Assembly: GCA_031279555.1 (NCBI GenBank)
Contig: JAITIK010000005.1
Coordinates: forward strand, 1,464 to 65,463
Direction: 5' to 3'
DNA length: 64,000 nt
Source: Treponema sp.
Lineage (GTDB): Bacteria; Spirochaetota; Spirochaetia; Treponematales; Breznakiellaceae
In this document: one piece after another, positions 1 to 64,000 of the stretch
How the letters are laid out: every line of letters begins with the position of its first letter
How positions within the stretch are numbered: the stretch's first letter is position 1
The notes under the pieces: generated by a model
Seen by the model: the letters and a program-made list of their open reading frames with translations, nothing else
Databases searched by the model: none
What the model was told of the DNA's origin: nothing
Translations under genes and position numbers: made by a program

Positions 1-720
1 GACAAAACCCTTGCGTATGAGAGCGTTTCTCAGCGAAGAGATGAATTCGCCTGATCGCGGAACGCCGGGTTCCACAACAAGCGCCTGCGAAGCTAAAACG
101 GCGAGCCTTCTTCCTATAATGTCCGCTTCATTCTGTAAGGAAACAATATGCGGCAGCTTCTGGTGCGTTTCGTTGAACACATTGATGGCGGCGGCCAGCG
201 CGGGTCTTTTTCCGTAAACCGGCGCATGTATATCGCCTTTAATGGTTCTGATTGTCCATGCGGAACCGGCGCCCGCAAGCGCGAAGAAGACATTCTTTCC
301 CGCGTCAAGAACAGCCTGCGTATGATCGATGCATTTGAATTCGAGCGGCATGTTTCGTAGTTCCGGTCTTGCGATCCAGAGGGCAATGACAAAAGTCAGG
401 GGACCTGAACCCAAATCAACGATCACGTCACCCGGGTCCAGACGCGGGGTCAAAGACGGAAGCAACCGGCACAGCCTATAAACATTCCACGGAAGAAAAT
501 AGCGAAGATACGCGGACAACAGGGCAGGTTTTCCCAGATAGGAAGCCGTACGGCTTCCCCTGTTGTTTGTGAGCAAGCGGGAAAGTTCCACAATATCATT
601 CGGCAACGCGCGCCGGAATTGTCCGGGCAACGGGAAAATCCTGTCAACAAGCGGTGGAATGGCGTCAACAAGAAAGCGGACCTCAGCGGACAACGGAGGG
701 AAAAGCGTCATACCATGCAT
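1..720 (-). CDS. SAM-dependent methyltransferase, Rsm22-like (partial; C-terminus runs off the left edge)
   Basis: Absent from the ORF track because it has no stop inside the window. My own minus-strand translation is open from ATG 718-720 (or 709-711) to position 1: MHGMTLFPPLSAEV..YLRYFLPWNVYRL..LDPGDVIVDLGSGPLTFVIALW..VVEPGVPRSGEFISSLR. The DxGxGP motif I and the EPG.P..G motif resemble Rsm22-type methyltransferases. Confidence 0.55.
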   Translation of the reverse strand, partial: MHGMTLFPPLSAEVRFLVDAIPPLVDRIFPLPGQFRRALPNDIVELSRLLTNNRGSRTASYLGKPALLSAYLRYFLPWNVYRLCRLLPSLTPRLDPGDVIVDLGSGPLTFVIALWIARPELRNMPLEFKCIDHTQAVLDAGKNVFFALAGAGSAWTIRTIKGDIHAPVYGKRPALAAAINVFNETHQKLPHIVSLQNEADIIGRRLAVLASQALVVEPGVPRSGEFISSLRNALIRKGFV

Positions 721-796
721 AGTACTGCTAGTTGCGCGAATGTGCAAGGGGCAGAGTCCGTTCTTGCGTGTCGCCTGGCGCCGGCATTTGCGCCAT

Positions 797-1531
797 CTAC
801 ATTTCTCCCAGCAACTTTCCGCTCTGCCGGTAGCTGAAAAAGGCGCTATTCGAAAAAATTATATGATCAAGAAAATTGATGCCCAAAATTTCAGCGGAGC
901 ATTGCAGCCTTTCGGTGATTTCATCGTCTTCTGGTGAAGGGGAAAGCTGCCCTGACGGATGGTTGTGGGCGCAAATCACGGCGCTTGCCCGGTCAAGCAA
1001 AGGATCCGCAAACACTTCGCGGGGGTGTACGATGGTCTTGTTTACAAGCCCTATGGTAACGATGCGCACCGCAAGCGCCTCGTGCGCTCCATTCAAGGAA
1101 ACGCAGATGAATCGTTCCTGACACCTGTCCGCATGGTGCTGTATCAGGTTGAAAATATCTTGAGGATGGCGTATTCGCGTTCCAGCGACCCCCCAACGCC
1201 GCCTTCCAAATTCCAGCATGGCAACCACGGAACACGATTTGCTCGCGCCAAGTCCGGTTAGTTCGGCAAGCTCTTCCACATTGGGTATGCCTTTTTCCTT
1301 ATCCAGCCGTTCCAGCAGTTCCGACGCAAGGACGCTTACGTTTTTTCCCTTTATCCCCGCGTTAAGCAGAATCGAGAGCAATTCTTTGTCCGAAAGAGAA
1401 GCGGGTCCATGTTCCATGAGTTTTTCTCTTGGACGGTATTCAACCGGAAGCGAAAGCGGTCCTGGAGTTTTTCCGTTTGAATCGCAGACTTTGCCATTCC
1501 GGTCTATATTCATATAATCGTAGTCGTTCAC
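797..1531 (-). CDS. radC: RadC/UPF0758 JAMM-motif protein
   Basis: 244-aa ORF. It has an N-terminal helix-hairpin-helix-like ELLSILLNAGIKGKNV and a C-terminal HNHPSGQLSPSPEDDEIT (JAMM/MPN motif). Confidence 0.9.
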   Translation of the reverse strand: MNDYDYMNIDRNGKVCDSNGKTPGPLSLPVEYRPREKLMEHGPASLSDKELLSILLNAGIKGKNVSVLASELLERLDKEKGIPNVEELAELTGLGASKSCSVVAMLEFGRRRWGVAGTRIRHPQDIFNLIQHHADRCQERFICVSLNGAHEALAVRIVTIGLVNKTIVHPREVFADPLLDRASAVICAHNHPSGQLSPSPEDDEITERLQCSAEILGINFLDHIIFSNSAFFSYRQSGKLLGEM

Positions 1532-1610
1532 ATATTTATAGAAGGAAACGCCGCGTGGTTTGCTTGATGTTTTTTCTCCATTTTTCCTTTGCCCTTCGCA
1601 TCATGAATAA

Positions 1611-1662
1611 AAAGCCTTTTTCAAAACGCGAACTACGTTCGGATCGGGTTTGGGAAAGGCCG
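1611..1662. repeat. Hairpin repeat family, copy 1
   Basis: GCCTTTTTCAAAACGCGAACTACGTTCGGATCGGGTTTGGGAAAGGC, in the divergent radC/pepF intergenic region. Confidence 0.8.
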
Positions 1663-1725
1663 CCACAGGCTTGTGAAAGCTTCCAGATACTAGGATTTTT
1701 TTTTATACTGTGCTAGACTTTTCTT

Positions 1726-3573
1726 ATGGATACTTTTAAAAATATGTTCATTGACGCAGCCAATGATGCATCTCCAGACGCGCTTCCCTCGTGGAACCTC
1801 GAAGCGATCTACCCATCGTTTGATTCGCCCGAATACAAGCGGGACATTGCCCTGCTTGAAAAACGCGCCGCTCTGCTGTTGGAGTCGCTCACAGACTCCC
1901 TGCCGTTTGACGCCGCTTCTGTAGTGCAAGCGATTCGCACATGGGAAGACGTTGCGGACACTGCGGAAAATCTGATGTCCTATACGGAAGCCGTCTACAC
2001 AACCGACACCCGCAACGGCAGGGCGCTCGCTGAAATAAATGCCGTTGAGGCGGCAAGGCTGCCGCTTGGCAAGGCTGAGGTCATCCTTCGGAACAAACTC
2101 GCTGAAATTGAAGATTGGGAGCGGTTGTTCCGCACGGACAAAGCCCTTGAACCTTACGAGTTTTTTATTGCCGAAGCTGTGCGCAAGGCTCATTTTCAAA
2201 TGGCGCCGGACATGGAAGACCTTGCCAACGATCTCGCGCGATCCGGCGCGGACGCATGGCAGCGCCTGCATGAGGCGGTTTCTTCCACCGCAGGCGCCGC
2301 GTACGGCGCGGTTGACGGCGCGTGGAAAACCGTCGCCCAACTGCGCGGCATGGCGGCGGACAATGACCGCTCGGTGCGGGAGAAGGCGTATAAAACGGAA
2401 CTGGAGGCGTGGCGGAGCGTTGAAATTCCGCTTGCCGCCGCGTTGAACGGGGTGAAAGGCGCGGCGATTGCCATGGACACGCGGCGGAACTGGCGCAACG
2501 CCGCAGGCGAATGCGAGCCCCTGCAAAAAGCGGCGTTTCAGTCGCGCATAAGCGAAAAAACGCTTTCTTCCCTCATCGCCGCCCTGGAATATGCCCTGCC
2601 GTTGTTCCGAAGGTATCTCACGATAAAGGCCGCTGCGCTCAAAATCCCGGTGTGCGCGTTCTACGATCTTTTTGCGCCTGTCGGCGAAAGGCGGCGGTGG
2701 ACGTTTGACGAGGCGTCCAAATTTATCGTGGGCCAATTTTCGGCTTTTGATCCGGCGATGGGCGCGTTCGCGCAAGCGGCTTTTGACGCGCATTGGATAG
2801 ACGCCGGTATACGGGAGGGCAAAGTAGGCGGCGCGTACTGCGCGGATTTCCCGCTTGCGGGAGTTTCCCGCATTCTCTGCAACTTTGACGGCTCTTTCGA
2901 CAGCGTGAGTACCGTGGCGCATGAACTTGGACATGCGTGGCACCATGACGTCATCAAGTCCCTGCCCCGTACGCAGTCGATGTATCCTATGACGCTCGCG
3001 GAAACCGCAAGCGTATTTGCTGAAACCATAATTTTTGAGGGCGCCTATACAAAAGCGGCGTCCAACGCGGAAAAACTGTTTTTAATAGAAGCGAATCTCA
3101 AGGACTGTTGTCAGGTCATTGTCGATATACTATCCCGCTTTTATTTTGAAAAGGCGCTGTTTGAACGGCGCGCCGCGTCGGAGCTTTCCCCTGAAGAACT
3201 ATGCGCTCTTATGATTGATGCGCAAAAGAAAACGTACGGCGGCGGACTTGATGAAAATCTATTGCATCCGTATATGTGGGCGGTGAAAAGCCACTATTAC
3301 AGCGCGGCGCTGGGGTTCTACAACTACCCTTATGCCTTTGGGCAGCTTTTTTCGCTTGGCTTGTACGCCGCGTACTCAGAAAACAAACAGGGCTTTGCGG
3401 AGAAATACAAGGCCATGCTTGCATTGACCGGCAGCGCAGCCGTCGAAGATGTCGCTCGTTCTATTGGTTGCGATATTGAAGGCGGAGCCTGTGAAGGCAA
3501 TGCCTTCTGGCGAAAAAGCCTGGATATATTGAAAAAAAGAGTTGACGAATTTGAAGAGCGCGCGCAATGCTGA
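1726..3573 (+). CDS. pepF: Oligoendopeptidase F family (M3B zinc metallopeptidase)
   Basis: 615-aa ORF with the HExxH zinc motif in VAHELGHAWHH. Length and overall composition are typical of PepF. Confidence 0.85.
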   Translation: MDTFKNMFIDAANDASPDALPSWNLEAIYPSFDSPEYKRDIALLEKRAALLLESLTDSLPFDAASVVQAIRTWEDVADTAENLMSYTEAVYTTDTRNGRALAEINAVEAARLPLGKAEVILRNKLAEIEDWERLFRTDKALEPYEFFIAEAVRKAHFQMAPDMEDLANDLARSGADAWQRLHEAVSSTAGAAYGAVDGAWKTVAQLRGMAADNDRSVREKAYKTELEAWRSVEIPLAAALNGVKGAAIAMDTRRNWRNAAGECEPLQKAAFQSRISEKTLSSLIAALEYALPLFRRYLTIKAAALKIPVCAFYDLFAPVGERRRWTFDEASKFIVGQFSAFDPAMGAFAQAAFDAHWIDAGIREGKVGGAYCADFPLAGVSRILCNFDGSFDSVSTVAHELGHAWHHDVIKSLPRTQSMYPMTLAETASVFAETIIFEGAYTKAASNAEKLFLIEANLKDCCQVIVDILSRFYFEKALFERRAASELSPEELCALMIDAQKKTYGGGLDENLLHPYMWAVKSHYYSAALGFYNYPYAFGQLFSLGLYAAYSENKQGFAEKYKAMLALTGSAAVEDVARSIGCDIEGGACEGNAFWRKSLDILKKRVDEFEERAQC

Positions 3574-3580
3574 AAATATG

Positions 3581-3735
3581 GAGCGTTTCCCCCAACGCGA
3601 ACTACGTTTGGGTTGGGGCGAACCTCCGGTTCGATGGGAAACGCTTTGGAAAAAGCGGGTGAAAGTCCGCTTTTTCTCCTTAAATCTAAGGCGGCTTTCC
3701 CAAAGCTGCCGTCCTGTACATTTTGGGAAAGTCTC
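3581..3735 (+). repeat. Hairpin repeat family, composite ~150-nt form, copy 2
   Basis: In order: GAGCGTTTCCCCCAACGCGAACTACGTTTGGG..GGGCGAACCTCCGGTTCGATGGGAAACGCT, a terminator-like hairpin AAAAAGCGG-GTGAAAGT-CCGCTTTTT, TCTCCTTAAATCTAAG, and a second hairpin CTTTCCCAAA..TTTGGGAAAG. It lies between pepF and gpsA. Confidence 0.85.
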
Positions 3736-3762
3736 TATAGAGAAATGAATTGGAGGAATAAT

Positions 3763-4830
3763 ATGAATGAACGTGCAGCGGTGTTAGGCGCGGGCGCGTG
3801 GGGAACCGCAGTTGCCAAGTCAATAGCTGACAAAGGCATTGATGTTGTTATTTGGGGGCTTGAAAGCGACGTAGTGGAAGACATAAATGAGCGGCGCATC
3901 AATTCGCGGTTCTTGCCCGATGTCGGTCTTCCCGAAACGTTGACGGCGACCACGGACCTGGCCGATGCCGCCGTCAACCGTGAATTTCTTATTTTGGCGT
4001 CGCCCTCTCTGTACCTTTTGGATACGGTGAAAAAAATTCTTACCCTCCCGTCAATTCGGGATGGGGAAACAACCATCGCCGTTATCACCAAGGGTTTTTT
4101 GGTAAGCCCCAAAGGTCCGCGGCTTATCCTTGAAATGCTGGAAGATTACCTTCCCGGTTTTTACCAGCATTCCCTTGTGTATATAGCGGGTCCGAGCCAC
4201 GCCGAGGAGGTGGGGCGCGGAAAGATCACGGGGCTTATCGCGGCGAGCGAAAACGCCAAGAATTCGATCCGTTTCAGGAATCTGCTCAAAAGCGAGCGGC
4301 TTTTGGTGTTTTCCTCCCTTGACGTCAAGGGCGTCCAAGTGGCGGCGGCGGCAAAGAACGTCATCGCCATAGCATTTGGTATGCTTGACGCGCTTAAAAC
4401 AGGCGTTGATGACGTTGAAAGCGAGATGTTTGGCGACGGCACCGCGTCTCTGCTCCTCGCCGCAGGCCTGAACGAGATACAGGCGCTTGGACATGCAATG
4501 GGATCGACCCATCCCGAAACCTTCACCTCAATTTCTGGCGTCGGCGACCTTGACGTCACCTGCCGTTCAGTCTGGGGACGGAACCGCAGATTCGGCCGGG
4601 AAATCATTGAAAAGCGTATTCTTGAGCGATTCAACGATTTAGACGATCTGATAAACCGCATCAAAGAGGTGGGATATCTGCCGGAAGGCGTCGCCGCCGC
4701 CAAACATATAAAAGTTTTAGCGGAAAAATACAGACTCAAGCTGCCGATAAGTCTGGGGATTCATCAAATTTTGAACAGGGAAATCGAACCTGCGGAATTC
4801 CTGAAAAATTTTTTGGACAGCTTGTCCTAG
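3763..4830 (+). CDS. gpsA: NAD(P)H-dependent glycerol-3-phosphate dehydrogenase
   Basis: The track ORF starts at 3613 inside a repeat element. ATG 3763 is preceded by GGAGG (3753-3757) and gives MNERAAVLGAGAWGTAVA (GxGxxG Rossmann), typical of GpsA. Confidence 0.9.
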   Translation: MNERAAVLGAGAWGTAVAKSIADKGIDVVIWGLESDVVEDINERRINSRFLPDVGLPETLTATTDLADAAVNREFLILASPSLYLLDTVKKILTLPSIRDGETTIAVITKGFLVSPKGPRLILEMLEDYLPGFYQHSLVYIAGPSHAEEVGRGKITGLIAASENAKNSIRFRNLLKSERLLVFSSLDVKGVQVAAAAKNVIAIAFGMLDALKTGVDDVESEMFGDGTASLLLAAGLNEIQALGHAMGSTHPETFTSISGVGDLDVTCRSVWGRNRRFGREIIEKRILERFNDLDDLINRIKEVGYLPEGVAAAKHIKVLAEKYRLKLPISLGIHQILNREIEPAEFLKNFLDSLS

Positions 4831-4878
4831 AACTTGTTCCATGTTTGCCCTAATCTTAAAAAAGAGGAAGCCGGGAAA

Positions 4879-6018
4879 ATGCCAGTTTATTCGTTTAACG
4901 CCTTGCTTGGTTCTTTTTTAGTTGTTGTTATTATTTGTATTGACTATCTCCTCAAATACAATACGGATGCCGTTCAAAGAGAAATCTTCATTTCTTGTTT
5001 GATTATGACGCTTCTGGCGATAACGTGCGACTTCATCCATCATATGCTGGCAGGACAAGGCGGACAAACCATACAAACCGCGCTTTATATTGTTAATACG
5101 CTGTATTATGTTTTTCAGGTCGGCATGATGTACGCGACGGTTGTTTTTCTTGACTATATCTCTTACAAGAATATGAAGCGGTTGAAAATAATCATTATAA
5201 TAGTCGCCGCTATTAACCTTGTCCATATAGCCGCGCTTTTACTCAACCTGCGGTGGGGTTTTTATTTCTTTTTTACGAATCGCAATGAATTCATGTACGG
5301 CGACAAGTATTTCATCCGTTTGTTAATAAGCTATCTTCCTTTTATTCTTAATATTATTGATCTGCTTTTATCCTATAAAAATATTTCCGTCTATCATATC
5401 AACCTGATTTTCATAATCCTTATATTGTCAAGCGCCGGCTCCACGATCAGTTTCATAGCAAATAATACGTCGTTGTTCTGGATATGCTCCGCGTCATGCC
5501 TTTTGGCTCTCTACTTTTTTATTATGCATACCGAAACGCAATTCGATGTCCTTACCGGCGTCGGCAACAGGCGCTTGTTTTACGAATTTATCGACAGGCT
5601 GAACAAGCAAAGCGGCGAACAATCATGGTCAATAGCCATGCTTGATATTGACGACTTCAGATATATCAACAGCGCGTACGGTCATACTGAGGGCGACAAT
5701 GCCCTGCGGAATGTGGCGGACACTATTAAAGGGTGCATCCGCGACTCAGATTTAGTCGTCCGTTACGGAAATGACGAATTTATTCTTGCCGTTCAATCCG
5801 AATATGACATCGAAAAACTCATAGCGCGTATTCAGCAGGCGATATACGATCAGAATGAGAAAAGCGTCCGCGCTTATAAACTGAGGCTGAGTTATGGGTA
5901 TGGCGTCTTTGTCACCCATTCAGCGCAAAACATCAATGATGTTCTTGTTCATATCGAAAAACTCATATGCAGCCAGAAAAACGCGAAGCGGAGAAACGGA
6001 GACAGGAGCGTTGAATGA
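4879..6018 (+). CDS. Multi-pass membrane protein with C-terminal GGDEF-family domain (degenerate GNDEF A-site)
   Basis: The hydrophobic N-terminal half has about 6 helices. The C-terminal part reads GVGNRRLF..MLDIDDFRYINSAYGHTEGDNALR..IRDSDLVVRYGNDEFIL. ATG 4879 follows a GAGGAAG RBS. Confidence 0.8.
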   Translation: MPVYSFNALLGSFLVVVIICIDYLLKYNTDAVQREIFISCLIMTLLAITCDFIHHMLAGQGGQTIQTALYIVNTLYYVFQVGMMYATVVFLDYISYKNMKRLKIIIIIVAAINLVHIAALLLNLRWGFYFFFTNRNEFMYGDKYFIRLLISYLPFILNIIDLLLSYKNISVYHINLIFIILILSSAGSTISFIANNTSLFWICSASCLLALYFFIMHTETQFDVLTGVGNRRLFYEFIDRLNKQSGEQSWSIAMLDIDDFRYINSAYGHTEGDNALRNVADTIKGCIRDSDLVVRYGNDEFILAVQSEYDIEKLIARIQQAIYDQNEKSVRAYKLRLSYGYGVFVTHSAQNINDVLVHIEKLICSQKNAKRRNGDRSVE

Positions 6019-7091
6019 CATCGGCTGGTTACATCGGTACGTATACCCACGGCGCGGGCGGGAGAAGTACGGGCATTTATTCATTTCTTTTTGACAGCGA
6101 CGCTGGCGAAGCGCGGGATCTGCATATCGCGGCGGAAGCGGTGAATCCAGAGTTCCTCGTTTTGTCCGCTTCTAAAAAATTTCTGTATGCGACAAATGAG
6201 ATCAATGAATTTCAAGGAAAGCCCACAGGAGCCGTCTCCGCTTTTGCGGTAGGCGGAGCGAGGGGGGAAAAACTCTCTTTTATTAACCACGTTTCCAGCA
6301 TGGGGAAAAGTCCATGTCATATCGCGCTTGACAACAGTGGAACGTACGCCGTTGTTTCTAATTATCTGGAAGGCTCCGCAACGGTTTTTCCCATACACGC
6401 GGATGGAAGCGCTGGCGAATGCATCCAGATCGTTCAGTTTACGGGAAACGGCCCCAATAAAGAGCGGCAGGAAGCCTCGCATGGACACTTCTTTATCTCG
6501 CGTGAGACGCCGGGAATGGAGTGTCCCAACTTTGCGCTTGCCTGTGATTTAGGCTCAGACAGGATATGGAGGTTCGCTTTTGACAAAAACAGGCGAAAGC
6601 CGTTGCTTCCGCTTGATCCGCCGTTTTTTCAATCGGCCGCCGGTTCGGGTCCAAGACACGCGATTTTCCACCCTGCGAAGGACATTGTATATGTGGCAAA
6701 TGAGCTTGCTTGCACTGTCGACGTCTTCTCTGGCGCATGCCGCTCCCTCTTGCAAACCATTCCGGTATTGCCAACCACGGCAGCCGCCGGCGCCACGGTA
6801 GCCGCGATCAAGTTCGGCGCGGATGCCCGGCGCCTCTACGTGTCAACCCGCGGCTATGACAGCATAGCGTCATTCCGCGTTATGGAAGACGGATTGCTCG
6901 AACTGGAACGGATTGTTCCGTCCGGCGGCAGAATGCCGCGGGATTTCGCTGTTGATCCAACCGGAGCCTACCTGCTTGTTTGCCACCAAGAGTCGGACAA
7001 CCTTGTCGTCTTCCATATTGATAGGAAAACGGGCGTTCTGGAAAAAATCCGCGAATACAAAGCGCTGTCAGGCGTGTGCATCATCATGTGA
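6015..7091 (+). CDS. Beta-propeller lactonase family protein (6-phosphogluconolactonase-like)
   Basis: 358-aa ORF. The N-terminus YIGTYTHGAGGRSTGIYSF and repeated blade-like segments are typical of the 7-bladed lactonase family. ATGA overlap with the upstream gene. Confidence 0.7.
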   Translation: MTSAGYIGTYTHGAGGRSTGIYSFLFDSDAGEARDLHIAAEAVNPEFLVLSASKKFLYATNEINEFQGKPTGAVSAFAVGGARGEKLSFINHVSSMGKSPCHIALDNSGTYAVVSNYLEGSATVFPIHADGSAGECIQIVQFTGNGPNKERQEASHGHFFISRETPGMECPNFALACDLGSDRIWRFAFDKNRRKPLLPLDPPFFQSAAGSGPRHAIFHPAKDIVYVANELACTVDVFSGACRSLLQTIPVLPTTAAAGATVAAIKFGADARRLYVSTRGYDSIASFRVMEDGLLELERIVPSGGRMPRDFAVDPTGAYLLVCHQESDNLVVFHIDRKTGVLEKIREYKALSGVCIIM

Positions 7092-7474
7092 AAACAAATC
7101 GCGCTTATACCATTAGGAACTGTGCAAAAATAAGATGCGGCTGCCGGAGCGATGGACGCCAATCGTTTTGTGGAGCATGTCCAGGATGTTCTATTGCCAT
7201 CAGCGGTACAAGTTTGTTTATATGGATAAATCTCATATGGTAATTTTTTAAATCTTGATATTCTAAATCCCTTAATATTAGATCGGTACGTCCGTAACAA
7301 CGCCCGGTATTGGCGGTATTAGTGAACGCTGATGCAAGTTTTATCGTTCCGTCAGATATGCCTTCGCTATTCCTCAAGACGTAAATGGGATCTGCGCATA
7401 ACGGAACTGCCGAAAAACGAGCGCTATTGAACTTTCTCTTGAAAAAAGGCGCGGTCTGGTGTATACTAAAAATC

Positions 7475-8278
7475 ATGATGCGTTTTTTGTTCGCGGTATG
7501 TTGTTTTTTTCTGCTGAATCCCCTGTTTGCGGAAGACAATAACGGTGGTTTTGACGATGGCGGCGGCAATGCCGGCGTCATTGCCAATGGCAATGACGTT
7601 GCGCTTTTCAGGGCGTGTATGAAGGGGGACGCCCCGCAAGTACACGCGCTTTTGGAAGCGGGCGCGAACGCGAATGTCGTCAATAACGGGATATCCGTGC
7701 TGATGTTCGCCGTGAATGCCGGAAATGTTGAAATTGTCAAGCGGCTTGTCTCCGCAGGCGCCGACGTCAATTACAAAAACGATGCGGGTGTTGGAGCCTT
7801 GTTTCTCGCGGCGTATTCGGGCGATGTAGACATGGCAAACGCGCTCTTGTCAAAAGATGTGAATCCCGAAGACGCATACGTCGCCGCGCATATCGCGCTT
7901 CTACGGGAAAATGCTGATGTTGCGGCGCGGTTGCAAGATGCCGCCGAATATGGAAAACTTGACTACCGGAAATTGCGGCGCGATGAATATACAGCGGGCG
8001 CGCGTTTCTGGGTCTATTATAAGGTTGCGCGTATTTTTGTGGATAAGGAATCCGTTTATCGTGCGTTTTGTCTTCTGAAAGAAACAAAAGATGGAGAACC
8101 GAACGGCAATTACGAATTTTATATCGAATCAAAAGAACGGTTCCCTTTCATTGAAGGGGATGTCATAGAAGCCTTGGTCTCGTATCGTACGCTTGAACAC
8201 ACCGAAGTAAGCGTCACGCCGTACCGTGCGGTTGAACAGGCGATTTTTCAAATAGATAAAATAATTGAAATTTGGTAG
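7475..8278 (+). CDS. Secreted ankyrin-repeat protein
   Basis: MMRFLFAVCCFFLLNPLFA is a signal-like N-terminus. Three ankyrin-type repeats follow (LFRACMKGDAPQVHALLEAGANANV.., LMFAVNAGNVEIVKRLVSAGADVNY.., LFLAAYSGDVDMANALLSKDVNP). The C-terminal half is unrecognised. Confidence 0.75.
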   Translation: MMRFLFAVCCFFLLNPLFAEDNNGGFDDGGGNAGVIANGNDVALFRACMKGDAPQVHALLEAGANANVVNNGISVLMFAVNAGNVEIVKRLVSAGADVNYKNDAGVGALFLAAYSGDVDMANALLSKDVNPEDAYVAAHIALLRENADVAARLQDAAEYGKLDYRKLRRDEYTAGARFWVYYKVARIFVDKESVYRAFCLLKETKDGEPNGNYEFYIESKERFPFIEGDVIEALVSYRTLEHTEVSVTPYRAVEQAIFQIDKIIEIW

Positions 8279-8299
8279 CGTCCTTTGGGCGGCGAAACG

Positions 8300-8914
8300 T
8301 CAGGCTTTCTCCGTGCGCATGCGTATCGACAAAGAACGCAATTCATCAACGACATACACATTGCGCACTGCGATTTCCGGAGGGACTTTCAACACCACTG
8401 GGGCGAAATTGACTATCCCTCGAATTCCGGCTGCTATGAGTTTATCTGCGGCGAGCTGGGCTTGATCTTCCGGCACACAGAGCAGGCTTATCTCTATGGC
8501 GAACCGGTTGATGACTTCGTTCATCTTGTAAGTGGGATACAATGGCACTGGCGATGAAAGAATTTCAACGCGGTTGACATTGGCGTCAAAACCCGCTATC
8601 AACTCAAACTCGCCGTGTTGGAAGGCGCTGAAATTAAGATATGCGGAACCCAGTCGCCCAAGCCCCACGACGCAGATTTTCTGTTTGCGGTCAAGGAGCA
8701 GGGTTTTCTTGATGGCGTTTTCCAAGCCGGCGCTGTCATAGCCGCTCGCCCTTCCAATATCTGCGGCAAGGTAAGAAATATCCTTGCGAATAGAATTCCT
8801 CGACCAGCCAGTAAGCGATTCTATGTGCGCGGATGTCAGCATAGCGGCTCCGCCTTTCTCAAGCAGTTTTAAGAGATAGAGAAGCCTTTCTTTTGCGGGT
8901 TCGGGAATCTCCAT
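8300..8914 (-). CDS. rex: Redox-sensing transcriptional repressor Rex (paralog 1)
   Basis: MEIPEPAKERLLYLLKLLEK (wHTH), then VVGLGRLGSAYLNF (Rossmann GxGxxG) and GIRGIVNFAP. The start is trimmed to ATG 8914, which abuts the stop of rlpA at 8916. Confidence 0.85.
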   Translation of the reverse strand: MEIPEPAKERLLYLLKLLEKGGAAMLTSAHIESLTGWSRNSIRKDISYLAADIGRASGYDSAGLENAIKKTLLLDRKQKICVVGLGRLGSAYLNFSAFQHGEFELIAGFDANVNRVEILSSPVPLYPTYKMNEVINRFAIEISLLCVPEDQAQLAADKLIAAGIRGIVNFAPVVLKVPPEIAVRNVYVVDELRSLSIRMRTEKA

Positions 8915-8915
8915 G

Positions 8916-9722
8916 TCATGGTTCTTCACGGATAAGCGCTTCCATGAAACCTGCCTGCCCGATCTTTTCGGCGACCGTTTGAACATCGTCAGCCTTTATC
9001 CCCGAAAGCACCACGCGGTACAAGTCGCCGCTCCGTTCATACACCGGACTCAAACCTACGCTTCTTAATTTTTCAAAAGCAGACACCGCGTTCTTGGGGA
9101 CTCTGAACGCGCCGATTTGCAGACGATACCGCTTGTTTGTTCCCGTGGGCGGAATGGCGGGCTTTATGACCGCTGGCTTTGTCGGTGCAACGGCTAGGGG
9201 CGGCGTTTGCGGAGCGGAGGGCGCGGGGACAGAGGGCGCGGCGACGGCTGCTGCGGACGGCGGCGTTTGCGGAACGGCCGACGCGGGGACAGGGGGCGCT
9301 ATTGCCGCAACCGGATCCCCCGTAGGTCCGGGAACTGCGCCCGCTTCGGCAATGGCAATGCTGACTGGAACGCTGCCACTTGTGATCATATCCAAGTGTT
9401 CGGCGGCGGCTTTTGACAGATCTATATTTCGATTAGAAATAAAGGGTCCCCTGTCGTTTACCCGCACTGTCACCTTTTTATTGTTGTTTTTATTCGTTAT
9501 GGTCAGCAACGTGCCAAAAGGCAACTCGGGATGAGCCGCAGTATAATCATTTGAATTAAAAGTTTCTCCAGAGGCGGTGGTTTGTCCATCAAATTCCGTT
9601 CCATACCATGAAGCGATCCCATCTTCCTGAAAGGTTGCCGCTTGCGCGTTGCACACGAGTGTAAAAACAAAGGCTTCTATAGTAATCAAAATAAACTTCT
9701 TCATATTTCTTTTATCGGTCAA
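8916..9722 (-). CDS. rlpA: RlpA-like double-psi beta-barrel lytic transglycosylase with C-terminal SPOR domain
   Basis: Signal peptide, then ASWYGTEFDGQTTASGETFNSNDYTAAHPELPFGTLLTITN..VRVNDRGPF (RlpA DPBB). A Pro/Ala-rich linker follows. The SPOR-like part is YRLQIGAFRVPKNAVSAFEKL..DLYRVVLSGI. Confidence 0.85.
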   Translation of the reverse strand: MTDKRNMKKFILITIEAFVFTLVCNAQAATFQEDGIASWYGTEFDGQTTASGETFNSNDYTAAHPELPFGTLLTITNKNNNKKVTVRVNDRGPFISNRNIDLSKAAAEHLDMITSGSVPVSIAIAEAGAVPGPTGDPVAAIAPPVPASAVPQTPPSAAAVAAPSVPAPSAPQTPPLAVAPTKPAVIKPAIPPTGTNKRYRLQIGAFRVPKNAVSAFEKLRSVGLSPVYERSGDLYRVVLSGIKADDVQTVAEKIGQAGFMEALIREEP

Positions 9723-9785
9723 TTATAAGAGAAAGATAAACCGGATGCGAAACTTTTACATGAGGAAATCGTCGTCGCTCCTGAA

Positions 9786-9811
9786 TTTTTTCGCAAAATT
9801 TTGCGAAAAAA
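9786..9811. promoter_or_regulatory. Perfect 26-nt palindrome TTTTTTCGCAAAATTTTGCGAAAAAA in the divergent rlpA-rex1 / rex2-adhE intergenic region
   Basis: Read directly from the sequence and exactly self-complementary. Its function as an operator is inferred only from position. Confidence 0.35.
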
Positions 9812-9822
9812 TCAAAAACCCA

Positions 9823-9874
9823 GAGGCTTTCCCAAAACTAACCCGAACGCAGTTCTCGTTTTGAGAAAAGCTCC
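9823..9874. repeat. Hairpin repeat family, copy 3 (inverted core)
   Basis: GAGGCTTTCCCAAAACTAACCCGAACGCAGTTCTCGTTTTGAGAAAAGCTCC. Confidence 0.75.
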
Positions 9875-9877
9875 CTA

Positions 9878-9906
9878 TTGACAAAAATTTTGAAATCGTA
9901 TATTTT
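9878..9906 (+). promoter_or_regulatory. Sigma70-like promoter candidate for rex2-adhE
   Basis: TTGACA (9878-9883), a 17-nt spacer, then TATTTT (9901-9906), about 40 nt upstream of the GTG start at 9946, which has an AAGGAGG RBS. Confidence 0.4.
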
Positions 9907-9945
9907 TATATCGATATATAAATATCTATATAAGGAGGTTGTGCG

Positions 9946-10599
9946 GTGGCAAATTCCGAAGGTTCGGTATCTCTCGCCGTATTTAACAGACTGGCCTTGT
10001 ATGTGCGGCGGTTACGCGACATGAAAGCTGAAGGTTTTGTTACGGTATCGTCGGTCGCTTTGGCGGACGCCCTTTCGCTTAACCGGTCTTTGGTGAAGAA
10101 AGACATTTCGTGCGCTATCGTGAATGAAGGAAAACCCAAAGTCGGCTACAACATTGATGAACTTATTGAAGATATTGAAAGTTTTTTGGGCTACAACAAC
10201 ACAAAAGATGCGGTATTGGTGGGTGTGGGAAAGCTGGGGCAGGCGTTGATGGGGTACCGGGGTTTTGAGAAATACGGATTGAACATTATCGGAGGGTTTG
10301 ACATTGATGAAACCATAGTATCAAAAGAAATCAACGGGAAGAAAATTCTTCCAACCGGCAAATTGGAGAGCGCGGTGAAAAAGCTGAATATAAAAATAGC
10401 GATACTGACCACGCCCGGTGAACAAGCGCAAGCGATAACGGACATATTGGTAAAAGCGGGAATACGGGCTATATGGAATTTTACGCCGGCGCATATAAAA
10501 ACGCCAGATGATGTGGCGGTCAAGAACGAGGATATGGCAGTCTCACTCGCCGTATTATCACAACAGTTAAAGGAAATCCTAAAAAAGGAGTCAGAATGA
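9946..10599 (+). CDS. rex: Redox-sensing transcriptional repressor Rex (paralog 2)
   Basis: 217 aa with a GTG start after AAGGAGG. VFNRLALYVRRLRDM (wHTH), VGVGKLGQALMGY (GxGxxG), GIRAIWNFTP. The stop overlaps the adhE start (ATGA). Confidence 0.85.
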   Translation: MANSEGSVSLAVFNRLALYVRRLRDMKAEGFVTVSSVALADALSLNRSLVKKDISCAIVNEGKPKVGYNIDELIEDIESFLGYNNTKDAVLVGVGKLGQALMGYRGFEKYGLNIIGGFDIDETIVSKEINGKKILPTGKLESAVKKLNIKIAILTTPGEQAQAITDILVKAGIRAIWNFTPAHIKTPDDVAVKNEDMAVSLAVLSQQLKEILKKESE

Positions 10600-13205
10600 A
10601 GAAAGAAGAAAAAAACGATGGCGCCGAAAATTTGGCGCTCACTATCGAAAGGGTACGGAAGGCGCAAGCAATTTTCGCGGCCTATACCCAGAAACAGGTA
10701 GACAAGATTTTCTTTGAGGCTGCTCTGGCGGCCAATCGAGAGAGAATCCCGCTCGCAAAGCTGGCGGTGGAAGAAACCGGCATGGGCGTGGTGGAGGACA
10801 AGGTGATAAAAAACCATTACGCCGCCGAGTACATCTACAACGCCTATAAAAACACAAAAACAACCGGCGTCGTGGAGGAGGACGAGACCTATGGACTAAA
10901 GAAAATAGCTGAACCCATAGGGCTGATTTGCGCGGTCATTCCGACCACCAATCCTACGTCCACCACCATATTCAAGACTCTGCTGGCGTTGAAAACCCGA
11001 AACGGCATCGTAATCAGTCCGCACCCGAGGGCGAAGAATGCGACCGCGCAAGCTGCAAAAATCGTGCTGGAAGCGGCGGTCAAAGCTGGCGCTCCCGAAG
11101 GCATAATCGGCTGGATTGACGAACCGAGTCTTGAATTGACCAACACCCTTATGAGAGAAGCTGACATTATTCTTGCCACCGGCGGTCCGGGCATGGTGAA
11201 ATCCGCATATTCCAGCGGAAAACCGGCTTTGGGCGTGGGAGCGGGCAATACTCCCGCTCTTATTGACGACAGCGCGGACGTACTGCTTGCGGTGAACTCC
11301 ATCATCCATAGCAAGACCTTTGACAACGGCATGATCTGCGCGTCTGAGCAATCGGTGATTGTTCTTGATGCGATATACGACAAGGTTAAAGCTGAATTTC
11401 TTAAGCGCGGATGCTATTTTCTCAATCCTGAAGAAACGGAAAAGGTGCGAAAAACCATTATAATCAATGGATCGCTGAACGCGAGAATAGTCGGGCAAAA
11501 GGCGGCGAAAATCGCGGGATTAGCCGGAATAGCGGCGCCTGAATCCACTAAAATACTCATAGGCGAGGTGGAAAACGTGGATTTGAGCGAGGAATTCGCC
11601 CATGAAAAGTTAAGCCCCGTACTCGCCATGTACCGCGCGCCGAATTTTGAAGATGCCTTGCGAAAGGCCGAGCGCCTTATCGCAGACGGCGGCTACGGAC
11701 ACACCGCTTCTCTCTATATCAATCAGACCAGCGAGAAACAAAAGCTGTCCCAATTCGCCGCGAGAATGAAAACGTGCCGCATTTTGATAAACACGCCTTC
11801 TTCGCATGGAGGCATAGGCGATCTGTACAACTTCAAGCTTCCCCCGTCGCTTACGCTGGGCTGCGGCACCTGGGGCGGAAACAGCGTTGGCGAAAATGTA
11901 GGCGTCAAGCATTTGCTCAATATCAAGATCGTCGCTGAAAGGAGGGAAAATATGCTGTGGTTCAGAACGCCGCAGAAGGTGTATATCAAGAAGGGCTGTT
12001 TGCCTGTCGCTCTTGAGGAATTGAAGTCCGCGCTGGACAAGAAGAAAGCGTTTATAGTCACTGATTCTTTTCTCTATAATAATGGGTATACTACGTCTGT
12101 CGCGGATAAGCTGGACGCGCTGGGAATCGCCCATACGACATTCTTTAATGTGGCTCCTGACCCGACCTTGGCATGCGCGAAAGAAGGCGCCACTGCAATG
12201 AACGCCTTCAAACCGGACTGCATCATTGCCATAGGCGGCGGTTCGGCTATGGATGCGGCGAAGATCATGTGGGTTATGTATGAGCATCCCGATGTGGATT
12301 TCATGGAGCTTGCCATGCGGTTCATGGACATTAGAAAGCGGGTGTACCAGTTTCCGAAACAGGGGGAAAAGGCCTATTTTATCGCCGTGCCGACATCTGC
12401 AGGCACCGGCAGCGAAGTGACGCCCTTCGCCGTCATAACCGATGAAACAAGCGGCGTGAAATATCCCCTTGCCGATTACGAACTCATGCCGAATATGGCG
12501 ATAGTCGACGCGGACATGATGATGAACGCTCCCAAGGGTCTCACCGCGGCAAGCGGCATAGATGCGATAACACACGCGCTTGAAGCGTATGCGGCCATGC
12601 TTGCCACGGACTATACCGACGGGCTTGCGTTGCGAAGCCTTAAAATGATGTTTGAATATCTGCCGCGCGCGTATGACGACGGACAAAACGATCCGGTGGC
12701 CCGTGAGAAGACAGCCAACGCCGCTACGATGGCGGGCATGGCTTTTGCGAACGCCTTTCTTGGGGTGTGCCATTCTATGGCGCATAAACTGGGTTCTTTC
12801 CACCACCTGCCCCACGGCATCGCCAACGCGCTTATGATTGACGAGGTGTTGAGATTCAATGCGGCGGAAGTTCCTGTTAAAATGGGGACATTTCCCCAAT
12901 ACGATCATCCGCACACCTTGGCGCGGTACGCCGAGATTGCCGATTATCTTGGGATAAAGGGCGCAGACGACAACGAAAAGCTTGAAAATCTTATCCGCGC
13001 TGTCGACGCCCTGAAAGAACGGATTGGCATTAAGAAGACCATAAAAGAGTATGGAATTGATGAAAAAGATTTTCTCGACCGGCTTGACGCCATGACGGAG
13101 CAGGCTTTTGACGATCAATGCACGGGCGCAAACCCCCGCTATCCGCTTATGAGTGAGATCAAACAGATGTATCTCAACGCATACTACGGAAAAGACGGAA
13201 GATGA
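10596..13205 (+). CDS. adhE: Bifunctional acetaldehyde-CoA / alcohol dehydrogenase
   Basis: 869 aa. N-terminal aldehyde dehydrogenase domain (..ICASEQSVIV..) and C-terminal iron-type ADH domain (GGGSAMDAAK, HSMAHKLG). Classical AdhE length and architecture. Confidence 0.95.
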   Translation: MKKEEKNDGAENLALTIERVRKAQAIFAAYTQKQVDKIFFEAALAANRERIPLAKLAVEETGMGVVEDKVIKNHYAAEYIYNAYKNTKTTGVVEEDETYGLKKIAEPIGLICAVIPTTNPTSTTIFKTLLALKTRNGIVISPHPRAKNATAQAAKIVLEAAVKAGAPEGIIGWIDEPSLELTNTLMREADIILATGGPGMVKSAYSSGKPALGVGAGNTPALIDDSADVLLAVNSIIHSKTFDNGMICASEQSVIVLDAIYDKVKAEFLKRGCYFLNPEETEKVRKTIIINGSLNARIVGQKAAKIAGLAGIAAPESTKILIGEVENVDLSEEFAHEKLSPVLAMYRAPNFEDALRKAERLIADGGYGHTASLYINQTSEKQKLSQFAARMKTCRILINTPSSHGGIGDLYNFKLPPSLTLGCGTWGGNSVGENVGVKHLLNIKIVAERRENMLWFRTPQKVYIKKGCLPVALEELKSALDKKKAFIVTDSFLYNNGYTTSVADKLDALGIAHTTFFNVAPDPTLACAKEGATAMNAFKPDCIIAIGGGSAMDAAKIMWVMYEHPDVDFMELAMRFMDIRKRVYQFPKQGEKAYFIAVPTSAGTGSEVTPFAVITDETSGVKYPLADYELMPNMAIVDADMMMNAPKGLTAASGIDAITHALEAYAAMLATDYTDGLALRSLKMMFEYLPRAYDDGQNDPVAREKTANAATMAGMAFANAFLGVCHSMAHKLGSFHHLPHGIANALMIDEVLRFNAAEVPVKMGTFPQYDHPHTLARYAEIADYLGIKGADDNEKLENLIRAVDALKERIGIKKTIKEYGIDEKDFLDRLDAMTEQAFDDQCTGANPRYPLMSEIKQMYLNAYYGKDGR

Positions 13206-13966
13206 GGAGGACGACAATGAAGCTGGATAAAATTATAGCCGTACGCAATACAAAGACGGTTTATCGTGATAATGACAAGGTAATCAAACTCTTTGATGAG
13301 AATTATTCCAAAGCTGATGTTCTTAACGAGGCGCTCAATCAAGCGCGTGTGGAAGAAACCGGCTTGAAAATCCCCAGGCTGCTTGAGGTGACGAAAGTCG
13401 AAAACAAATGGGCCATAGTTCTTGAGTACATTGAAGGCAAGACTCTGGAACAGCTTATGAAAGAGAATCCTGTCAAAAGGGACGAGTATTTTGAGTTTTT
13501 TGTAGACCTTCAAATGGAGGCTCATGCAAAAAAATCGCCGTTGCTCAACAAGCTGAAGGATAAAATGTCCCGGAAAATCTCCCAGGCCGATCTGAATGCG
13601 ACAACCAGATACGACTTGCATACGAGGCTTGACAGTATGCCGAAACATACTAAGGTATGCCACGGCGATTTCAACCCAAGCAATATCATTATTGCGCCGG
13701 ACGGAGCCCCTTATATCATAGACTGGGCTCATGCGACCCAGGGCAACGCTTCGGCGGACGCTGCACGGACCTATCTTCTTTTCTGGCTGAACGGCGATAT
13801 ATCGGGAGCGGAAAAGTACCTTGACCTGTTCTGCAAGAAAAGCGATACGGCCAAGCAGTACGTGCAGAAATGGATGCCCATAGTCGCCGCATCTCAAATG
13901 GTAAAAGGCAAGGAAAAAGAGAGAGAATTTTTATTGCGTTGGATCAATGTCATTGATTACGAATAG
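13202..13966 (+). CDS. Protein-kinase-fold phosphotransferase (APH/choline-kinase family)
   Basis: Catalytic-loop-like VCHGDFNPSNIIIAPDG followed by YIIDWAHATQG (Brenner HxDxxxxN plus a D-motif). ATGA overlap with adhE. An alternative ATG lies at 13217. Confidence 0.75.
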   Translation: MRRTTMKLDKIIAVRNTKTVYRDNDKVIKLFDENYSKADVLNEALNQARVEETGLKIPRLLEVTKVENKWAIVLEYIEGKTLEQLMKENPVKRDEYFEFFVDLQMEAHAKKSPLLNKLKDKMSRKISQADLNATTRYDLHTRLDSMPKHTKVCHGDFNPSNIIIAPDGAPYIIDWAHATQGNASADAARTYLLFWLNGDISGAEKYLDLFCKKSDTAKQYVQKWMPIVAASQMVKGKEKEREFLLRWINVIDYE

Positions 13967-13984
13967 GATAAGGAGGATGATGTT

Positions 13985-14227
13985 ATGACAAAAGTAACGG
14001 TTTGTATTGGAAGTTCCTGTCATCTAAAAGGGTCAAGGCAGGTGGTGGAGCAACTGCAGTATTTAATCAAGCGCGGCGGGCTTGGCGAGCAAATCGAATT
14101 AAGCGGCGCGTTCTGCATGGGCAAATGCAATTCGGACGGCGTTTCCGTAACGGTGAACGAGGCGTATTATGCGGTAAACCCCGGCAAAGTGCAGGAATTT
14201 TTTGACGACGTTGTATCTCACGTGTGA
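13985..14227 (+). CDS. Thioredoxin-like [2Fe-2S] ferredoxin (NuoE/HymA-type small protein)
   Basis: 80 aa with four cysteines in VCIGSSCHLKG..GAFCMGKCNSDG, the pattern of thioredoxin-like 2Fe-2S ferredoxins. AAGGAGG RBS. Confidence 0.7.
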   Translation: MTKVTVCIGSSCHLKGSRQVVEQLQYLIKRGGLGEQIELSGAFCMGKCNSDGVSVTVNEAYYAVNPGKVQEFFDDVVSHV

Positions 14228-14310
14228 GTCTTCACTTGAGTTAGGTGTGACTCTTCGCCTAGTCTAGGTGTGAGGAGCGCGCTAACCATAGGCAAGGTAT
14301 GGCAAGGCAT

Positions 14311-14339
14311 ATTCGCCTTCGAGGTTTTTGAAGGCGAAT
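14311..14339 (+). other. Perfect 10-bp-stem hairpin in the spacer before hydS
   Basis: ATTCGCCTTC (14311-14320), loop GAGGTTTTT, GAAGGCGAAT (14330-14339). No downstream T-run, so it is not a canonical terminator. Confidence 0.5.
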
Positions 14340-14352
14340 GCGATAGAAACGT

Positions 14353-16065
14353 ATGGAATATTTGGATTTTAAGACGGCGCGGTGTAAAGACTGTTTCAAG
14401 TGTTTGCGCGAATGTCCGGTGAAAGCGATAAAATTTGAAAACCGTCAGGCGCAAATCGTTGAGGAGCGTTGCATCCTGTGCGGCACATGTACGAGCGTCT
14501 GCCCGCAAAACGCAAAGAAGGTCAATTCGGAGTTGGCGAAGATCGAAGCGATTTTGGCTGGCGGCGGGCAGGCGATCGCCTCGGTGGCGCCCTCTTTTGC
14601 AAGCAGTTTCGGCGTACAGAGCTTCTCAATGATGCGGCTTGCCATCGCCAAACTTGGATTTGCGTACGCCGAAGAGACCGCTGTTGGCGCGGAGGCGGTG
14701 AGCGCGGCGTACGTCCGCTTGTTGGAGACGCATGAATATAAAAACTTTATCACTTCCGCGTGTCCGGCCATAAACCGCATGATTCAGGCGTATTATCCGG
14801 GAGCGTTGAAATACCTGGCTCCGGTGGACTCCCCCATGACAGCGCATGGAAAACTCTTGAAACAAAGGTTTCCAAACGCGAAGATAGTGTTCATAGGGCC
14901 GTGTATAGCGAAAAAAAGAGAAGCTGCGGAGAGCGGAATCATAGACGCGGTTTTGACCTTTGAGGAATTGAGCCAGCTCTTTGCCAATAGAAACATAGCG
15001 TTGGAACGGGCGGCGGATGTCAATACCGGCGATGGCGGTGAATCTGTAAACCGCGCCAGACGCTATCCCATCAGCAGAGGAATCATCAAGTCGTTCATAA
15101 ACCCTCCAGATGAGTATGAATATGTCGCTGTGGACGGCGTAAAAAGATGTTTTGAGGCGCTTGAAGACATAGAAACGTATTCCGGGCTGTTCATTGAGAT
15201 GAATTGCTGCGAATATGGATGCGTTAACGGTCCGTGCATACTGAAAAACCCGGGCGGCGCAATCAAGGCGAACAAGGAAATACGGGATTATGCCAATAAA
15301 AACGCCGCGAATATGGCGGCGGCGGGAAAAACAGCGGCGCGGAGCCTTGATTTGTTGGTGAAGCGCCCGTCGCTCCATCTGCATTTTGCAACGCCGGGAG
15401 AAAGGGACATCCAGTTTATTTTGGCTAAGAGCGGCAAGCTCAAACCCGAAGACGAGCTTAATTGCGGCGCGTGCGGATACTCCACCTGCCGCGAGAAGGC
15501 GCTATCCGTGTTCAACGGTTTGGCCGACATAGAAATGTGCATCCCCTATATGCGCGCCCGCGCCGAATCAATGTCCTATGAGATAATTCAGAACAGCCCC
15601 AACGGCATCATCGTTCTTGACGGGGACTATAAAATACTGGAGTTGAACAACGCGGCCCGCCGGATTCTCGGCATAACCGCCGCGAGCGCGAAGGGCTTGA
15701 ACGCATTTGATTGCTTTAATTGCGGCGACTACCTCATCGCGTGTAGCGAAGGGAAAAGCATACATAAAAAGAACGTGTTTATTGGCGAGACTGGCAAGTA
15801 CGCGGAAATGTCGATTATCCTGTTGCGCGACCATAAAATCATGTTCGGCGTGTATAAAGATATATCGGACAAGGTGGAATTTGACAAAAAACTTGATGAG
15901 GTGAAGAATGAAACCCTTAATACGACAGACGGCGTGATAAAAAAACAAATGCGCGTGGCCCAGGAAATAGCTTCGCTTCTGGGGGAAACCACCGCTGAAA
16001 CAAAGGTGGCTTTGCTCAAACTCAAGAAAACCTTGCAGCGCGAGCATGAGACAGAGGACGCCTAG
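14353..16065 (+). CDS. hydS: Sensory-type [FeFe]-hydrogenase-like protein with PAS domain (HydS / HfsB-like, group C)
   Basis: N-terminal 2x[4Fe-4S] ferredoxin motifs (CKDCFKCLRECP, CILCGTCTSVCP). H-domain motifs are FITSACP, IGPCIAKKRE and EMNCCEYGCVNGP. A Cx2Cx4Cx16C motif is present (C371-C396), followed by a PAS-like segment (IIQNSPNGIIVLDGDYKILELNNAARRILG). Confidence 0.85.
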   Translation: MEYLDFKTARCKDCFKCLRECPVKAIKFENRQAQIVEERCILCGTCTSVCPQNAKKVNSELAKIEAILAGGGQAIASVAPSFASSFGVQSFSMMRLAIAKLGFAYAEETAVGAEAVSAAYVRLLETHEYKNFITSACPAINRMIQAYYPGALKYLAPVDSPMTAHGKLLKQRFPNAKIVFIGPCIAKKREAAESGIIDAVLTFEELSQLFANRNIALERAADVNTGDGGESVNRARRYPISRGIIKSFINPPDEYEYVAVDGVKRCFEALEDIETYSGLFIEMNCCEYGCVNGPCILKNPGGAIKANKEIRDYANKNAANMAAAGKTAARSLDLLVKRPSLHLHFATPGERDIQFILAKSGKLKPEDELNCGACGYSTCREKALSVFNGLADIEMCIPYMRARAESMSYEIIQNSPNGIIVLDGDYKILELNNAARRILGITAASAKGLNAFDCFNCGDYLIACSEGKSIHKKNVFIGETGKYAEMSIILLRDHKIMFGVYKDISDKVEFDKKLDEVKNETLNTTDGVIKKQMRVAQEIASLLGETTAETKVALLKLKKTLQREHETEDA

Positions 16066-16277
16066 ACATGGAATGGGCATGGCGGTTGCGCCGCGCATTC
16101 GTTGAAACGTATGTACCCTGAGTTCGGCGGGAACAATGAGTCGGGGCGAACAAACCCCGCATGTGGGGGTCAATTCCAATAAGGAATGTGGTCGTCTCAA
16201 GTTTATAGGGCAGGTTGAACGGCGGACGCGCTCAAACGTAAAAGGCTCTGTTGCATAGCGGAAAAAGGACAGCTAGA

Positions 16278-17438
16278 ATGAAACTCTATGTGGAAAGCGG
16301 GTACACTTCTTTGAACAAGAAAGGGGAGGAACTGTGCGGGGACAAGGTTGAATCGGCGAGCGATGGAGAATATACTACGGTGGCGCTCGCGGATGGCTTG
16401 GGAAGCGGGGTTAAAGCGAATATTCTCGCCACGCTGACTTCAAAGATTTTGTGTACGATGGTGTCAAACGGCATTGAGTTGGAGGAATGTATAAGCGCCG
16501 TCATCCAGACCCTGCCCGTGTGCAAGGCGCGCGGCATAGCCTACGCGGCCTTTTCCGTGGTGTATGCGAACAAACAAGGCGGCGGTTGTCTCTTTGAGTT
16601 TGACAATCCCGCCGCGATATACTATCACGAAGGAACGTGCGTTGATTTCGACAGAACAGCGCGCGATTATTTCGGAAAAACCGTATACGCAAGCGCGTTG
16701 AATCTGGTTAAGGGCGACTGCATAATTCTTATGAGCGACGGCGTTATTCACGCGGGCATAGGAAAGACGCTCAATCTGGGATGGCTTCGCAAGGATGTGA
16801 TGGACTATCTGAACAGGATGATAAAGCCTTCCATGAGCGCGCGCTGCATCGCATGCCTGCTGGCCGGAGCGTGCAACGATCTGTATATAAACGAACCGGG
16901 CGATGACACCACTGTCGCGGTCGTAAAAATCAGAGAGGCCGCGCCGGTGAGCGTCATGGTGGGGCCGCCCGTTGACAAGGCGCGGGATGATTTTTACATC
17001 GGCAAGTTTCTCGCCAATGAAGGGAAAAAGGTGGTGTGCGGCGGAACCAGTTCCCAAATAGTCGCCCGGCGCCTTCATGAGGAAATACGTCCCGCCCTGG
17101 ACTTTCCCGACAAGGACGTGCCGCCCATAGGGTATATCAAAGGCATTGACCTTGCGACCGAAGGAGTGTTGACTCTGCGGAAACTGCTTGGCTTAAGCGA
17201 AAAATACATCAGCGACGCCGATCTCACGCCTAAATATTTCACAAAGCGGGACGGCGCGTCCATGCTTGCGAACATCCTGTTTGAGGAGGCGACGCATATA
17301 CAATTTTTCGTGGGACAAAGCATCAATTCCGCGCATCAGGGTTTGCCCATAGATATAACCATGAAACTCAAATTGGTGGAGGCGCTCGCCAAAAATCTCA
17401 AAGCAATCGGCAAGACAGTGGAGGTGCAGTATGACTGA
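16278..17438 (+). CDS. PP2C/SpoIIE-family serine phosphatase (HfsC-like)
   Basis: MKLYVESGYTSLNKKGEELCGDKVE..ALADGLGSGVKANILA..LMSDGVIHAG..DDTTVAVVKI are PP2C/SpoIIE signature blocks. ATG 16278 is preferred over the TTG at 16251. Confidence 0.8.
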   Translation: MKLYVESGYTSLNKKGEELCGDKVESASDGEYTTVALADGLGSGVKANILATLTSKILCTMVSNGIELEECISAVIQTLPVCKARGIAYAAFSVVYANKQGGGCLFEFDNPAAIYYHEGTCVDFDRTARDYFGKTVYASALNLVKGDCIILMSDGVIHAGIGKTLNLGWLRKDVMDYLNRMIKPSMSARCIACLLAGACNDLYINEPGDDTTVAVVKIREAAPVSVMVGPPVDKARDDFYIGKFLANEGKKVVCGGTSSQIVARRLHEEIRPALDFPDKDVPPIGYIKGIDLATEGVLTLRKLLGLSEKYISDADLTPKYFTKRDGASMLANILFEEATHIQFFVGQSINSAHQGLPIDITMKLKLVEALAKNLKAIGKTVEVQYD

Positions 17439-18873
17439 TGGAAGAGACATCAAGAAATTTGACACCACAGTGCAGTATTTGAAATACAGGGCGCTCTGTG
17501 AAGTCGCCCGGCATATGTGGAAAGACGATCTGTATGAAAACCTGCCCGCCATTCCAAAAGCCATTGCGCCGGGAAAAGAGCCTACTATGCGTTGCTGCGT
17601 GTACAAGGAACGCGCCATCTTGGGAGAACGGGTGAAGCTGGCGATAGGCGGGGACAAGGGCAACCCCAATGTCATTGAAGTGATAGACATCGCCTGCGAC
17701 GACTGTCCGGCAGGCGGGTATGAGATAACCAGCGCCTGCCGGGGATGTCTAGCGCACCGTTGCGAGCGCGCGTGCAGGCGCGGCGCCATAACCTTCGATC
17801 ATAAACAGAAAGCCCGCATTGACAAGTCCAAATGCGTGGAATGCGGCCTCTGCGCGAAAGCCTGCCCCTACTCCGCTGTCATTAACCTGCGGCGTCCGTG
17901 TGAAAATTCCTGCAAGGTGAAGGCGATTTCCCTTAACAACGCCAAGTCCGCGCAGATAGACAACGGGAAATGCATCGCTTGCGGCGTGTGCGTGTATCAA
18001 TGCCCTTTCGGAGCGATTAGCGACAAATCGTTCATTGTGAATGTGGTGGACATGCTGAAAAAGAGTTGCGGCAACGAGCGGTACAAGGTGTACGCGGTGG
18101 TTGCGCCCTCCATAGCGAGTCAGTTCAATTATGCGAAGCTGGAGCAAGTCGTAACAGGCATAAAGCGGCTTGGGTTTTTCAGCGTTGTGGAAGCCGCTTT
18201 AGGCGCGGACATGGTGGCGGACGAAGAGGCGAAAGAACTGGTGAAAACAGGATTTCTGACCTCCTCATGTTGCCCCGCGTTTGTCACATATATTGAAACG
18301 CAATTCCCTGGCTGCGCTTCGAAAATCAGCGGCGCCCTTTCCCCTATGGCCGCCATCGCCAAATATATCAAACGTTCCGATCCAGACTCAAAAGTCATCT
18401 TTATAGGCCCCTGCACCGCCAAGAAGCTTGAATTTCAAAAAGAGAGCGTCCGCCCTTATGTGGACTCAGTCATTACATTCGAGGAGTTGCAAGCGTTGTT
18501 CGACAGCAAAGACATTGACGTCGCATCTTTGGAAGAAAGCCGTCTTGACAACGCTTCTTATTTTGGACGCATTTTCGCGCGAAGCGGCGGCGTAACCGAT
18601 GCGGTGCGTGAAGCCATTAAAGAAAACGGCGTTGAAGGCTTTGACTTTAACCCTGCGGTATGCGACGGCATTGAACAATGCAAGGCGGCCCTGCTACGCT
18701 TGAGCAAGGGTATGCTTCCAAACAACTTTATTGAAGGCATGGCGTGTATAAACGGCTGTATCGGCGGCGCGGGCTGTCTCACTCACGAAGAAAAGAGCAA
18801 AGCCGGCGTTGATACATACGGCATGGCAGCCTATGAAAAAAACATAAAAGATGCGATTAGCATACTCGGCTAA
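17431..18873 (+). CDS. hydA: [FeFe]-hydrogenase catalytic subunit-like protein with canonical H-cluster motifs
   Basis: Several Cys clusters (CVECGLCAKACP, CIACGVCVYQCP). H-cluster motifs are LTSSCCPAFV, IGPCTAKKLE and EGMACINGCIGGAGC. 8-nt overlap with the phosphatase gene. Confidence 0.85.
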   Translation: MTDGRDIKKFDTTVQYLKYRALCEVARHMWKDDLYENLPAIPKAIAPGKEPTMRCCVYKERAILGERVKLAIGGDKGNPNVIEVIDIACDDCPAGGYEITSACRGCLAHRCERACRRGAITFDHKQKARIDKSKCVECGLCAKACPYSAVINLRRPCENSCKVKAISLNNAKSAQIDNGKCIACGVCVYQCPFGAISDKSFIVNVVDMLKKSCGNERYKVYAVVAPSIASQFNYAKLEQVVTGIKRLGFFSVVEAALGADMVADEEAKELVKTGFLTSSCCPAFVTYIETQFPGCASKISGALSPMAAIAKYIKRSDPDSKVIFIGPCTAKKLEFQKESVRPYVDSVITFEELQALFDSKDIDVASLEESRLDNASYFGRIFARSGGVTDAVREAIKENGVEGFDFNPAVCDGIEQCKAALLRLSKGMLPNNFIEGMACINGCIGGAGCLTHEEKSKAGVDTYGMAAYEKNIKDAISILG

Positions 18874-19058
18874 GACATGCCGTTACGCCAGGCGGACGGC
18901 TCGAAGCCTCATGGTTGATAAAAGCGTTGGAATATAATAGAATGAGCGTGCTCCAAATAAATTAAGCGTTTGCGGCGGGGCGGCATATTCGCGCATTCAA
19001 GCGGCGCGATTCGCAAGCGTGAAGCGAAGAAAAAGAAACCGGAGCGGTGGAGGCGCCT

Positions 19059-19712
19059 ATGATCGCTAGAAATTTTGTTGTTTTTGAAGGCGGGGATGGC
19101 AGTGGCACCACGACTCAGATTGAATTGCTGCTGCGGCGGTTTGAGCGGGAAAAGGCGGACGGAACGCTTCCCCCGCTGTGGACCACACGCGAGCCGACGG
19201 ACGGCGCGATAGGCGTTCTTATACGGTCTGCGTTGCGGGGTGAGATTGCGTTGCAAGCCGGAACGCTGGCGCGTCTTTTTTCCGCAGATCGCAACGAGCA
19301 TGTTTTCGCCGAAAACGGCGTGATAGACCGTTGCAATCGCGGCGAGCTTGTGGTTTCGGACCGGTATGCGCTCTCTTCTCTGGTATATCAGGGCATTGAT
19401 TGCGGAGATGCGCTGCCGAAAACGCTCAACGAGGAGTTTCCCGCGCCGGAAACGCTTTTTTTCTTTGATATTGAACCGGAAGCCGCCCTGAAACGCATGG
19501 AAAACCGGCGGATTAAGGAAATATTCGAATATCTTGACTTTCAGGTGAAAGCGCGGGAACGGTACAAAGCGTTATTGCCTTGGTGCGAAGAAAAGGGAAC
19601 CGCGACAATCACCATAGACGCGGCGAAAACGCCGGATGCGGTCGCCGAAGATGTGTGGAAGGCATTGCAAAAGGTGAGCCTGTTCAAAGCGGCGCAACAA
19701 GCGCGGGTGTAA
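19059..19712 (+). CDS. tmk: dTMP (thymidylate) kinase
   Basis: FVVFEGGDGSGTTTQ P-loop and the REPTDG motif. ATG 19059 follows GGAGG. Confidence 0.85.
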   Translation: MIARNFVVFEGGDGSGTTTQIELLLRRFEREKADGTLPPLWTTREPTDGAIGVLIRSALRGEIALQAGTLARLFSADRNEHVFAENGVIDRCNRGELVVSDRYALSSLVYQGIDCGDALPKTLNEEFPAPETLFFFDIEPEAALKRMENRRIKEIFEYLDFQVKARERYKALLPWCEEKGTATITIDAAKTPDAVAEDVWKALQKVSLFKAAQQARV

Positions 19713-19762
19713 AACAGCGTTTTAGAACAGTTCCAAAACAACCGATATATTAAGGAAACGGT

Positions 19763-20374
19763 ATGGCGAAGAAACGTTGCGGCGCTTGTATTGTATTGGG
19801 GATTTTTCTCTTTTCCACGGGAATTTCGCGGCTCGGCGCCTATTATGTTGAGTATAAAGAACAGTACTACCGGCTTTACCACCTTCATTACGTCCAGTAC
19901 CCGGATGACACCATGGAAAATATTCACTGGCTTGAAATGGCGCTCAAAGCCGATTTCGCCAATCCGCTTTATGCCATCGCCTTGATTGAAAACGAGGTTC
20001 AATACGAAAAGTACCGCTACCTTTTTATGATGCACCTGAATTTGAAAATGATAGAACAGTACCTGTTTTTAGGAAACAAGTGGAACAAACGGTACGCCTA
20101 TTTTTACAACGCGCCGTTTAAGGAGCAGAATCTCAAGAGTCTTGAAACCGCCGAAATATGCTACCGCACGGCGCTTGTATATTGGAAAGACGCGAAGGAG
20201 TGGGCTGAAAAGGCGCAGGCGCGGAGATTCAGGTTCATTATTTTGGAGCGCGTACAGTTTTGGCAGGACGAAGCGGGTAGAATAGATCGCAAAGAGCTTG
20301 ATTACGAAAAAATCATAAACCGCGAGCTTGCCAGGATACAAAAGGCGCGGGAAGAATTTGAGAAGATGCCGTGA
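19763..20374 (+). CDS. Hypothetical protein with N-terminal signal/anchor
   Basis: 203-aa ORF. The N-terminus is hydrophobic (CIVLGIFLFSTGISRLGA) and the rest is Tyr/Lys-rich helical sequence. No family recognised. Confidence 0.55.
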   Translation: MAKKRCGACIVLGIFLFSTGISRLGAYYVEYKEQYYRLYHLHYVQYPDDTMENIHWLEMALKADFANPLYAIALIENEVQYEKYRYLFMMHLNLKMIEQYLFLGNKWNKRYAYFYNAPFKEQNLKSLETAEICYRTALVYWKDAKEWAEKAQARRFRFIILERVQFWQDEAGRIDRKELDYEKIINRELARIQKAREEFEKMP

Positions 20375-20502
20375 CGAAAAGCGTCTGCCGCACGGCGTGT
20401 TCCTGTTCACGGCTACATATATGACTGTGGGAGTGAAACGTATCGTTATGTACGGACATGTGCAGACGCGGCGCGCGATACGATAATATCATCTTTACTT
20501 TA

Positions 20503-20539
20503 TATATAAAAGAAAAACCCCGCTGAAAGGCGAGGTTTT
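20503..20539 (-). terminator. Rho-independent terminator of the 20563-21039 gene
   Basis: The minus-strand RNA reads AAAACCUCGC-CUUUCA-GCGGGGUUUU followed by UCUUUU. The one non-Watson-Crick pair is G-U on the minus strand but C-A on the plus strand, which favours minus-strand function. Confidence 0.7.
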
Positions 20540-20562
20540 AGGATTGTACATTGCGCGGCGGA

Positions 20563-21039
20563 CTACAATTTCTTTATCGTCAACGCGCTAATCTTTAATG
20601 TTATGGTACGGGTGGACGCCGCCTTGTTTTCTTTCTCCGACCCGAGGATATTGAGCATATTGGATTGATCCGCTTTGATGTCCTTGCCGTCTCCTGTCGC
20701 CGTGATTTCAAAGGTGATGTCAAAAGGAACGTCTTTTTTTATATCTTTACCAATTATAGGATACTCGGAAATAACCTTCCACGAGTAAGCGGGGGCGGCG
20801 TTGTCCACCAACACGGCTTGGAGTACTGGAATGTCTCTGTCCGACACTGCGGCAATACGAACCTGATATTTGTCCCCGGTCTTAATGGGCGCGGAAAATT
20901 GTTTTTTAAGCGAACCTTGGTTGTTGGATCCGGCCCCCCAGTCATTATACGGCAGTTTAAGCTGCGTCACTGATTGAGACCACGCTCCTACAACAACCGC
21001 AATAAAAAGAACCGTCCCTAAAAGCAAAAGCTTTTTCAT
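20563..21039 (-). CDS. Small secreted hypothetical protein
   Basis: ATG 21039 follows GGAGG. MKKLLLLGTVLFIAVVVGAWSQ is a signal peptide. The mature part looks beta-rich and matches no recognised family. Confidence 0.65.
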   Translation of the reverse strand: MKKLLLLGTVLFIAVVVGAWSQSVTQLKLPYNDWGAGSNNQGSLKKQFSAPIKTGDKYQVRIAAVSDRDIPVLQAVLVDNAAPAYSWKVISEYPIIGKDIKKDVPFDITFEITATGDGKDIKADQSNMLNILGSEKENKAASTRTITLKISALTIKKL

Positions 21040-21265
21040 ATAAAAACCTCCATTTTTCTTTGGATCGATGTTCCAAAGACCGTAAAAATATATAAGTATG
21101 GCCACGCCATACCGCCAAGCCGTCCGCCATGTTGACGGACGGATAAAGCCGGGAGAAAAAGATAGAAAGCGGGTGGAAATATGCTCCGCCTCTTCGAATC
21201 GCCGGACGGCTTGCTTGTAGAGTGATCGCTATTTTTGGGAGCGTAAGAAATTAGTTTAAGATAAT

Positions 21266-21280
21266 GGGGGGGGGGGGGGG
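21266..21280. repeat. Homopolymeric G15 tract (C15 on the minus strand)
   Basis: Counted directly: 5 G at 21266-21270 plus 10 G at 21271-21280. Confidence 0.95.
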
Positions 21281-21380
21281 TAATCCGCCAATGGCGGCGG
21301 CGCGGCTATTCAAATAGTACGTCTTTTTCATTTTTCGCTTACGCGTCTCCTTTTGAAAGGTTTTATGTTAATTAAAAATA

Positions 21381-21467
21381 TTATATCATTCTCATACGAT
21401 TGTCAAGCATGTTCTTTTCAAGATTTCTCAAAAAAAGAACCGTCCCTAAAAGCAAAAACGTCTTCAT
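21381..21467 (-). pseudogene. Truncated paralog remnant (RBS, start and signal-peptide start) of the 20563-21039 gene
   Basis: About 55 nt (21425-21480) are nearly identical to 21005-21060. The remnant translates MKTFLLLGTVLF (versus MKKLLLLGTVLF) and then diverges, stopping after 28 codons. Confidence 0.5.
21390..21416 (-). promoter_or_regulatory. Strong sigma70-type promoter candidate (extended -10)
   Basis: The minus strand reads TTGACA-atcgtatgagaa-TGATATAAT. The -35 is perfect, the extended -10 is TGnTATAAT, and the hexamer spacing is short at 15 nt. Confidence 0.5.
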
Positions 21468-21651
21468 ATAAAATCTCCATAACACTTGTTTTATGACGCT
21501 CTTTATCAGTGTCAAAAGTATATCTCTATTTTTTGAAACCGTCAACTCCTTTTTTCAAATTTTTTCGACAGCAACTTGAACTTTAAACAGCATTCTTGCC
21601 TTCTGGCGTCAGGGAGCGCGCGGAGGTGTTTTTATTTTTCTTAGCCGGTGA

Positions 21652-21996
21652 AAACATAAGGAAGGCATTGATTGGGGCATTTTATACAATCCATTTAAGG
21701 ACAAAACTCTTGGACCCGCCGCATTGGAAAAAGGAATTTCCCGCTTAATGCGGGACGATGACGTACCCAACAAAAAAGGCGTTTACGCCTATGTCTTAGA
21801 CGGCAAAGAAAAACATTTGAACATTAGGGCATTTAACGACAATATGAAAAGGGAAGCATACGAAAGACAAAAAGGCATCCGCCCGTGTGTAACAAACATT
21901 TTGAAATTCAAGATAAGACAACGCCTGAAAATTGCCAAATGTCATGTAAAAAATGCAACCGGAGAAAATCCGGGAGATAATTTTATCACAAAATAA
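21652..21996 (+). pseudogene. C-terminal fragment of a DUF262/HNH-type (GmrSD-like) protein, truncated and frameshifted
   Basis: The open frame has no plausible N-terminus: DWGILYNPFKDKTLGPAALEKGISRLMRDDDVPNKKGVYAYVLDGKEKHLNIRAFNDNMKREAYERQKGI.. A shifted frame then reads ..KHFEIQDKTTPENCQMSCKKCNRRKSGR, a tail that resembles the HNH C-terminus I remember for this family. The HNH core in between is missing. Confidence 0.5.
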
Positions 21997-22495
21997 TTTT
22001 GTCTTCTTGAAAAATACGGCTTTTATCTGATACAATGCTTCGGTAAGGACAATTTACGCGCCTATTGCATAAAAAACAGGCCTATATCATTGGAAAATGC
22101 GTCAATATTTTAGATAATGGCGCATATATCAATGCAAGCCGCTCAAATATCGCACGGAAAGGAGCGGATATGGCTAACCGTATGGATCGGATCCCGGACC
22201 AAGTGAAACTTGCCGGCTTTACAACTGTTTGGTATTGGCAAAATAAAAGGCCGTCCGTGGCGGGCGGCTTCATAACAGATTTTTGCCGCTCTGCATAACC
22301 GGCAAAGCGTAGTGTAATCCGGGATGCAAAAAGCATCGCCTAACATGCCTGTCAGCGATTCGCCTCTAGCAGGCGAATCGTGATTCCGTCTGGCTATATC
22401 CTTCCGTTGCGCTCGCCAGCCGGAACGTTATGCGGCATTTTTCTAAAAATTCTTCAAATTTGTATTTACAAAATATTATAATGCCGATATACTGC

Positions 22496-22538
22496 TATGA
22501 GGCTGTTTCAAAACCTCATGTTTTAAAACAGCCTCATA
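22496..22538. repeat. Hairpin repeat family, copy 4 (arms only)
   Basis: TATGAGGCTGTTTCAAAACCTCATGTTTTAAAACAGCCTCATA, a near-perfect palindrome. Confidence 0.7.
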
Positions 22539-22560
22539 TATTAGCAAATCTTGCCGTGAA

Positions 22561-22714
22561 GAGGCTTTCCCAAAACGCGCAGGGTGATAGTCTTGGGAAA
22601 GCGGACTCAGATTTAAGAGAGAAAAACGGGCTTTTAAGCCGTTTTTCCCAAAGCGTTTCCCATCAAACCGGAGGTTCGCCCGCTCGAATGTAGTTCGCAT
22701 TGTGGAAAATGCTC
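22561..22714 (-). repeat. Hairpin repeat family, composite form, copy 5 (opposite orientation to copy 2)
   Basis: The reverse complement aligns block by block with 3581-3735: GCGAACTAC, GGGCGAACCTCCGGTT(C/T)GATGGGAAACGCTTTGG, TTTTTCTC(C/T)TTAAATCT(A/G)AG and GCTTTCCCAA. Confidence 0.85.
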
Positions 22715-22962
22715 ATGATAGAGGGTAGATTATGAACAGTAGGCTTTTAATGGCGTCTCTGGCGTTCAGCTTGACAGTAAGAGCCTGTTGAGCTTGTGGA
22801 TTTTTGGGATACTGTGAACCTTTGGTTGGATGGCAGTTTGCGCGGCAAGAAATCGACTAACCGGCGATTTCTTGGGATTTTATGCGCGAAGCGCGACAAA
22901 CTGCTAGGATGCGTATTTGCACAAGACAATGCCAAGAAAAGGGCGGGGATGAAATAATTGCT

Positions 22963-23433
22963 ATGTCCACAAGAACAACGTCAAAAATAAATGTAATGCT
23001 ATCCTTAAGGGAATCAATCGTTAGCGTAGCGAATGCCAAAAATTTACTAACATTCTTAGTAGTATTTTCTATAACTGTTTGTATAATGGCGCAGGCTCTT
23101 TCATCTTCTACATCTTGTATAATTATTTGGGGATGGTGGGATTTGATTTTAACGTTAACTCCATGTATCATTATTTTTTGTTATCTTTTTTTTCTTGAAA
23201 AAATACCGGATAAGCATGACACTTTTTTAAATATTGTTTTTTTGGCGCTATCGATTGGTTCGGCTTTAATTTCATTTATTGTAAATATCCAGCGCTCAGG
23301 AATTCTGGGGCTGCTGTTCGCAACAGTGTCCTTTTTTACTAAAATTATTATGGTGGTTCTTGCGCCGATTATAGTGGTTTTATACATAAGCTCTTTAAGA
23401 TCCGACACGCCGGATAAACGCTCTAAGGATTGA
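22963..23433 (+). CDS. Hypothetical multi-pass membrane protein (AT-rich, probably foreign)
   Basis: 156 aa from ATG 22963 with four or five hydrophobic helices. The region is clearly more AT-rich than the neighbouring genes. The RBS is weak. Confidence 0.5.
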   Translation: MSTRTTSKINVMLSLRESIVSVANAKNLLTFLVVFSITVCIMAQALSSSTSCIIIWGWWDLILTLTPCIIIFCYLFFLEKIPDKHDTFLNIVFLALSIGSALISFIVNIQRSGILGLLFATVSFFTKIIMVVLAPIIVVLYISSLRSDTPDKRSKD

Positions 23434-23601
23434 ACAAGAGGAGACAAGAGAGCCATAATTGCGATAGTTGTTGCAATTGCGGCTTTTCTTATCGCTAACT
23501 TAATAAAGCATCCCTGCCATGAAGGGCGAGGTATTAAAGATTTCTCCTTGAAATCTTGCGTAAAACTGGGGCGGGGAATTAACCTCTTAGTGATTAAAAT
23601 T

Positions 23602-23655
23602 GAGAGCCATTCCCAAAACCAAGCCGAACATAGTTCGCGTTGTGGGAATGGCTTC
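23602..23655. repeat. Hairpin repeat family, copy 6
   Basis: GAGAGCCATTCCCAAAACCAAGCCGAACATAGTTCGCGTTGTGGGAATGGCTTC, immediately 3' of the copA-operon lipoprotein gene. Confidence 0.8.
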
Positions 23656-23657
23656 TT

Positions 23658-24338
23658 CTATTTCAGATTAAAAGGCTTCAAAATCTTGTCCACCTCTATG
23701 GGTTTTCCATTGGCGTCGTCCACGGCAACTGTGGCAAAAACCCATCCCTCAATTCTCGCAGGATCGGCCCCGGCGGCAATGAAGGGGTCGGGATTCAGAA
23801 CAAAAACAATGTCTTTGTCATTGGCGTCCATATCCTTAGCCCACTCAAACAGGTTGCCGCCGCCCAGGTTCACCCCGTAATGATCCATCGCCATGTGGTA
23901 GCCGATGACGCTCCGTTTCAGCTTGACAATCTGTTCATACGAGGCAAGGGGCGTGGCTTCCCCCTGATACCGTAATTGCTCCTGTCCGAGTTTCGCGCCC
24001 ACCATGATCTTGCCGTCATAGCGGGCGAAATTCTCAGGGAGCTTGTCCGGATCAAGTCCCGCATCAATGAATGGGGCGTCGCCGAATTCGATCATCACGT
24101 CATAGAGGGGGCTTTCCGCGTAATTCTTACCCCAGATAAACCGGACGCCGCCATCCGGCGCTGTCAAAGACCAGCCGCCGTTCTTTTCATCAGACGCCAC
24201 CGACTGGGGAATTTGATTCAACACCTTGTCAAAGGATTTCACAGAATCGGTTCCCACCACATCGAGTTTCCCGCAGGAAACCGCCGCCAGAATGGACAGG
24301 GCAAAAAGCCCAGCCCATGTGATTCGCGTTGTTTTCAT
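23658..24338 (-). CDS. Lipoprotein of unknown function co-transcribed with copA
   Basis: The signal peptide ends in LAAVSCG (lipobox-like). The ATG overlaps the copA stop (ATGA at 24335-24338). It contains a His/Met patch, YHMAMDHYG. Confidence 0.7.
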
Positions 24339-26923
24339 TTCGCTTTTCTCCTATTTTTTGTCCCCGCCTTAAACCGCTTGAGCCGCAAGGCGTTGGTCAG
24401 CACCGACACCGAAGAAAGGCTCATGGCGGCGGCGGCGAAAATCGGGTTTAAGAGAGGGCCGCCGAAAAGGTACAGTACGCCAGCGGCGATGGGGATGCCC
24501 AAAGTGTTGTAGCCAAAAGCCCAGAACAGATTTTGCTTGATGGTGCGGATCGTCCGTTTGCTCAAATTGATGGCGGTTGGAACATCCATCAAATCGCTCC
24601 TCATCAGCACGATGTCCGCGGACTCCATAGCCACATCCGTACCGCTGCCAATGGCGATGCCTATATCCGCCTGGACAAGCGCCGGAGCGTCATTGATGCC
24701 GTCTCCCACCATAGCTACAAACCGCCGCTGACGCTTTTCTCCACGCGCAGACTCTGCCGATTCCTGCAACTTTTTCACCTCATTAGATTTGTCCTGGGGC
24801 AACACTTCGGACAACGCCCGGTCAATTCCCACCTGTTTGGCGATGGCCGCAGCGGTCTTTCTGTTGTCTCCTGTTATCATGACAACCTCAATCCCCATCT
24901 TGTGAAGGCTTTCGACAGCCGCTTTGCTGGAAGGCTTCACCACATCAGCGACCGCCACGATCCCCGCGATTTTTCCGTCCAAAGCCGCGTACATCGGAGT
25001 TTTCCCTTCCGCCGCCAGCCGGTCGGCGCCGGCTTCCAGTTCCCCAAGTGCGACACCTCGCTCGTCCATGAGCTTTTTATTCCCCGCCAAAATGCGGCGC
25101 GGACGGTGTAATTTGGCCGCATCATTGCCATCAATGACAACCCCATCAATCCCCGCTTCAATGCCTCTGCCGGTGAGAGCCTCAAAATGGGACGCCGCAA
25201 AAAGCTCCAGCCCCCGCTCTTCCGCTCCTTGTACAATCGCCTGACCCAGCGGGTGTTCCGACCCCTTCTCGGCGGAAGCGATGACTCGCAGGAGGAAATC
25301 CGGTTCAACGCCGGGCGCGGCGACAACATCCGTTACTGTGGGCTTCCCTTCGGTGATGGTTCCGGTTTTGTCAAACACAATAATCTGCGCCTTGTGAGCC
25401 GTTTCCAAGGCTTCCCCGCTTTTAATCAAGATGCCGTTTTCCGCGCCTTTTCCGGTTCCCACCATGATCGCCGTAGGTGTAGCCAACCCGAGCGCGCAGG
25501 GGCAGGCGATGACCAGCACTGATATGAACATGGTGAGGGCAAACTCCAACGCCGATTTCCCTGGAGGCAGAGCGGCAAATCCGGCGGAAGCCGCCGCGAA
25601 CCACGCGACGCCCGCAAGCGCCGCGATCACACACACAATCGGCACAAAATAACCGGCCACAATATCCGCCATCTGGGCAATCGGCGCTTTGGAACCCTGG
25701 GCGTCCTCCACCAGCTTGATAATCTGCGCCAGCGCGGTGTCGCTTCCGATCTTCTCCGCTTTAAATCGAATGACGCCGTTACTGTTAATCGTCGCCGCGT
25801 ACACGCTGTCCCCGGCTTTCTTGTCCACTGGCATACTCTCCCCGGTGAGCATGGATTCGTCTATAGCCGTCCGCCCTTCAACAACCACCCCGTCAACCGG
25901 TATCTTTGTCCCGGGCCTCGCCACAATAATATCGCCGGGAATCACTTCGTCAATGGGGATTTCCTTTTCCACTCCATGTTCAATAATGATCGCGGTCTTT
26001 GGCGCAAGCCCCATGAGTTTTTTAATCGCTTCGCTGGTTCTGCCCTTGGACACCGCCTCAAGGGACTTGCCCAAAAGGATAAGGGCGATGATAACCCCGG
26101 CGGTCTCGAAATACAGCGCGTCCACCGCCTTGAAATTTCCCTGGGCTATCTGCCACACATTGTAGAGGCTGTAAGCCGCCGCCGCCGTGGTTCCAATGGC
26201 GATAAGGGAATCCATGTTGGGGCTGCGGCGCAACAGATTTTTGAAGCCTACGGTATAAAACCGATACCCAGCAATGATGATCGGAGCAACCAGAAGCAGT
26301 TCCACCAGGGCGTAGATCAACGGGAAATTCATCGGAGCCAACGCCTTGGGGAACGGAAGGGCGACCCATGTAATCATGGGAACCATAGCGATATACAGCA
26401 GGGGAAGCCCAAAACTTGCCGCTATGATGAACTTGGTCCACAGGATGCGGATTTCCCGCTCCTTCCGCAGCTTGTCTTCATCCGCCGCGCTTTCTTTGGA
26501 AAAATCCAGCGCCTTGTATCCGGCTTTTTCAATCGCGTCTTTAATAACGGCGATTCTTATTGTCTGGGGATTGTAGATCACCGCGGCTTTTTCTGTGGCA
26601 AGATTCACCGAGACGCTTTCCACCCCTTCCAGTTTTCGGATCGCCTTTTCCACTCGCGCAGAACAGGCCGCGCAGGTCATGCCGCCTATGGGAATGGAAA
26701 CGGCGGTTCCTTTTGGCTTGTCCAGAACTTCGTATCCGATATTAATCACCGCATCTTTAATGCCGGCAAGCGTTTGCGTATCCGCATATTCCACAAACAG
26801 CTTTTCACTGGCAAGGTTCACCACGGCGGCGCTCACCCCGTCCAGCTTCCCCACTGTTTTTTCGATCCGCCCGGCGCACGCCGCGCAGGTCATGCCGCCT
26901 ATGCTTAATGTCGCGTTTTGCAT
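24335..26923 (-). CDS. copA: Copper-translocating P1B-type ATPase with two N-terminal HMA domains
   Basis: [13 protein letters not shown] and [13 protein letters not shown] (2x HMA), CPC ([11 protein letters not shown]), DKTGT ([10 protein letters not shown]) and [13 protein letters not shown] 26923 follows AAGGAG. Confidence 0.95.
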
Positions 26924-27014
26924 GTCATGCTCCTTTATTAACATGATTTAACATGATTTCGACAGGTATGTATTCCGCCCCTCCTCCACGGCTCGCGGCG
27001 TCCAATCCCACCAA

Positions 27015-27080
27015 TTCAGGTTTCTAATATTTCAAACAACCCTGTTCAGGTTTGTAATAAGGTTGTTCAAGTTTCTAACA
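27015..27080. repeat. Three direct repeats TTCA(G/A)GTTT(C/G)TAA(T/C)A between the DUF2318-like gene and copA
   Basis: The copies start at 27015, 27045 and 27066, giving spacings of 30 and 21 bp. AACAACCCT also occurs twice. Confidence 0.6.
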
Positions 27081-27115
27081 ACCCTACTATTGCGGCGCGG
27101 TTGATTTTGAAAAGA

Positions 27116-27601
27116 TCAACCGCGCCGCCACCGGGCGAAAATTCTTTTCGCCTCATTGAGAAATTCCTTTGAAATAGTGATGGTGGTTCCTGTCACCGTC
27201 TTGTTCGCCGGAAATATCGGCACAGGGTTGCAGCCCCCGGATCGCACTTCCACTTGGCTCATGCGGAATCGGTTCCCGCAGTTCTGACAGACCAGTACCG
27301 TCCCCTGCTGCTTATAGAACCCCCGCCCCGAACTGTAACACACCTGGCACGTATTAAAAGCCGTCCTGATTGTGCCGTCCGGCGCCTTTACCGCCAGCGC
27401 TTCAAGCCGGGTTCCTCCAATGTCAACCGGATAGAAAACGGCGTTTTCCGTAACCTCCGCAATCTGGATGACCAAATCACGGTCGGCGATTGCGGGCTTC
27501 ACCACATTCAATTGTCCGCTCTGGGCGAACGCAAAAGACGCCGAAACAACCATAACCGCCGCAAAGATCAAAGCTTTGCCGTTGTTGCCATAGCTTTTCA
27601 T
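27116..27601 (-). CDS. Secreted Cys4 (CxxC...CxxC) protein, DUF2318-like
   Basis: Signal peptide, then AFNTCQVCYSSGRGFYKQQGTVLVCQNCGNRF (zinc-ribbon-like). The family assignment is from memory. Confidence 0.6.
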   Translation of the reverse strand: MKSYGNNGKALIFAAVMVVSASFAFAQSGQLNVVKPAIADRDLVIQIAEVTENAVFYPVDIGGTRLEALAVKAPDGTIRTAFNTCQVCYSSGRGFYKQQGTVLVCQNCGNRFRMSQVEVRSGGCNPVPIFPANKTVTGTTITISKEFLNEAKRIFARWRRG

Positions 27602-28021
27602 TTTCTACACTCCTAACGTTATATTTTAAGCGGATAATCCGCCGGACGCCCCGGTATCCGCTGTCTCCCTTTAGACCGCCATAGGCGCGGCGCCCATGGC
27701 GCTTACACTTCAATGTCGCGGTTTCCTCGCTGCCCGCAACAATCGGGCAGTCTGCCTTTGGGCTTTGAGAAACTTTTTTGCGAACAGCAAAATCACCACA
27801 ATAACAGCGACAACAACAGCGACAACATTTTCCATGCCATCCTCTTTACAATTATATGTCTCTCACTCATCGTCATGTTTCTTTCTCCTCCCTTGCACAA
27901 GCATGACAAGTACAATCGCAACAACCGGAACGATACAATGCCAATGGCGTAACAACAATTCCACTGTTTTCCTCTTATCTTCTCGCGCCTTAAAAACGCA
28001 TCCAGCGGAGCCGCCGCCGCA

Positions 28022-29884
28022 TCAACCCCCGCCCCGCTCCGCCGCATCAAAATAAGCGTCCGGGTACAGCAGCGTTTCAAATTCAGACGCTTCCGCTTTT
28101 ATAGCCTCAATATCCGCCTGTTCAAGATCGTCAACCACTTTCACATATCCGTAGAACACATTGTCCCCGGTTGAAAAATCAAAATCGTCGGCAGGCAGGA
28201 ATTGGACGACATTCTCCCCCCGCTTCATATCAAGCCGCGAGTAATAGGCGGGAAAAATCAGGAGGTTATTTCCAGGATCACGGGAATCATTGTTGATGAT
28301 CCAACGCGCCGGAATATTCCGTTGAACGACGACAACCGCAGGATCAATGCCGTCGTCGCGGAGGTTTATCTTCACCACCTGATAACCCTCGTCCTGCATT
28401 TCTGCCAGAGCGACCGTTTCAGCCGGTATCGTCACTCCCGCCGGAGAGACAGTAACAGCAGGCTTCTCACCACCCGCCACGCTTTGTCCTTCCTCCACCA
28501 CCGTAATGGAACTGCGGATCATGCCCATCCAGCAGGAATAGTAAAAGACGCCCGCCTTGTCAGGGGTGAACTCAATGACGTTCTCCCCGGTCGTGAAGCG
28601 GTATTCAATCTTGTATTCCCGGATGATCATGCGGTTGTTGCAACCATTAACGCTCCCTTGGGGCGCGTTAATGGTCCATTTGACCGGAATACCTTGCTGC
28701 ACCGTGATCGCCGGATACCGCCCTCCGCTCAAGGTGGAGTTGACAATCTGGACGCCGTTTTCAATCACGGGCGTGAAGGTTTCTCCTCCTGCTCTGGTCG
28801 CGTTTGAAGAGAAGGGAGCGACTGCGGCGGCCTTGCCAACAAAGTCAAAACTGAATCCCGAAAGACTCCATCCGTAGGTGAACATGGTCATTCCCATCAC
28901 CGTCACCAGAATCGCTCCAATGCGCATCACCCTATGGACAAACGGCCGTCCTCTGGACGCATCGCTTAAAACGCCGCTCAAGGCGCCCACGCCGAACATG
29001 AGGGGAACCGTGCCAACGCTGAAGAGGAGCATTGAGACGCCGCCGGCAATGGGGCCGCCCGTTGACAGGGCGTACAGTTGCATGGCTTGCAGGGGCCCGC
29101 AGGGCATGAGTCCGTTAAGTATCCCGATGATCAGAGGGCTTTTGCCGCCGCTTTTTTGCTCATCTATTTTCCGGACGAATATGTTCGGCATACGCGCGTT
29201 GAAGCGGCGCAGAGCGGGAAAAAAGCCGAACATGTTGATCCCCATGATCACCATAAAGATACCGGCGATAAGCTGAACCGCTCCCTGAAACCGCCCGGAT
29301 ACGGTGAACGCCTGCCCCGCGGCGCCAGCAATAACCCCAACCGTGGTATAGGAAACCACCCGGCCCGCATTGTAGAGGATGGCGGGATACAACGCTTTCC
29401 AACGCCCCCCCTCTCGCGCCGCATTCAGCGGCGGCGCTGCCGGAATACACTGGGAAAGATTTATTCCCCCGCACATGACCACGCAATGAACCGAAGTGAC
29501 AAGGCCGATGACAAACAGCATCCCATATTCCATGCCCGCCTCTGCCAGCGGGAAAGCCGAAGTCAGGGCGCCGACTCCCAATCCCCGCAACAACAGATAC
29601 AGCGAAAGGACAATTACCAGCGTCCCGATAATTTCAGATGCCGGCGGCGCGGCGGCCGTCCGCGCCGCCGCATGTTCGTCCGCCACCGTGTAGCCTAATC
29701 GCTCAATAGCCGCCTTGATCTCATGAAAGGCAATGGCCGAGTCGTTCCATGTGACGGTCGCGGTTCCGCGGTTAAAACTGACAGCGGCGTTCTCTATCCC
29801 CGCGGCGCTTTTCAATTTCTTTTCAATCCGGTTTTGGCAATTGACGCAGGTCATGCCGCCAATGCGAATTGTCTCAGTTTTCAT
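28022..29884 (-). CDS. Fusion protein: HMA metal-binding domain + DsbD_2/TauE-like polytopic membrane domain + two cupredoxin-like domains
   Basis: ATG 29884 after AGGAG gives MKTETIRIGGMTCVNCQNRIEKKLK (HMA). The membrane core contains HCVVMCGGINLSQC and LMPCGPLQAM. The C-terminus has YYSCWMGMIRSSITVV (cupredoxin-like) plus a second beta-sandwich-like repeat. The 102 codons upstream in the track ORF are rejected. Confidence 0.8.
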   Translation of the reverse strand: MKTETIRIGGMTCVNCQNRIEKKLKSAAGIENAAVSFNRGTATVTWNDSAIAFHEIKAAIERLGYTVADEHAAARTAAAPPASEIIGTLVIVLSLYLLLRGLGVGALTSAFPLAEAGMEYGMLFVIGLVTSVHCVVMCGGINLSQCIPAAPPLNAAREGGRWKALYPAILYNAGRVVSYTTVGVIAGAAGQAFTVSGRFQGAVQLIAGIFMVIMGINMFGFFPALRRFNARMPNIFVRKIDEQKSGGKSPLIIGILNGLMPCGPLQAMQLYALSTGGPIAGGVSMLLFSVGTVPLMFGVGALSGVLSDASRGRPFVHRVMRIGAILVTVMGMTMFTYGWSLSGFSFDFVGKAAAVAPFSSNATRAGGETFTPVIENGVQIVNSTLSGGRYPAITVQQGIPVKWTINAPQGSVNGCNNRMIIREYKIEYRFTTGENVIEFTPDKAGVFYYSCWMGMIRSSITVVEEGQSVAGGEKPAVTVSPAGVTIPAETVALAEMQDEGYQVVKINLRDDGIDPAVVVVQRNIPARWIINNDSRDPGNNLLIFPAYYSRLDMKRGENVVQFLPADDFDFSTGDNVFYGYVKVVDDLEQADIEAIKAEASEFETLLYPDAYFDAAERGGG

Positions 29885-29993
29885 TATACGATAACTCCTA
29901 CCAATACATACCATCCGCCGCAGACACGTTGCAAGCGGCGCCATAGGCGGACGTTTGTAGTGGATTGCAATCCTCTTTACATTCATACTATAC

Positions 29994-30018
29994 CAGATAA
30001 TTGTGTCAAAATTATGAA
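29994..30018 (-). promoter_or_regulatory. Candidate -35 (TTGACA) abutted by an 8-3-8 palindrome AATTATGA-TAT-TCATAATT upstream of the metal operon
   Basis: The minus strand reads AATTATGATATTCATAATTTTGACA. A weak -10 (TATGAA/ATGAAT) lies 16-17 nt downstream, about 95 nt before the start codon. Confidence 0.35.
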
Positions 30019-30261
30019 TATCATAATTTTTTTCCCTTGCGTTCTTATATTCAACACCCATCTTTTTAATGCGGTTATGCGGCGGCGCAAGGCGGCGTTT
30101 TCCCCTGAATGTCTTCCTAAACCATGCTATATTACTTTTATATGAGGCATTTGCCAACGATTGACAGTAAAAAACAAGCGCGTATTCCAATATAGCTCCT
30201 CAACACGAAAATTTGAAAATTAACGGCATAATTGTGGCCATTGATAGTGATTCCCCCTCCG

Positions 30262-30700
30262 GGTGATGGCGATTAACTCGTTCAAAGACCGGCTTTCCAT
30301 CTATCAAACCCCCTTTCGGAGTCCCCAAGAAATGGAATGTCTCCAACTACGGGATAGTTCTCGTGGACGGCGATTTTCTGGGGCGCTTCAAAAACAGCTT
30401 CATCGCCGTGGCCATTTCCCTTGTCATTCTTCTTATCGCCGGGTCTCTGGCAGGGGACGCTCTGGCGTACTGGCGGGTAAAATTTCCCGCGCTTCGCACT
30501 TTTTTTGTATCGCCAGCATGATGCTGCCCATCAAAATCGCATCAATACGCCTTTTGGAATTGATTAAAACGCTATGATTGCTCAACACGATCTGGGAGCT
30601 TGTCTGCCGGCCATTCTGGTTATCGCGCTCTATCTCCCGGCAAGCGGTTCATCAAGGGCTTGCCGCCGGCGCCGTGAAGGATAAGGTGGGGGCTTTATGT
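30262..30700 (+). pseudogene. Carbohydrate ABC-transporter permease remnant (truncated, internal stop and frameshifts)
   Basis: One frame reads ..WNVSNYGIVLVDGDFLGRFKNSFIAVAISLVILLIAGSLAGDALAYWRVKFPALRTFF. The next frame reads MMLPIKIASIRLLELIKTL*LLNTIWELV... These match the conserved core of MalG/UgpE-type permeases, but there is no N-terminus and the C-terminus is broken. Confidence 0.55.
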
Positions 30701-30744
30701 GATAGAAAACGCCCCCCGCCCGCTTATAGCGGGCAAACCGGCGG

Positions 30745-31455
30745 CTACCATTCGCGGGGGTGATACTTGTCCTTAGGCTCGGTAATCTTGAATGTCTCCC
30801 CGGACGGCTCGACCACATAAAACCCTTGTTTCAAGGCGTACGTCTTTTCGCTTTCGTTGAAAACCACCCCAGCCACGGCTCCCAGGTATATGCGCCTGTC
30901 GCCGTGCATGTCCGCGTATGTACGCAGCTTTTCCATGCGCTTTATATGGTCATTTACATCGTCAATATTCGGCTTGGTTTTGATCTCAACGGCCATCACC
31001 TTATCGCCGTTTTCCAGCAAAGCGTCGACTTCCGTGAATATGCCGTGTTTCTTGTCCTTGATTTCGGTGCGATTCGCTTTGGTGAAAGTGAAGCCCAACT
31101 CCTCAAATTTCGCCACGAGGTTCGGCATGACCATATATTCAACCATATCGCCGAAGCGGTTGACTAGTTCCCCAAAGCGCTTGTCGGTCGCCTTCATCTG
31201 CTTTTCGGTTTCCTTCTGACTCTCCCTCAGTTCTTTAAGCCCTTGGGCGTTTTCCCTCTGACTCTCCCTCAGTTCTTTAAACCCTTGGGCGTTTTCCCTC
31301 TGACTCTCCCTCAATTCTTTAAACCCTTGGGCGTTTTCCCTCTGACTCTCCCTCAGTTCTTTAAACCCTTGGGCGTTTTCCCTGATTATCGCCCAAATCT
31401 CGTCAGCGACGACTCTCCACTCCGGCGTCGTTTGCTCCGCTTGCCTTGCCTCCAT
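30745..31455 (-). CDS. PD-(D/E)XK nuclease-fold protein with N-terminal repeat-containing coiled coil (DUF3782-like)
   Basis: 236 aa. ENAQGFKELRESQR occurs four times in tandem. The C-terminal part reads GIFTEVDALLENGDKVMAVEIKTK (a D...ExK nuclease motif). Confidence 0.7.
   Translation of the reverse strand: MEARQAEQTTPEWRVVADEIWAIIRENAQGFKELRESQRENAQGFKELRESQRENAQGFKELRESQRENAQGLKELRESQKETEKQMKATDKRFGELVNRFGDMVEYMVMPNLVAKFEELGFTFTKANRTEIKDKKHGIFTEVDALLENGDKVMAVEIKTKPNIDDVNDHIKRMEKLRTYADMHGDRRIYLGAVAGVVFNESEKTYALKQGFYVVEPSGETFKITEPKDKYHPREW
31216..31383. repeat. Four tandem 42-bp in-frame repeats inside the PD-(D/E)XK gene
   Basis: The unit is CTGACTCTCCCTCAGTTCTTTAA(G/A)CCCTTGGGCGTTTTCCCT, at 31216, 31258, 31300 and 31342, with 1-2 substitutions between copies. 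Confidence 0.9.
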
Positions 31456-31591
31456 ATTTGACTCCTTTTATAAAATATACCGCTTTTTAGGCCATTTAGA
31501 AAGTATCCGGAAGATAAAAACTCAGTGTTTCAGCATATTTCAGGATCACCCGCACATGCTCCGCAACGGTCACAATATCCCATCCATATTA

Positions 31592-31641
31592 GAGGCTGTT
31601 CCAGAACGCGCCCTATAAAGCGGCAAATTTTGAAAAGCTTC
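31592..31641. repeat. Hairpin repeat family, copy 7 (degenerate)
   Basis: GAGGCTGTTCCAGAACGCGCCCTATAAAGCGGCAAATTTTGAAAAGCTTC. Confidence 0.6.
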
Positions 31642-31696
31642 AAGTTAGATCATATAGCTCACAATTCTTTCATAATTCTATGATATACTGACAGCT

Positions 31697-32413
31697 ATGA
31701 AACGCAAACAGACCGCGCTTGTTGTGGATGATGAAGAAAAAATACTTGGACTCGTAAAGTCCTACCTTGAAGCAAACGGCTATACAGCCCTCTGCGCCAA
31801 AAGCGGCAGGGAAGGCATGGATATTTTTGAAAAAAACGCCGTTTCTCTGATACTCCTTGACCTTATGCTCCCTGACGTCTCCGGCGAGGAGTTTTGCCGT
31901 AAAATACGGGAGACGTCAAACATTCCCATCATCATGGTCACCGCCAAAGTTGAGGAAGCTGACATCATCCGGGGACTCAAGATAGGCGCGGACGATTATG
32001 TGACAAAACCATTCAGCCCCCGCCAACTCATGGCGCGGGTGGGCGCCGCCTTGCGGAGAGCCGGGGATGCCGCGAATTCGCTTGAAAGCCCGCAGACTAA
32101 GCCGCGCCAGTTTTTACAGCACCGCGACCTCATCATTGACACGGATCGACGGAGCGTCACCTGCAACGGAAAAACAATCGCCCTCACCCGCGACGAATAC
32201 AACATACTCGCCCTCTTAATGTCCCGGCAATCTAAAATCTTCACCCGCGATGAAATTCTTGAATCCGTAAAAGGGGACGATTATGACGCATTCGACCGCA
32301 TCATTGATGCGCACATAAAAAAGATCCGCGCAAAAATTGGAGACGATTCAAAATCCCCAAAATATATCGCCACCATATACGGCATGGGCTACCGCATCGG
32401 AGGAACTCAATGA
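31697..32413 (+). CDS. OmpR/PhoB-family response regulator
   Basis: The receiver domain reads ALVVDDEEKIL..LILLDLMLPDVSG..MVTAK. The C-terminal winged-helix part reads LTRDEYNILALL..GMGYRI. Confidence 0.9.
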   Translation: MKRKQTALVVDDEEKILGLVKSYLEANGYTALCAKSGREGMDIFEKNAVSLILLDLMLPDVSGEEFCRKIRETSNIPIIMVTAKVEEADIIRGLKIGADDYVTKPFSPRQLMARVGAALRRAGDAANSLESPQTKPRQFLQHRDLIIDTDRRSVTCNGKTIALTRDEYNILALLMSRQSKIFTRDEILESVKGDDYDAFDRIIDAHIKKIRAKIGDDSKSPKYIATIYGMGYRIGGTQ

Positions 32414-33810
32414 TCAGCCTCACGCGCCGCTTGACCCTGACGTACGCTCTTTTTATCAGTCTCGCCTTGGCTGTACTCACTTTCATGGTGAATCAGATCA
32501 CGCGGCAGGTATTCACCGGTCTTATAAAGCAAAACATCTCCGAAAAAAGCGATGATATTGTCTGGGTCATAGGCGAACAGTACAACCCGAACAGCCAGAG
32601 TTTCGATATTGTCACCATCGAAGCGATTGGCATGTATTTTATCCATGAAGGTTATATCCTGACCATATCTGACGAAAACGGCGGTTTCATCTGGGACGCC
32701 CGTTCCCATAATATGCGGGAATGTACGGAAGTGCTGGAATCCATCGCGGCCCGCATGAAAAGCGAATTTCGCGTGAGCGGCTCGTTTCAACACCAGCAAT
32801 ACCCGATATGGTACGCCAAACAGGTGGTTGGAAACGTAAGCATAGAAACATACGGCCCCTTCTTCTACAGCGAGACGGAAACGCTGTTTATGTCGTCCGT
32901 AAACCGCCTCTTTCTCATAGCGAGTCTCGCTTTTGTCCTATTAAGCGTCATCATTTCAATGCTGCTGTCCCGCGCCATAGCCCGCCCCATCCTCAAAGCC
33001 GAGGAAGCGGCGCATCAAATCGCCGTCTTGCATTCTTCCGGAAACGGCGGCCGGCAAAATTTGAGGATCCGGCTCAACGACCGCTACAAGACAAAGGAAT
33101 TGGCCGGTCTCTCCCGTTCAATCAATGAATTGGCGTATGAATTGGAAGAAGGGGATCGCCGCCAAAGACAGCTTGTTTCCGATATAGCCCACGAATTGCG
33201 CACTCCCCTCACCTATTTGCAGGGTTCTATAGAAGCTATACTTGACGGCGTGTGGGTGATGGATCGGGAGCATCTTGCAAGCTGCCATGAAGAAATCATG
33301 CGGATTATCCGCCTAGTGCAGGACATCAACACCCTGACCAACTTGGAGTGGGAACATACAAAGCTTGACAAGACAGATTTTGACCTTGCGGAGTTGCTGC
33401 GCGTTACATCTGAACAATTTAAGGCGGCGGCTCATAAAAAAGGCGTCGCCATAACGCTGAACCTTATCCCGAGCCCCATCAACGCGGACTATGATCGGCT
33501 TAAACAGGTGTTTATCAACCTCTTGTCCAACGCGGTACAGCATACGGATCAGGGAAGTATTGCCATCGTTATAGAGCCATCCTCCGAAAACCGGCGCATC
33601 TCCATCACAGACACCGGCTCCGGCATAGCGCCTGAGTATCTGCCGCGCATTTTCGAGCGCCTGTACCGCGCCGATAAATCCCGAAGCCGGAGCGCCGGCG
33701 GAGCCGGCATAGGGCTCGCCATAGCCGCCGCCATTGTTTCCGCCCATGGGGGAACCATCAGCGCCGAAAGCGGCGCCAACGGCAGCGCATTCCATGTGTT
33801 TCTACCGTAG
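32410..33810 (+). CDS. Sensor histidine kinase (two TM segments, HAMP, HisKA, HATPase_c)
   Basis: H-box SDIAHELRTPLT, N-box LLSNAVQHT, G-boxes DTGSGI and GAGIGLAI. ATGA overlap with the regulator gene. Confidence 0.9.
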   Translation: MISLTRRLTLTYALFISLALAVLTFMVNQITRQVFTGLIKQNISEKSDDIVWVIGEQYNPNSQSFDIVTIEAIGMYFIHEGYILTISDENGGFIWDARSHNMRECTEVLESIAARMKSEFRVSGSFQHQQYPIWYAKQVVGNVSIETYGPFFYSETETLFMSSVNRLFLIASLAFVLLSVIISMLLSRAIARPILKAEEAAHQIAVLHSSGNGGRQNLRIRLNDRYKTKELAGLSRSINELAYELEEGDRRQRQLVSDIAHELRTPLTYLQGSIEAILDGVWVMDREHLASCHEEIMRIIRLVQDINTLTNLEWEHTKLDKTDFDLAELLRVTSEQFKAAAHKKGVAITLNLIPSPINADYDRLKQVFINLLSNAVQHTDQGSIAIVIEPSSENRRISITDTGSGIAPEYLPRIFERLYRADKSRSRSAGGAGIGLAIAAAIVSAHGGTISAESGANGSAFHVFLP

Positions 33811-33840
33811 CGGGAGACCAAAAAGAAAAAGAATGAGCGA

Positions 33841-33902
33841 TTTTCTCCTAAAGCCTGTTCCAAAACCAACCCGAACGCAAGCTTGCGTTTTGGAACAAGC
33901 TC
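33841..33902. repeat. Hairpin repeat family, copy 8
   Basis: TTTTCTCCTAAAGCCTGTTCCAAAACCAACCCGAACGCAAGCTTGCGTTTTGGAACAAGCTC. Confidence 0.8.
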
Positions 33903-33974
33903 AATCCATATAATATGTTTGTTTTTATACTGTCTATTTCTGGAACATTCTTGCAATTATATTTTCCATAATAA

Positions 33975-34029
33975 GTGAGGCTGTTCCAAAAGCTGACATC
34001 CTAATAGGGCGCGTTTTGGAACAGCCTCA
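33975..34029. repeat. Hairpin repeat family, copy 9
   Basis: GTGAGGCTGTTCCAAAAGCTGACATCCTAATAGGGCGCGTTTTGGAACAGCCTCA. Confidence 0.8.
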
Positions 34030-34153
34030 AGTTACAGAAAATGTTAGAGGGTATTGCACACAACATCGTTTTTTTTCCTTAGCGAGAGGCCAGCGGCTGG
34101 CGGCAGATACATCGACATATCCGCCGCCGTCAAACAACAACAAGGGGCGCTCT

Positions 34154-35077
34154 CTAACCCGCCTCGTTCCATCTGCCTACTTTGCGTATTTTCTGGTTGC
34201 GGTAACGTACCAGCGCCGGAAGACCTCGGCGGCACAGATCGTCCAACTCCCGCTCAAGCGTCCGCTTGATGGATGCCGCGGTTGCGGCAATATCCATGTG
34301 GGCGCCGCCTTCCGGCTCCTGTATGACGCCATTGATGATCTTGAACGCCATGAGATCGCGGCTGGTGATGCGGAGCATAGCGGCGGCGTCTTTGGCGCGG
34401 GCCGCGTCTCGGAGGAGAATTGAGGCGCCTCCTTCAGGGCTGATGACCGAGTAGATGGCGTTTTCGAGCATGTAGATTTTGTCGCCGACGCACAAACCCA
34501 AGGCGCCACCCGACCCGCCCTCACCGATGACGATGCACACGATAGGCGTGTGAAGCTGGCTGAAGTCCCGCAGGTTGCGCGCTATCGCCTCTCCGATGCC
34601 GCGCTCCTCGGCGCCGATCCCCGGATAGGCGCCGGAGGTGTCAACAAAGGTGACGATAGGGCGGGAGAATTTTTCCGCCTGTTTCGCAAGACGCAAGGCT
34701 TTGCGGTAACCTTCGGGGTTTGCCATGCCGTGGTTGCGATACATATTGTCTTTCAGCGTACGCCCCTTCTGGTTTGCGAGAATGGTGACGGGTCTCCCGT
34801 TCAGAAGCCCAAGCCCGCAAATGATAGCGGGATCGTCGCCGAAACAACGATCCCCATGCAACTCAATGAAATTATCGAAAATATGTTCAATGTACTCAAG
34901 CGCGTAGGGGCGTTCCGGGTGCCGCGCAAGCTCCACGTATTTCCACGCCAACTCTGTTTTCGATTTTGCGCGCGCCTTTTCCTCAAGCGCCTTTAATTCG
35001 TCATCCGCGTCAAGGCCGGACGCTTTTGCCAGCCTCTTCAGTTCCGCTATCTTTTCCTGAAGTTCAATCGTATCCAT
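34154..35077 (-). CDS. accA: Acetyl-CoA carboxylase carboxyltransferase alpha subunit
   Basis: ..ARHPERPYALEYIEHIFDNFIELHGDR..FVDTSGAYPGIGAEERG..GEGGSGGALG. The start may be ATG 35077 or 35098. Confidence 0.9.
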   Translation of the reverse strand: MDTIELQEKIAELKRLAKASGLDADDELKALEEKARAKSKTELAWKYVELARHPERPYALEYIEHIFDNFIELHGDRCFGDDPAIICGLGLLNGRPVTILANQKGRTLKDNMYRNHGMANPEGYRKALRLAKQAEKFSRPIVTFVDTSGAYPGIGAEERGIGEAIARNLRDFSQLHTPIVCIVIGEGGSGGALGLCVGDKIYMLENAIYSVISPEGGASILLRDAARAKDAAAMLRITSRDLMAFKIINGVIQEPEGGAHMDIAATAASIKRTLERELDDLCRRGLPALVRYRNQKIRKVGRWNEAG

Positions 35078-35112
35078 ACGGTTAGTATACTGGAACACCG
35101 CTTCTTTTTCAA

Positions 35113-35167
35113 GTGCGGCTGTTCCAAAATGCGATCTATGTTCTGGTTAGTTTTGGAACAGGCTCAC
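35113..35167. repeat. Hairpin repeat family, copy 10
   Basis: GTGCGGCTGTTCCAAAATGCGATCTATGTTCTGGTTAGTTTTGGAACAGGCTCAC, between the amylase and accA genes. Confidence 0.8.
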
Positions 35168-35224
35168 GTATTCGCAGAAAAAATGACGCCTCGCCAAGCG
35201 GCGGAGACAGCCTGGAAATCGCCC

Positions 35225-36634
35225 CTATTCCGCGCCCGGCTCCAACACATTCGCCCACGATGGATATACCGGTACAGCAAGCGCCCCGTTTGAAACATGG
35301 AATTCGCGGCCGCCGTTCAGCACATCCTTCCAACGCTTGATCTTTGAGCGCAGGTCTCCGGCATTAATGGAAATAACGCGCTCCTTGTCTGAAGCGTTCA
35401 CCGTGACAAGCGCCTGTTTCCCATCCTTTTCCCGCATAAAGGCGAATTGTTCGGAAGAAACGTACAATTCACGATAAGAGCCTTCCCGTAAAGCCAGGCT
35501 GTTTTTTCGTATGCGGGCAAAATCCACAATCGCTTTGAGCAGCGCATTTCTGTCAACCGCAGTCTCCGCCGTCCGTATGGCGTCCCATGAAGGACGCAGA
35601 GCGCGGTCGCTGTCATGGCCGCGTTCTCCCAAAACGCCGAATTCGTCGCCATAATAGAGAGACGGAATGCCCGGAACCGTGAAAAGCAGGGCGTAAAGCG
35701 GAAAGAGGTGAGCCTTGTTTTTCACAGAGCTGGCGACGCGGTTCACGTCATGGTTGTCGGCGAAATTGTAGAGAACGTTTTCGCGGTACAAGCCGATGTC
35801 CCCGAACTGCCGTCTCAGCGTCCATGCGATCTCAAAAAAATTCTTGTCATTGAAACTTGACCATAGCCCTTTGTATAGCTCATAGTTGGTGACGCTCTGC
35901 AATCTGCATGGAGTCTTCTCCGCCCTACCGGTAGGTAGATTTTGGGGCCGAAAAAGCCATTTCCGGTAATCCCCCGCGACCACCTCTCCCATGAGCCAAA
36001 AATCTTTTTTCAACGCCACGCACCGATCTGAAAGTTCATCCATAAATTCAGCCGAAAGGTGATCCGCCGCGTCAAGCCGCAGCCCGTCAATGTCGAACTC
36101 TTGGATCCAAAACTTCACTGCGGCGAAGAGGTATTCCCGCGCCTCGCGGTTTCGGCTGTTGAATTTTACAAGATTGTAATGGCCGTTCCACCCGTCATAG
36201 GTGAAGTTGTCCCCGCAAGGGCTTTTGCCGTTAAACCGCGTATTGCTGAACCAGTCGCGGTACGCAGACCGCTCTCCATGCGCCTGGAGGTCTTTGAACG
36301 CGAAAAAATGTCGTCCCGTGTGGTTCAAAACCGCGTCAAGTACGATGATTATGCCATTGCCATGGAAAGTTTGCGCCAGCCGTTTCAAGCTGTCGTTATT
36401 GCCCAGCCTGCGATCAACATGAAAATAATCAAGCGTATCGTAGCCGTGCGCGGCGGACTCAAACACAGGTCCAATGTACACGGCGTTGACTCCCATGTCC
36501 AGAAGGCGCGGAATATGCGCCTCAATGCCGCGCAACCCGTGTCCCGCAGGACAGGAAAAATCGTTCTTTTCCGGACACCCGCAGAACCCCAGCGGGTAAA
36601 TATGGTAAAAAAACCTGTCCGTCATATTGTTCAT
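35225..36634 (-). CDS. GH13 alpha-amylase-family glycoside hydrolase
   Basis: The conserved GH13 regions are present: DAVLNHTG, GLRLDAADHL, WLMGEVV, NFADNHD. Confidence 0.85.
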   Translation of the reverse strand: MNNMTDRFFYHIYPLGFCGCPEKNDFSCPAGHGLRGIEAHIPRLLDMGVNAVYIGPVFESAAHGYDTLDYFHVDRRLGNNDSLKRLAQTFHGNGIIIVLDAVLNHTGRHFFAFKDLQAHGERSAYRDWFSNTRFNGKSPCGDNFTYDGWNGHYNLVKFNSRNREAREYLFAAVKFWIQEFDIDGLRLDAADHLSAEFMDELSDRCVALKKDFWLMGEVVAGDYRKWLFRPQNLPTGRAEKTPCRLQSVTNYELYKGLWSSFNDKNFFEIAWTLRRQFGDIGLYRENVLYNFADNHDVNRVASSVKNKAHLFPLYALLFTVPGIPSLYYGDEFGVLGERGHDSDRALRPSWDAIRTAETAVDRNALLKAIVDFARIRKNSLALREGSYRELYVSSEQFAFMREKDGKQALVTVNASDKERVISINAGDLRSKIKRWKDVLNGGREFHVSNGALAVPVYPSWANVLEPGAE

Positions 36635-36653
36635 AAAAACCTCCTACATTAAG

Positions 36654-37226
36654 TTAAGAAAATATGCCATGCATGTAGTTGTGGACAATCCGGCGCCGCA
36701 GTTGATCGTCGAATTCGACTTCTCCGTTTATCAGGAGGATCGCCCATGTGTCCAGCAGTCCGAAGAACGTTTCGGCGTATACCCATTCCCGCTCCTTCAT
36801 GTTCCCATGATCGGCTGAGGCCTGGGTAAAAAGACATCTCAGCATGGAAACAAGCTCCCTGCGGAGCGGGTTGCCCGCCGCATAGCTCGCGGTCTCCGGC
36901 GCGGAAGAAAAAAGGCTGTGCGCGAGCCGGAAGAAAGCCGTATCCCGGCGCGCAAAATTCATTGTCCCATTAAACAGCGATGTTAAATTCATCGCAAGGT
37001 CATGCCGGTATTCCACCGCTTTTTTGACGACCGCGCGCAATTCCGCGCCGTGTTCAGCGACAATGGCTTCCAAAAGCCCTCGCTTGCTTTTAAAATGATA
37101 GTACAAACTTGGCTTGGCAAGCTCCGCCTTATCCGCTATCGCCTGTACGCCAACCGTTTCAAACCCCTGTTTTGAAAACAACTCCAGCGCCGTATTCAAA
37201 ATGACCGCGCGTGTGTCCTGCTCCAT
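36654..37226 (-). CDS. TetR/AcrR-family transcriptional regulator
   Basis: The HTH reads ILNTALELFSKQGFETVGVQAIADKAELAKPSLYYHFKSK. The start is trimmed to ATG 37226 (MEQDTRAV). Confidence 0.85.
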   Translation of the reverse strand: MEQDTRAVILNTALELFSKQGFETVGVQAIADKAELAKPSLYYHFKSKRGLLEAIVAEHGAELRAVVKKAVEYRHDLAMNLTSLFNGTMNFARRDTAFFRLAHSLFSSAPETASYAAGNPLRRELVSMLRCLFTQASADHGNMKEREWVYAETFFGLLDTWAILLINGEVEFDDQLRRRIVHNYMHGIFS

Positions 37227-37410
37227 ACCAGTAATATACCGAATGGTAAGTAAAACGTCAAGTACAAAATCCGGCGGCGGAGTGGGTTGGTGTATGCGAA
37301 GCGTACGGATTTCCCCCACCCCTCTTGCATTTACTTTCATAATATGATAGATTCTTATAATAAATATACCGATAAATAATAAACAGGCCGATAAAAATTA
37401 TGAGGACTAT

Positions 37411-37824
37411 ATGACTAATTTTGAAAAAACTCTAGACATCGTTCACCGCACCATGGACGCAAGCATTATCAGGCGGAATGCGATTGCAAACAATATAGCC
37501 AATGCGGCGGTTCCCAACTTCAAGCGGTCGGAGGTAAATTTCGAGAGCGAACTAAAACGCGCCCTTGATTCCGAGCGGCAAAGACCGGTTTTGGGCCTTG
37601 CCTTGACCGATCCCAAGCATATTTCCAATCACATGGAAAAAGATTATCGTGATGTAACGCCCCGCCGCGCGCTGGATTATGTGAGCCAGTCCAAGAATAA
37701 TGGGAACAATGTCGACGCTGAAGAGGAAATGACGCTCGCTTTGCAGAATGAGATGCTCTATACGATGCTTGCGGGAGCGGCTTCATTTGAATTTGCTCAG
37801 GTGAACATGGCGTTGCGGGGTTGA
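37411..37824 (+). CDS. flgB: Flagellar basal-body rod protein FlgB
   Basis: 137 aa with the N-terminal rod motif RRNAIANNIANAAVPNFKR. First gene of the flgB-fliI block. Confidence 0.9.
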   Translation: MTNFEKTLDIVHRTMDASIIRRNAIANNIANAAVPNFKRSEVNFESELKRALDSERQRPVLGLALTDPKHISNHMEKDYRDVTPRRALDYVSQSKNNGNNVDAEEEMTLALQNEMLYTMLAGAASFEFAQVNMALRG

Positions 37825-37876
37825 TATCCGCAATATTAACCTCATTTTAGAGTAAGACGGCGTTTGGAGGAAAGTG

Positions 37877-38338
37877 ATGGGAATATTCAGTTCAATAAAC
37901 ATAGCGGCGACCGGTATGAGCGCGGAACGACTCCGTTCTGATGTCATAGCCGACAATATAGCGAATGCGTCAACAACCCGCACCGCGGAAGGCGGACCCT
38001 TCCGCAGAAGCAGGGTTATTATGAGACCGAGGACGGAAGGCCCCTATTGGCGTTCGCCTTTTCTGCCGGATGGCATGGATAATGGAGCGGGTACTGGCGT
38101 ACGAGTTGTGGAGGTGCAGAAGGACATGTCCACAAAAAACCGGCTGGTCTACGATCCGACGCATCCCGACGCCATAAAAGAAGGGCCGCAAGCCGGGTAC
38201 GTTGAGATGCCAAACGTTGACATTGTTACGGAAATGGTCGATCTGATAGCGGCCTCACGCGCGTATGAGGCGAACGCTTCCATTATTGATGGCGCCAAAT
38301 CAATGTTTCAGAAAGCGCTTGAGATAGGAGGAAGATAA
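37877..38338 (+). CDS. flgC: Flagellar basal-body rod protein FlgC
   Basis: MGIFSSINIAATGMSAERLRSDVIADNIANAST.. and the C-terminal AASRAYEANASII. ATG 37877 lies 6 nt after GGAGG. Confidence 0.9.
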   Translation: MGIFSSINIAATGMSAERLRSDVIADNIANASTTRTAEGGPFRRSRVIMRPRTEGPYWRSPFLPDGMDNGAGTGVRVVEVQKDMSTKNRLVYDPTHPDAIKEGPQAGYVEMPNVDIVTEMVDLIAASRAYEANASIIDGAKSMFQKALEIGGR

Positions 38339-38341
38339 TAT

Positions 38342-38719
38342 ATGACGCTTACACCGCCGGTTCTTACGCATGTTGACGCTCTCCAACTTGCCATAACCAA
38401 TCCCAAGCATATAATGCCGACAGGGGGGAATCCGTTTCCGTCCGGACAGCAAATTATCTCGCTGGAAGAGAAAATCGGTTCGGAAGCTGCGATTCGCTCC
38501 GGTCAATTCGACGATATGATGCTCCGCGCTCTGGATCAGGTGAGCGCAGACGAGCAGTACTCCAACGCTTTGATTCAGAAAGCTATAGTTGATCCTGATT
38601 CGGTAGATACCCATGACATTACAATCGCACAGGCGAAGGCATCGATGTCCTTAAACATCACTCGGACGGTTCTCAGCCGTTTGGTGCAAGATTGGAGAGA
38701 TCTTATCAACCTACGGTAG
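38342..38719 (+). CDS. fliE: Flagellar hook-basal body complex protein FliE
   Basis: The size, the position between flgC and fliF, and the C-terminal AKASMSLNITRTVLSRLVQDWRDLINL are typical of FliE. Confidence 0.85.
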   Translation: MTLTPPVLTHVDALQLAITNPKHIMPTGGNPFPSGQQIISLEEKIGSEAAIRSGQFDDMMLRALDQVSADEQYSNALIQKAIVDPDSVDTHDITIAQAKASMSLNITRTVLSRLVQDWRDLINLR

Positions 38720-38755
38720 TAAAAAGTGTAAAAAAGGAGCCGCCGGGGAGGGTAC

Positions 38756-40459
38756 ATGGGCGAATGGTTAAAAAGGTTAGTTGAAAATATTAAAAAACTC
38801 TGGGCTACATGGTCGTTAGCGCAGAAGCTTGTCTTGGCCGCCATTATAGCGGTTGTTGTTATAGGACTTATTCTTTTGTTTTCGGTATCCGCAAGTCCAA
38901 CAATGGCGCCGGTGATTGACGCGCCCATACGGGATGCGGACGCGCAGGATCGCATAGTTACACGGCTCAACGCCGAGGGCGTCAAGACATCCATTTCCGG
39001 AAGCGGCGTCATTATGGTGCCGGATGAAGCCACGGCGCGGCGTATGCGCGCTCTTCTTATCCGTGAAGATCTCATCCCACAGGGTACGGATCCATGGGCT
39101 GTCTTTGACCGTGAACGATGGACAATTACAGACTTTGAACGTAATGTAAACCTTCAACGAGCTATCCGTCAAATGGTGACGGATCATATCAAAGCGCTGG
39201 AGGAAGTCGACGACGTGAACGTTACGCTTGTCATACCCGGAAAGGAGCTTTTTGAGGCGGATCAAAATCCCGTATCGGCAAGCGTCGTCATCACGCCCAA
39301 ACCCGGCAGCGACATCACCGAAAACCGGAAAAAAATCGAAGGCATACAAAAGATTCTAAAATTCGCGGTTGAAGGGTTGAAAGACGAAAATATCGTTATT
39401 ACAGATCAGCGCGGCATCGTGTTGAACGACTTTACCGGCATGGCTGACATGGATAGGCTCGCCCTCATTGAGAAGGGCAATAAAATGATCCGCAATCTGG
39501 AATTCCAGTACCGCGCGGCGATTCTTTCCTCTTTGCAAAGCATTTTCGGATCGGACAGGGTGCGCGATTTGAATATCAAAATAGAGATGAACCTCTCACG
39601 GCAAAGCGTCAATACTGAAGAATTCTTTCCGGTAACGCTGAAGCCAAGAACACCGGGTCTTTCTTACGATGATTCTGAAATGGCTCCTTCAGTTACGAGG
39701 TCAAAGTCCACATCCAGCACCACCTGGAAAGGCACCGGCTTTAATCCCGAAGGTCCGTCCGGCGTGGAAGGACAGACGCCCCCCGCGTTCCGCGATATGT
39801 CAAACCTGTACGGAGAAGTCACGGAGGAAACCCTTGTTGACAACGAGGAAATCAACAAAAGGGTTATTCAGGAGGAGAGAACCCCGACCATTGATCGGGT
39901 GACCGTTTCCGCTAACATAGATGGAGTATGGACAGTAAAAAAGGACGAGCAGGGAAAAGAGATTGTAACAAACGGTTCGCTTGAACGTGAATATACGCCG
40001 GTTTCCGCTGATGATCTGCGGGCGGCGGCGGCCTTGATTCAGAACTCTATTGGGTACAACGCAAGCCGCGGAGACTCGGTGACTGTGCAAAGCATACCAA
40101 TAGACAGGAGCAGTCAGTTTGCGGAAGAAGACGCCAAATTGCTGAAAGAGAAACGGCTTCAGCTTGTTCTGTTGTTCGCCGTTATCGGACTTATCTTGCT
40201 TCTTGTCGGATTCCTCGTCTTCCGCATAATATCCCGCGAGATAGAACGGCGTCGCAGGGCTGAGGAAGAAGAACGCGCCCGCCGTGAGCAGGAACTGCGG
40301 GAAAACGCTCTTATGCAAGCCGAAGAAGAAGACGCGCAGGTGGTGATGTCCGTAGAAGAGCGCACCCGCTTGGAACTGCAAGAGAGTATTGCAAATACGG
40401 CAAGACAACACCCGGAGGATGTCGCTTCGCTTATCAGAACGTGGTTGCTTGATGAGTGA
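38756..40459 (+). CDS. fliF: Flagellar MS-ring protein FliF
   Basis: 567 aa with an N-terminal TM and a late TM (LVLLFAVIGLILLLVGFLVF), followed by a charged C-terminus. Position is canonical. Confidence 0.9.
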   Translation: MGEWLKRLVENIKKLWATWSLAQKLVLAAIIAVVVIGLILLFSVSASPTMAPVIDAPIRDADAQDRIVTRLNAEGVKTSISGSGVIMVPDEATARRMRALLIREDLIPQGTDPWAVFDRERWTITDFERNVNLQRAIRQMVTDHIKALEEVDDVNVTLVIPGKELFEADQNPVSASVVITPKPGSDITENRKKIEGIQKILKFAVEGLKDENIVITDQRGIVLNDFTGMADMDRLALIEKGNKMIRNLEFQYRAAILSSLQSIFGSDRVRDLNIKIEMNLSRQSVNTEEFFPVTLKPRTPGLSYDDSEMAPSVTRSKSTSSTTWKGTGFNPEGPSGVEGQTPPAFRDMSNLYGEVTEETLVDNEEINKRVIQEERTPTIDRVTVSANIDGVWTVKKDEQGKEIVTNGSLEREYTPVSADDLRAAAALIQNSIGYNASRGDSVTVQSIPIDRSSQFAEEDAKLLKEKRLQLVLLFAVIGLILLLVGFLVFRIISREIERRRRAEEEERARREQELRENALMQAEEEDAQVVMSVEERTRLELQESIANTARQHPEDVASLIRTWLLDE

Positions 40460-40576
40460 CGCGAACCGTCGAACGAGCGTTCATGAACTGGATTCGGCGC
40501 GATTGCTTTGCGTTTCGATGATTGAGCTTTGGTGGATTTTGCGACGCATAGCCGTAGAAATTAGGAGGAGGAATAC

Positions 40577-41629
40577 GTGGCAAAAGTAATGGATACAGGA
40601 TCCGAGTACACCGGGAAGAAAAAAAGCGATAAAACCTTCAATGGAAGGCAGAAAGCCGCCATTTTCTTGGTCACTATAGGCTCGGAAATTTCCGCCGAAA
40701 TATTCAAATACCTCAGAGAAGATGAAATTGAGACGCTTACGTTTGAAATCGCCCGTCTTGAAACCATAGATCCGGATCAAAAAGATGCCATCTTGCAGGA
40801 ATTCCAGGAACTGATGATGGCGAATCAGTTCATTTCTACCGGCGGCATTGACTATGCGCGAGAACTCCTCGAAAAAGCCTTGGGAAGCCAGAAAGCTGTT
40901 GATATCATCAACAGGCTGACATCAAGTTTGCAAGTGCGCCCCTTTGACTTCATCAGGCGCACGGATCCGGCTCACCTTCTGAATTTCATTCAACAGGAAC
41001 ATCCCCAGACTATCGCCCTTATCCTTGCGTACCTTGAACCGAACAAAGCGTCCGTTATTCTGCAAAATCTGCCGCACGAAGTGCAAAGCGATGTGGCGCG
41101 GCGTATCGCGACCATGGATCGCACTAGCCCGGAAGTGTTGCGCGAGGTTGAGCGGGTGCTTGAGAAAAAGCTCTCCACCCTGTCAAGCGAAGACTACACT
41201 GCGGCGGGCGGCGTTCCGAGCATCGTTGAAATCCTCAACCTTGTTGACCGCGCATCTGAGAAGCAGATAATCGAATCTCTTGAAGATGAAGATCCGGAGC
41301 TTGCCGAAGAAATCAAGAAGCGCATGTTTGTGTTCGAAGATATTGTCATGCTTGACGATAAAGCGATTCAGAAGGTTATGCGCGAAGTTGACGGGCAGGA
41401 ACTGGCAAAGGCGCTCAAGTCCGTTGACCAAGAGGTTCAGGACAAAATATTCAGAAACATGAGCAAGCGCGCCGCCGGTATGCTCAAAGAAGATATGGAA
41501 TTCATGGGGCCTGTACGCCTGAAAGACGTTGAAGAAGCCCAGCAGAAGATCGTGTCAATCATTAGAAAGCTTGAAGATTCCGGTGAAATCGTGGTTGCCC
41601 GCGCCGGCGAAGACGAACTGGTTGTGTAA
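40577..41629 (+). CDS. fliG: Flagellar motor switch protein FliG
   Basis: 350 aa: ..GRQKAAIFLVTIGSEISAEIFKYLREDEIE..EVQSDVARRIATMDRTSPE..MFVFEDIVMLDD.. Confidence 0.95.
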   Translation: MAKVMDTGSEYTGKKKSDKTFNGRQKAAIFLVTIGSEISAEIFKYLREDEIETLTFEIARLETIDPDQKDAILQEFQELMMANQFISTGGIDYARELLEKALGSQKAVDIINRLTSSLQVRPFDFIRRTDPAHLLNFIQQEHPQTIALILAYLEPNKASVILQNLPHEVQSDVARRIATMDRTSPEVLREVERVLEKKLSTLSSEDYTAAGGVPSIVEILNLVDRASEKQIIESLEDEDPELAEEIKKRMFVFEDIVMLDDKAIQKVMREVDGQELAKALKSVDQEVQDKIFRNMSKRAAGMLKEDMEFMGPVRLKDVEEAQQKIVSIIRKLEDSGEIVVARAGEDELVV

Positions 41630-41643
41630 ATGGTCATAATTAT

Positions 41644-41757
41644 GAGTCTTTCCCCAAACGCGAACTATGTTCGGGCTGGTTTTGAGAAAGACTTTTGGAA
41701 AGAACGGCAAAAAAACCGTTTCTTCCATTAAATCTAAGGCAACTCTCTTATGAGAGA
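41644..41757 (+). repeat. Hairpin repeat family, composite (shorter) form, copy 11, inside the flagellar operon
   Basis: In order: GAGTCTTTCCCCAAACGCGAACTATGTTCGGGCTGGTTTTGAGAAAGACT, hairpin GGAAAGAACGG-CAAAAAAA-CCGTTTCTTCC, then ATTAAATCTAAG. It fills the fliG-fliH spacer. Confidence 0.85.
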
Positions 41758-41759
41758 AA

Positions 41760-42818
41760 ATGAGATGCGAAGGAATGCCTTTCGCGGCGCGTGGCGAAAG
41801 GTTTCTCTATCGCATGCGTTTAATTTTATGTGACAAGAGGTTGATCTTGACAAAAGCAGTTTTTAGGCAGAATGAACTCATTACGAATCAAGAGACGATC
41901 TTGCTTGAACCTCCTCATGCGTTTCCTGAATTGGCGCACCTTGCTGTATCTAAAGAAGCGGAAAAGGACGAAGACGAGAAAAATGAAGTCTACGATGGTC
42001 CAACCGTAGAAGATCTGAGAAGAGAAGCTGAGTCGTTTAAGGCGCAGTGGGAAATTGAAAAAGAAGCCCTTGTTATCTCCGCCAAAAACGACGCCGCCAC
42101 TATCGTAAAAGAAGCGAAAGAAACCGCCTTTCAAGAAGTAAAACGAAAAACCGAAGAAGCTCAAATCTTAAAACGGCAAGCGGAAGACGAAGCCGAACGC
42201 ATTATTGCGGAAGCGAAAGAAAAAGCTAAACAGATAGAAGACGAAGCTCGCATGGCGTACGAGAATCAAAAAAAAGAGGCGAATGATACGGGCTTTCGAA
42301 CCGGCAGGGAAGAAGGGTACAACTCCGGCAAAGCTGAAGTCGAGCGCTTGATCCAGCGGACGCAAACAGTGCTTAAACGGGCTCAGGATAAACGGGGTGA
42401 AATTCTCGCGGAAAGCGAGCGACAGATTGTGGATTTAGTGTTGCTCATCGCCCGCAAAGTGATAAAAGTGATCTCAGAATCCCAAAAAACCGTGGTTGTC
42501 TCCAATGTGGTGCAGGCGTTGCGCAAGCTCAAGAACCGGGGCGCTGTCATCATCCGCGTCAATATGGCTGATGTAAAGCTCACCACCGAGCATATCAAAG
42601 ACTTTATCCGTCTGGCCGAAGGCGCCGCTTCCATACAGGTGCAGGAAGATTCTTCCGTTGACGCGGGCGGTTGCATCATCGAAACCGACTTCGGTGAAAT
42701 TGACGCCCGCATTTCAAGCCAGCTTGCCGAATTGGAAAGCAAGATATTGGAAATGTCGCCGATAAAAACCACGCCAAAATCGCCGCCGCCAGCAAGCGCG
42801 GCAACCGCGCGGAAATGA
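41760..42818 (+). CDS. fliH: Flagellar assembly protein FliH (start uncertain)
   Basis: Lys/Glu-rich coiled-coil middle and a C-terminal FliH/YscL-like domain (IVDLVLLIARKVIK..GGCIIETDFGEIDARISSQL). The 5' end of the track ORF abuts a repeat element. An in-frame TTG at 41847 follows AAGAGG. Confidence 0.7.
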   Translation: MRCEGMPFAARGERFLYRMRLILCDKRLILTKAVFRQNELITNQETILLEPPHAFPELAHLAVSKEAEKDEDEKNEVYDGPTVEDLRREAESFKAQWEIEKEALVISAKNDAATIVKEAKETAFQEVKRKTEEAQILKRQAEDEAERIIAEAKEKAKQIEDEARMAYENQKKEANDTGFRTGREEGYNSGKAEVERLIQRTQTVLKRAQDKRGEILAESERQIVDLVLLIARKVIKVISESQKTVVVSNVVQALRKLKNRGAVIIRVNMADVKLTTEHIKDFIRLAEGAASIQVQEDSSVDAGGCIIETDFGEIDARISSQLAELESKILEMSPIKTTPKSPPPASAATARK

Positions 42819-42838
42819 GATAAGCAAGGCTCCTTTGC

Positions 42839-44203
42839 ATGGAAACTATTATTGACAAATACCTAAAAATAGCGGAAAACATTGACCCCATTAAATGTGT
42901 GGGTCATGTCTCCAAGGTACAGGGGCTGTTGATTGAAAGTGTCGGCCCTTCGGCTATTATCGGGGAAATATGCCGCATAGAAATCGGCGAGGAAGTCTAC
43001 CTCCAAGCTGAAGTGGTGGGGCTCCATGGCGGTACCATACAGCTTATGGCCTACTCTGAGACGGGCGGCATACGGGTAGGCGACCGTGTAGTCGCTTCAG
43101 GTTCCAGCCTTGATGTCGCGGTCTCGGACAAGTTGCTTGGACGGGTGTTGGACGCCAAGGGAAAAGCCGCTGACGGCAAGGGTGAAATTGAAAGCGGCGT
43201 CCGTTACCCGGTCATGGCAAACCCGCCTGATCCGCTGAAACGGGCGCGGATTACGAAGCGCATCGCCACCGGCGTACGGGCGATAGACAGTATGCTTGCG
43301 GTTGGGTGCGGGCAACGGATCGGCATATTCGCTGGATCGGGCGTTGGGAAATCCACGTTGCTCGGCATGATAGCCCGCAACACTAACGCGGATGTAAATG
43401 TGGTGGCTCTCATCGGGGAGCGCGGACGCGAGGTGAACGACTTTATCGAAAAAGACTTGGGCGAAGAGGGGCTTAAAAAAAGTGTGCTTGTGGTGACGCC
43501 CTCCAACTCCCCTCCCCTTTTGCGTCTGCGCGGCGCGTATACCGCGACTGCGGTAGCCGAATATTTTCGAGACAAAGGCAAAAACGTCATGCTCCTCTTT
43601 GATTCGATCACCCGTTTTGCGCGCGCCATGCGGGAAATCGGGCTTGCAACCGGCGAACCGCCCGCCACACGCGGCTATCCGCCAAGCATGTTTGACCAGA
43701 TGCCGAAATTGCTTGAGCGCTCTGGATCGGCGGAAACAGGCAGCATCACGAGTTTTTACACCATTTTGGTTGACGGCGATGATATGGACGAGCCGGTCGC
43801 GGACACGGTGCGCGGCATACTGGACGGTCATATTGTGCTTTCCAGAAAACTCGCCCAGTATTACCATTATCCGGCGATTGATGTGCTCCGAAGCGTTTCC
43901 CGTTTGGAAAAGGATGTATCGGGACCCGCAATCCAACATGCGGTTGGCGTCATCCGGCGTCTTATGGCAATCTATGATGAAAATGAGAAGCTCATCAATG
44001 TGGGCGCCTACCACGCAGGCACAAACGCCCTCATAGACAACGCCATCGCCAAGCATGACAGCATAGAAAATTTTCTTATGCAGGGTATTGGCGAAAAAGC
44101 CGCTATCCGGGACACGCTTGTAAAACTAGGCGAACTTGCGGGCGTAACCATACCGGAAGAAGAACTGCCCGCAGAATCGTCCGGCGCGGAGGACGAAGAA
44201 TGA
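42839..44203 (+). CDS. fliI: Flagellum-specific ATP synthase FliI
   Basis: Walker A GSGVGKST, Walker B VMLLFDSITR, and conserved blocks of the F1/T3SS ATPase family. Confidence 0.95.
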   Translation: METIIDKYLKIAENIDPIKCVGHVSKVQGLLIESVGPSAIIGEICRIEIGEEVYLQAEVVGLHGGTIQLMAYSETGGIRVGDRVVASGSSLDVAVSDKLLGRVLDAKGKAADGKGEIESGVRYPVMANPPDPLKRARITKRIATGVRAIDSMLAVGCGQRIGIFAGSGVGKSTLLGMIARNTNADVNVVALIGERGREVNDFIEKDLGEEGLKKSVLVVTPSNSPPLLRLRGAYTATAVAEYFRDKGKNVMLLFDSITRFARAMREIGLATGEPPATRGYPPSMFDQMPKLLERSGSAETGSITSFYTILVDGDDMDEPVADTVRGILDGHIVLSRKLAQYYHYPAIDVLRSVSRLEKDVSGPAIQHAVGVIRRLMAIYDENEKLINVGAYHAGTNALIDNAIAKHDSIENFLMQGIGEKAAIRDTLVKLGELAGVTIPEEELPAESSGAEDEE

Positions 44204-44269
44204 TGGAGGAAGCCGCCGAATGAGCCGGTATTCTTGACAGGCTCCTTGCCCAACGGCGGCTTTAGGCGT

Positions 44270-46552
44270 TTAGGACATATCAGATACGCGCAAAATTTCC
44301 TTGCGGATAGTCGCAGTCGCCTCCACCATGTTTCTTAACGCGGGCTTCACTTCTTCCCAGTTTCTTGTTTTTAGGCCGCAATCAGGATTGACCCACATTT
44401 TCTTTTTATCGAGCGTTTCAAGCCGCGCCATAATTTGTTCCCGAAATTCGGCGACCGATGGCGCTCGCGGTGAATGAATGTCATATACACCGGGTCCTAT
44501 TTCGTTTTGATACGCGGTTTCTTTAAAAACCTTCAGGAGCTTGTTGCCGCTGCGGGCGGTTTCAATGGTAAGCGCGTCGGCGTCCATGGCCTCAATGGTT
44601 TTTATAATGCCGTTAAAATCGCTGTAACACATGTGGGTATGTATCTGGGTTGGCATATCCGCGGCGCTTACCGCAAGCCGGAAGGCTTCCAGCGCCCATT
44701 GTTCGTATTCACCGATATTTTCTTTCCGCAAGGGATACCCCTCCCGAAACGCCGCCTCATCAACCTGGATTATGGTAACGCCAGCTTTCTGCAAATCGGC
44801 GACTTCATCGCTCAGGGCAAGGGCTATCTGCCGCGCCACCTCTGCCCGCGTGATATCGTTCCTGACAAAAGACCAGTTAAGGATGGTGACGGGACCGGTC
44901 AACATGCCTTTCATAGGTTTCTTTGTTTTGCTTTGAGCGTAGCTTATCCATTTCACTGTCATAGGCTCCGGGCGGCTGACATCGCCGAAAATAACCGGCG
45001 GCTTGACGCAACGGGAACCGTAGCTTTGAACCCATCCGTTTTTGGTAAAATGAAATCCCTCCAGAAGTTCGCCAAAATATTCCACCATGTCATTCCGTTC
45101 CGGCTCTCCGTGGACTAAAACGTCAAGCCCAACTTCCTCCTGAAACGCGACACAGTGGTCAATATACTTTTTTATCTCAATTTCATAGCCGGCGCTTGAT
45201 ATGACGCCTTTTCGGTAGTCACTCCTTGCTTTTCGTAACGCCGGAGTCTGGGGGAAACTCCCGATAGTGGTGGTCGGCAGCACGGGAAGATTCAGCCGCT
45301 CTTTTTGAAGGACGCTCCGTTCCGCATACGTTCCCTTTCGGGATGTTCTGGAGAGCTTCGCCAGCCTGTCCTCCACCCTATTGTTTTTTATCAGCCCTGA
45401 ATTGGGATCGGACAACAAATTTCCCTTGCTTTCTTCAATCAAAGATTTTTCCGTTTCAGAAAGGCTGTCAGAAGAAAACAACCTTGCCAAGAGAGAAACC
45501 TCTTCCACTTTCTCGCAGGCAAAAGCCAGATATTTCTTGATTGCGCTCTCCGGCTCGTTTTTCAGCGAGTAGGGGCTATGCAAAAGGGAACAACTGGTCG
45601 AAACAATGATCTGTTCTTTGGGAATCGCCTTGTTTATCCGTTCAAGCATCTCCAGACTTGCGCATAGATCGTTGCGCCAAATATTCCGCCCGTCTACAAC
45701 GCCGGTTATAATATATTTGGAAGCGGCGCATTCCAATCCTTCAAAATTGCGTTTCCCGTACAGGAAATCAAGGCCGACGCCCCAAATTGGAGTGTCACAA
45801 AGCAGCTTTGTCGCCTCCGTCGAATGTTCAAAATAACTTGTTACGATAATTTTTATCCTGCCGCTCGCCGAAGCCAGTTCCCTGTAGGTCGCCTGAATCA
45901 GCGGGAGCATCGCGTCAGAAGGATTTTTGACAAACGCCGGCTCGTCGAATTGCACATACACGAATTCATCCAGTTTTGCTATTTCCTCCAGCAATCGCTT
46001 ATAAACCGGCGTTATTTTATGCAGATATTTGAAGGAATCGCCTCCGTCTTTTGTTTTCGAAAGAGCCAGGAATGTCAAAGGGCCAATAATGTTGATTTTT
46101 GTCCTTACCCCTATATCCCGCGCTTCCCGGTATTCGGACGTTACCTTCGCCGGATCAAGCTGAAAAACCATGTCATCACTCAATTCTGGCACGATAAAGT
46201 GGTAATTGGTATTAAACCATTTGGTCATTTCCATGGCGGCGGCCTTGCCATTTCCCCGGGCCATGGCAAAGTACCGTTCGTTTTTATCCGCTATTCCGGC
46301 GAATCGTTCAGGGACGGCATTGAGCATTGCCATAGTGTCAAGCATATTGTCATAAAAGCTAAAGTCATTGGAACTGATAAAATCAATGCCCGCGTCTTTC
46401 TGCAAACGCCAATATTTTTTCCGCAATACCCGCGCGGCGGCTTCGACTTCATCAAAAGAAACCTTATGCGCCCAATAATTCTCCAAAGCTTTTTTGAGTT
46501 CCCTGTTTTCCCCTATCCGGGGAAACCCGTTAATCAGTGTTTTTATAGTCAT
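44270..46552 (-). CDS. metE: Cobalamin-independent methionine synthase
   Basis: 760 aa with two Meth_synt domains. NGFPRIGENRELKKALE is near the N-terminus. The C-terminal zinc ligands lie in HTHMCYSDF and WVNPDCGLKTR. Confidence 0.95.
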   Translation of the reverse strand: MTIKTLINGFPRIGENRELKKALENYWAHKVSFDEVEAAARVLRKKYWRLQKDAGIDFISSNDFSFYDNMLDTMAMLNAVPERFAGIADKNERYFAMARGNGKAAAMEMTKWFNTNYHFIVPELSDDMVFQLDPAKVTSEYREARDIGVRTKINIIGPLTFLALSKTKDGGDSFKYLHKITPVYKRLLEEIAKLDEFVYVQFDEPAFVKNPSDAMLPLIQATYRELASASGRIKIIVTSYFEHSTEATKLLCDTPIWGVGLDFLYGKRNFEGLECAASKYIITGVVDGRNIWRNDLCASLEMLERINKAIPKEQIIVSTSCSLLHSPYSLKNEPESAIKKYLAFACEKVEEVSLLARLFSSDSLSETEKSLIEESKGNLLSDPNSGLIKNNRVEDRLAKLSRTSRKGTYAERSVLQKERLNLPVLPTTTIGSFPQTPALRKARSDYRKGVISSAGYEIEIKKYIDHCVAFQEEVGLDVLVHGEPERNDMVEYFGELLEGFHFTKNGWVQSYGSRCVKPPVIFGDVSRPEPMTVKWISYAQSKTKKPMKGMLTGPVTILNWSFVRNDITRAEVARQIALALSDEVADLQKAGVTIIQVDEAAFREGYPLRKENIGEYEQWALEAFRLAVSAADMPTQIHTHMCYSDFNGIIKTIEAMDADALTIETARSGNKLLKVFKETAYQNEIGPGVYDIHSPRAPSVAEFREQIMARLETLDKKKMWVNPDCGLKTRNWEEVKPALRNMVEATATIRKEILRVSDMS

Positions 46553-46689
46553 GAAAAACTCCTTTGAATCGACTGCTATGGCGTACGCCTATCCTCGCCG
46601 AAATACCCTTTCTTAAAAGGGAAAATGAGAACATAAAATTACAAAGCTCATCTTTTCCGGGCCCAATCCGCGAGGCCGCGGAAAAATCG

Positions 46690-46925
46690 GGAACATTCCC
46701 ACCTGGGAATATCCTGTATACCAAAGTCTCCTGGCTTGCGGGTGGAAAGGCGGCCCGGCTGCGAGAATTCGCGGCGTTTTTGACAGCCACTCCCATTCCG
46801 TCAGTCTTCCCGGCCTTTTTTGGGGGCCAGTGGCTGTTGTGACGGAATCAACCCGGTTACAGTTACGGGATAGCGGAGGATTCGCCGGACTACGTACGTC
46901 CGACCTCACTTCCTTTGAAATATAC
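46690..46925 (-). ncRNA. Cobalamin (B12) riboswitch in the metE leader
   Basis: The minus-strand leader contains GGAAGUGAGGUC..CCGGCGAAUCCUCCGCUAUCCCGUAACUGUAACC..CCACUGGCCC..GGCCGGGAAG..AAGCCAGGAGACUUUGG. The last block is the B12 box (forward coordinates 46725-46739). The blocks occur in the order and wording of the cobalamin riboswitch consensus as I remember it. Confidence 0.7.
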
Positions 46926-46931
46926 AGTCAA

Positions 46932-46961
46932 ATTATAGTGTTTCATGGGGGAGACAGTCAA
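46932..46961 (-). promoter_or_regulatory. Sigma70-type promoter of the metE leader
   Basis: The minus strand reads TTGACT (46961-46956), an 18-nt spacer, then TATAAT (46937-46932), immediately upstream of the riboswitch. Confidence 0.55.
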
Positions 46962-47095
46962 GCGACCTTGACCATGAATCGTGCGAACGAAGAACACGAA
47001 CAGGAAAACGCTTGTTGTTAGATGCCGCGACGCTGGCGATGTACGCCGAATTTACGCTAAAAATATAGGAATTCAAAGTGTCAAAATTTCATATC

Positions 47096-47124
47096 TTGAC
47101 AATTATAAAAAAAAATGATATGCT
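47096..47124 (+). promoter_or_regulatory. Sigma70-type promoter with extended -10
   Basis: TTGACA (47096-47101), a 17-nt spacer ending in TG, then TATGCT (47119-47124). Confidence 0.5.
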
Positions 47125-47146
47125 ATTCTACTAAAAAAGTACGCTA

Positions 47147-47213
47147 GAGGCTTCTTTAAAATTAATCCAAACTTACATTCGGCGAACGTAAGTTCGTGTT
47201 TTGAAAAAGGCTT
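47147..47213. repeat. Hairpin repeat family, copy 12 (degenerate)
   Basis: GAGGCTTCTTTAAAA..CATTCGGCGAACGTAAGTTCGTGTTTTGAAAAAGGCTT. The core is recognisable but the arms are weak. Confidence 0.5.
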
Positions 47214-47383
47214 AGTATTATGATCACAAAATCGCCGTCCAACAAGGCGCGTTATGAATGATCGGCATGTATGTTTGGCTTTCTCCATCCGTATGGCAAC
47301 GGGTGGTTTAGCGGCGTACTTGAGTGCGTCTATATAATTTTAGAGTCTTTGGGAAATCGTCCCAAAGGTATGGAGGAATGTCC

Positions 47384-47581
47384 ATGAAAAAATTTTGGCT
47401 TATCTGTCTTGTAGGCTTGCTGGCAATCGGTATGGGGCTCGCTGGGTGCGCAGGAAGTCCCGCGCCGACGACGGATGCGCCTTCTGAGGCAGTTGCCGCG
47501 GAAGAAACCGTTGACGAGGCTGAGGTTGCCGACGAGGCTGCCGAAGAAGAGGTTGTTGAAGCGGAAGAAGCCGCCGAGTAA
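47384..47581 (+). CDS. Small acidic lipoprotein
   Basis: MKKFWLICLVGLLAIGMGLAGC has a perfect LAGC lipobox. The mature part is Ala/Glu/Val-rich. ATG 47384 lies 8 nt after GGAGG. Confidence 0.6.
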   Translation: MKKFWLICLVGLLAIGMGLAGCAGSPAPTTDAPSEAVAAEETVDEAEVADEAAEEEVVEAEEAAE

Positions 47582-47646
47582 CAACCTTGAGCGGAGGATG
47601 CCGCATTCTTTTTGAATTTTTGATTTGAAAAAGAACTAAAGCTAAA

Positions 47647-47681
47647 GCGCAGGCAATGCCGGGCATTGCCTGCGCTTTTTT
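47647..47681 (+). terminator. Rho-independent terminator between convergent genes
   Basis: GCGCAGGCAATGC-CGG-GCATTGCCTGCGC (13-bp perfect stem) followed by TTTTTT. Confidence 0.8.
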
Positions 47682-48840
47682 AATGTCCAAGACACTCGTC
47701 TATAATAGATTTCAACGTATTCTCATTCACCTTCACAATCTCCGACTCGCGCGCGACGCTTTCAGGCGAATCTGAAGCGTGGGCGGTGTTCACCATGACG
47801 TTGCTGCCGAATTCGCGGCGAACCGTACCGCCCGGCGCTTTCAGCGGATCCGTGGGTCCAAGCACATCGCGGATTTTCTTAACCGCGTCAATACCCTCGT
47901 AAATGAGGATCATGCACTTGACCGACTTGCATTCGTCCACAGGAGCGCCCGGCTTCACGCCCGACATAAAGCCTACAATCTGGGCGAACTGATCATAGGC
48001 GTATTCGACGCCGAACGTCTCGACAAGGGCTTTCTCCGTACGTTCGCTCAAGGCGAGGAAAAATTCCTTTTCAAGCGTCTCTTTAGCCTTCTTCCCTAAA
48101 ACGGGCGCGAGCTTGCTTTTCAACGCCGCTTCGACCGGACCGTAAAAATCAAGCGCCTGTTCAAGCGTGAATCGGTGAATTTTTATGCCGATGATCCTGA
48201 GACCTGTCCGTGAAAACATATCGATGATGCTCCCCGGACGGGATGAGGCGTACTGCCAATTGTCGGGCTTTATGATGACCAAGGTGCGCTCTATTTTTGA
48301 AGGATCATCGTATTCCATATTGTTGACGATGTTCTCTTTGCCATCCAAATAGCTTGAAAACAGGGCGAGATCTCTGTCCGCCCACTTCTGCTCGCGCGGC
48401 GTCATGACCGCAGGCTCAAAATAGTTGACTTGCGCCGTATCGGGGTCTATAATCAGGTCCGCGTAGGTGTCGCGTATGGTTTCTCCGGTAAGCGATTCAT
48501 CGCCTATGTGTTCGGGGAAAATATGTCCGCATATCTTCGCCAGCTTTTCGCAGGGATTCTCCCCTTTAAATAAAAGCAAAAGCGTACGGTGCTTTCTGCC
48601 GCCCGAAGGGACGAGCCGCGCCTCAGCGTAATCCGCAAGAAGCGTAACGCTGTCTGACGACACGTTTTGCGCGCACAATATCGCCGAGTATTCTTTCGCA
48701 AACGCCTCGTCGGGCGCAAACATCTGGGCGCCTACAAGTTCAAGATCAACTTGCGACAAAAGCCGCGCCAACACACCGCCGGTTCTGCTTTTTGCGACCG
48801 TGTACGGCGTCACCATGACATACGATAATGATTCCGGCAT
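47680..48840 (-). CDS. Tandem nucleoside-diphosphate-kinase-like protein
   Basis: It has two NDK-like halves. The N-terminal half reads YVMVTPYTVAKSRTGGVLARLL. The second half reads ERTLVIIKPDNWQYASSRPGSIIDMF..GTVRREFGSNVMVNTAHASDS. Confidence 0.75.
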   Translation of the reverse strand: MPESLSYVMVTPYTVAKSRTGGVLARLLSQVDLELVGAQMFAPDEAFAKEYSAILCAQNVSSDSVTLLADYAEARLVPSGGRKHRTLLLLFKGENPCEKLAKICGHIFPEHIGDESLTGETIRDTYADLIIDPDTAQVNYFEPAVMTPREQKWADRDLALFSSYLDGKENIVNNMEYDDPSKIERTLVIIKPDNWQYASSRPGSIIDMFSRTGLRIIGIKIHRFTLEQALDFYGPVEAALKSKLAPVLGKKAKETLEKEFFLALSERTEKALVETFGVEYAYDQFAQIVGFMSGVKPGAPVDECKSVKCMILIYEGIDAVKKIRDVLGPTDPLKAPGGTVRREFGSNVMVNTAHASDSPESVARESEIVKVNENTLKSIIDECLGH

Positions 48841-48843
48841 TTC

Positions 48844-50124
48844 TTACTCCTCCATGTATGGGCTGTCATGCTTTTTAGCGTCGCCTTCGGCGTCACCCAA
48901 ACCTTCTGACAGCATCTTTACAATAATATCCCTGTTGTCAAGCAGGGAACTTAAAGACAACTCCTGATGCAAGCGGGAAATCGTCTGGGCGAAAAGCGGC
49001 GTTATATTCACGCTGATAAACCATTCCCGCTTCACTAGTTCTTCTTGATAAATCGCGTTGGCGCCGATAATACGGTAAAAAAGCCCCTGTTTGTAGGCGT
49101 CGTCAAAGTAGGAGACGGCGTTTCCCGAAAAGAGCGGAAGGCTGATCGCCGATATGACCTTGCCCGCGCCCTGCTCTTTGAGGAATTTCATCGCCTTGAG
49201 CAGGGTGCCGCCAGTTCCAAGCATATCGTCCGCCATAAAGACAGTCTTTCCGGCGACATTTCCAAGTAGTTTTATCTCCGCGATGTTGTTTTCAAGCGCG
49301 TTTTCCGTAACTTTGGAATAATCCCGTTCCTTGTACAGCAGAGCAAGCGGCTTTTTTAACGCGGTGGCGTAGAATTTGTTGCGGTCCACGGCGCCGGTGT
49401 CAGGAGAAACCACCACAAAATTGTCGTTCAAGACGCCGGGCATTTTCGACAGTATACGGATGATCTGGTAGCTTGCGTGGAGGTTCTCAATGGTCATCGT
49501 ATTGAACGAGTTGCCGATCTCCCGCGAATGAATGTCCAGGGTGATGATGCGGTGGACGCCGAGAAATTCCAAAAGTTTCCCCACACGGCTCGCCGTAATC
49601 CCTTCGCGCCCCTTTTTCTTGTGTTGCCGTGAATAAGGGTAAGTGGGAAGCGCCAGCGTAATGCGTCCCGCGCCCGCTTGTTTCACCGCGTCGACCGTAA
49701 CAAACAGCGTCATCAGGTGATCGTTGATCGAAAGCGTCCGTTTGCAGCCGTTATTGAAATTGACCGGAAAATGGTTTTCAACATCTTGTACTATAAAAAT
49801 ATCCTTGCCCCGCACCGATTCCAATATCTCGGCTTTAACCTCGCCGTTCGCAAACATGGTGAATTGCGCGGGTATCTTTATGCCTGAAGGTCTGAATTGG
49901 GTGGGATCCGTATACGGTGGCAGGCTCGACGTGGCGTCACGAATAAAATTGAACTTTGTGATGATCGAAGGAACATCTAAATCGTACCGTTTCGCCAGTT
50001 TGGAAACAGTGCGCTCAAATTGACGGCGACACCCGGTCTGCAGGTGAAGAATTACCTCATCGGCAAAAATCTCTCCTCCCGGACACGCGATGACGCCTAA
50101 ATTAGATGGAGTAGAATAATTCAC
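48844..50124 (-). CDS. prs: Ribose-phosphate pyrophosphokinase family protein (long form)
   Basis: ..VVSPDTGAVDRNKFYA.. and the PRPP-binding loop VFMADDMLGTGGTLLKA. The N-terminal Pribosyltran_N-like region is longer than in classical Prs. Confidence 0.8.
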   Translation of the reverse strand: MNYSTPSNLGVIACPGGEIFADEVILHLQTGCRRQFERTVSKLAKRYDLDVPSIITKFNFIRDATSSLPPYTDPTQFRPSGIKIPAQFTMFANGEVKAEILESVRGKDIFIVQDVENHFPVNFNNGCKRTLSINDHLMTLFVTVDAVKQAGAGRITLALPTYPYSRQHKKKGREGITASRVGKLLEFLGVHRIITLDIHSREIGNSFNTMTIENLHASYQIIRILSKMPGVLNDNFVVVSPDTGAVDRNKFYATALKKPLALLYKERDYSKVTENALENNIAEIKLLGNVAGKTVFMADDMLGTGGTLLKAMKFLKEQGAGKVISAISLPLFSGNAVSYFDDAYKQGLFYRIIGANAIYQEELVKREWFISVNITPLFAQTISRLHQELSLSSLLDNRDIIVKMLSEGLGDAEGDAKKHDSPYMEE

Positions 50125-50146
50125 GGGAATACAATAGCATAAAAAC

Positions 50147-50164
50147 GCCTATTGCTCAATAGGC
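50147..50164. promoter_or_regulatory. 8-2-8 inverted repeat GCCTATTG-CT-CAATAGGC upstream of recA
   Basis: Read directly from the sequence. It lies in the divergent prs/recA intergenic region, about 15 nt upstream of a TATGAT -10-like hexamer. Confidence 0.35.
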
Positions 50165-50236
50165 AAAAAAACAACTTTATGATATTCTAAAGCAAACGGT
50201 GTATGAACGCCGTATCTATGTTGAGGGGGGAAAATA

Positions 50237-51490
50237 GTGAGCGATGAAGATTTTGGGGAAGCGCCTGAAAAACGCGGAAAATCCGACAAGCATTCCAAGG
50301 TAGTGTCGCCAGCGCCGGCTTCACAGGAAGAGAAGGAGAAAGCGCTAGAAGCGGCAAGGCTCCAGATAGAAAAACAATTCGGCGTTGGCTCCATTATGAA
50401 GCTAGGCGATCATAACAACGCCGCCGGCATTGAGGTGATCCCTTCGGGTTCCATCCTTTTAGACGAGGCGCTCGGCATAGGCGGTTATCCGCGGGGCAGA
50501 ATCATTGAAATCTACGGGCCAGAGTCTTCGGGCAAGACGACGTTGGCTTTACACTGTATCGCCGAAGCGCAGAAACTCGGCGGCACTGCGGCTTTTATTG
50601 ACGCGGAACATGCGCTCGATCCGGTTTACGCCAAAAACCTCGGCGTCAACATCGAGAATTTATGGGTTTCCCAGCCTGACAACGGGGAACAGGCCCTTGA
50701 AATAGCGGAAAACCTTGTCCGTTCCGGCGCGGTTGACGTTATCGTTGTGGATTCTGTCGCGGCGTTGACGCCTCAGGCGGAAATTGAGGGTGAAATGGGC
50801 GATGCGCACATGGGGCTTCAGGCGCGCCTTATGAGCCAGGCGCTACGCAAACTCACGTCCATCATCGGAAAATCACGTACGCTCCTCATCTTCATCAACC
50901 AAATCCGCATGAAGATAGGCGTGATGTTCGGCAACCCGGAAACGACTACGGGAGGCAATGCGCTGAAGTTCTACGCTTCAGTCAGGATTGACGTACGCAA
51001 AACCGACACCATTGAGGGGGGAAAGGACGCCAACGCCATAGGCAACCGCGTACGGGTCAAGGTGGTGAAAAACAAAGTCGCGCCTCCTTTCAGGAAGGTG
51101 GAGTTTGAGATCATGTTCGGCAAGGGCATTTCAGCGGCCGGAAGCGTATTGGATGCGGCTGTGAAGTATGAGATCATCGACAAGAAGGGCGCATGGTATT
51201 CCTACGGCGAGGAAAAGATAGCGCAGGGCAAGGAAGCCGCAAAAGCCTACCTTGAAGATCGACCCGGTTTTATGGTTGAACTTGAGGAAAGACTGCGGAA
51301 AATCATGTTTCCAGACAGAGAATTCCCGAAAGCGGCTCCGCAAACGGCGGCGGCTGGCGAACCGGCGAAAACCGGGGACGCCAGCCTGCTCAAGAAAGCC
51401 CGTTCACGAAAATCAACAGCGGCAGCCGTTGTGCCTGAGCTTCCGATAACCGACGAAGCGGTTAAAGCGACGGCGGAACCCACGTCCTAA
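50237..51490 (+). CDS. recA: Recombinase RecA (with N- and C-terminal extensions)
   Basis: [25 protein letters not shown], Walker [10 protein letters not shown], and the L1/L2 regions. GTG start 6 nt after GAGGGGGG. Confidence 0.95.
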
Positions 51491-51499
51491 CCGCCCTCA

Positions 51500-52000
51500 A
51501 TGGCGCCTTTAGTTGTTTTGGGACTTGGCTCAAACAAAGCGTACAAACGGGTTGACGGGCGTGTACAAACGCCCCGTGAACTCTTGGAAGAAGGATCGCG
51601 CAAATTGAGCGGCGTACTTTCAGATTTGCGCGCCGCGCCCATGTTTGAAACTGAGCCGCTCCACGTTGCGGATCAACCGCGCTTTCTCAATACGGCGGTC
51701 TGTGGCAGGTATGAGGGCGCGCCGCGTGAGTTGTTGTCCATTATCCATGACATTGAGGCGTCGTGCGGGCGGAACCGCGCGGAAGAGCGCCGATTCGGGG
51801 AGCGAACGCTAGACATCGACATACTGTTGTTCGGCGTGGTTGTCATGTCGGAGCCGGATTTGGAGATACCGCATCCGCGGCTTGCGGAGCGAGCCTTTGC
51901 TCTCATTCCGCTTCTCGCCCTTCTTCCTAATGCAAAAGACCCGCGTTCAGGCGTATCGTACCGCGATATTCTAGAAAAGGCGGGGTTGCCATGCGAATAG
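51500..52000 (+). CDS. folK: 2-amino-4-hydroxy-6-hydroxymethyldihydropteridine diphosphokinase
   Basis: VVLGLGSN..PRFLNTAV..RFGERTLDIDILLFG..LEIPHPRLAERAFALIPL, the classic HPPK blocks. Confidence 0.85.
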   Translation: MAPLVVLGLGSNKAYKRVDGRVQTPRELLEEGSRKLSGVLSDLRAAPMFETEPLHVADQPRFLNTAVCGRYEGAPRELLSIIHDIEASCGRNRAEERRFGERTLDIDILLFGVVVMSEPDLEIPHPRLAERAFALIPLLALLPNAKDPRSGVSYRDILEKAGLPCE

Positions 52001-54153
52001 GTCTCTTCCTCAACAATTTAGATGAAGAATACCAGCGTTCCGTGTATAGCGGGGTGCGGACGCAAGCTGAAGAGATGGGCATTGATCTCATTTGCATACA
52101 AAGCGAAAGCGTAAACACCGACTCCCTGTTTATTTCGCTTGATTTCATTGGCGTGGACGGCGTACTGATCCTTTCCTCGGTGCTGATGACGAAAGAAGGC
52201 TTTCAGGAATCCTCCAAAACTCGCGCGCGGTTGCACCAGTTTTTGGAAGATATTCCGGCGGTGTCCATAGGACAAGAACTGTCCTCCGCCTCAACCGGTT
52301 CGCCTCGCAATTACCCCTCGATAGTCGTTAAAAACGAAGAATCCATGAAGAGCCTGATGTACCATCTGATATTGGTTCACGGCTACCGGAAATTTTTATA
52401 CATAGGAGGACCGGCGTCTCACATGGACAACGCCGTCAGAGAAGCGGTGTTTAAGGCTTCAGTTGAAGCGTACGGAGGGACGTACCGCATCATAAACGGG
52501 GGATTTCATACGGCGTCCGGAAGAGACATCATACGTGACTATATAAACAGCAACCAAAATGATCCGCCTGATGCGATAATCGCGGCGAACGACAACATGG
52601 CGCTCGGCGTACTGGAAGTGATCCATGAAAAAAAGAACGAATATGGAGAAATGGGGAAAAAATGGGGGCGGTGCGCGGTTACCGGTTTTGATGACATTTC
52701 GCTTGCCCGCATGGACGCTGCGGCTCTTACCACGGTGCATCAACCCCTGCATGAGATGGGGCGGGAGGCGGTGCGGACGCTCAAAAATGTCATTGAAAAA
52801 AAAGAGGTCAAGCCGTTGGCCGTCATAGAATCCGAAGTGAAAATACGCAATTCCTGCGGGTGCGCCGGTTACGTCGACGACACGCGATACGGAACATCGC
52901 TTTCCGAAGTGCGGAACAATTTTATGTATTTGGAAAATTACATGCAGAACGTGAGCTACTTGGGGCAAAGGCTCATCACCGCGGAATCGATACGCGAGAT
53001 CATTCCCAATCTGCAATATTTTTTAACCGGCATAAATGTTTCTATGTTTTATCTTTTTCTGTATCCCGAATTTATGCCTAATCCCGGAGACAGCGGGCTG
53101 TTGTTGTATCAATACGCGCACAATGTTGATACGTTTTATGAAAAGGCGAAAAATGTCAAATTTTACGATTTTTTTCATACCATCGTTCCGGACGCCGACA
53201 ACGAACCGCCTCATGCATGGTGCCTCTATCATCTGCGGTCGGGCGCCGAATATCTTGGACTCATTGTATACGAAGCGCCGGATGCCATGCATCCGCTCAT
53301 GTGCAGCGCGGCGTTGTTTATTGCAAATTCGGTCAAGCGGCTTAAAAACTTTGAATACGAGAAGGAGTACACACGGCAGCTTGAAAAAGAAGTGGCGCTT
53401 CGTACTCAGGATATTGTGGCTACGAACAAAAAACTTGAGGAAGAGGCGAAACGCCGTATCGCTGTGGAAGCCGAGGTGTTGCGTATCAGCGAAATGGAAC
53501 GCCTCCGCTTCAGCATGGACCTGCACGACGACATCTGCCAGCGGCTGGCGGGCATTTCCATGCTGTGCCGGGGGCTTGCCAGCGGCGTGAGCCCCAAAAC
53601 CCTTCTGCCCGATCTGTCTGAAATGATAGACGAAACCCTTGTACGGACACGGCGTTACGCGCGCGAATCTTTTCCGGTGGAGCTTGATTCACTCGGCTTA
53701 AACGACGCGCTGGATGCGCTTTGCAACAGCTTCAACAAGCAGGAGGGGTGCGAATGCGTCTATTCGTGGCGGGGCCCAACCGCTTCGCCGCTTAACCATG
53801 CCCAAGACATCAACGTGTACCGCATCATTCAGGAAGCGCTCACCAATGTTACGAAACATGCGAACGCTTCCATTGTTGAAGTCGCCTTGGTTAACGATGA
53901 GACGCAATTGAGTATTACAATAAAAGACAACGGCAAAGGCGATTCCCGCCTTAACTGCGGACAGCCGCCCCAGCCGGCTCAGAGAAGGCGGCGCGAGGGG
54001 CTTGGGCTGCGTTCCATGCAGTACCGCGCCCATCAGTTAAATGCGACGTATATGATTACATCTTCGGAGCGTCAGGGAACGCTGATCGAGGTGCGAATAC
54101 CGTTTCACAAGGAATATCTTCCAAAAACTGAAATTTTTAAAAAGCCTCTCTAA
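51991..54153 (+). CDS. Cytoplasmic sensor histidine kinase: LacI/RbsB-type sugar-binding domain fused to HisKA_3 + HATPase_c
   Basis: The N-terminal 300 aa resemble a periplasmic-binding-protein type 1 fold without an HTH (RIGLFLNNLDEEYQ..AIIAANDNMALGVLE..VTGFDD). The C-terminal part has RFSMDLHDDICQRLAGI (HisKA_3 H-box), EALTNVTKHANAS and GLGLRSMQYR. No hydrophobic TM segment is evident. Confidence 0.8.
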   Translation: MRIGLFLNNLDEEYQRSVYSGVRTQAEEMGIDLICIQSESVNTDSLFISLDFIGVDGVLILSSVLMTKEGFQESSKTRARLHQFLEDIPAVSIGQELSSASTGSPRNYPSIVVKNEESMKSLMYHLILVHGYRKFLYIGGPASHMDNAVREAVFKASVEAYGGTYRIINGGFHTASGRDIIRDYINSNQNDPPDAIIAANDNMALGVLEVIHEKKNEYGEMGKKWGRCAVTGFDDISLARMDAAALTTVHQPLHEMGREAVRTLKNVIEKKEVKPLAVIESEVKIRNSCGCAGYVDDTRYGTSLSEVRNNFMYLENYMQNVSYLGQRLITAESIREIIPNLQYFLTGINVSMFYLFLYPEFMPNPGDSGLLLYQYAHNVDTFYEKAKNVKFYDFFHTIVPDADNEPPHAWCLYHLRSGAEYLGLIVYEAPDAMHPLMCSAALFIANSVKRLKNFEYEKEYTRQLEKEVALRTQDIVATNKKLEEEAKRRIAVEAEVLRISEMERLRFSMDLHDDICQRLAGISMLCRGLASGVSPKTLLPDLSEMIDETLVRTRRYARESFPVELDSLGLNDALDALCNSFNKQEGCECVYSWRGPTASPLNHAQDINVYRIIQEALTNVTKHANASIVEVALVNDETQLSITIKDNGKGDSRLNCGQPPQPAQRRRREGLGLRSMQYRAHQLNATYMITSSERQGTLIEVRIPFHKEYLPKTEIFKKPL

Positions 54154-54261
54154 AAAGCATCCGCCATGCGTCCAGATGCTGCGGGCTGCAATCTTTAGAA
54201 AAGTTCTAAATACAACATAAACTTCTTGACGTGACGCATAAAACGTTTTATACTATATCCA

Positions 54262-55086
54262 ATGATAACGAGTCAAAAAATCACCAGTTATTATGACAGG
54301 TTCAAAAATATTGAAGTTACTTTCACAAAAGATCTCGTTCAGGTTGCCGGTCTTATTACACAGGAAGTGTACCTGAAATGTGGGAGTGACGTCTGTCCTT
54401 GTATCATCTATTCGGCTTCTTTTGAACATGCAAAAATAGTGGCGAGCGTTAAAAGCGATCTCCTGAAAAAATTGGAAGAAGCGAACAACACGGTGAGCCT
54501 GAGATGGTGTTTCAAGAATCCTGACGGTGGAAGTCCGGTCGCTTTTTTTATAACAGCGCGCTCGGTCGGGTTTTCCCCCTATGGCAAGTCAGAAGACGTG
54601 GCCTTGTTTACCATTCAATTCACCCAAAGGCCGCCGGATAATCTTATTGAAATCATGGGAAGAATTCTGGACGCCAACTTCAATTTCGCCAAACGGAAAG
54701 AGGAGCGCATCATTATCACTACGGACAGCCAGAGAAGACTGAATGTGTTTGCAAAAGAGAGTACCGTCTTTATTGAAAAAGTCCCTAGGCATTGTATTTT
54801 GAGGGATATCTCTTTTTCCGGAGCAAAAATCATCATGATGGGCGTCGCCAAATTCCTTCTGAACAAGATCATCGCCTTACGGGTTGATTTTGACGAGCCG
54901 AGGGAAAGTTTTTTGATAAGAGGACAATTCGTACGGTCGGAATTGGTGGAAGGCAGAAAAGATCTGGTCGCTCTTGCCATACGATTTGAAGAAAGCCTGA
55001 TTCCCTTAGGTTATAAAATACGGATCAACGAATATTTGAGCCAAGTACGCCTTGAAATAGCGCCCGAAATAAATGCAACAAACTAG
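54262..55086 (+). CDS. PilZ-domain c-di-GMP receptor (PlzA-like two-domain protein)
   Basis: The C-terminal PilZ motifs are RKEER (RxxxR) and DISFSG (DxSxxG). The N-terminal domain has a similar length, as in spirochaetal PlzA-type proteins. Confidence 0.7.
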   Translation: MITSQKITSYYDRFKNIEVTFTKDLVQVAGLITQEVYLKCGSDVCPCIIYSASFEHAKIVASVKSDLLKKLEEANNTVSLRWCFKNPDGGSPVAFFITARSVGFSPYGKSEDVALFTIQFTQRPPDNLIEIMGRILDANFNFAKRKEERIIITTDSQRRLNVFAKESTVFIEKVPRHCILRDISFSGAKIIMMGVAKFLLNKIIALRVDFDEPRESFLIRGQFVRSELVEGRKDLVALAIRFEESLIPLGYKIRINEYLSQVRLEIAPEINATN

Positions 55087-55972
55087 TGAAAGCCGTATTG
55101 TATTCATACAAGCGTCCGATATTCTGTCACATTCTTCTCATCATGAGTATAGCGCTATACTAGACGCGGCTATACCGGTGCCGGTGGAACTGCCGGCGGG
55201 TGAAGAATTGCCCGCTGATATTTCCGAAGAAATGGCGCTTTCCGGCATGTTGCGCTTGCTTGCCGCAGAGCCGGAGCATCAAAACGCGGCGTACTACCGC
55301 TATTGCATCCTTGCCGCCAGACCCAACATCCTTGATGAATTGACCTATGCGGCAATGATGAAAGCTGAGAATGGGGATTTTAGCTTGGCAATCGAGACGC
55401 TCGACGCCCTTAAAGGGCTTTTTCCCTATTCATCCAAACTTCTTGCATGCAAAAAGGCCGTTCTCAAAAAAAAAGAAGCGGCGGCGATTCCGGCGGCGCT
55501 TGACGCCAGCGCGTTTTTTACTCAAGCATACCACAATATAAACAACGGAGACATTGACGAAGGCTTAACCGCCATCCACGCCTTCCTTGAAAAAAATCCC
55601 CATGTATGGAACGCTTGGTTCCTTTTAGGCTGGGGGCTGCGAAAGGCGTCCCGATACGAGGAAGCCGAGTCCGTATTCCGTACGGCAATGGAAAAGGGCG
55701 GCGCAAACGCCGACACCTGCAACGAGCTTGCCATTTGTCTTATGGAAAAAGGCGATCTGAAAGGAGCGCGCAAAGAACTTGAAGCCGCGCTTCACGCCGA
55801 ACCGGAAAATGTCAAAGTCATTTCGAATCTCGGCGTACTTGCTCTCAAAATGGGTGATGAAATCCAAGCGTCTGGATTCTTCCGCGCCGTTTTGGAAATC
55901 GATCCAAACGACGCGATAGCTAGAGACGCTCTGGACAGAATAACGGGCGCTGTTGAAGCTGGAAAAAAATGA
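55073..55972 (+). CDS. TPR-repeat protein
   Basis: Repeated 34-aa helical units (e.g. YEEAESVFRTAMEKGGANADTCNELAICLMEKGDLKGARKELEAALHAEPEN). 14-nt overlap with the PilZ gene. Confidence 0.7.
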   Translation: MQQTSESRIVFIQASDILSHSSHHEYSAILDAAIPVPVELPAGEELPADISEEMALSGMLRLLAAEPEHQNAAYYRYCILAARPNILDELTYAAMMKAENGDFSLAIETLDALKGLFPYSSKLLACKKAVLKKKEAAAIPAALDASAFFTQAYHNINNGDIDEGLTAIHAFLEKNPHVWNAWFLLGWGLRKASRYEEAESVFRTAMEKGGANADTCNELAICLMEKGDLKGARKELEAALHAEPENVKVISNLGVLALKMGDEIQASGFFRAVLEIDPNDAIARDALDRITGAVEAGKK

Positions 55973-55976
55973 ACCC

Positions 55977-56720
55977 ATGATGCGCGGACTCCTAAAAAAA
56001 GGTTTGCTTCTGCTGCGGGAAAACGGCGTGGAAATTCCCGGTTGCGTTCTTGATGAGGATATCGACCGCATCCTTGACGCATTGGAACGGTACATCGCCG
56101 AGATAGAACTGTTCAATCCCGCTTATAAATTGGTTGGAACCAGCGACCGGAAAGAACTCATCATCAAACATATACTCGACTCGCTGAGCGGGGTCGGCGT
56201 CATAAACCGCTTCGCGTCTTTACGCGCCGCGCATTCATGCGCCGGAATCAAGGTCAATATCGCGGATGCGGGATCCGGCGCGGGATTGCCCGGCATTCCG
56301 CTTGCCTTAAGCATGCCCCGCTGTCATTTCACTTTAATCGAACGCATGGGGCGCCGCGCCGGCTTTTTGCACAATACGCTTGCGGCGCTTGGCGTACAAA
56401 ACGCAACCGTTGAGGAACAAGAAATTGAAAAAGCCGCGCCCAACCGGTTCAACATCATCACATTCAGGGCTTTCAAACCGCTTGACAGGCATACGCTCAA
56501 GAGCCTCTTCCGCCTTCTCACGCCGGATGGCGTTTTGACAGCCTACAAGGGCAGAAAAAATGCGATTGAAAAGGAAATCGCTCTGTTGAAGGCGTCGTTT
56601 AAAATCTCACCCTTTCGTGAGAGCGAAGCGGTTGCAGGTTGGGAGACAATCCGCGTATTCACGCCGTTTTTGGAAGAAGAGCGGCATATTGTGGTCATAC
56701 CGCGCGGAAGCGCGCCATGA
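55977..56720 (+). CDS. rsmG: 16S rRNA (guanine527-N7)-methyltransferase RsmG/GidB
   Basis: ..IKHILDSL.., SAM motif ADAGSGAGLPGIPLAL, LIERMGRRAGFL. ATG 55977 is preferred over the TTG at 55953. Confidence 0.85.
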   Translation: MMRGLLKKGLLLLRENGVEIPGCVLDEDIDRILDALERYIAEIELFNPAYKLVGTSDRKELIIKHILDSLSGVGVINRFASLRAAHSCAGIKVNIADAGSGAGLPGIPLALSMPRCHFTLIERMGRRAGFLHNTLAALGVQNATVEEQEIEKAAPNRFNIITFRAFKPLDRHTLKSLFRLLTPDGVLTAYKGRKNAIEKEIALLKASFKISPFRESEAVAGWETIRVFTPFLEEERHIVVIPRGSAP

Positions 56721-56765
56721 GCGCATGAGTGTGCGACGCCAGCTTTGCAAGCGAGGGCGCCCGCC

Positions 56766-56975
56766 TGTGGATAACATGTGTATGCATACGGGAAAAAAAA
56801 TAAATGCGCGTTCGCATAACCATTATAACCATACAATATATAAAGTTATATGAAATACGCCAAATAATTGCTTATATAGGAATAAGTTAGAAAAGCATGT
56901 CAACGCATGTTCAGGCAAGTTGTCCACAAACAGCCGCAAATGGGCTCGCGCTGTCAAAAAACAACCTGTGTATAA
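56766..56975. promoter_or_regulatory. DnaA-box-like cluster flanking an AT-rich stretch
   Basis: TGTGGATAA (56766-56774) is a perfect complement of TTATCCACA. TTGTCCACA (56920-56928) and TGTGTATAA (56967-56975) each have one mismatch. About 100 nt of AT-rich DNA lie between the outer boxes. Confidence 0.35.
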
Positions 56976-57022
56976 CATGTGAAATATTGTGCAAACAGCA
57001 TATTTCCGCACACAACACAGGG

Positions 57023-57607
57023 CTATAACTCCTCGAAACCGCCGTCAATATCCAACATGTCAGGGATTACGTAGGCTATACCGCCGGTCTTTTTCACCCG
57101 CATCTCGACATAACCCTTGGAAACCATGTCGTCAAGTTCTTTTTTAGCCTGATCCAAGGATATGCCTGCGGATAAAGCTACATCTCCCGGAGACAAAATG
57201 CCGTGGTTCTGTTTCGCCGCCTTCAGAATGGCATGTTCAACGCTGTCCACCCGCCTGGCATTTCTGGAGGAATGCCTCGCGCCAAAAACGCCGTCTACAA
57301 ATCCGCCAGCATAGGCCGCCTCGCGGCGTCTGTCGTTTACGAAACGGCTGCCTAAACGCCTCCCCTCTTCATACGCATCCAGAGACGCGCTGTTCCTATA
57401 GCCGTCTAACAGCGCCCGTTCCATATTAGCCTTCCGCACCTGTCCGCCTAATGTAAAAAAATCGTAAATGGAACCCACCATACATAGGCCGCCGGTGAAC
57501 ATCCACAAGAGGCCGCTGGGTATCTTTCCCAAATAAAAACGGTGCAATCCCAATGCGCCGCAACCTGAAATCAGCCATAAAAGGTATGCGATGCCCACGC
57601 TATACAT
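57023..57607 (-). CDS. TM2-domain membrane protein with C-terminal winged-helix-like domain
   Basis: N-terminal TM2 domain: YLLWLISGCGALGLHRFYLGKIPSGLLWMFTGGLCMVGSIYDF. The soluble C-terminal half is helical. Confidence 0.8.
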   Translation of the reverse strand: MYSVGIAYLLWLISGCGALGLHRFYLGKIPSGLLWMFTGGLCMVGSIYDFFTLGGQVRKANMERALLDGYRNSASLDAYEEGRRLGSRFVNDRRREAAYAGGFVDGVFGARHSSRNARRVDSVEHAILKAAKQNHGILSPGDVALSAGISLDQAKKELDDMVSKGYVEMRVKKTGGIAYVIPDMLDIDGGFEEL

Positions 57608-57640
57608 AAAGCCCTCTCCAAAAAAAAATTCTTTTATAAG

Positions 57641-57673
57641 GCGGTTCCAAAACTGGAGTTTTGGCCGCTTTTT
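57641..57673. repeat. Hairpin repeat family, mini copy 13
   Basis: GCGGTTCCAAAACTGGAGTTTTGGCCGC followed by TTTTT. Confidence 0.55.
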
Positions 57674-57728
57674 ACCCGTGGAGAAAATCGCGCAAGCTAT
57701 AAGCGCTTAATTTATAAAGAATTATCAA

Positions 57729-57788
57729 TTTTCTCCTAAAGCCTGTTCCAAAACGCGAACTTGCGTTCGGGTTTTGGAACAGGCTTTC
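57729..57788. repeat. Hairpin repeat family, copy 14 (best hairpin)
   Basis: TTTTCTCCTAAAGCCTGTTCCAAAACGCGAACTTGCGTTCGGGTTTTGGAACAGGCTTTC. The two 22-nt arms differ at one position. Confidence 0.85.
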
Positions 57789-57850
57789 ATAATAAACTAA
57801 ATGACAAAGGAAAGTCAATAGACCCCTTCCCTTTTCCTCAATTTGCCGTT

Positions 57851-59953
57851 ATGCTAATAGCTGTGTCTACACGACGCCTTTTCTTGGCATTGACGCTCGC
57901 GCTTCCATTTTTAACCTATGCGCAGGAACATACGGTTTACTCGCTGGAAACGGCGCAGCGTCGCGCGCTCGCGCAACGATTGGCCGAAAGGCATATTCCA
58001 TTTGAGGAGCGGGAGCTTTTTTCCAAATACGGCGGATTCGGCTCGTCAATACATATTTTTATACCCGTTGCGTCCCAGAATCCTCAGAAAACCGCGTTTG
58101 CGCTTGCGGTTCCATTAGCCGGAACTGACAGCTTCGCCTTTGAGGTCGCGCTTGACTTTGCCGAAGCGGCGTACGCAAACGCCCGGAGTCTGCCGATTGA
58201 CGTCAGGATAGCGTTTTTGGGAGACGAGGCGTCTTCTCTGCCTTCCGATATGAGGAAAACCACCCACATCGGTTTGCAGGATCTGTACGATCTGCTTCCC
58301 TACCCTGAACAAACGGCGCTCTGGTACCTCTCTATGGAAAACAAACCGCAAAAATTAAACTTCGTACAAGGAGCGTCCGGTGTTGTCACTCCGCTTCAAA
58401 TGCTTCAAAATCTGCCGGCGCTGTGCCAACAATATGGCATACCCTATGGCTTCCCCATGACTAACAACGAACTCTTTCACTTAAAGCTGGCTGACGGTCC
58501 AGATGTCTATGCGTTTTCCAAAACGCGGGAAATCAACACGCTTGTCATTACAGACGCGAAAGACGACGGGGCGTCCGTGGATATGCCGGATGCGTCTGTT
58601 TTTGCCGATATGCTTCTTGAGTACGCGTCTCAACTCGATCTTTCTTCGGATCCAGACACCCATTACATGATGATCCCCAATACGGACGGGAAAATACGTT
58701 TCATTTCCGGGCTTGTCCTCATTATAGCCCTAATCATAGGCGGGGCGCTTCTCACAGCGTTTTTTCTGGCGCTGACCATGGCGTACAGGCGGCTCATGGC
58801 GCCACGATGGCATATCTTTTTTTGTTATTTCTGGATTATCCTGCTTAACCTCGCGTTGCTGGCTCTTGCGCTGGGACTGGCGCATTTATTGCTCTTCGCA
58901 ACGGTAAAAAATCTTTCGCTCAATAACATGTCGGCGTTTTTTTTCCTCACAGCCGGAGTGATCCTGTACGCATTGTTTTTTCTTATTATAGACGACATCG
59001 CCATACCGGGAGAATCGTACTTTTACGGATATGCGGCGATAACGGTAGGTTTGCTGGATATGCTCATCCTAATTTCCTTCAACACCGTTATGCTGCCGAT
59101 CTGTACTGGCGCGTTTGTATTCATCCTTATTGGCGCGTTGTGGAAAAACCCGATCATCTGCTATCTTGCGGGCGTTATGACGCCGCTTCAAGCCATCGCT
59201 TTCTTTTACAATCTGTTGAAAAGCGGCAACGGACGCTTTCTGGAGCTTCTCATGGATAAAAATATAGCGAATATTCTGGTAATTTCCGTTCTTCTCCTTC
59301 CGTCCTCGCTCATATTCCACCGGGGAAAAGCGCTTCTGAAAACCCTGAGAAAAAGGAAGGCGCCGATTAGTCGCCGGAAAACTGGTGTGTTCAATAGATC
59401 GCAAAAACCGGCGGGCTTTTTTATATACGTTGCCGCAACTATCATACTGCTCCTTGGCGCCACGCAGTTTCTGGTGTTTTACGCGCAAACGTCCCCGGAT
59501 TCCGTCGCGAGCGCACCGGCGCGGCGCATCATTGAGGAAAATGGCGACATGGACGAGACACTCAAAATTCACAGCCAGGAACGCCTCTTTTTAGCGCGCC
59601 GCATACTTGATGTGCGCATTGAGACCTCGCGGCGCCCTATACGATTCGACATGATGTTGCAAGGCGACGACGAACATGTCCCGCTTATCTATTCGGCTAC
59701 GTTTGAAAACAAATTCATGCCCTATCGGCTGGATGAAGAGCGGCAAAACACGCTGCTTTTCCTACTCGGCGAAAATCCGCCCGCTTCCTTCTCTTTTACG
59801 CTCGTAGTTTCGGCTGACTTTTCAGGGGCGCTGAACGTCACGGCTCTGTACAATTCCTATGACGCCGCCGCCGGCGATCAAGGCGAGCCTGAAACCGAAG
59901 CTTATATCCACGCCATATCAAAAAATGTCGGTATTGTGAATAATACTCGTTGA
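57851..59953 (+). CDS. Large polytopic membrane protein of unknown function
   Basis: ATG 57851 gives a signal-like MLIAVSTRRLFLALTLALPFLTYAQ. The layout is about 270 aa soluble, about 8 TM helices, then about 150 aa soluble. The track start at 57761 lies inside a repeat element. Confidence 0.65.
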   Translation: MLIAVSTRRLFLALTLALPFLTYAQEHTVYSLETAQRRALAQRLAERHIPFEERELFSKYGGFGSSIHIFIPVASQNPQKTAFALAVPLAGTDSFAFEVALDFAEAAYANARSLPIDVRIAFLGDEASSLPSDMRKTTHIGLQDLYDLLPYPEQTALWYLSMENKPQKLNFVQGASGVVTPLQMLQNLPALCQQYGIPYGFPMTNNELFHLKLADGPDVYAFSKTREINTLVITDAKDDGASVDMPDASVFADMLLEYASQLDLSSDPDTHYMMIPNTDGKIRFISGLVLIIALIIGGALLTAFFLALTMAYRRLMAPRWHIFFCYFWIILLNLALLALALGLAHLLLFATVKNLSLNNMSAFFFLTAGVILYALFFLIIDDIAIPGESYFYGYAAITVGLLDMLILISFNTVMLPICTGAFVFILIGALWKNPIICYLAGVMTPLQAIAFFYNLLKSGNGRFLELLMDKNIANILVISVLLLPSSLIFHRGKALLKTLRKRKAPISRRKTGVFNRSQKPAGFFIYVAATIILLLGATQFLVFYAQTSPDSVASAPARRIIEENGDMDETLKIHSQERLFLARRILDVRIETSRRPIRFDMMLQGDDEHVPLIYSATFENKFMPYRLDEERQNTLLFLLGENPPASFSFTLVVSADFSGALNVTALYNSYDAAAGDQGEPETEAYIHAISKNVGIVNNTR

Positions 59954-59995
59954 CAAAGAAGAGTAATTGTCCTTATACTATTAAAAGAGGAAATA

Positions 59996-61219
59996 ATGGC
60001 TGATTTACAACTCGCATTTGTTAATTTCAAGCAGAATGCATATATTGTAGTTGAAGGGCATACCCAAATAGCAGATCGTTTTTTTATTATCAGAACAGGA
60101 AAAGTGCGCATATCTAAAACCGTTCAGGTTGTTAAGGAAGAAGGCGGCGGCATTCTCGGACCGGGAGATTTTTTTTCGGTTGTTTCTACTATGTCGAGTC
60201 ATCGACAAATAGAAACCGCCCAAGCGATAACCGATGTCACCCTCATCTCGGTTCACAAAGAACAGTACAGTCAGCTTATCAAGAACAACGCGCCGGTCGC
60301 TATGAAGATCATCATGCAATTCTCCAAACGCATGCGCTATCTGGATGCGGCGCTCGCCAGTATAACGCTGAATAGCATGGTTACGGAAGATCCGTCCCAT
60401 CTCTTCAGCATCGCGCGGTATTACACGGACATAAGACAGTACGAGCAGGCGTATTACGCTTATCATCAATATATTAAATACTGCCCCAACGCGCCGGATG
60501 TCGAGCGCGCTCAGGATATTATGGGAAAAATCGCTCGATATGTACATGGCGTTCGATTTGACTACAAACCGGATGAATTTGCCAGAGTCTACCCTAAAAA
60601 CACCATGCTTTTCTGTGAAAATGAACCGGGAGACGAGCTTTTCATCATACAAAAAGGCGCGGTGAAGATCACAAAAATACAGGAAAACAAAGAAGTCCTT
60701 CTCGCCGTACTCAAAACGGGGGATATTTTTGGAGAAATGGCGCTGCTTGAATCAAAGCCCCGTTCAGCAAGCGCCATCGCCTATGAGGATTGCACTGTTA
60801 TGGTGGTAAACAGAGCCAACTTTCAGCAGATGGTTTCTTCCCAGCCGCAGATGATAGCGCGTCTCACCACCCTTTTAGCGGAACGCATCTGGCTTATCTA
60901 CAAACAAATCGAAAACACCTGCATTACAGACCCCTTGGGGCGCGCCTATGACATGCTCCTGATGCAACTTGAAAGAAACCGCGTCAATGTAAGCAGCGAT
61001 CAGGCGTACTTCTTTGATTTTGGTCCCAAGGAACTTGTGACTATGTTGGGGTTGCCCCAATCGGAAGCTTCCTCAATCATGTCCAAACTTCTTGAAAATA
61101 AACATATTCAGTTTCAACGGGATAAAATTTATGTGCAGCATATTGCGAAAATTCTCAAAGAGGTCGAGATGTTCAAACGTTTGCAGGCGCGTGAAGACTT
61201 TTTGCGCTCCAGAGCGTAA
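59996..61219 (+). CDS. Protein with two cyclic-nucleotide-binding (CAP_ED) domains and a C-terminal HTH-like tail
   Basis: The first cNMP domain reads DRFFIIRTGKVRISK..GPGDFFS. The second reads DELFIIQKGAVKITK..GDIFGEMALLESKPRSASAIA. A TPR-like linker joins them. Confidence 0.8.
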   Translation: MADLQLAFVNFKQNAYIVVEGHTQIADRFFIIRTGKVRISKTVQVVKEEGGGILGPGDFFSVVSTMSSHRQIETAQAITDVTLISVHKEQYSQLIKNNAPVAMKIIMQFSKRMRYLDAALASITLNSMVTEDPSHLFSIARYYTDIRQYEQAYYAYHQYIKYCPNAPDVERAQDIMGKIARYVHGVRFDYKPDEFARVYPKNTMLFCENEPGDELFIIQKGAVKITKIQENKEVLLAVLKTGDIFGEMALLESKPRSASAIAYEDCTVMVVNRANFQQMVSSQPQMIARLTTLLAERIWLIYKQIENTCITDPLGRAYDMLLMQLERNRVNVSSDQAYFFDFGPKELVTMLGLPQSEASSIMSKLLENKHIQFQRDKIYVQHIAKILKEVEMFKRLQAREDFLRSRA

Positions 61220-61292
61220 GCCCGCAACCCGCGCCGCGTTGTGCGGCATGGCCGGCGGCATGAGCCGGCGGCTTATACCGTTAGGAGTTGGT

Positions 61293-61856
61293 ATGCGTAC
61301 GTTTTTTGCACTATTTTTTTGTTTGTCATTGGCCCTCTTCGCGTATGGTCAGAATGATCCCCAAGGTGTGGGAGGCGTCCAAAACGGCGCGGAGACTCTC
61401 CCCACATCGTACCGTGAAATTTCACTCGGCATGAGCCTTGACGAGTTGAAAACAGCCCTGTCCAAAGACGCTCTTTTCGGCTATCGCGGCGAGGAAGACG
61501 TTTCCTTTATACCTTCGCGGGAAGAAACGTATCTGGAGACCGCCGGCGCGTCTTTTATCAAACGGGCGTTGTTTCAAACAAAGGCGGATAAAGTGTACGC
61601 AATGACATTCACCCTCAACACCTCGCTTGTCGATTATTACTCCGTTTTTACCGCGCTGGTTAAAAAATACGGCGAACCCGCATACCTCGATCCAGGGCAG
61701 GCGGTATGGGAAGACGGCAGTACGCGGCTTTCCATTGAGCGCCCGCTTGCCGTAAAATACATTGACAAAGCGATTTTCACTTCAATCGTCAATGAAGCTG
61801 GCGCGAGAAAAAGCCAGGAAATACGATTGAGAGAGGAATTTTTAAGTGATTTCTAA
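61293..61856 (+). CDS. Secreted hypothetical protein
   Basis: ATG 61293 follows AGGAG. MRTFFALFFCLSLALFAYGQ is a signal peptide. No family recognised. Confidence 0.65.
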   Translation: MRTFFALFFCLSLALFAYGQNDPQGVGGVQNGAETLPTSYREISLGMSLDELKTALSKDALFGYRGEEDVSFIPSREETYLETAGASFIKRALFQTKADKVYAMTFTLNTSLVDYYSVFTALVKKYGEPAYLDPGQAVWEDGSTRLSIERPLAVKYIDKAIFTSIVNEAGARKSQEIRLREEFLSDF

Positions 61857-62331
61857 TAAAAGGACGTTTTTTTTGCGCATTGTATTATGCCTTGCGCCGC
61901 TTCTTTTCCAGTTTTCATGTTTTTCATCAAAACCTTTCAAGACAGCGCAACTTTCCATCGCAACCGCCGGCGGAAAAACCGTCCCCATATCAGTGGAAAT
62001 CGCCGCAACTGAAGAAGAGCGGGGCAAAGGACTCATGTTCAGAAAAGAACTCGAAGACGGCGAGGGTATGATCTTCCTCTTTGAAAAAGACCAAATCATG
62101 TCATTTTGGATGAAAAACACGCTTGTTCCGCTGTCAATTGCCTTTATTTTGTCTGACGGACGCATCGCGGAAATCCGCGACATGGAACCGCAGAGCCTGG
62201 CCGCCGTCAATTCCGAACGCTCGTGCCGTTACGCGCTGGAAGCGCCGCAGGGCTGGTTCGACAGGGCCGGCGTCGGCGCCGGCGACAGGGTATCCGTTGA
62301 GAGGCTCTCAATTGAGAGTCCGGCGCAATGA
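61846..62331 (+). CDS. DUF192-domain protein (probable lipoprotein)
   Basis: GLMFRKELEDGEGMIFLF..MSFWMKNTLVPLSIAFI..YALEAPQGWF is the typical DUF192 core. The N-terminus reads LLFQFSC. Confidence 0.8.
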   Translation: MISNKRTFFLRIVLCLAPLLFQFSCFSSKPFKTAQLSIATAGGKTVPISVEIAATEEERGKGLMFRKELEDGEGMIFLFEKDQIMSFWMKNTLVPLSIAFILSDGRIAEIRDMEPQSLAAVNSERSCRYALEAPQGWFDRAGVGAGDRVSVERLSIESPAQ

Positions 62332-62343
62332 CCGGAGGCTGGA

Positions 62344-64000
62344 GTGTTTATTGGATTGACGAAGCGTGTCCAACAAATCATAGCGGTGGACGCGCAGGAC
62401 GAGGCGCGGAGGTGTAATGTTGACGAGGTGTCGCCCGAACACATTATCATCGCCATTCTGAAAGGCGGAAGCGGACGGGCATGCAAGGCGCTCGCTTTGC
62501 TAAGAATAGACTTGAACGACTTTCACCGGTACATCGGCAATACCCTTATGCATATCGGCGGAACTATACTTGCCGGTGAAATCCCTCTTTCCCAGCGGAC
62601 GAAATATATGCTGGAAGCCGCTACGGAAGAAGCCCGCATAATGGAAAACGATCTGCTCGGCACCGAACACCTCCTGCTTGCGGCTATGCGGGATGCGGGC
62701 GTCATACAGACCTATCTTCTGCATAAAGAAATAGACGTGGACATCATGCGGATAACCATTCAGGCGGGAATGCCGTTCTCAAAAGACCCCTATGAGGATG
62801 AACAGGAAAACTGCGGCGACAAAAACGTCAAATCCCACGTCAGGGTGAGACCCGCTGTGTATCCGCAGCTTACGCCAACGCTGGACGCATTTTCCCATGA
62901 TCTCACCGCGCTTGCGCGGGATGGCAAACTTGAGCCTGTCATTGGGCGGGATAAAGAAATCAAGCGCGTGATGCGCATTCTGGCCCGTAAAACCAAGAAC
63001 AATCCGGCGCTGGTTGGGGAGCCGGGCGTTGGAAAGACCGCCGTCGTAGAGGGGCTTGCGCAGATGCTTGTCTCCAACAATGCGCCAGACATCCTCGAAA
63101 ACAACCGCATCGTCTCGCTTGACATGGGCGCCCTGATCGCCGGGTCCAAGTACCGGGGGGACTTTGAAGAGCGCCTCAAGAAAATTGTTGGGGAACTCAA
63201 ACAAGCGGCAAACATCATTCTGTTTATTGATGAAATTCACACGGTTATCGGAGCGGGAAATCCTGAGGGCGCGAATGACGCGGCGAACATGCTCAAGCCT
63301 CGATTGGCGCGAGGCGAATTCCGGTGCATAGGCGCGACCACCTCAACCGAATATCGCAAATACTTTGAAAAAGACCCCGCGCTGGAACGCCGTTTCCAGC
63401 CCGTAATGATCAACGAACCTGGTGTTGAGGAAACCATAGCCATTCTCACCGGCATAAAAACATCGTACGAAGCGTTTCACCGTGTGCGTTATACGGATGA
63501 GGCTGTTCTTGCCGCGGTACATTTAAGCCGGCGCTACCTTCCCGAACGCTTCATGCCTGATAAAGCCATTGATATGCTTGACGAAGCCGGCGCGCTTTTG
63601 AAAATGGACGCCACAGAGTCGCCGCCTGAAGTCGCCCATTTTGAAACAGAGATGCTACGTCTTCGCAAGGAAAAAAATCTTGCGTTTATAAATGGCGATA
63701 TTGAGAACGCCTTGCAGGTCAGGGAAAAGGTAAAAAAATTCCACATCCGCGTCGTTGAAGCTCAAACCGCATGGGAACGTTACGCGGACAATAAACGCCC
63801 CCTCGTCACCAAGCGCCATGTACAGGAGATAGCCTCAGACGCCACTGGCATACCCATCGCCCGCCTTGAGGGTATGGAAGCGCAGCGCATGTTGCGCCTT
63901 GAAGAAGATCTCCGCAAAACGATCATCGGCCAGGACGATGCGATCTCCCGCGTCGCTTCCGCCATACGAAGGGCGCGATGCGGCGTTTCTTCGCCCCTGC
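62344..64000 (+). CDS. clpC: ClpC-type AAA+ chaperone ATPase (partial; runs off the right edge)
   Basis: Absent from the track because it has no stop in the window. GTG 62344 lies 5 nt after GGAGG. My translation shows Clp_N repeats, Walker [30 protein letters not shown], a UVR-like linker, and then [19 protein letters not shown] (start of D2). Confidence 0.85.

Follow-up and report, generated by a model that had tools for sequence, protein, structure and literature searches.

The Correia elements (CREE) of Neisseria are non-coding MITEs of 100-155 bp that end in 26-bp inverted repeats, duplicate a short target (TA) and are present in hundreds of intergenic copies; their subtypes differ by internal segments, they form hairpins in transcripts, and no active transposase is known for them. 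Streptococcus pneumoniae carries the modular intergenic BOX repeats, in which the number of internal modules (boxB copies) between the conserved ends varies; with modules of 45-59 bp they exceed the elements analyzed here in size, and they lack clear inverted-repeat ends or a duplication. It also carries the 107-bp RUP, which is linked to an IS630-type element and a TA duplication. Members of the IS5 family (IS5, IS427 and IS1031 groups) have GAG or GA/G ends and inverted repeats of ~16 bp, and duplicate 2-4 bp of short, symmetric targets. REPs are not known to have target duplications. REP, BIME and REPIN sequences are short, imperfect extragenic palindromes, high in copy number and divided into lineage-specific subfamilies; they bear a tag, GTAG or CGTC, go together with a RAYT gene, and may replicate as doublets of fixed spacing, with singles as what remains of these (PMC2817692, PMC3116915, PMC3733652). 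According to a census of conserved MITEs (cMITEs) in prokaryotic genomes, Spirochaetes genomes (Leptospira, Sediminispirochaeta, Treponema) average ~145 such elements and are low in coding density (PMC11602168).

A Hairpin Family between the Genes of the Window

The sequence-only reading of the window (the whole 64-kb stretch of Treponema DNA analyzed here) described an abundant family of intergenic inverted repeats in both orientations. Both points hold, with hairpins at the positions it gave. A covariance model of a 17-bp stem (R1; 16-nt end and one adjoining pair), run with filters off, identified 14 distinct sites at E<0.01, starting at 1609, 3688, 9820, 22496, 22558, 23601, 31589, 33848, 33974, 35112, 41641, 47144, 57635 and 57736, all but two of which (47144 and 57635) had been taken into its training alignment. 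Two extra copies, B and P, are recognizable solely by the position of the third hairpin in a composite common to other genomes, giving a total of 14-16 copies in 64 kb (Table 1). An independent matrix scanner, which recovered 12 of the window copies, gave no hits when the window was Markov-shuffled 10 times, and a scan of 1.75 Mb of unrelated loci likewise returned no copies of the family. All window copies lie between genes; the sole apparent overlap is with ORF 3613-4830, which is over-extended: its Pfam match does not begin until residue 56, and near 3766 there is a GGAGGA-ATG start.

Table 1. Family elements and related sites in the 64-kb window
Feature	Position	Strand	Structure	Flanking 4-mers	Scores	Context
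Copy A	1612..1662	+	single, type-1 interior (GCGAAC-TAC-GTTCGG + ATCG)		R1 33.4 bits, E 1e-7	divergent radC-like (797-1531, -) and pepF-like (1726-3573, +), by Pfam
Composite 1	3581..3735	-	type A doublet; linker CCTTAGATTTAAGG; central hairpin AGAAAAAGCGG..CCGCTTTTTCC at about 3655-3684	TATG, TATA		occupies pepF-gpsA spacer
Composite 1, hairpin C	3691-3735				R1 38.9 bits	
Composite 1, hairpin B	3581-3651		two inner CGAAC-N3-GTTCG mini-hairpins		-22.5 kcal/mol, z -4.6	
Apparent empty target site	4855..4858	.	CTTA			between gpsA and next gene
Copy D	9823..9873	-	single, type-1 interior, decayed	CCCA, CCTA	R1 38.2 bits, z -1.4	divergent rlpA-like (8916-9722, -) and rex-like (9946-10599, +)
Copy E	22499..22535	.	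short single, 16-nt arms, 5-nt loop	CTAT, ATAT	R1 49.4 bits, z -9.4	
Composite 2	22561..22714	+	type A doublet: F, linker ACTCAGATTTAAGAG, central hairpin GAGAAAAACGGGC..GCCGTTTTTCCC, P			
Composite 2, hairpin F	22561-22605				R1 35.9 bits	
Composite 2, hairpin P	22650-22714				by alignment with B, not R1	
Copy G	23604..23654	-	single, type-1 interior		R1 40.6 bits, z -6.2	convergent genes 22882-23433 (+) and 23658-24338 (-)
Copy H	31592..31641	+	single, type-2 interior, right arm decayed		R1 34.8 bits	divergent genes 30745-31455 (-) and response regulator 31697-32413 (+)
Copy I	33851..33902	-	type-1 interior; preceded on + strand by ...GATTTTCTCC, a type-B spacer remnant		R1 51.6 bits	downstream of histidine kinase gene (32410-33810)
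Copy J	33977..34028	-	single, type-2 interior	AAGT, AAGT (perfect)	R1 54.3 bits, z -6.7	downstream of accA (34154-35098, -)
Copy K	35115..35165	+	single, type-1 interior with GGTTAG bulge	AAGT, ACGT	R1 47.9 bits	between amylase-like gene (35225-36634, -) and accA (-)
Copy L	41644..41694	+	single, type-1 interior		R1 41.0 bits, z -4.5	flagellar operon, between fliG (40577-41629) and fliH (41760-42818); also in 99.9%-identical contig of another assembly
Copy M	47147..47213	-	single, two inner mini-hairpins, outer arms decayed		R1 19.1 bits, E 0.002, z -1.3; outside training set	between NDK-domain gene (47680-48840, -) and cobalamin riboswitch of metE
Composite B doublet	57638..57786	+	N, spacer TTACCCGTGGAGAAAATCGC...TCAATTTTCTCC, O	TTAT, TCAT		divergent genes, 57023-57607 (-) and 730-aa ORF (+)
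Composite B doublet, hairpin N	57638-57668		degenerate, short		R1 20.6 bits; outside training set	
Composite B doublet, hairpin O	57739-57786		best copy		R1 46.4 bits, -26.4 kcal/mol, z -11.5	

All four arm pairs cited in the earlier reading were recovered, in copies B (GAGCGTTTCCC/GGGAAACGCT), G (AGCCATTCCC/GGGAATGGCT), O (GCCTGTTCC/GGAACAGGC) and L (AGTCTTTC/GAAAGACT). Its best copy is real, although the arms that it gave as 22 nt with one mismatch are 23 nt long (57738-57760 and 57765-57787) and 96% complementary. The common core that it proposed, CAAAACGCGAAC-TAY-GTTCGGGTTTTGG, is present in ~9 copies but proves to be one of several interchangeable interiors: copies C, F, H and J have a different, GCGCCCTATTAGGATGTCAGC-like interior, and E and N have merely a loop of 4-6 nt. 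Several of its "copies" turn out to be one half of a larger composite (C+B, F+P, N+O), and the decayed copies D and M have no more folding stability than shuffled sequence does (z about -1.3).

Architecture of the Elements

Every arm is a variant of one 16-nt end, with the consensus 5'-GAGGCTGTTCCAAAAC ... GTTTTGGAACAGCCTC-3', and the terminal inverted repeat consensus from an alignment of 70 copies is TGAGGCTGTTCCAAAAC...GTTTTGGAACAGCCTC. Arm pairing ends exactly 7 positions outside TTCCAAAAC, positions 8-10 being at chance. The elements are non-coding units bounded by 16-bp terminal inverted repeats, and because these ends lie only 4-70 nt apart, every copy is a long hairpin-forming palindrome. 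Singles are palindromes of 38-70 nt whose interchangeable interiors include a 5-7 nt loop, a CCGGTTAG loop, and a CGAAC-N3-GTTCG mini-hairpin, single or double, with GGTTAG after it. Doublets of ~120-170 bp consist of two palindromes around a fixed spacer of ~41 nt (type A) or ~65 nt (type B), with spacing maxima at 40-44 and 64-65 nt. The spacer holds a conserved central hairpin of 10-12 bp, which keeps 10-11 bp in 19/19 copies, both sides of the stem having changed together in three or more lineages; such maintenance of pairing is not an obvious need of a purely selfish element.

The complementary changes between arms had been read as a sign of selection on, or propagation through, a hairpin. 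When copies were detected by the inner 9+9 nt alone and the outer stem was inspected afterwards, real swaps were found (G-C/C-G, 66 versus 35; C-G/T-A; G-C/T-A), but the argument for selection is weaker than it looked, the swapping position being mixed and mismatched in 23% of copies and outer-stem pairing only moderately above the shuffle null (0.66 versus 0.44). Both arms belong to a single element as its terminal inverted repeats, so that their complementarity is built in, and the swap pattern agrees with subfamily descent. Complementary differences would then mark subfamilies whose two ends changed together, rather than selection on an RNA helix.

Target-site Duplications

The most telling evidence on the identity of the family is a 4-bp direct repeat that flanks its units. 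Setting the element boundaries at GAGG..CCTC gives the same 4-mer on either side of 16 of 28 doublets (shuffle mean 0.87, maximum 5) and of 24 of 121 singles (shuffle mean 1.5, maximum 5), so that a perfect duplication is seen in 20% of singles, with a 3/4 match in a further 13%. There were no matches of flanking 5- or 6-mers, and controls at the inner boundaries of doublets gave 1/28 and 4/28 for the central 2 nt. The repeats are direct, not reverse complements (ATTT three times; AATA, AATC, AGGT, ACTT and AAGT twice each), and the reconstructed target is AT-rich, roughly symmetric and A-N-N-T-like: position -1 is A in 75% of cases, and position +1 is T in 67%. Among the window units, J has a perfect duplication, and K, E, D, composite 1 and the composite B doublet match at 3/4. 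At one orthologous site, locus L021 of a relative is filled with a 67-nt family element (flanks CTTA and TTTA) where the window has the apparently empty CTTA, a single case in which an adjacent 22-nt indel leaves the site not perfectly clean.

Distribution in Termite-gut Spirochaetes

The earlier claim had been made to depend on enrichment past the window, and this enrichment is strong, the family being widespread. Termite-gut Treponema or Spirochaetaceae genomes account for 92 of 120 genome-collection matches, and about 165-167 copies are present in 642 kb of termite-gut spirochaete loci. Copies adjoin unrelated genes, bar common ABC-transporter families, and contigs often terminate within composites. 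Crude ORFs cover 87% of the DNA, yet 70% of copies lie outside them, and nearly all the remainder fall in 5' ORF over-extensions or spurious short ORFs. The intergenic contexts of 80 classified copies are tandem (49), convergent (16) and divergent (15). There is no overall orientation bias, and short-loop copies are in the same orientation as the flanking genes in 12 cases and opposite in 11. Neither context nor orientation ties the family to transcription. Each genome has its own sequence variants, with lineage-specific forms in the locus pairs L009/L088, L096/L118 and L018/L114 (100% over 79 nt) and in window composites 1 and 2.

Nature of the Family

Taken together, the hairpins are probably copies of a very small non-coding MITE family that ends in inverted repeats, duplicates 4 bp of its target and has spread to many copies in termite-gut spirochaetes. 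Of the identities first offered (a REP/BIME-like element, a MITE or a RAYT-type target), the duplications and their symmetric, A-N-N-T-like target favor the MITE. It is quite unlikely that the copies are instead REP/BIME-type sequences, that is, extragenic palindromes, often in alternating clusters, moved as single-stranded hairpins by a single-copy RAYT encoded elsewhere, even though they match such sequences in being small, palindromic, numerous and extragenic, and the doublets with fixed spacers look like BIMEs or REPINs. The first composite hairpin also has a conserved G.T (34 copies) or A.C (15 copies) mismatch that makes its strands unequal, as for a single-strand substrate. The units nevertheless bear 4-bp duplications, which IS200/IS605-type and RAYT chemistry is not known to make, and copies occur in divergent promoter regions at chance frequency, whereas E. 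coli REPs avoid such regions. The ends have no GTAG or CGTC tag (PMC3733652), and no RAYT/IS200-like (Y1-transposase) coding sequence was found in the window or 642 kb of related loci, a weak negative.

Structures kept for function rather than spread by transposition, such as terminators or insulators, mRNA-stabilizing or processing hairpins, or nucleoid or regulatory protein sites, are an unlikely explanation. Hairpins are very stable (copy O), conservation across many genomes takes in the 16-nt arm and even the CTTCAG loop, the central hairpin of composites (A5-CCGG-loop-CCGG-T5), with its conserved pairing, resembles a weak bidirectional terminator, and long-form copies in tandem contexts run 7 same to 0 opposite to transcription, in a small sample with heuristic orientation calls. 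Against such roles, no T-tract follows the family hairpins, a terminator scan of 20.5-36 kb flagged no outer hairpins, and 15 of the 80 classified copies lie between divergent genes; the short-loop copies show no orientation bias, the range of arm spacing (4 to 70 nt) rules out a dimeric duplex-binding site, and no Rfam family matches the elements. Function alone also leaves the flanking duplications and genome-specific variants unaccounted for, although copies may be put to secondary use after insertion. Paired DNA-uptake sequences, short signals for the competence machinery that in Neisseria, for instance, often follow genes in inverted pairs, would explain a conserved word of ~16 nt common to a bacterial family and frequently in inverted pairs. 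Uptake sequences are, however, common in coding DNA, whereas essentially no copies lie within genes here; solo arms are rare and mostly decayed hairpins, and the duplications are again left unexplained, making this reading highly improbable.

The family is previously undescribed, an ordinary kind of element in unusually compact form. It may be among the cMITEs of the census, whose text gives neither its sequence nor an account of it (PMC11602168). Insertion would be by a DDE-type transposase that binds the 16-bp ends and makes 4-bp staggered cuts, and that may be encoded elsewhere in the genome or have been lost. Transposition probably takes place mainly as doublets, from which many singles may derive by deletion when directly repeated doublet arms recombine, a route that would keep the target duplication in singles; direct transposition of singles is doubtful because 38 bp of double-stranded DNA leave very little room for a synaptic complex. 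No transposase or autonomous element with these ends was found in the window or 642 kb of related loci, none of 154 long-range end pairs has a matching duplication, and the ORFs between solo ends encode a binding protein and an HTH protein.

Comparison with Known Systems

GAG ends with a 4-bp duplication are typical of the IS5 family, and the treponeme elements share with it GAG ends, 16-bp inverted repeats, a 4-bp duplication and a symmetric target. They differ in that neither a transposase gene nor a full-length element with these ends was found, so that an IS5-type origin is a lead rather than a result. With REPs they have in common that they are short, extragenic, imperfect palindromes of high copy number, with fixed-spacing doublets and lineage-specific subfamilies, but they differ in the missing tag, the 4-bp duplication and the lack of a RAYT in the window or related loci. 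Their modularity, with 0, 1 or 2 CGAAC-N3-GTTCG mini-hairpins between conserved ends, recalls BOX. Like the Correia elements, they are small, non-coding, hairpin-forming intergenic MITEs with inverted-repeat ends, a short duplication and interior subtypes, and for them too no active transposase is known; they differ from those elements in having 16-bp GAGG... ends, a 4-bp A-N-N-T-like duplication, sizes down to 38 bp, a full form made of two palindromes around a central hairpin, and a host in a different phylum.

Results

Anatomy of the hairpin family in the window

A covariance model of the family's 17-bp outer stem (R1; one flanking pair added to the 16-nt end), trained on 58 copies from other genomes and 12 from the window, identifies 14 separate sites in the window with E < 0.01 when run with filters off, two of which lie outside its training set. 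Copies B and P are beyond the reach of R1; each was recognized because it takes the third-hairpin place in a composite found both here and in other genomes, which brings the window to 14-16 copies in 64 kb. A matrix scanner independent of R1 found 12 window copies compared with none in 10 shuffles, and zero copies in unrelated loci of metagenomic or viral origin totaling 1.75 Mb. Most copies fold better than shuffled sequence (z of -4.5 to -11.5), with two decayed copies being no better. The hairpins quoted in the sequence-only reading were all recovered by an inverted-repeat scan of the window, their intergenic placement was borne out for every window copy, and the copy singled out there as the best has arms of 23 nt with 96% complementarity. 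The gene content of the window is spirochaetal (RecA, FliG/FliH/FliI, AccA, and MetE with a cobalamin riboswitch).

The elements measure 38-170 bp and terminate in the 16-nt ends GAGGCTGTTCCAAAAC and GTTTTGGAACAGCCTC, with pairing that extends over exactly 16 positions and is at chance outside them. In one orientation, the outer arm common to every window copy reads approximately tGAGGCTkTyCCAAAAC, together with its complement. The interior is more variable than the single shared core originally proposed, as the GCGAAC-TAY-GTTCGG mini-hairpin, followed by a 4-nt bulge (GTTAG-like), is found in ∼9 window copies, but copies C, F, H, and J carry a GCGCCCTATTAGGATGTCAGC-like interior and copies E and N a short loop alone. 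Counting that core as an exact pattern (eight matches with one mismatch allowed) under-detects the family. Copies in other genomes are mostly short, consisting of the 16-nt arms and either a CTTCAG(T) or a CCGGTTAG loop, and the interior is modular, with one or two CGAAC-N3-GTTCG units in each long-form hairpin.

The gaps between neighboring hairpins are non-random, with sharp peaks at 40-44 nt and 64-65 nt that correspond to two composite forms, or doublets. In type A, hairpin 1 is followed by the linker CCTTAGATTTAGG, a central hairpin (GGAAAAACCGG-loop-CCGGTTTTTCC), and hairpin 3; in type B, the spacer TACCCCTGGAGAAAATTGC...GCAATTTTCTCCA takes the place of the linker and central hairpin, and a remnant of this spacer is attached to copy I. 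Longer elements of 180-300 nt with similar ends (AGAGCCTGTTCAAAATC...GTTTTGAAACAGGCTC) and a G-rich interior common to the copies occur in one genome, Spirochaetaceae Nc350_bin98 (loci L023, L114, L004, L033, L034, L057, and L066); neither of the two inspected by eye has a perfect 4-bp duplication.

Locations of the composites and of other features (window coordinates unless a comparison locus, L, is named)
Feature	Location	Strand
Type A composite 1 (copies C and B)	3581-3735	-
Type A composite 2 (copies F and P)	22561-22714	
Type B composite (copies N and O)	57638-57786	
Best copy, arms	57738-57760 / 57765-57787	
Central hairpin sites	3655-3684; 22618-22647	
Empty site with single CTTA	4855-4858	
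A/T-rich palindrome	9782-9815	
Rex-like repressor gene	9946-10599	
869-aa ORF	10596-13205	+
869-aa ORF	24335-26944	-
Region without convincing gene	21106-22880	
metE	44270-46552	-
Cobalamin riboswitch	46705-46958	-
Nc350_bin98 long elements	L023:4423-4605; L114:182-483	
Lachnospiraceae or Eubacteriaceae palindrome	L029:1018-1056; L035:2918-2956; L075:3937-3976	
End-like word repeated three times, viral contig	L226:9996-10083	

A 4-bp target duplication flanks the elements

With the element boundaries set as GAGG...CCTC, a perfect 4-bp direct repeat flanks 16 of 28 doublets (shuffle mean 0.87, maximum 5) and 24 of 121 singles, the lone palindromes (shuffle mean 1.5, maximum 5), and a further three doublets and 16 singles match at three of the four positions. 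Flanking 5-mers or 6-mers gave no identical pairs, and at control boundaries, whether shifted or placed at the inner ends of doublets, identity was at chance. When 17-nt arms are assumed instead, the two bases just outside them are identical on either side in 20 of 28 doublets compared with 3.3 expected, and the reconstructed target has A at -1 in 75% and T at +1 in 67%, which places the true boundaries one base further in. The repeated words, ATTT, AATA, AATC, AGGT, ACTT, AAGT, and AATT among them, are direct rather than reverse complements and agree with A-N-N-T as the target in AT-rich DNA. Of the window units, copy J is perfectly flanked by AAGT on both sides, and copies K, E, and D, composite 1, and the type B composite match at three of four positions. 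A 4-bp direct duplication of an approximately symmetric target beside 16-bp inverted ends is the footprint of a staggered-cutting transposase.

Complementarity of the arms and of the central hairpin

The outer stem was examined only after copies had been detected on their inner 9 + 9 nt. Its positions 1-7 are paired and positions 8-10 are unpaired, and three positions alternate between Watson-Crick pairs (G-C/T-A, C-G/T-A, and G-C/C-G, the last 66 versus 35). The sequence-only reading had taken arm changes that stay complementary as a sign of selection on, or propagation through, a hairpin. The swaps are there at these three positions, but mixed mismatched combinations are common (30 of 131 at the G-C/C-G position), and outer-stem pairing of 0.66 against a shuffle null of 0.44 is only a moderate excess. 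This is the pattern that transposon subfamilies with matched ends would give, and it does not argue strongly for a helix under selection.

The central hairpin of type A was assessed by folding each copy separately, because indels in the spacer shift the alignment register. A stem of 10-11 bp is kept in 19 of 19 copies, even though both sides have changed in three lineages or more; examples come from the window and from L036, L093, L009, and L088, and the changes include ACCGG/CCGGT to AGCGG/CCGCT and the replacement of A-T by T-A in L036 and by G-C in L093. Its A5-stem-T5 shape resembles a weak bidirectional terminator. The first hairpin of the composites also has a conserved G.T / A.C mismatch, that is, a strand asymmetry.

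Distribution among termite-gut treponemes

A collection with one genome per species was searched for TGTTCCAAAA-N(6-36)-TTTTGGAACA, which matched at least 120 loci. Among the matches listed, 92 come from termite-gut assemblies of Treponema or Spirochaetaceae, and the remainder are scattered single chance matches. R1 and the matrix scanner together locate ∼165 sites in these 92 loci (642 kb), ∼70 of them beyond the seeding sites, whereas 28 unrelated loci from the same scan have no copies besides their seeds. The family is therefore common to termite-gut treponemes and not specific to the window, and the enrichment that the sequence-only reading had made the test of its proposal is present. A different palindrome matched by the same search pattern, ATATATGTTCCAAAAA(C)ATCATA(T)AATGA(W)ATCATTTTTGGAACATATAT, is conserved in three Lachnospiraceae or Eubacteriaceae genomes and looks like a separate repeat family.

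Private variants are common to copies of one genome (L009/L088, L096/L118, and L018/L114, the last identical over 79 nt), and the two type A composites of the window likewise have private variants in common, which indicates amplification within lineages. Close orthologous loci were sought in an AccA-seeded metagenome scan, where the best match was 71% identical and the short contigs held zero family copies; a viral-contig scan with the end sequence returned single chance matches and no hairpins. An end-like word occurring three times at 36-nt spacing in one viral contig proved to be a coding tandem repeat (...CCTGAGCCTGTTCCAAAACTTGAGCCTGCTCAAAAG...) unrelated to the family. The same strain is present in public run SRR14710901 (Logan assembly; L298 and L299), with 99.92% identity to the window over 3843 nt. 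Exact-protein look-ups for a variant strain found none, and the exact metE and response-regulator products were not on record.

Insertion sites and genomic context

Across the loci, 70% of copies lie outside crude ORFs, although these span 87% of the DNA. Of the others, nearly all overlap either a short, spurious ORF or an over-extended one, in the latter case within its first 250 nt, and bona fide intragenic copies are essentially absent. The intergenic copies lie between tandem (49), convergent (16), and divergent (15) genes, with 5, 3, and 3, respectively, in the window; this mix is approximately that of random insertion into intergenic DNA and is not terminator-like. No recurring gene family was enriched beside the copies except common ABC-transporter families.

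One site can be compared filled and empty: L021 has CTTA-element-TTTA between gpsA and the next gene, and the window has a single CTTA there, with a 22-nt indel adjacent. L088 carries a composite upstream of recA that is missing from the window, with flanks that are not alignable. Contigs of other genomes' assemblies often stop inside a composite (L018, L050, L064, L083, L111, and L118), as expected where a repeat is longer than the assembler's k-mer.

Several neighboring features of the window were also recorded. Copy M lies just upstream of the cobalamin riboswitch (58.6 bits; gathering score 31.5), itself upstream of metE, which encodes the cobalamin-independent methionine synthase. Beside copy D and upstream of the Rex-like repressor gene is a 34-nt A/T-rich near-perfect palindrome, TGAATTTTTTCGCAAAATTTTGCGAAAAAATCAA, which is not a family member (R1 E of 0.011) and may be an operator or bidirectional terminator. 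Copy E and composite 2 fall in an AT-rich region of ∼1.7 kb (GC 0.435 in the 20-24 kb bin) that lacks a convincing gene and is rich in promoter-like matches. Two 869-aa ORFs considered as an inverted duplication are unrelated (BLASTP E of 0.85).

Discussion

These hairpins form a genuine and abundant MITE family of termite-gut treponemes that is apparently undescribed; the literature searched by name and by sequence string contained no description of it. The elements have terminal inverted repeats and a flanking target duplication. They are also small and non-coding, and their many copies are scattered over unrelated loci. The compactness of two 16-bp ends around a loop and the doublet architecture are its notable features. 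A prokaryote census, in the part that concerns this phylum, gives Spirochaetes genomes, Treponema included, an average of ∼145 "conserved MITEs" (PMC11602168).

The sequence-only reading had offered a MITE and REP/BIME palindromes moved by a RAYT side by side, and the ends and the 4-bp duplication uphold the MITE. Y1 single-strand chemistry is not known to leave a target-site duplication, and here a 4-bp duplication flanks the units. REP palindromes, moreover, carry on one side a conserved tetranucleotide, GTAG or CGTC (PMC3733652); the consensus ends of this family, TGAGGC... and ...GCCTCA, have neither, and the REP/RAYT reading fails on both counts. The mobilizing gene that such a reading calls for, a RAYT (Y1/HUH transposase) that the palindromes typically border, was sought by tblastn in the 64 kb of the window and the 642 kb of related loci (∼0.7 Mb) with approximate queries (IS608 TnpA, E. 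coli RAYT, and IS200), and no credible match was seen, the best (E of 0.04, in L097) having a stop codon.

That the hairpins are intrinsic terminators or structured RNAs is likewise contradicted by their form and placement. They lack the T-tract that follows the G+C-rich stem of such terminators at transcript 3' ends, no outer hairpin is flagged when 20.5-36 kb is scanned for terminators, 19% of classified copies stand between divergent genes, and the short-loop copies show no orientation bias with respect to transcription (12 same, 11 opposite). The long-form copies run 7 same and 0 opposite, few cases with heuristic orientation calls, and secondary use after insertion may occur. Rfam 15 at the gathering threshold returns only the cobalamin riboswitch for the whole window, and permissive scans of two composite regions yield generic microRNA-precursor hairpins far below threshold. 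DNA uptake sequences, which are single short words over-represented throughout a genome and also within genes, fail as an explanation too, since arms seldom occur alone, those that do are mostly decayed hairpins, and bona fide intragenic copies are all but missing. Integron attC sites and CRISPR were rejected, as arrays and cassettes are absent and AAC/GTT motifs lie at the inner, not outer, stem ends.

Within the MITE reading, the G.T / A.C asymmetry and the upkeep of the central hairpin are not explained by a purely selfish model. We consider it improbable that the family is more than a selfish MITE, whether through mobile single palindromes, a selected central hairpin delivered by the doublet, or both. 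On such a model, the 38-55 bp singles, with two 16-bp ends and a tiny loop, might move via a folded single-stranded or cruciform intermediate, and if so no smaller transposable unit is known. What the doublet delivers may be a central hairpin under selection, A5-CCGG-loop-CCGG-T5, preserved through compensatory changes in each lineage examined, which could serve as a bidirectional terminator or insulator domesticated between genes by termite-gut treponemes.

The MITE family fills a noticeable share of intergenic DNA, at a window density of one copy per ∼4 kb, in a host group that is ecologically important and difficult to culture and whose metagenome assemblies are fragmented at its copies. 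Insertions are found directly beside ribosome-binding sites, within the flagellar operon (fliG-fliH), and adjoining the riboswitch, and expression may therefore be altered. Three practical uses follow from the defined consensus, R1, and the rule of a 4-bp duplication: these repeats can be masked or annotated, strains and lineages of termite-gut Treponema can be typed by them, and there is a handle toward the responsible transposase. A more general caution is that long intergenic hairpins, apparently compensated, can be transposon ends rather than structured RNAs.

The window and related loci yielded no autonomous element or transposase with the same ends; no transposase lies between the solo ends of L095 and L034, and a matching duplication is absent from all 154 long-range end pairs. 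A lead to the source comes from the ends themselves. Members of the IS5 family have GAG or GA-G ends, inverted repeats of ∼16 bp, a 2-4 bp duplication, and an IS5-type DDE transposase, and we take GAG ends with a 2-4 bp duplication to be the combination that the ISfinder table assigns to that family. Judged by its ends and the length of its duplication, the treponeme MITE family would fit a derivation from IS5 relatives.

Follow-up and report, generated by a model that had tools for sequence, protein, structure and literature searches.

A Treponema gene cluster that joins rex and adhE to a putative H2-sensing [FeFe]-hydrogenase and probably corresponds to the H2-responsive operon of Ruminococcus albus

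Introduction

The closest described counterpart of the locus considered here is found on plasmid pRUMAL01 of Ruminococcus albus 7 (RUMAL_RS17350-17385), where the genes lie on a single strand in the order Rex-AdhE-phosphotransferase-Fd-Fd-HydS-SpoIIE-HydA2. This eight-gene cluster is co-transcribed and was down-regulated 111-fold in low-H2 co-culture (Greening et al. 2019, ISME J, PMC6776011); it is also described by Zheng et al. 2014 (J Bacteriol 196:3840).

A second related system is hfsABCD of Thermoanaerobacterium saccharolyticum and T. thermosaccharolyticum (Shaw 2009; PMC5707799; PMC11837493), which shares with our locus the order HfsB (PAS hydrogenase), HfsC (PP2C) and HfsD (ferredoxin-linked hydrogenase), and has a genetic link to adhE expression. 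Deletion of hfsB raises adhE expression, and this effect needs hfsC and hfsD (Eminoglu et al. 2017, PMC5707799). According to the same study, deletion of hfsB alone increased hydrogenase activity and changed adhE transcript levels, deletion of the whole operon decreased hydrogenase activity, and ADH activity rose without ALDH activity, for which post-transcriptional control was suggested. As cited there, Zheng et al. 2014 put forward a HydS-PAS-kinase proposal and took the kinase-like protein for a Ser/Thr protein kinase.

Putative sensory [FeFe]-hydrogenases of groups C (M2f) and D (M2e), with TmHydS from Thermotoga maritima and TamHydS from Thermoanaerobacter mathranii, resemble HydS of our locus in class features, namely the N-terminal 2x[4Fe-4S] region, an H-domain with altered proton transfer and an extra C-terminal 4-Cys cluster. 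In a 2026 study the redox state of the latter cluster in a related group D sensor was unchanged with H2, and the interaction partners of such sensors were left unidentified (PMC13104023), in line with the initial annotation of the present DNA, which regarded the signalling route of HydS as unresolved. Finally, the partner-switching phosphatases SpoIIE, RsbU, RsbX and Rv1364c (an RsbU-RsbW fusion) have the PP2C fold and metal-binding motifs in common with the phosphatase of our locus.

We analysed a stretch of 64,000 nucleotides (hereafter the window) from an uncultured Treponema sp. metagenome-assembled genome (MAG; GCA_031279555.1, contig JAITIK010000005.1), in which these elements are combined.

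Results and discussion

Layout of the cluster

Seven genes are located on the same strand (Table 1), as the initial annotation had read them; all ORFs are present, and HMM searches with the seven proteins upheld every family call. The ATGA overlap between rex and adhE, the 18-nt gap ahead of the ferredoxin gene, the spacers of 125 nt (14228-14352) and 212 nt (16066-16277) flanking hydS, and the 8-nt overlap of the PP2C gene with hydA were all seen on reading the sequence. The PP2C start at ATG 16278 (386 aa), correctly taken in the initial annotation, agrees with most of the 120 homologues listed. A further ATGA overlap had been proposed for adhE and the kinase-like gene. Although an ATG at 13202 shares nucleotides with the adhE stop codon, the junction is most likely an 11-nt gap with the kinase start at 13217, since all 120 homologues listed have 249-251 aa and align from residue ~6, the gene call on an identical contig begins at the equivalent of 13217, and GGAGGA (13206-13211) precedes this ATG.

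Table 1. Coordinates of the cluster genes and associated features in the window
Feature	Position	Strand	Remarks
second, divergent rex paralogue	8300-8986	-	228 aa, ~1 kb upstream of cluster
promoter and leader block 5' of rex	9875-9945	+	sigma-70-like match, palindromic leader, SD
rex	9946-10599	+	217 aa, GTG start
adhE	10596-13205	+	869 aa
APH/eukaryotic-like kinase-fold gene	13217-13966 (likely start; longest ORF from 13202)	+	249 aa
thioredoxin-like [2Fe-2S] ferredoxin gene	13985-14227	+	80 aa
hairpin in ferredoxin-hydS spacer	14311-14339	+	stable, ATTCGCCTTC-GAGGTTTTT-GAAGGCGAAT
hydS	14353-16065	+	570 aa
SpoIIE/PP2C phosphatase gene (HfsC-type)	16278-17438 (ORF also 16251-17438)	+	386 aa
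hydA (HydA2/HfsD type)	17431-18873	+	480 aa

Within the scanned subset of window ORFs no hydE, hydF or hydG maturase gene was identified. An ORF of 869 aa on the reverse strand (24335-26944) was considered as a second AdhE and rejected, as it encodes a copper P-type ATPase. The Rfam scan of 9500-19200 returned a single sub-threshold snoRNA match and no riboswitch or leader family.

Comparison with described systems

By annotation, gene content, gene order and single-strand layout agree between the window and pRUMAL01, and tblastn finds all seven genes, in order, in R. albus. Identity is high for AdhE (73%), the kinase-like protein (71%), HydA (69%) and ferredoxin (68%), and lower for PP2C (42%), HydS (40%) and Rex (35%). 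The window HydS-PP2C belongs to a sub-lineage other than that of R. albus, closer to Bacteroidales and uncultured Clostridia types. Further differences concern the ferredoxin genes (two in tandem in R. albus, one in the window, single-ferredoxin versions being common among relatives), the flanks of hydS (in R. albus a gap of some 10 nt, and genes overlapping by 8 nt), the LysR gene upstream of the R. albus cluster, in place of which the Treponema cluster has a second rex nearby but no LysR gene upstream, and the location, plasmid-borne in the Firmicute and chromosomal in the spirochaete. The hfs operon of Thermoanaerobacterium is linked to neither adhE nor rex, and an APH-like kinase is not described in it; in the position of hfsA, upstream of the hfsB equivalent, the window has the 80-aa 2Fe-2S ferredoxin.

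The initial annotation had linked the R. albus sensor locus to adhE and Rex in function, but missed that the same physical gene order exists on pRUMAL01. Its implied novelty is not borne out: the cluster has already been described, published as co-transcribed and shown to be H2-responsive in R. albus, and ours is not a new circuit. Its functional reading stands, with Rex, a putative H2 sensor, a phosphatase, a kinase-like protein and two redox outputs in one unit. Adjacency of the cluster genes was kept in related and unrelated genomes alike, and since many genomes repeat it, the seven-gene arrangement is far beyond chance.

HydS and the PP2C phosphatase

HMM searches placed the hydS product among [FeFe]-hydrogenases, as predicted initially, with all cluster ligands present. 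Its domains comprise Fer4, Fe_hyd_lg_C (161 bits), FeS PF04060 at 369-398 and PAS at 410-506. The N-terminus carries 2x[4Fe-4S] (C11-C50), and the H-domain has TSACP (134-138), GPC184, C286 and C290. The H-cluster cysteines C137, C184, C286 and C290 and those of the C-terminal 4-Cys cluster (C371, C374, C379 and C396) are invariant, as are all 16 Fe-S and H-cluster Cys ligands in our alignment (A1); the C-terminal helix (~520-560) is extremely conserved. Among solved structures the nearest are standard hydrogenases (E~1e-18). The proton-relay Cys is replaced by Ala136 of TSACP, and GPC stands instead of MPC; this loss is not family-wide, as HydS of R. albus retains SCC. Because the PAS domain comes after the C-terminal 4-Cys cluster, HydS is placed in group C as defined in PMC13104023, i.e. 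it is a putative sensory [FeFe]-hydrogenase of the M2f type.

The Ser/Thr phosphatase scored 43 bits with SpoIIE PF07228 (cutoff 25), its PP2C domain spanning residues ~1-221 with the metal-binding motifs CGD, DGLGSG, SDG and DDTT. The AF2 model (pLDDT 80) matched the SpoIIE phosphatase 5mqh in Foldseek (E = 3e-14), and 5ucg, 3ke6 and 3w40 were the other top structural matches. Residues 222-386 form a conserved alpha/beta domain of 165 residues, which had no Pfam match even at E = 10 and only a weak SIS-like match to PDB profiles (E = 0.005 over 55 residues). Modelled alone (pLDDT 81), it gave a best Foldseek E of 0.02 with TM 0.35, i.e. no significant PDB fold. Upon these Pfam, PDB-profile and Foldseek results, the identities GHKL/RsbW kinase, STAS and SIS were each rejected, and the domain was left without a family. 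It is present in about 1,000 50%-clusters, and in near-full-length proteins occupies positions ~225-390 of ~385-395-aa sequences. Unlike partner-switching systems, the window locus has neither a STAS/anti-sigma-antagonist gene nor a GHKL RsbW-type kinase gene, and the C-terminal domain of its phosphatase is not GHKL and matches no solved fold significantly.

HydA and ferredoxin: sensor or hydrogenase subunit

HydA, of the ferredoxin-type, was assigned to TIGR04105, monomeric [FeFe] hydrogenase (NCBIfam 'B1'; 558.8 bits vs 450). It has intact catalytic motifs (TSSCCP, GPCTAKKLE and EGMACINGCIGGAG), the L1, L2 and L3 H-cluster motifs being TSSCCP, GPCTAKKLE and MACINGCIGG, and it retains TSCCP. 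The ferredoxin, with Cys7, Cys12, Cys44 and Cys48, belongs to 2Fe-2S_thioredx PF01257 (29.4 vs 24.8) and is similar to the C-terminal part of NuoE/HoxE. Its sequence history follows HydA (r = 0.93) and not HydS (-0.19), so that the comparative data point to ferredoxin as the predicted partner of HydA rather than of the sensor.

Sequence histories of HydS and PP2C correlate at r = 0.96 (n = 78), those of HydS and HydA at -0.41, and HydS and PP2C occur together in essentially every locus. The comparative data thereby point to HydS-PP2C as a putative conserved signalling core. One may ask, whether Fd-HydS-PP2C-HydA is instead mainly a working hydrogenase system and no circuit for gene expression, with HydS as an electron-transfer or low-activity subunit, PP2C as a post-translational tuner, and adhE and rex as neighbours by virtue of redox disposal. 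Such a view agrees with the first report on Hfs, which took it for the main H2-evolving enzyme of Thermoanaerobacterium, and with the lowered hydrogenase activity upon deletion of the entire hfs operon; the rise of ADH without ALDH, with its suggested post-transcriptional control, is consistent with it as well (both PMC5707799). Moreover, the Fd-HydS-PP2C-HydA core occurs without rex, adhE or kinase in 31 of the 63 HydS loci surveyed, each having enough upstream sequence, and HMM searches of the locus-encoded proteins identified Rex as the only one with a DNA-binding output domain. We nevertheless hold this view to be unlikely: HydS has a PAS domain and no proton-relay Cys, the deletion of hfsB alone raised hydrogenase activity and changed adhE transcripts in Thermoanaerobacterium (PMC5707799), and the whole R. 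albus cluster is switched transcriptionally with H2 (PMC6776011). The tight tie of HydS to PP2C and its anticorrelation with HydA are more readily reconciled with a sensor-transducer pair than with an enzyme complex of HydS and HydA.

AdhE and the kinase-like protein

AdhE, the bifunctional acetaldehyde-CoA/alcohol dehydrogenase, scored 1379 bits with NF010378 (cutoff 951) and is 82-83% identical to AdhE of uncultured-Clostridia clusters. The protein encoded after it matched APH PF01636 (51.3 bits vs 23), with weaker RIO1, Pkinase and Bud32 matches. Among 17 homologues, residues K24, E38, H149-G150 and D169 do not vary and D151 and N156 hardly vary, and they are predicted to be the beta3 Lys, the alphaC Glu, the HxD...N loop and the metal-binding Asp of APH-fold kinases.

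The initial annotation had paired this protein with PP2C. Both are indeed in the unit, but PP2C accompanies nearly every HydS, whereas the kinase gene is found in only about a third of HydS loci, is missing from all Bacteroidota versions, and tracks AdhE. Because most HydS-PP2C loci are without it, the kinase is not obligate to the signalling path, and the comparative data point to a probable accessory tied to AdhE. An alternative reading would deny that it is the counter-enzyme of PP2C, and would have it act with or on AdhE, or as an APH/choline-kinase-type small-molecule kinase. The best Pfam match (APH), the top PDB sequence match (choline kinase, E = 1e-4) and the Pkinase score under the cutoff (26.6 vs 31.7 bits) are in its favour, as are the operation of Bacteroidota clusters without a kinase gene, the position of the kinase directly 3' of adhE in most loci having both, also in the permuted locus L039, which has the AdhE-kinase pair after HydA, and the sequence histories (AdhE/kinase r = 0.80, kinase/PP2C 0.38). 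On the other hand, at least nine loci (L061, L062, L064, L068, L069, L075, L077, L081 and L082), several of them near a contig end, keep the kinase directly 5' of Fd-HydS with no adjoining AdhE match, by which its position is tied to the sensor module too. Furthermore, wherever detected, the kinase sits within a HydS cluster, and Zheng et al. 2014, as cited in PMC5707799, treat it as a Ser/Thr protein kinase. We regard this alternative as rather unlikely.

Rex, promoter region and spacers

Rex matched the NF003994 equivalog (260 bits vs cutoff 130), Put_DNA-bind_N PF06971 and CoA_binding PF02629, and has both the winged-helix and the NAD(H)-binding Rossmann domain. With Rex of Clostridia clusters it shares 60-65% identity. 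The divergent paralogue upstream scored 143 bits with NF003995 (cutoff 126) among Rex NCBIfam models, contains the CoA_binding domain, is 29% identical to the cluster Rex and also adjoins the cluster in Treponema contig L086.

A promoter-like site, TTGACA-17 nt-TATTTT (9878-9906), is the top sigma-70-like match of the region (10/12), and the rex leader contains an AT-rich palindrome, TATATCGATATA, then the SD AAGGAGG. This block is ~100% identical in Treponema contigs L085 and L086, where proteins are just 84-93% identical; such almost perfect conservation indicates selection. It contains no canonical Rex box. As for a Rex operator, the window had four matches to TTGTGAA-N4-TTCACAA with up to 3 mismatches against 3.4 expected, and the sole one near the cluster (9779-9796, 3 mismatches) has a chance-level frequency. 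When a K/M-degenerate N4/N6 pattern was allowed up to 2 mismatches, no match fell near the cluster. Canonical Rex boxes are found at the operon head in eight other loci. A perfect 28-nt palindrome at 9785-9812 was rejected as an operator, being only partly kept in L086 and missing from L085.

The 125-nt spacer folds better than 200 of 200 shuffles (z = -3.1). Its hairpin is weakly terminator-like and poorly conserved in sequence in other Treponema contigs; no strong internal terminator was detected in the cluster, nor was a ferredoxin remnant in this spacer by tblastn. The 212-nt spacer is lineage-specific: L086 shares it at about 80%, L085 has a shorter version and Treponema L053 one of just 9 nt, and in most Bacillota and Bacteroidota loci hydS and the PP2C gene lie within a few tens of nt. 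A structured RNA in the 212-nt spacer was rejected (z = +0.38, no Rfam match), and so was a derivation of the spacers from dispersed repeats, since no repeat family covers them. The two spacers around hydS are atypical in that gaps are much shorter in most loci, and they may interrupt translational coupling or contain internal promoters.

Distribution and origin of the cluster

The complete rex-adhE-kinase-fd-hydS-PP2C-hydA order was found in 13 of the 63 loci, and AdhE was adjacent in 23; variants without Rex, without kinase or without AdhE exist. Judged by sequence histories, pairs inherited together make up the cluster as a mosaic, namely HydS+PP2C, Fd+HydA and AdhE+kinase. In the trees of AdhE, kinase, Rex and HydA, the Treponema sequences each time nest within a single clade from uncultured gut Clostridia. 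This implies that the cluster was transferred across phyla; most likely, it entered the Treponema lineage from gut Clostridia horizontally.

This raises the matter of whether the cluster is a recent passenger, inactive or decaying in Treponema, with the unusual spacers as scars of decay. A foreign Clostridia origin is suggested by phylogeny and by the 60-83% identity between Treponema and Clostridia cluster proteins, hydS is flanked by lineage-specific insertions, and a native divergent rex is already next door. In addition, the hydS and hydA gene calls are fragmented in the sister contig L086, a possible sign of decay of the cluster within part of the lineage. All seven window ORFs are nevertheless of full length in comparison with hundreds of homologues, their catalytic and ligand residues are intact, the promoter block is nearly perfectly conserved, and at least three Treponema contigs (84-93% identical) share one chromosomal site for the cluster, with rlpA-like and tmk genes on its two sides. 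We therefore deem a decaying passenger highly improbable.

Proposed working of the locus

We consider it probable that the locus is a horizontally acquired Treponema copy of the H2-responsive ethanol/hydrogen switch operon that was first described on pRUMAL01 of R. albus 7, working as outlined below. This builds on the gene content, intact cofactor-binding and catalytic motifs, synteny, modular co-inheritance and nested phylogeny observed here; literature support for co-transcription, H2-dependent expression and the hfsB effect comes from R. albus and Thermoanaerobacterium only. From these we infer HydS-PP2C contact, a phosphorylated target, a role of Rex at the promoter and any activity in the uncultured Treponema MAG.

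Upon build-up of H2, reoxidation of NADH via H2 formation would be blocked, and the raised NADH/NAD+ ratio would be sensed by Rex. In parallel, H2 would be bound by HydS at an H-cluster without the proton-relay cysteine, and it is proposed that the lack of this residue leaves HydS poor at catalysis but well suited to sensing. By way of the PAS domain and the invariant helix at its C-terminus, HydS may then alter the activity of the co-inherited PP2C. The phosphorylation state of a putative target, set by the APH-like kinase where present, would increase AdhE expression and/or activity, and NADH would leave as ethanol. The same phospho-switch may also raise the ferredoxin-dependent HydA, so that, with the co-inherited 2Fe-2S ferredoxin, reduced ferredoxin would leave as H2.

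Tentatively, one can also envisage a mobile modular cassette crossing Bacillota, Bacteroidota and Spirochaetota and built from three co-evolving pairs, in which HydS and PP2C form an obligate complex and AdhE and kinase a second pair. The C-terminal helix of HydS would be its contact with PP2C, and the family-specific 165-residue C-terminal domain of the phosphatase the output or ligand-binding element. From the AdhE-kinase pairing it would follow that AdhE, or the cluster-borne Rex, whose sequence history follows HydS/PP2C, is the phosphorylated target. If so, H2 would control ethanol formation post-translationally as well as through transcription.

The sensing of H2 by fermenters, with the shift between acetate plus H2 and ethanol, bears on rumen methane, the H2 economy of the termite gut and biofuel strains. 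The Treponema locus opens no new route to this question, the same cluster being present in the culturable R. albus 7, and any mechanistic study should take in the uncharacterised conserved domain of the phosphatase. As for the family, many uncultured gut Clostridia and Bacteroidales carry the cassette, which most likely has crossed into Treponema.

Gene content of the Treponema cluster and its published counterpart

An ORF scan of the window located seven forward-strand genes at the positions proposed in the initial annotation, encoding Rex, AdhE, a kinase-like protein, a ferredoxin (Fd), the PAS-containing putative sensory [FeFe]-hydrogenase HydS, a PP2C phosphatase and the monomeric [FeFe]-hydrogenase HydA, and Pfam and NCBIfam searches upheld the identities of all seven. 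The junctions were as described there, namely an ATGA overlap of rex and adhE, an 18-nt gap, spacers of 125 nt and 212 nt and an 8-nt overlap of the PP2C and hydA genes. The ATGA overlap of adhE with the kinase gene stood only in part: ATG 13202 does overlap the adhE stop, but the kinase most likely starts at 13217. This ATG has a GGAGGA Shine-Dalgarno sequence 5 nt upstream, and in an identical contig, annotated independently, the gene begins at the equivalent position; all 120 kinase homologues among the matches listed are 249-251 aa long and align from about residue 6. The phosphatase start was fixed at 16278 because a length of 386 aa predominates among its homologues (most of 120 among the matches listed).

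Positions of the features discussed, with supporting matches and descriptions
Feature	Position	Strand	Support or description
Seven-gene cluster	9946-18873	+	
rex		+	NF003994, 260 bits (cutoff 130)
adhE		+	NF010378, 1379 bits (cutoff 951)
Kinase-like gene, APH fold	likely start 13217	+	PF01636, 51 bits (cutoff 23); RIO1, Pkinase and Bud32 matches sub-threshold
Ferredoxin gene		+	thioredoxin-like 2Fe-2S, 80 aa; PF01257; Cys7, 12, 44, 48
hydS	14353-16065	+	[FeFe]-hydrogenase, 570 aa; two N-terminal 4Fe-4S motifs, H-domain, PF04060 four-Cys motif, PAS domain
HydS C-terminal helix	15910-16032	+	residues ~520-560
PP2C phosphatase gene	start 16278	+	SpoIIE/PP2C (Pfam/NCBIfam)
PP2C C-terminal domain	16941-17438	+	residues 222-386
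hydA	17431-18873	+	480 aa; TIGR04105, 559 bits (cutoff 450)
Second rex	8300-8986	-	29% identical to cluster Rex
Perfect AT-rich palindrome, 28 nt	9785-9812		ATTTTTTCGCAAAATTTTGCGAAAAAAT
Promoter-like site	9878-9906		TTGACA-17-TATTTT
Dispersed palindromic repeat	1606-1660, 3573-3627, 9819-9863, 19717-19751, 23600-23662, 31592-31616, 33847-33919, 34004-34045, 35109-35165, 41638-41693, 47143-47219, 57738-57787		core GCCTGTTCCAAAACGCGAAC...GTTCGGGTTTTGGAACAGGCT
Heavy-metal genes	24335-30190	-	copper/heavy-metal P-type ATPase (869 aa, two HMA domains) near HMA-DsbD-like membrane protein
ORF with tandem repeat	30745-31455	-	
Tandem repeat, 42 nt	31164-31415		5-6 copies, 95% identity

Searching plasmids with HydS by tblastn gave a match on pRUMAL01 of Ruminococcus albus 7, annotated on one strand throughout with a LysR-family regulator, Rex, AdhE, a phosphotransferase (250 aa), two 2Fe-2S ferredoxins, an [FeFe]-hydrogenase C-terminal-domain protein, a SpoIIE phosphatase and a 4Fe-4S dicluster protein (HydA2). 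The gene order is the same as in the window, except that R. albus has one ferredoxin more; its AdhE, kinase, ferredoxin and HydA are 68-73% identical to those of the window, whereas HydS and PP2C reach only 40-42%. This ‘putative eight-gene cluster’ is reported to be co-transcribed and to fall 111-fold once Wolinella removes H2 (Greening et al. 2019, PMC6776011). For the Thermoanaerobacterium counterparts, genetic evidence shows that loss of hfsB (the HydS gene) raises adhE expression, given intact hfsC (PP2C) and hfsD (hydrogenase) (Eminoglu et al. 2017, PMC5707799). As cited in the latter paper, Zheng et al. 2014 proposed that HydS senses H2 and that its PAS domain signals to an adjacent Ser/Thr kinase. 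Since the gene order matches pRUMAL01 and in view of these reports, the ‘candidate minimal circuit’ of the initial annotation is the arrangement already published for R. albus and cannot be called new; the interpretation was reasonable, yet it rediscovers a published, experimentally supported cluster.

Distribution and architectures of HydS loci

Scanning the HydS alignment over one genome per species gave at least 598 confirmed loci, the best 80 of which were kept, and all seven window proteins were located in them by tblastn. Architectures were tallied wherever the sequence 5' of hydS extended for at least 4.7 kb, which held for 63 loci; as the best 80 are the top matches to the query, the resulting fractions are not population frequencies. 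The order Rex-AdhE-kinase-Fd(-Fd)-HydS was found in 13 of the 63, comprising 12 Bacillota and the Treponema locus L053, which was counted although its Rex lay just beyond the window of the script. AdhE-kinase without Rex occurred in six loci, Rex-AdhE without kinase in four (all Bacteroidota, their AdhE only 48% identical), kinase without AdhE in four and Rex alone in five, while 31 had the core only. This core, Fd-HydS-PP2C(-HydA), is nearly universal among the loci examined, and one locus (L039) is permuted to Rex-Fd-HydS-PP2C-HydA-AdhE-kinase. Chance juxtaposition, the alternative against which the adjacency had to be weighed, was not upheld, as the gene order recurs across loci; linkage of these genes is under selection.

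Modular history of the cluster

As a proxy of co-inheritance, the per-locus identities to the window proteins were used as a crude phylogenetic profile. Correlations were high for HydS-PP2C (r = 0.96, n = 78), Fd-HydA (r = 0.93, n = 45), AdhE-kinase (r = 0.80, n = 20) and Rex-HydS (r = 0.75, n = 26), and negative for HydS-HydA (r = -0.41, n = 59) and Fd-HydS (r = -0.19, n = 58), all being mirror-tree-type evidence and no proof of contact. On the basis of these correlations, with the R. albus identity pattern as an illustration, the cluster is a mosaic of three co-inherited pairs, HydS with PP2C, ferredoxin with HydA, and AdhE with the kinase. It would fit this pattern that HydS and PP2C form the sensing and transducing unit, that the small ferredoxin has the catalytic HydA, not the sensor, as its partner, and that the kinase is an accessory tied to AdhE.

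Features of HydS, HydA and the kinase

All 16 HydS cysteines, the ligands of the two N-terminal clusters, of the H-cluster cubane and bridge and of the C-terminal cluster, are invariant in an alignment of 13 sequences with identities down to 38%. L1 reads TSACP, with Ala in place of the proton-relay Cys, and L2 reads GPC. HydS is assigned to group C (M2f), and not to group D, because its PAS domain follows the C-terminal cluster, in line with the definition in PMC13104023. Its most conserved stretch is the C-terminal helix after PAS, nearly invariant between proteins only 38-40% identical overall and thus a candidate docking element or interaction surface. Some Treponema HydS homologues (L053 4592-6553 and the proteins P0006 and P0007) are longer, 656-675 aa; they match the window HydS at 81% over only 59% of its length, and the precomputed Pfam list shows no PAS domain for them. 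This suggests an otherwise identical cluster with a HydS variant that differs in its middle or C-terminal part. HydA appears catalytic, as it retains the H-cluster motifs TSSCCP, PCxxKxxE and MxCxxGCxxG, and the kinase appears active, its catalytic residues (beta3 Lys, alphaC Glu, HGD...N loop and metal-binding Asp) being conserved.

The phosphatase and its C-terminal domain

The phosphatase possesses the metal-binding motifs, and its AF2 model (pLDDT 80) matches the SpoIIE, RsbU and RsbX phosphatases (E = 3e-14 to 1e-9). The C-terminal 165 residues make up a distinct alpha/beta domain of strong conservation, with the motifs GPPVD, KKVVCGGTSS, PPIG, TEGVLT, DGAS and VGQSxNxAHQGLPID. A Pfam search returned no match for this domain, a model of it alone (pLDDT 81) had no significant fold match in the PDB (best E 0.02, TM 0.35), and a SIS-like profile matched only weakly (E = 0.005). 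An exhaustive profile search recovered the domain in about 1,000 50%-identity clusters, the many shorter matches (87-350 aa) being possible fragments; in near-full-length matches (~380-400 aa) it lies at residues ~225-390, and because of this placement it appears specific to the HfsC-type phosphatase family.

Origin of the cluster

The identical or closest proteins to HydS, PP2C and the kinase are labelled ‘MAG: Treponema sp.’ by NCBI, and the cluster occupies the same site, flanked by genes for an RlpA-like SPOR protein and thymidylate kinase, in two further metagenome contigs of Treponema. The next-closest homologues in the HydS loci belong not to spirochaetes but to uncultured gut Clostridia, with tblastn identities of 60-65% for Rex, 79-83% for AdhE, 74-83% for the kinase, 61-63% for HydS, 68-72% for PP2C and 70-75% for HydA. 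The nesting was read from neighbour-joining trees of four proteins (AdhE, kinase, Rex and HydA), in which Treponema forms one clade among the Clostridia loci L005, L006, L008, L009 and L010. The congruence of the four trees and the identity levels of all seven proteins indicate that the cluster was probably transferred in one piece, the donor being Clostridia-like. A second, divergent rex about 1 kb upstream, which also adjoins the cluster in the Treponema contig L086, is plausibly the resident copy, and a genome with two Rex proteins may have a different operator for each.

In L086, the gene call for hydS (7666-9135) gives a truncated protein of 489 aa, and hydA (10663-12251) is split into three ORFs (227, 181 and 87 aa), reflecting either cluster decay in that lineage or assembly errors; its hydS-PP2C spacer has an extra insertion of ~180 nt with hairpins.

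Regulatory DNA and other features of the window

The best promoter-like site near rex sits in a 70-nt block almost identical in three Treponema contigs, the proteins of which differ by 7-16%; conservation of the block despite this divergence argues for function. Operator scans found no canonical Rex box at the window cluster. In eight other loci (L002, L017, L028, L063, L067, L071, L072 and L079) a box with at most two mismatches lies directly 5' of the first operon gene, making Rex control of such operons plausible in general. The spacers around hydS characterise only part of the Treponema lineage, as the hydS-PP2C gap in L053 is only 9 nt. The 125-nt spacer holds a stable 10-11-bp hairpin (z = -3.1), the folding test gave no significant structure in the 212-nt spacer, and neither matched Rfam or any dispersed repeat.

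The 28-nt palindrome, in the divergent intergenic region 5' of rex, is partly conserved in L086 and absent in the compared contig L085. A dispersed palindromic intergenic repeat of ~45-55 nt, with at least ten copies in the window, looks REP- or MITE-like; one copy lies immediately 5' of the rex promoter and has no counterpart at the orthologous L086 position, so that the repeat appears mobile or insertional. The 42-nt tandem repeat would encode a 14-residue protein repeat. The 869-aa ORF was considered as a second AdhE and rejected, the equal length being coincidental: it encodes the P-type ATPase, which like the nearby HMA-DsbD-like membrane protein is unrelated to the cluster.

Implications

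For working out how HydS signals, the culturable R. albus 7 is a better system than a Treponema MAG from an uncultured organism. What is new is comparative: a phosphatase C-terminal domain without a family match, the kinase demoted to a probable accessory, the spread of the cassette across phyla and its pairwise modular structure.

Follow-up and report, generated by a model that had tools for sequence, protein, structure and literature searches.

The window, by which we mean the whole 64,000-nt stretch of DNA that was analysed, carries on its minus strand a gene for a 158-aa protein with a signal peptide. Upstream of the gene are a leader with a C15 homopolymer and the remains of a truncated paralog, and a second leader of related build lies on the plus strand.

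20505..20539, minus strand: intrinsic-terminator-like hairpin at the end of the gene
20563..21039, minus strand: gene for the 158-aa signal-peptide protein, without a Pfam match
21036..21266, minus strand: long frame ('frame B') of 76 codons, entered with C13, C16 or C19, whose TGA overlaps the ATG of the gene
21058..21078, minus strand: hairpin 3 (CTTTGGA / TCCAAAG)
21085..21113, minus strand: hairpin 2 with a T-rich tail, terminator-like
21120..21142, minus strand: hairpin 1 (CCGTCCG / CGGACGG) of the gene-proximal three-hairpin module, found by direct reading
21203..21280, minus strand: 78-nt C-rich, G-poor stretch from the tract onward (33 C, 7 G), a candidate Rho loading site
21251..21331, minus strand: leader ORF (uORF) of 26 codons, MKKTYYLNSRAAAIGGLPPPPPIILN and stop, from the ORF list and reading of the letters
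21254..21265, minus strand: conserved 12-mer abutting the 3' side of the tract, ATTATCTTAAAC in the window, ATTGTCTTAAAG in the family consensus
21266..21280, minus strand: C15 tract (G15 on the plus strand), read from the sequence and unpaired in the predicted RNA fold
21378..21408, minus strand: putative cassette promoter P1, GCTTGACAATC-N10-GATATAATAT, from a promoter scan and comparison of copies
21432..21473, minus strand: remnant of the upstream paralog with RBS, ATG (21467-21465) and 13 signal-peptide codons, from a repeat search and direct reading
21517..21545, minus strand: promoter-like site TTGACG-17-TATACT of the truncated upstream paralog, from a promoter scan, heading a remnant ORF that begins MKTFLLLGTVLF
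47096..47383, plus strand: second leader, comprising the three-hairpin module again and a P1-like promoter whose spacer holds an A9 run

A Pfam search gave no match for the 158-aa protein, its neighbours or the long-frame product, and exact-protein look-ups of the window's own genes found nothing on record. Structure prediction returned an all-beta model of low confidence for the 158-aa protein; because its mean pLDDT was 52, it was unfit for a fold search. The gene has its own Shine-Dalgarno sequence, GGAGG at 21051-21047, after hairpin 3 and 7 nt from the start. Within the hairpin module, the stem of hairpin 2 covaries between copies (4 pairs with compensatory changes), and hairpin 1 shows a G-C to A-T exchange in the 47-kb copy. 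This second leader has neither uORF nor poly-C and heads a 65-aa lipoprotein gene (47384-47581); we used it as the control for comparisons of tract and uORF. An Rfam scan of 19500-23500 at E<=1 yielded two sub-threshold chance matches only. Whatever the mechanism, the window holds a three-hairpin module in the 5' UTR, conserved and with covarying stems, to which Rfam has no counterpart.

The original prediction had described a G15 homopolymer and a 26-codon ORF running through it, and both were borne out on the minus strand (C15 at 21280-21266 and the ORF at 21331-21251). Its frame counts also held. Two of the frames after the tract close within 5 codons, after 2 codons with C14 or C17 and after 4 with C15 or C18, and the third, entered with C13, C16 or C19, runs for 76 codons to the TGA at 21038-21036. 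Across the three phases the uORF would have 24, 26 or 98 codons; the C15 of the window puts it in a short phase, one C below the long frame. Because no other G/C run in the 64-kb window reaches 8 (the second longest is C7), and about 1e-4 runs of at least 15 are expected by arithmetic in random sequence of the window's length and composition, we conclude that the tract is no chance feature. The 12-mer consensus ATTGTCTTAAAG carries a stop codon (TAA/TGA) in one frame. Translation of the uORF is predicted; a well-spaced Shine-Dalgarno sequence is absent from uORFs of the window type, and the GGAG of the window, at 21350-21347, is separated from the uORF ATG by 15 nt, too many for a good one.

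A near-consensus promoter had been placed at 21416-21390. The TTGACA is indeed present, at 21406-21401, and the coordinates were about 10 nt off. As TGATATAAT sits at 21388-21380, a TATAAT lies 15 nt from the -35; the promoter scan favours TAATAT at 21383-21378, at 17-nt spacing, as the -10. The pattern GCTTGACAAYC-N10-GATATARYAT is common to the window and the four relatives checked, and the sixth copy checked, L062, differs by one base (GATATACTAT). P1 is thus a promoter-like site of the sigma-70 kind that is conserved across copies, and transcription from it is predicted. From the start of the tract it is ~100 nt back to the P1 -10 and ~170 nt forward to the -10 of a possible proximal promoter (TTGGCG, also given as TTAGCG, and TATATA at a spacing of 17/18), which has hairpin 2 between its hexamers. 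The gene may be driven from this putative proximal promoter, with no need of the leader. On the upstream side, the paralog remnant at 21432-21473 repeats 21004-21045 in direct orientation over 42 nt (93%) and is joined to the leader at a 12-nt microhomology, ACGGTTCTTTTT, away from the tract; the conserved 5' edge of the leader across copies is CGGTTCATTTTTTTGAAAAA. Two candidates on the reverse strand were rejected. A promoter in which AAGACA is followed by a 17-nt spacer of AT plus G15 has no -10-like hexamer after the G run in any subfamily, and the ATG of an ORF beginning ATG-GGG is not conserved (ACG in L001).

The TGA of the long frame (21038-21036) overlaps the ATG of the gene (21039-21037) as ATGA, as had been claimed, and the same overlap is present in L001, L008 and L002; it arises because the gene start is written ATGAAA. 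The chance of so long an open frame, put at ~0.03, was about right: dinucleotide shuffles gave 0.04 for a fixed frame, and 0.12 for any one of the three frames staying open. In two relatives, L001 and L029, the leader ATG reads into the long frame, which was called as a gene; in two copies the frame is interrupted by stops, and in the window it contains the terminator-like hairpin and T-run (21113-21085). Middle segments of 53, 146, 152 and 74 nt all preserve its register. A seemingly strong signal, in which the frame was open in all copies with a product of per-copy shuffle P values of ~1e-11, collapsed after exclusion of the homologous modules and consideration of the control leader; with inherited modules set aside, openness is marginally non-random and near the shuffle expectation. 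In the subfamilies of Im510 and Ncb351 the long frame is a different frame from that of the window type, and among window-type copies the long phase is occupied in only 2 of 8. When we looked for homologs and a coding signature, a profile search of 5.8 billion proteins retrieved only the family's own two called ORFs, and substitutions were even over codon positions, from which we conclude that the frame specifies no conserved protein. The overlap itself belongs to the gene-proximal module: the control leader at 47.3 kb, with neither tract nor uORF, shows it as well, its corresponding frame staying open between -125 and +1.

At least 18 related copies of the tract were found, in at least 7 Treponema MAGs. 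The family consists of the window, L001, L062, L031, L008, L002, L009, L029, L085, L003, L073, L040, L048, L067, L046, L039, L066 and L051; its source MAGs are Gx481_bin52, Cd354_bin68, Ct408_bin93, Cc175_bin75, Im510_bin3 and Ncb351_bin59, and their sample codes presumably point to termite guts. The common layout is a sigma-70-like promoter, a short ATG-started ORF, C13-16, the 12-mer ATTGTCTTAAAG, C-rich RNA and a gene-specific 3' part. Several copies occur per genome, and the genes behind them encode secreted proteins, lipoproteins, sugar-binding proteins, transporters and others. An ATG-started ORF enters the tract in all three subfamilies, with unrelated N-terminal sequences; within the window type, the ATG and an MKK.YY.N start are kept in 8 of 9 copies. 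An exact DNA search of GTDB genomes with the tract flanks gave no match, and no short-tract copies emerged from a scan for the uORF motif. Among viral contigs, one phage lineage has C8/9/10 beside GATTGTCTTGAAG; its flanks are unrelated, and the likeness to the 12-mer was probably forced by the search pattern. Matches in genomes outside Treponema were judged to be chance, both the majority of C8-10 in AT-rich, low-complexity contexts and the few longer ones (C13, C14, C19), which have unrelated flanks.

Sixteen of the copies have an uninterrupted tract (C13 once, C14 three times, C15 nine times and C16 three times, with the mode at 15), and 2 of 18 are interrupted. Because the tracts are pure and the flanks only 60-92% identical, the homopolymer has been kept at every position, including third codon positions. 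A comparison between relatives revealed one-base differences among orthologous and paralogous copies. At an orthologous sugar-binding-protein locus the lengths are C14, C15, C16 and C14, in phases A, B, C and C, that is, in three different phases; here the L086 allele has lost uORF and tract in a clean deletion, and the cassette is missing from two relatives. Likewise, three Ncb351 paralogs with near-identical flanks have C14, C15 and C16. All three reading phases are represented among the copies. Of the three frames entered after the tract, one closes within 2-5 codons in every copy examined, another closes as early in 5 of 8 window-type copies, and the third extends for 58-130 codons. By contrast with this spread, lengths are tightly clustered at 15, and two pairs of independent assemblies agree exactly on length; both points count against the switch. 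All five copies in Im510_bin3 are C15 in the same phase, with a uORF ending PPPPPLS-stop, and such uniformity suggests that a single length is selected rather than freely switched.

The RNA that follows the tract is also similar between copies. In 10 of 10 copies examined, the 78 nt from the tract onward are 33-44% C and 4-14% G, and the roughly 60 nt after the 12-mer are unstructured as well as rich in C and poor in G. None of the MFE folds pairs the tract. In the window, the MFE fold pairs a GC-rich segment of the uORF with the 5' arm of hairpin 2, which was considered as an antiterminator and rejected, as the pairing is not kept in six other copies; folds of the copies revealed no alternative hairpins or long-range pairing conserved across them.

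G/C homopolymers of this length are hypermutable, and in T. pallidum most tracts of at least 8 vary in length (PMC7864442). Taking this together with the arrangement of the leader, we favour, tentatively, a reading in which a portable 5' cassette has G15 as its hypermutable core; slipped-strand changes would shift the stop of the uORF, and translation of the leader would gate the gene at the level of transcription or translation, probably by way of Rho or a terminator. Slipped-strand mispairing would alter the tract by one base at high frequency, and each change would move the stop of the leader ORF between a site just past the tract and one far downstream, at or near the gene start; the sharply unequal lengths of the frames after the tract were counted in favour of this switch. 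After an early stop the C-rich leader would be left naked, and Rho, whose involvement we infer, would terminate transcription ahead of the gene. In the window, hairpin 2 and its U-run may likewise end transcription after an early stop. Ribosomes on the long frame, on the other hand, would cover the C-rich RNA and melt the hairpins, such that the gene is transcribed and its start opened. It is known that uORF translation can gate Rho-dependent termination (PMC12360218). The fuller version, in which promoter, proline-run uORF and poly-C Rho-loading site form a switch cassette that is spread by recombination among the 5' ends of genes for surface proteins and transporters in gut Treponema and confers stochastic, heritable on/off control, we regard as rather doubtful; if it were true, the uniform length of 15 would be a selected resting state.

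In the main alternative, the same elements would act without any switch. In a fixed-length uORF attenuator, the ribosome would pause on the 4-5 prolines in a manner dependent on EF-P or proline-tRNA and stop 2-4 codons later; the paused or terminating ribosome would mask the poly-C/C-rich Rho site, and how strongly the gene is expressed would depend on translational capacity or the supply of proline. Length 15 would then be selected and the one-base differences between genomes would be tolerated noise. The proline-codon leaders of Salmonella mgtA and mgtCBR are a precedent for such an attenuator, and tnaC, speFL and cruR are others (PMC12360218). The attenuator would fit the tight mode at 15, the six C15 copies with unrelated N-termini that all end PPPPPLS-stop, the presence of a uORF in every subfamily, the unpaired tract within a stretch of C>G bias, and position 9 of the 12-mer, which varies only between A and G with the stop codon retained. 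However, proline needs no pure C run, and third positions should have drifted with the 8-40% divergence of the flanks, which they have not. Moreover, the window-type phase varies even between orthologs (A, B, C, C), conserved alternative hairpins were not found in the folds, and slippage of C15 in replication is unavoidable. On balance we consider a fixed-length attenuator somewhat unlikely. It is less probable still that the cassette is what remains, after decay, of the 5' end (signal peptide, then proline linker) of a secreted-protein gene that was formerly phase-variable, and that recombination has copied it ahead of other genes, with the tract now idle and the promoter still supplied. Such an origin would account for Im510-type uORFs that resemble signal peptides (e.g., MNKSRSINILVFYLSSGAALSVITGAQD), the lack of constraint at the amino-acid level, the L086 deletion allele without uORF and tract, and the many neighbours that are gene fragments; yet an idle 15-nt homopolymer should shrink or gain interruptions, whereas 16 of 18 copies retain a pure run of 13-16 nt, in genomes with flank divergence reaching about 30-40%, and the 12-mer and the C>G bias are kept across subfamilies that otherwise share nothing.

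The tract might instead act as DNA, with G15 on the template strand forming a G-quadruplex or other non-B structure that blocks or pauses RNA polymerase or nicks the DNA; recombination would thereby be stimulated and would move the cassette, along with pieces of adjacent genes, from locus to locus, in the manner suggested for pilE and vls (PMC3585125, PMC4412290). By arithmetic, three tetrads joined by one-base loops need a run of at least 15; the template strand of the leader is the one that carries the G run; and mosaic cassettes lie beside truncated paralogs or junctions (the 42-nt repeat in the window, a gene fragment at L009, kinase fragments fused to the L002 and L003 leaders). Against this, 4 of 16 pure tracts are shorter than 15; loop positions 4, 8 and 12 could vary freely and none does, the two interruptions falling elsewhere; no arrays of silent donor cassettes were seen; and the window junction is explained by the microhomology away from the tract. 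We judge an action of this kind to be decidedly improbable. Finally, long homopolymers are prone to error, and a true C16 would shift the window copy into the long phase. However, some 18 copies from independent samples show the tract with the same neighbours, and at two loci its length is identical in the contigs of two assemblers (JGI and Logan assemblies), so that the tract is real as predicted, and a sequencing or assembly error in the run or its exact length in the window is very improbable.

Several features of the favoured reading, the hypermutable leader cassette, recall known systems. Contingency loci of Campylobacter, Neisseria and Helicobacter likewise have, close to the start of an ORF, a long and pure run of G/C, with one-base frame changes, alternative frames that stop early, multiple copies and a link to surface or secreted proteins (PMC6321876, PMC5084427, PMC2823697). 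In the cassette, too, we found a pure tract of slippable length (about 8 G/C or more), a reading frame that changes with each one-unit step, and lengths that differ between close relatives with the same flanks. In contrast to contingency loci, however, the tract lies in a short, non-conserved leader ORF and not in the protein gene; because the ORF struck is the leader ORF, the tract can affect the gene only indirectly, if at all. Its copies are also longer and unusually uniform (13-16 compared to typically 8-13), and the hosts are gut symbionts rather than pathogens. In T. pallidum, of the same genus, poly-G tracts likewise lie upstream of envelope-protein genes (tpr, tp0126 and tprL; PMC7864442). 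The comparison with tpr that had been drawn fails on position, since those tracts lie within promoters, where they change initiation, and the window tract lies ~100 nt downstream of the -10, inside a leader ORF and as poly-C on the coding strand. The G(n) of Moraxella catarrhalis uspA1 is a homopolymer between promoter and start whose length changes the level of downstream mRNA (PMC7302503); there, no leader ORF is known, the tract is 29 bp from the ORF and expression is graded, whereas the logic proposed for the cassette has three phases.

The Rho attenuators tnaC, speFL and cruR have a short leader ORF beside a C-rich Rho loading site, and the position of the ribosome decides read-through (PMC12360218). 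In the cassette, unstructured C-rich, G-poor RNA similarly lies beside the uORF stop. Those leaders sense a ligand via a conserved arrest peptide, whereas the cassette lacks conservation in its N-terminal peptide and would take a heritable change of frame as its input. A heritable change in leader DNA decides Rho termination in E. coli fim and C. difficile flgB as well (PMC5386303, PMC12360218); there the change is a site-specific inversion, and a repeat search found no inverted repeats flanking the window leader. In the literature we found no description that combines homopolymer slippage, a proline-run leader ORF and translation-gated termination in one portable cassette.

Phase variation is known mostly from pathogens and usually acts on the protein gene itself or its promoter. 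If the proposed reading is true, the cassette would be a modular leader that renders any gene behind it switchable, in uncultured gut symbionts, and if the mechanism holds, homopolymer slippage, translation of a leader ORF and Rho/terminator attenuation would be linked in one small element. The combination of promoter, short ORF, C13-16 and ATTGTCTTAAAG would then provide a signature for finding switchable genes in metagenomes. In Mycoplasma hyorhinis, the vlp lipoprotein genes have a conserved 5' region with a poly-A tract in the promoter spacer. Both vlp and the cassette are shared 5' cassettes with a homopolymer, which is in the promoter spacer in vlp and, in the cassette, in a leader predicted to be transcribed and translated. 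The second leader of the window, with A9 in its promoter spacer, resembles vlp in this respect.

On re-reading of the minus strand, and with the tract set in silico to 12-19 C, the C15 tract, the leader ORF, its stop positions in the three frames and the ATGA overlap were all as originally predicted. The predicted promoter is also present, but had been placed about 10 nt too high.

Leader elements in the window
21406-21401, minus strand: -35 of the promoter, TTGACA (direct reading)
21388-21380, minus strand: TGATATAAT, downstream of TTGACA (direct reading)
21331, minus strand: ATG of the leader ORF, whose start reads MKKTYYLNSRAAAIGGL
21280-21266, minus strand: C15 tract, with ATTATCTTAAACTAA directly 3' of it
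21058-21142, minus strand: three-hairpin 5' UTR module

The in silico lengths gave a strict three-phase pattern of leader-ORF stops: two phases stop at 2 or 4 codons past the tract, and the third (C13, C16 or C19) continues for 76 codons to the TGA at 21038-21036, within the ATGAAA of the gene for a 158-aa signal-peptide protein. The tract is the only G/C run of at least 8 nt in the 64-kb window. With dinucleotide shuffles, the probability of the fixed long frame being open was 0.04, and that of any of the three frames 0.12. A 42-nt direct repeat (21432-21473 and 21004-21045, minus strand) takes in the RBS and ATG together with 13 codons of the signal peptide. Its upstream copy lies behind a promoter of its own (21545-21517), is joined to the leader at a microhomology of 12 nt (ACGGTTCTTTTT) and is probably the leftover of a deleted upstream paralog. 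A 19-nt inverted repeat at 22496-22538 (95% complementary, 5-nt loop; TATGAGGCTGTTTCAAAAC / GTTTTAAAACAGCCTCATA) sits in a region without convincing genes, about 21600-22900.

The 158-aa protein has three close relatives, every one in a Treponema MAG. At locus L001, where the protein is 79% identical, the same leader carries C15 and its ATG is in register with the long frame, which is annotated as a 125-aa gene and terminates in the same ATGA. At L002 the 158-aa gene lacks the leader, and a leader with C13 heads the lipoprotein gene immediately upstream; the L003/L004 tract is C5AC10. Scanning one genome per GTDB species for the pattern revealed many further copies, and the census, covering one genome per species and a few metagenome contigs, counts at least 18 distinct copies (window and L003 included). 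Copies occur in Gx481_bin52, Cd354_bin68, Ct408_bin93, Cc175_bin75, Im510_bin3 (five) and Ncb351_bin59 (three). The genes behind them vary, and include paralogs of the 158-aa protein, a 366-aa lipoprotein, a ChvE-like sugar-binding lipoprotein and a 255-aa protein of unknown function. In several cases the contig breaks off no more than about 100 nt from the tract, which is expected of a multi-copy repeat. In two different MAG contexts (L002 4214-4445 and L003 746-890), the poly-C leader is joined in frame to pieces of the N-terminus of an FGGY-type sugar kinase (GIDMGTQSVKMA...), a further sign of recombination at these cassettes. In Ncb351_bin59, a decayed gene 3' of a cassette carries about 10 tandem 21-nt units (GGACTTAGGCAAATCCAACTC; L039, ~4770-5000).

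Window-type copies share five elements: a promoter (GCTTGACAAYC-N10-GATATARYAT, with one mismatch, GATATACTAT, in the L062 copy), AAAACTTTCAAAAGGAG, the uORF start (ATGAAARAG..TAYTAT.TGAATAGCCGC), the tract and a post-tract motif, (AT/GT)ATTGTCTTRAAG...TTTTTACAC..AAAGAATAACAATCACTATACAAGCAAGCCG, beyond which lie a GC-rich segment, which is variable, and a 3' part specific to the gene. The Im510 and Ncb351 types have unrelated promoters and uORF N-termini (those of Im510 resemble signal peptides); what they have in common is limited to the tract, the 12-mer ATTGTCTTAAAG and a few bases past it. In all subfamilies an ORF with an ATG start reads into the tract. The Gx481_bin52 copy at L031 3090-3241 has the same promoter and uORF start, with C16 between G-rich runs (GGGGGGCGGGGCG-C16-GCCCC); it lacks the 12-mer, and the contig stops 50 nt further on. 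The tract was unpaired in all seven leaders folded (MFE). In 10/10 copies examined, the 78 nt starting at the tract were 33-44% C and 4-14% G; along that strand of the 64-kb stretch, just 21 windows out of about 6,400 have a C-minus-G excess of at least 20.

The 3' part of window-type leaders consists of a hairpin, TTTAGCGG, a second hairpin, TATATAC, a third hairpin and GGAGG. This conserved module, for which Rfam gave no match, is also present at L001, L002, L003, L004 and L008, and heads several secreted-protein and lipoprotein genes. Hairpin 2 has four pairs with compensatory changes among copies and falls exactly in the spacer of what may be a proximal promoter. A second copy in the window lies in a leader that has neither uORF nor poly-C.

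Elements of the 47.3-kb control leader
47096-47124, plus strand: near-consensus promoter, TTGACA-17-TATGCT, TG-extended
47107-47115, plus strand: A9 run in the promoter spacer
about 47265-47383, plus strand: second three-hairpin module copy, upstream of a small lipoprotein gene
47384-47581, plus strand: 65-aa acidic lipoprotein gene behind the leader

A homopolymer within a promoter spacer is a classic phase-variation layout.

The long-frame product is not a conserved protein. A search for homologs, a check that the original prediction had proposed, used a profile of six in silico long-phase products and matched only two already-called family ORFs; differences between copies are equal across the three codon positions in the long frame and the uORF N-terminus alike. 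Per copy, the probability of the long frame being open is 0.003-0.07. Most of this openness is inherited or compositional: shuffles of the non-homologous middle segments were stop-free in 7-80%, two copies (L009 and L085) have stops in the frame, and the control leader has its ATGA frame open from -125 to +1 with nothing to feed it. What remains is the frame kept by the middle segments of four three-hairpin-type copies (53, 146, 152 and 74 nt; P ~0.04). These observations suggest that the long frame, if relevant, may matter through being translated and not through its product.

We consider it safe that the C15 run slips in replication, that slippage shifts the stop of the leader ORF, and that the homopolymer as such is under maintenance; slippage of G/C runs is established, for Treponema as well (PMC7864442). 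We tentatively prefer, at just short of even confidence, a model of uORF-gated attenuation (PMC12360218) in which the state is heritable. A ribosome in one of the short phases would drop off a few codons beyond the tract, and this early release would lay bare the unstructured C-rich stretch for Rho and, in the window, expose a hairpin with a U-run. Rho prefers unstructured C-rich RNA. In the long phase, both stretch and hairpin would be covered by ribosomes, which would reach the start of the gene.

The main rival keeps identical parts but takes 15 as a selected length and the proline run as a pause site; we judge it somewhat unlikely. It accounts worse than heritable attenuation for the purity of the tract and the scatter of phases. 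Sixteen tracts are pure (one C13, three C14, nine C15, three C16) and two are interrupted (C8AC6, C5AC10), giving 2 substitutions per ~270 positions versus flanking leader segments that are 60-92% identical; third codon positions are no less pure than the first and second, so that the coding of proline cannot by itself account for the purity. Tract length differs among relatives, a comparison that the original prediction had proposed: C14, C15 and C16 each occur once among three Ncb351 paralogs whose flanks are nearly identical, and at the orthologous sugar-binding-protein locus, where three different phases are represented, the lengths are C14 in Cd354, C15 in Ct408, C16 in Gx481 and C14 in Cc175. 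Of eight window-type copies, two have the uORF in the long phase; four, the window among them, are one C short of it, and the other two are one C long. The pause-site reading accounts better for uniform tract length. Each of the five copies from Im510, and one from Ncb351, has C15 in one common phase, ending PPPPPLS*, and independent JGI and Logan assemblies agree exactly in length at two loci; both findings count against free switching. A decayed-gene origin of the cassette seems quite unlikely, and action of the tract at the DNA level, through G4 or recombination, more improbable still. Pure artefact was excluded as the source of the tract. At the sugar-binding-protein locus of L086 (1-114; JGI 3300042612), the uORF, poly-C and variable segment are cleanly absent, with the cassette promoter and 5' UTR fused directly to the gene-proximal part; this natural allele is a ready-made experimental control. 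In two species with sugar-binding-protein genes 88-90% identical, an ordinary promoter takes the place of the cassette.

Such a cassette was not described in the literature on phase variation that we searched (Treponema, termite MAGs, homopolymer tracts, upstream ORFs/leader peptides, Rho). It would resemble a contingency locus in its working, but its repeat is placed in a leader ORF that is not conserved and that belongs to a portable cassette. The tract shares with that of uspA1 (PMC7302503) a location between promoter and gene, and the layout is like that of tnaC-type attenuators. The originally predicted parallel with the poly-G tracts of T. pallidum tpr genes did not hold in position: the cassette tract lacks the placement that defines those promoter tracts. 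In one phage lineage (IMG/VR viral contigs L098-L109), AAGGAGATTATA-C8/9/10-GATTGTCTTGAAG has near-identical flanks, and on the opposite strand the G run lies immediately 5' of a perfect TATAAT; these length differences, between contigs that are otherwise nearly identical, resemble phase variation of the promoter type in a phage.
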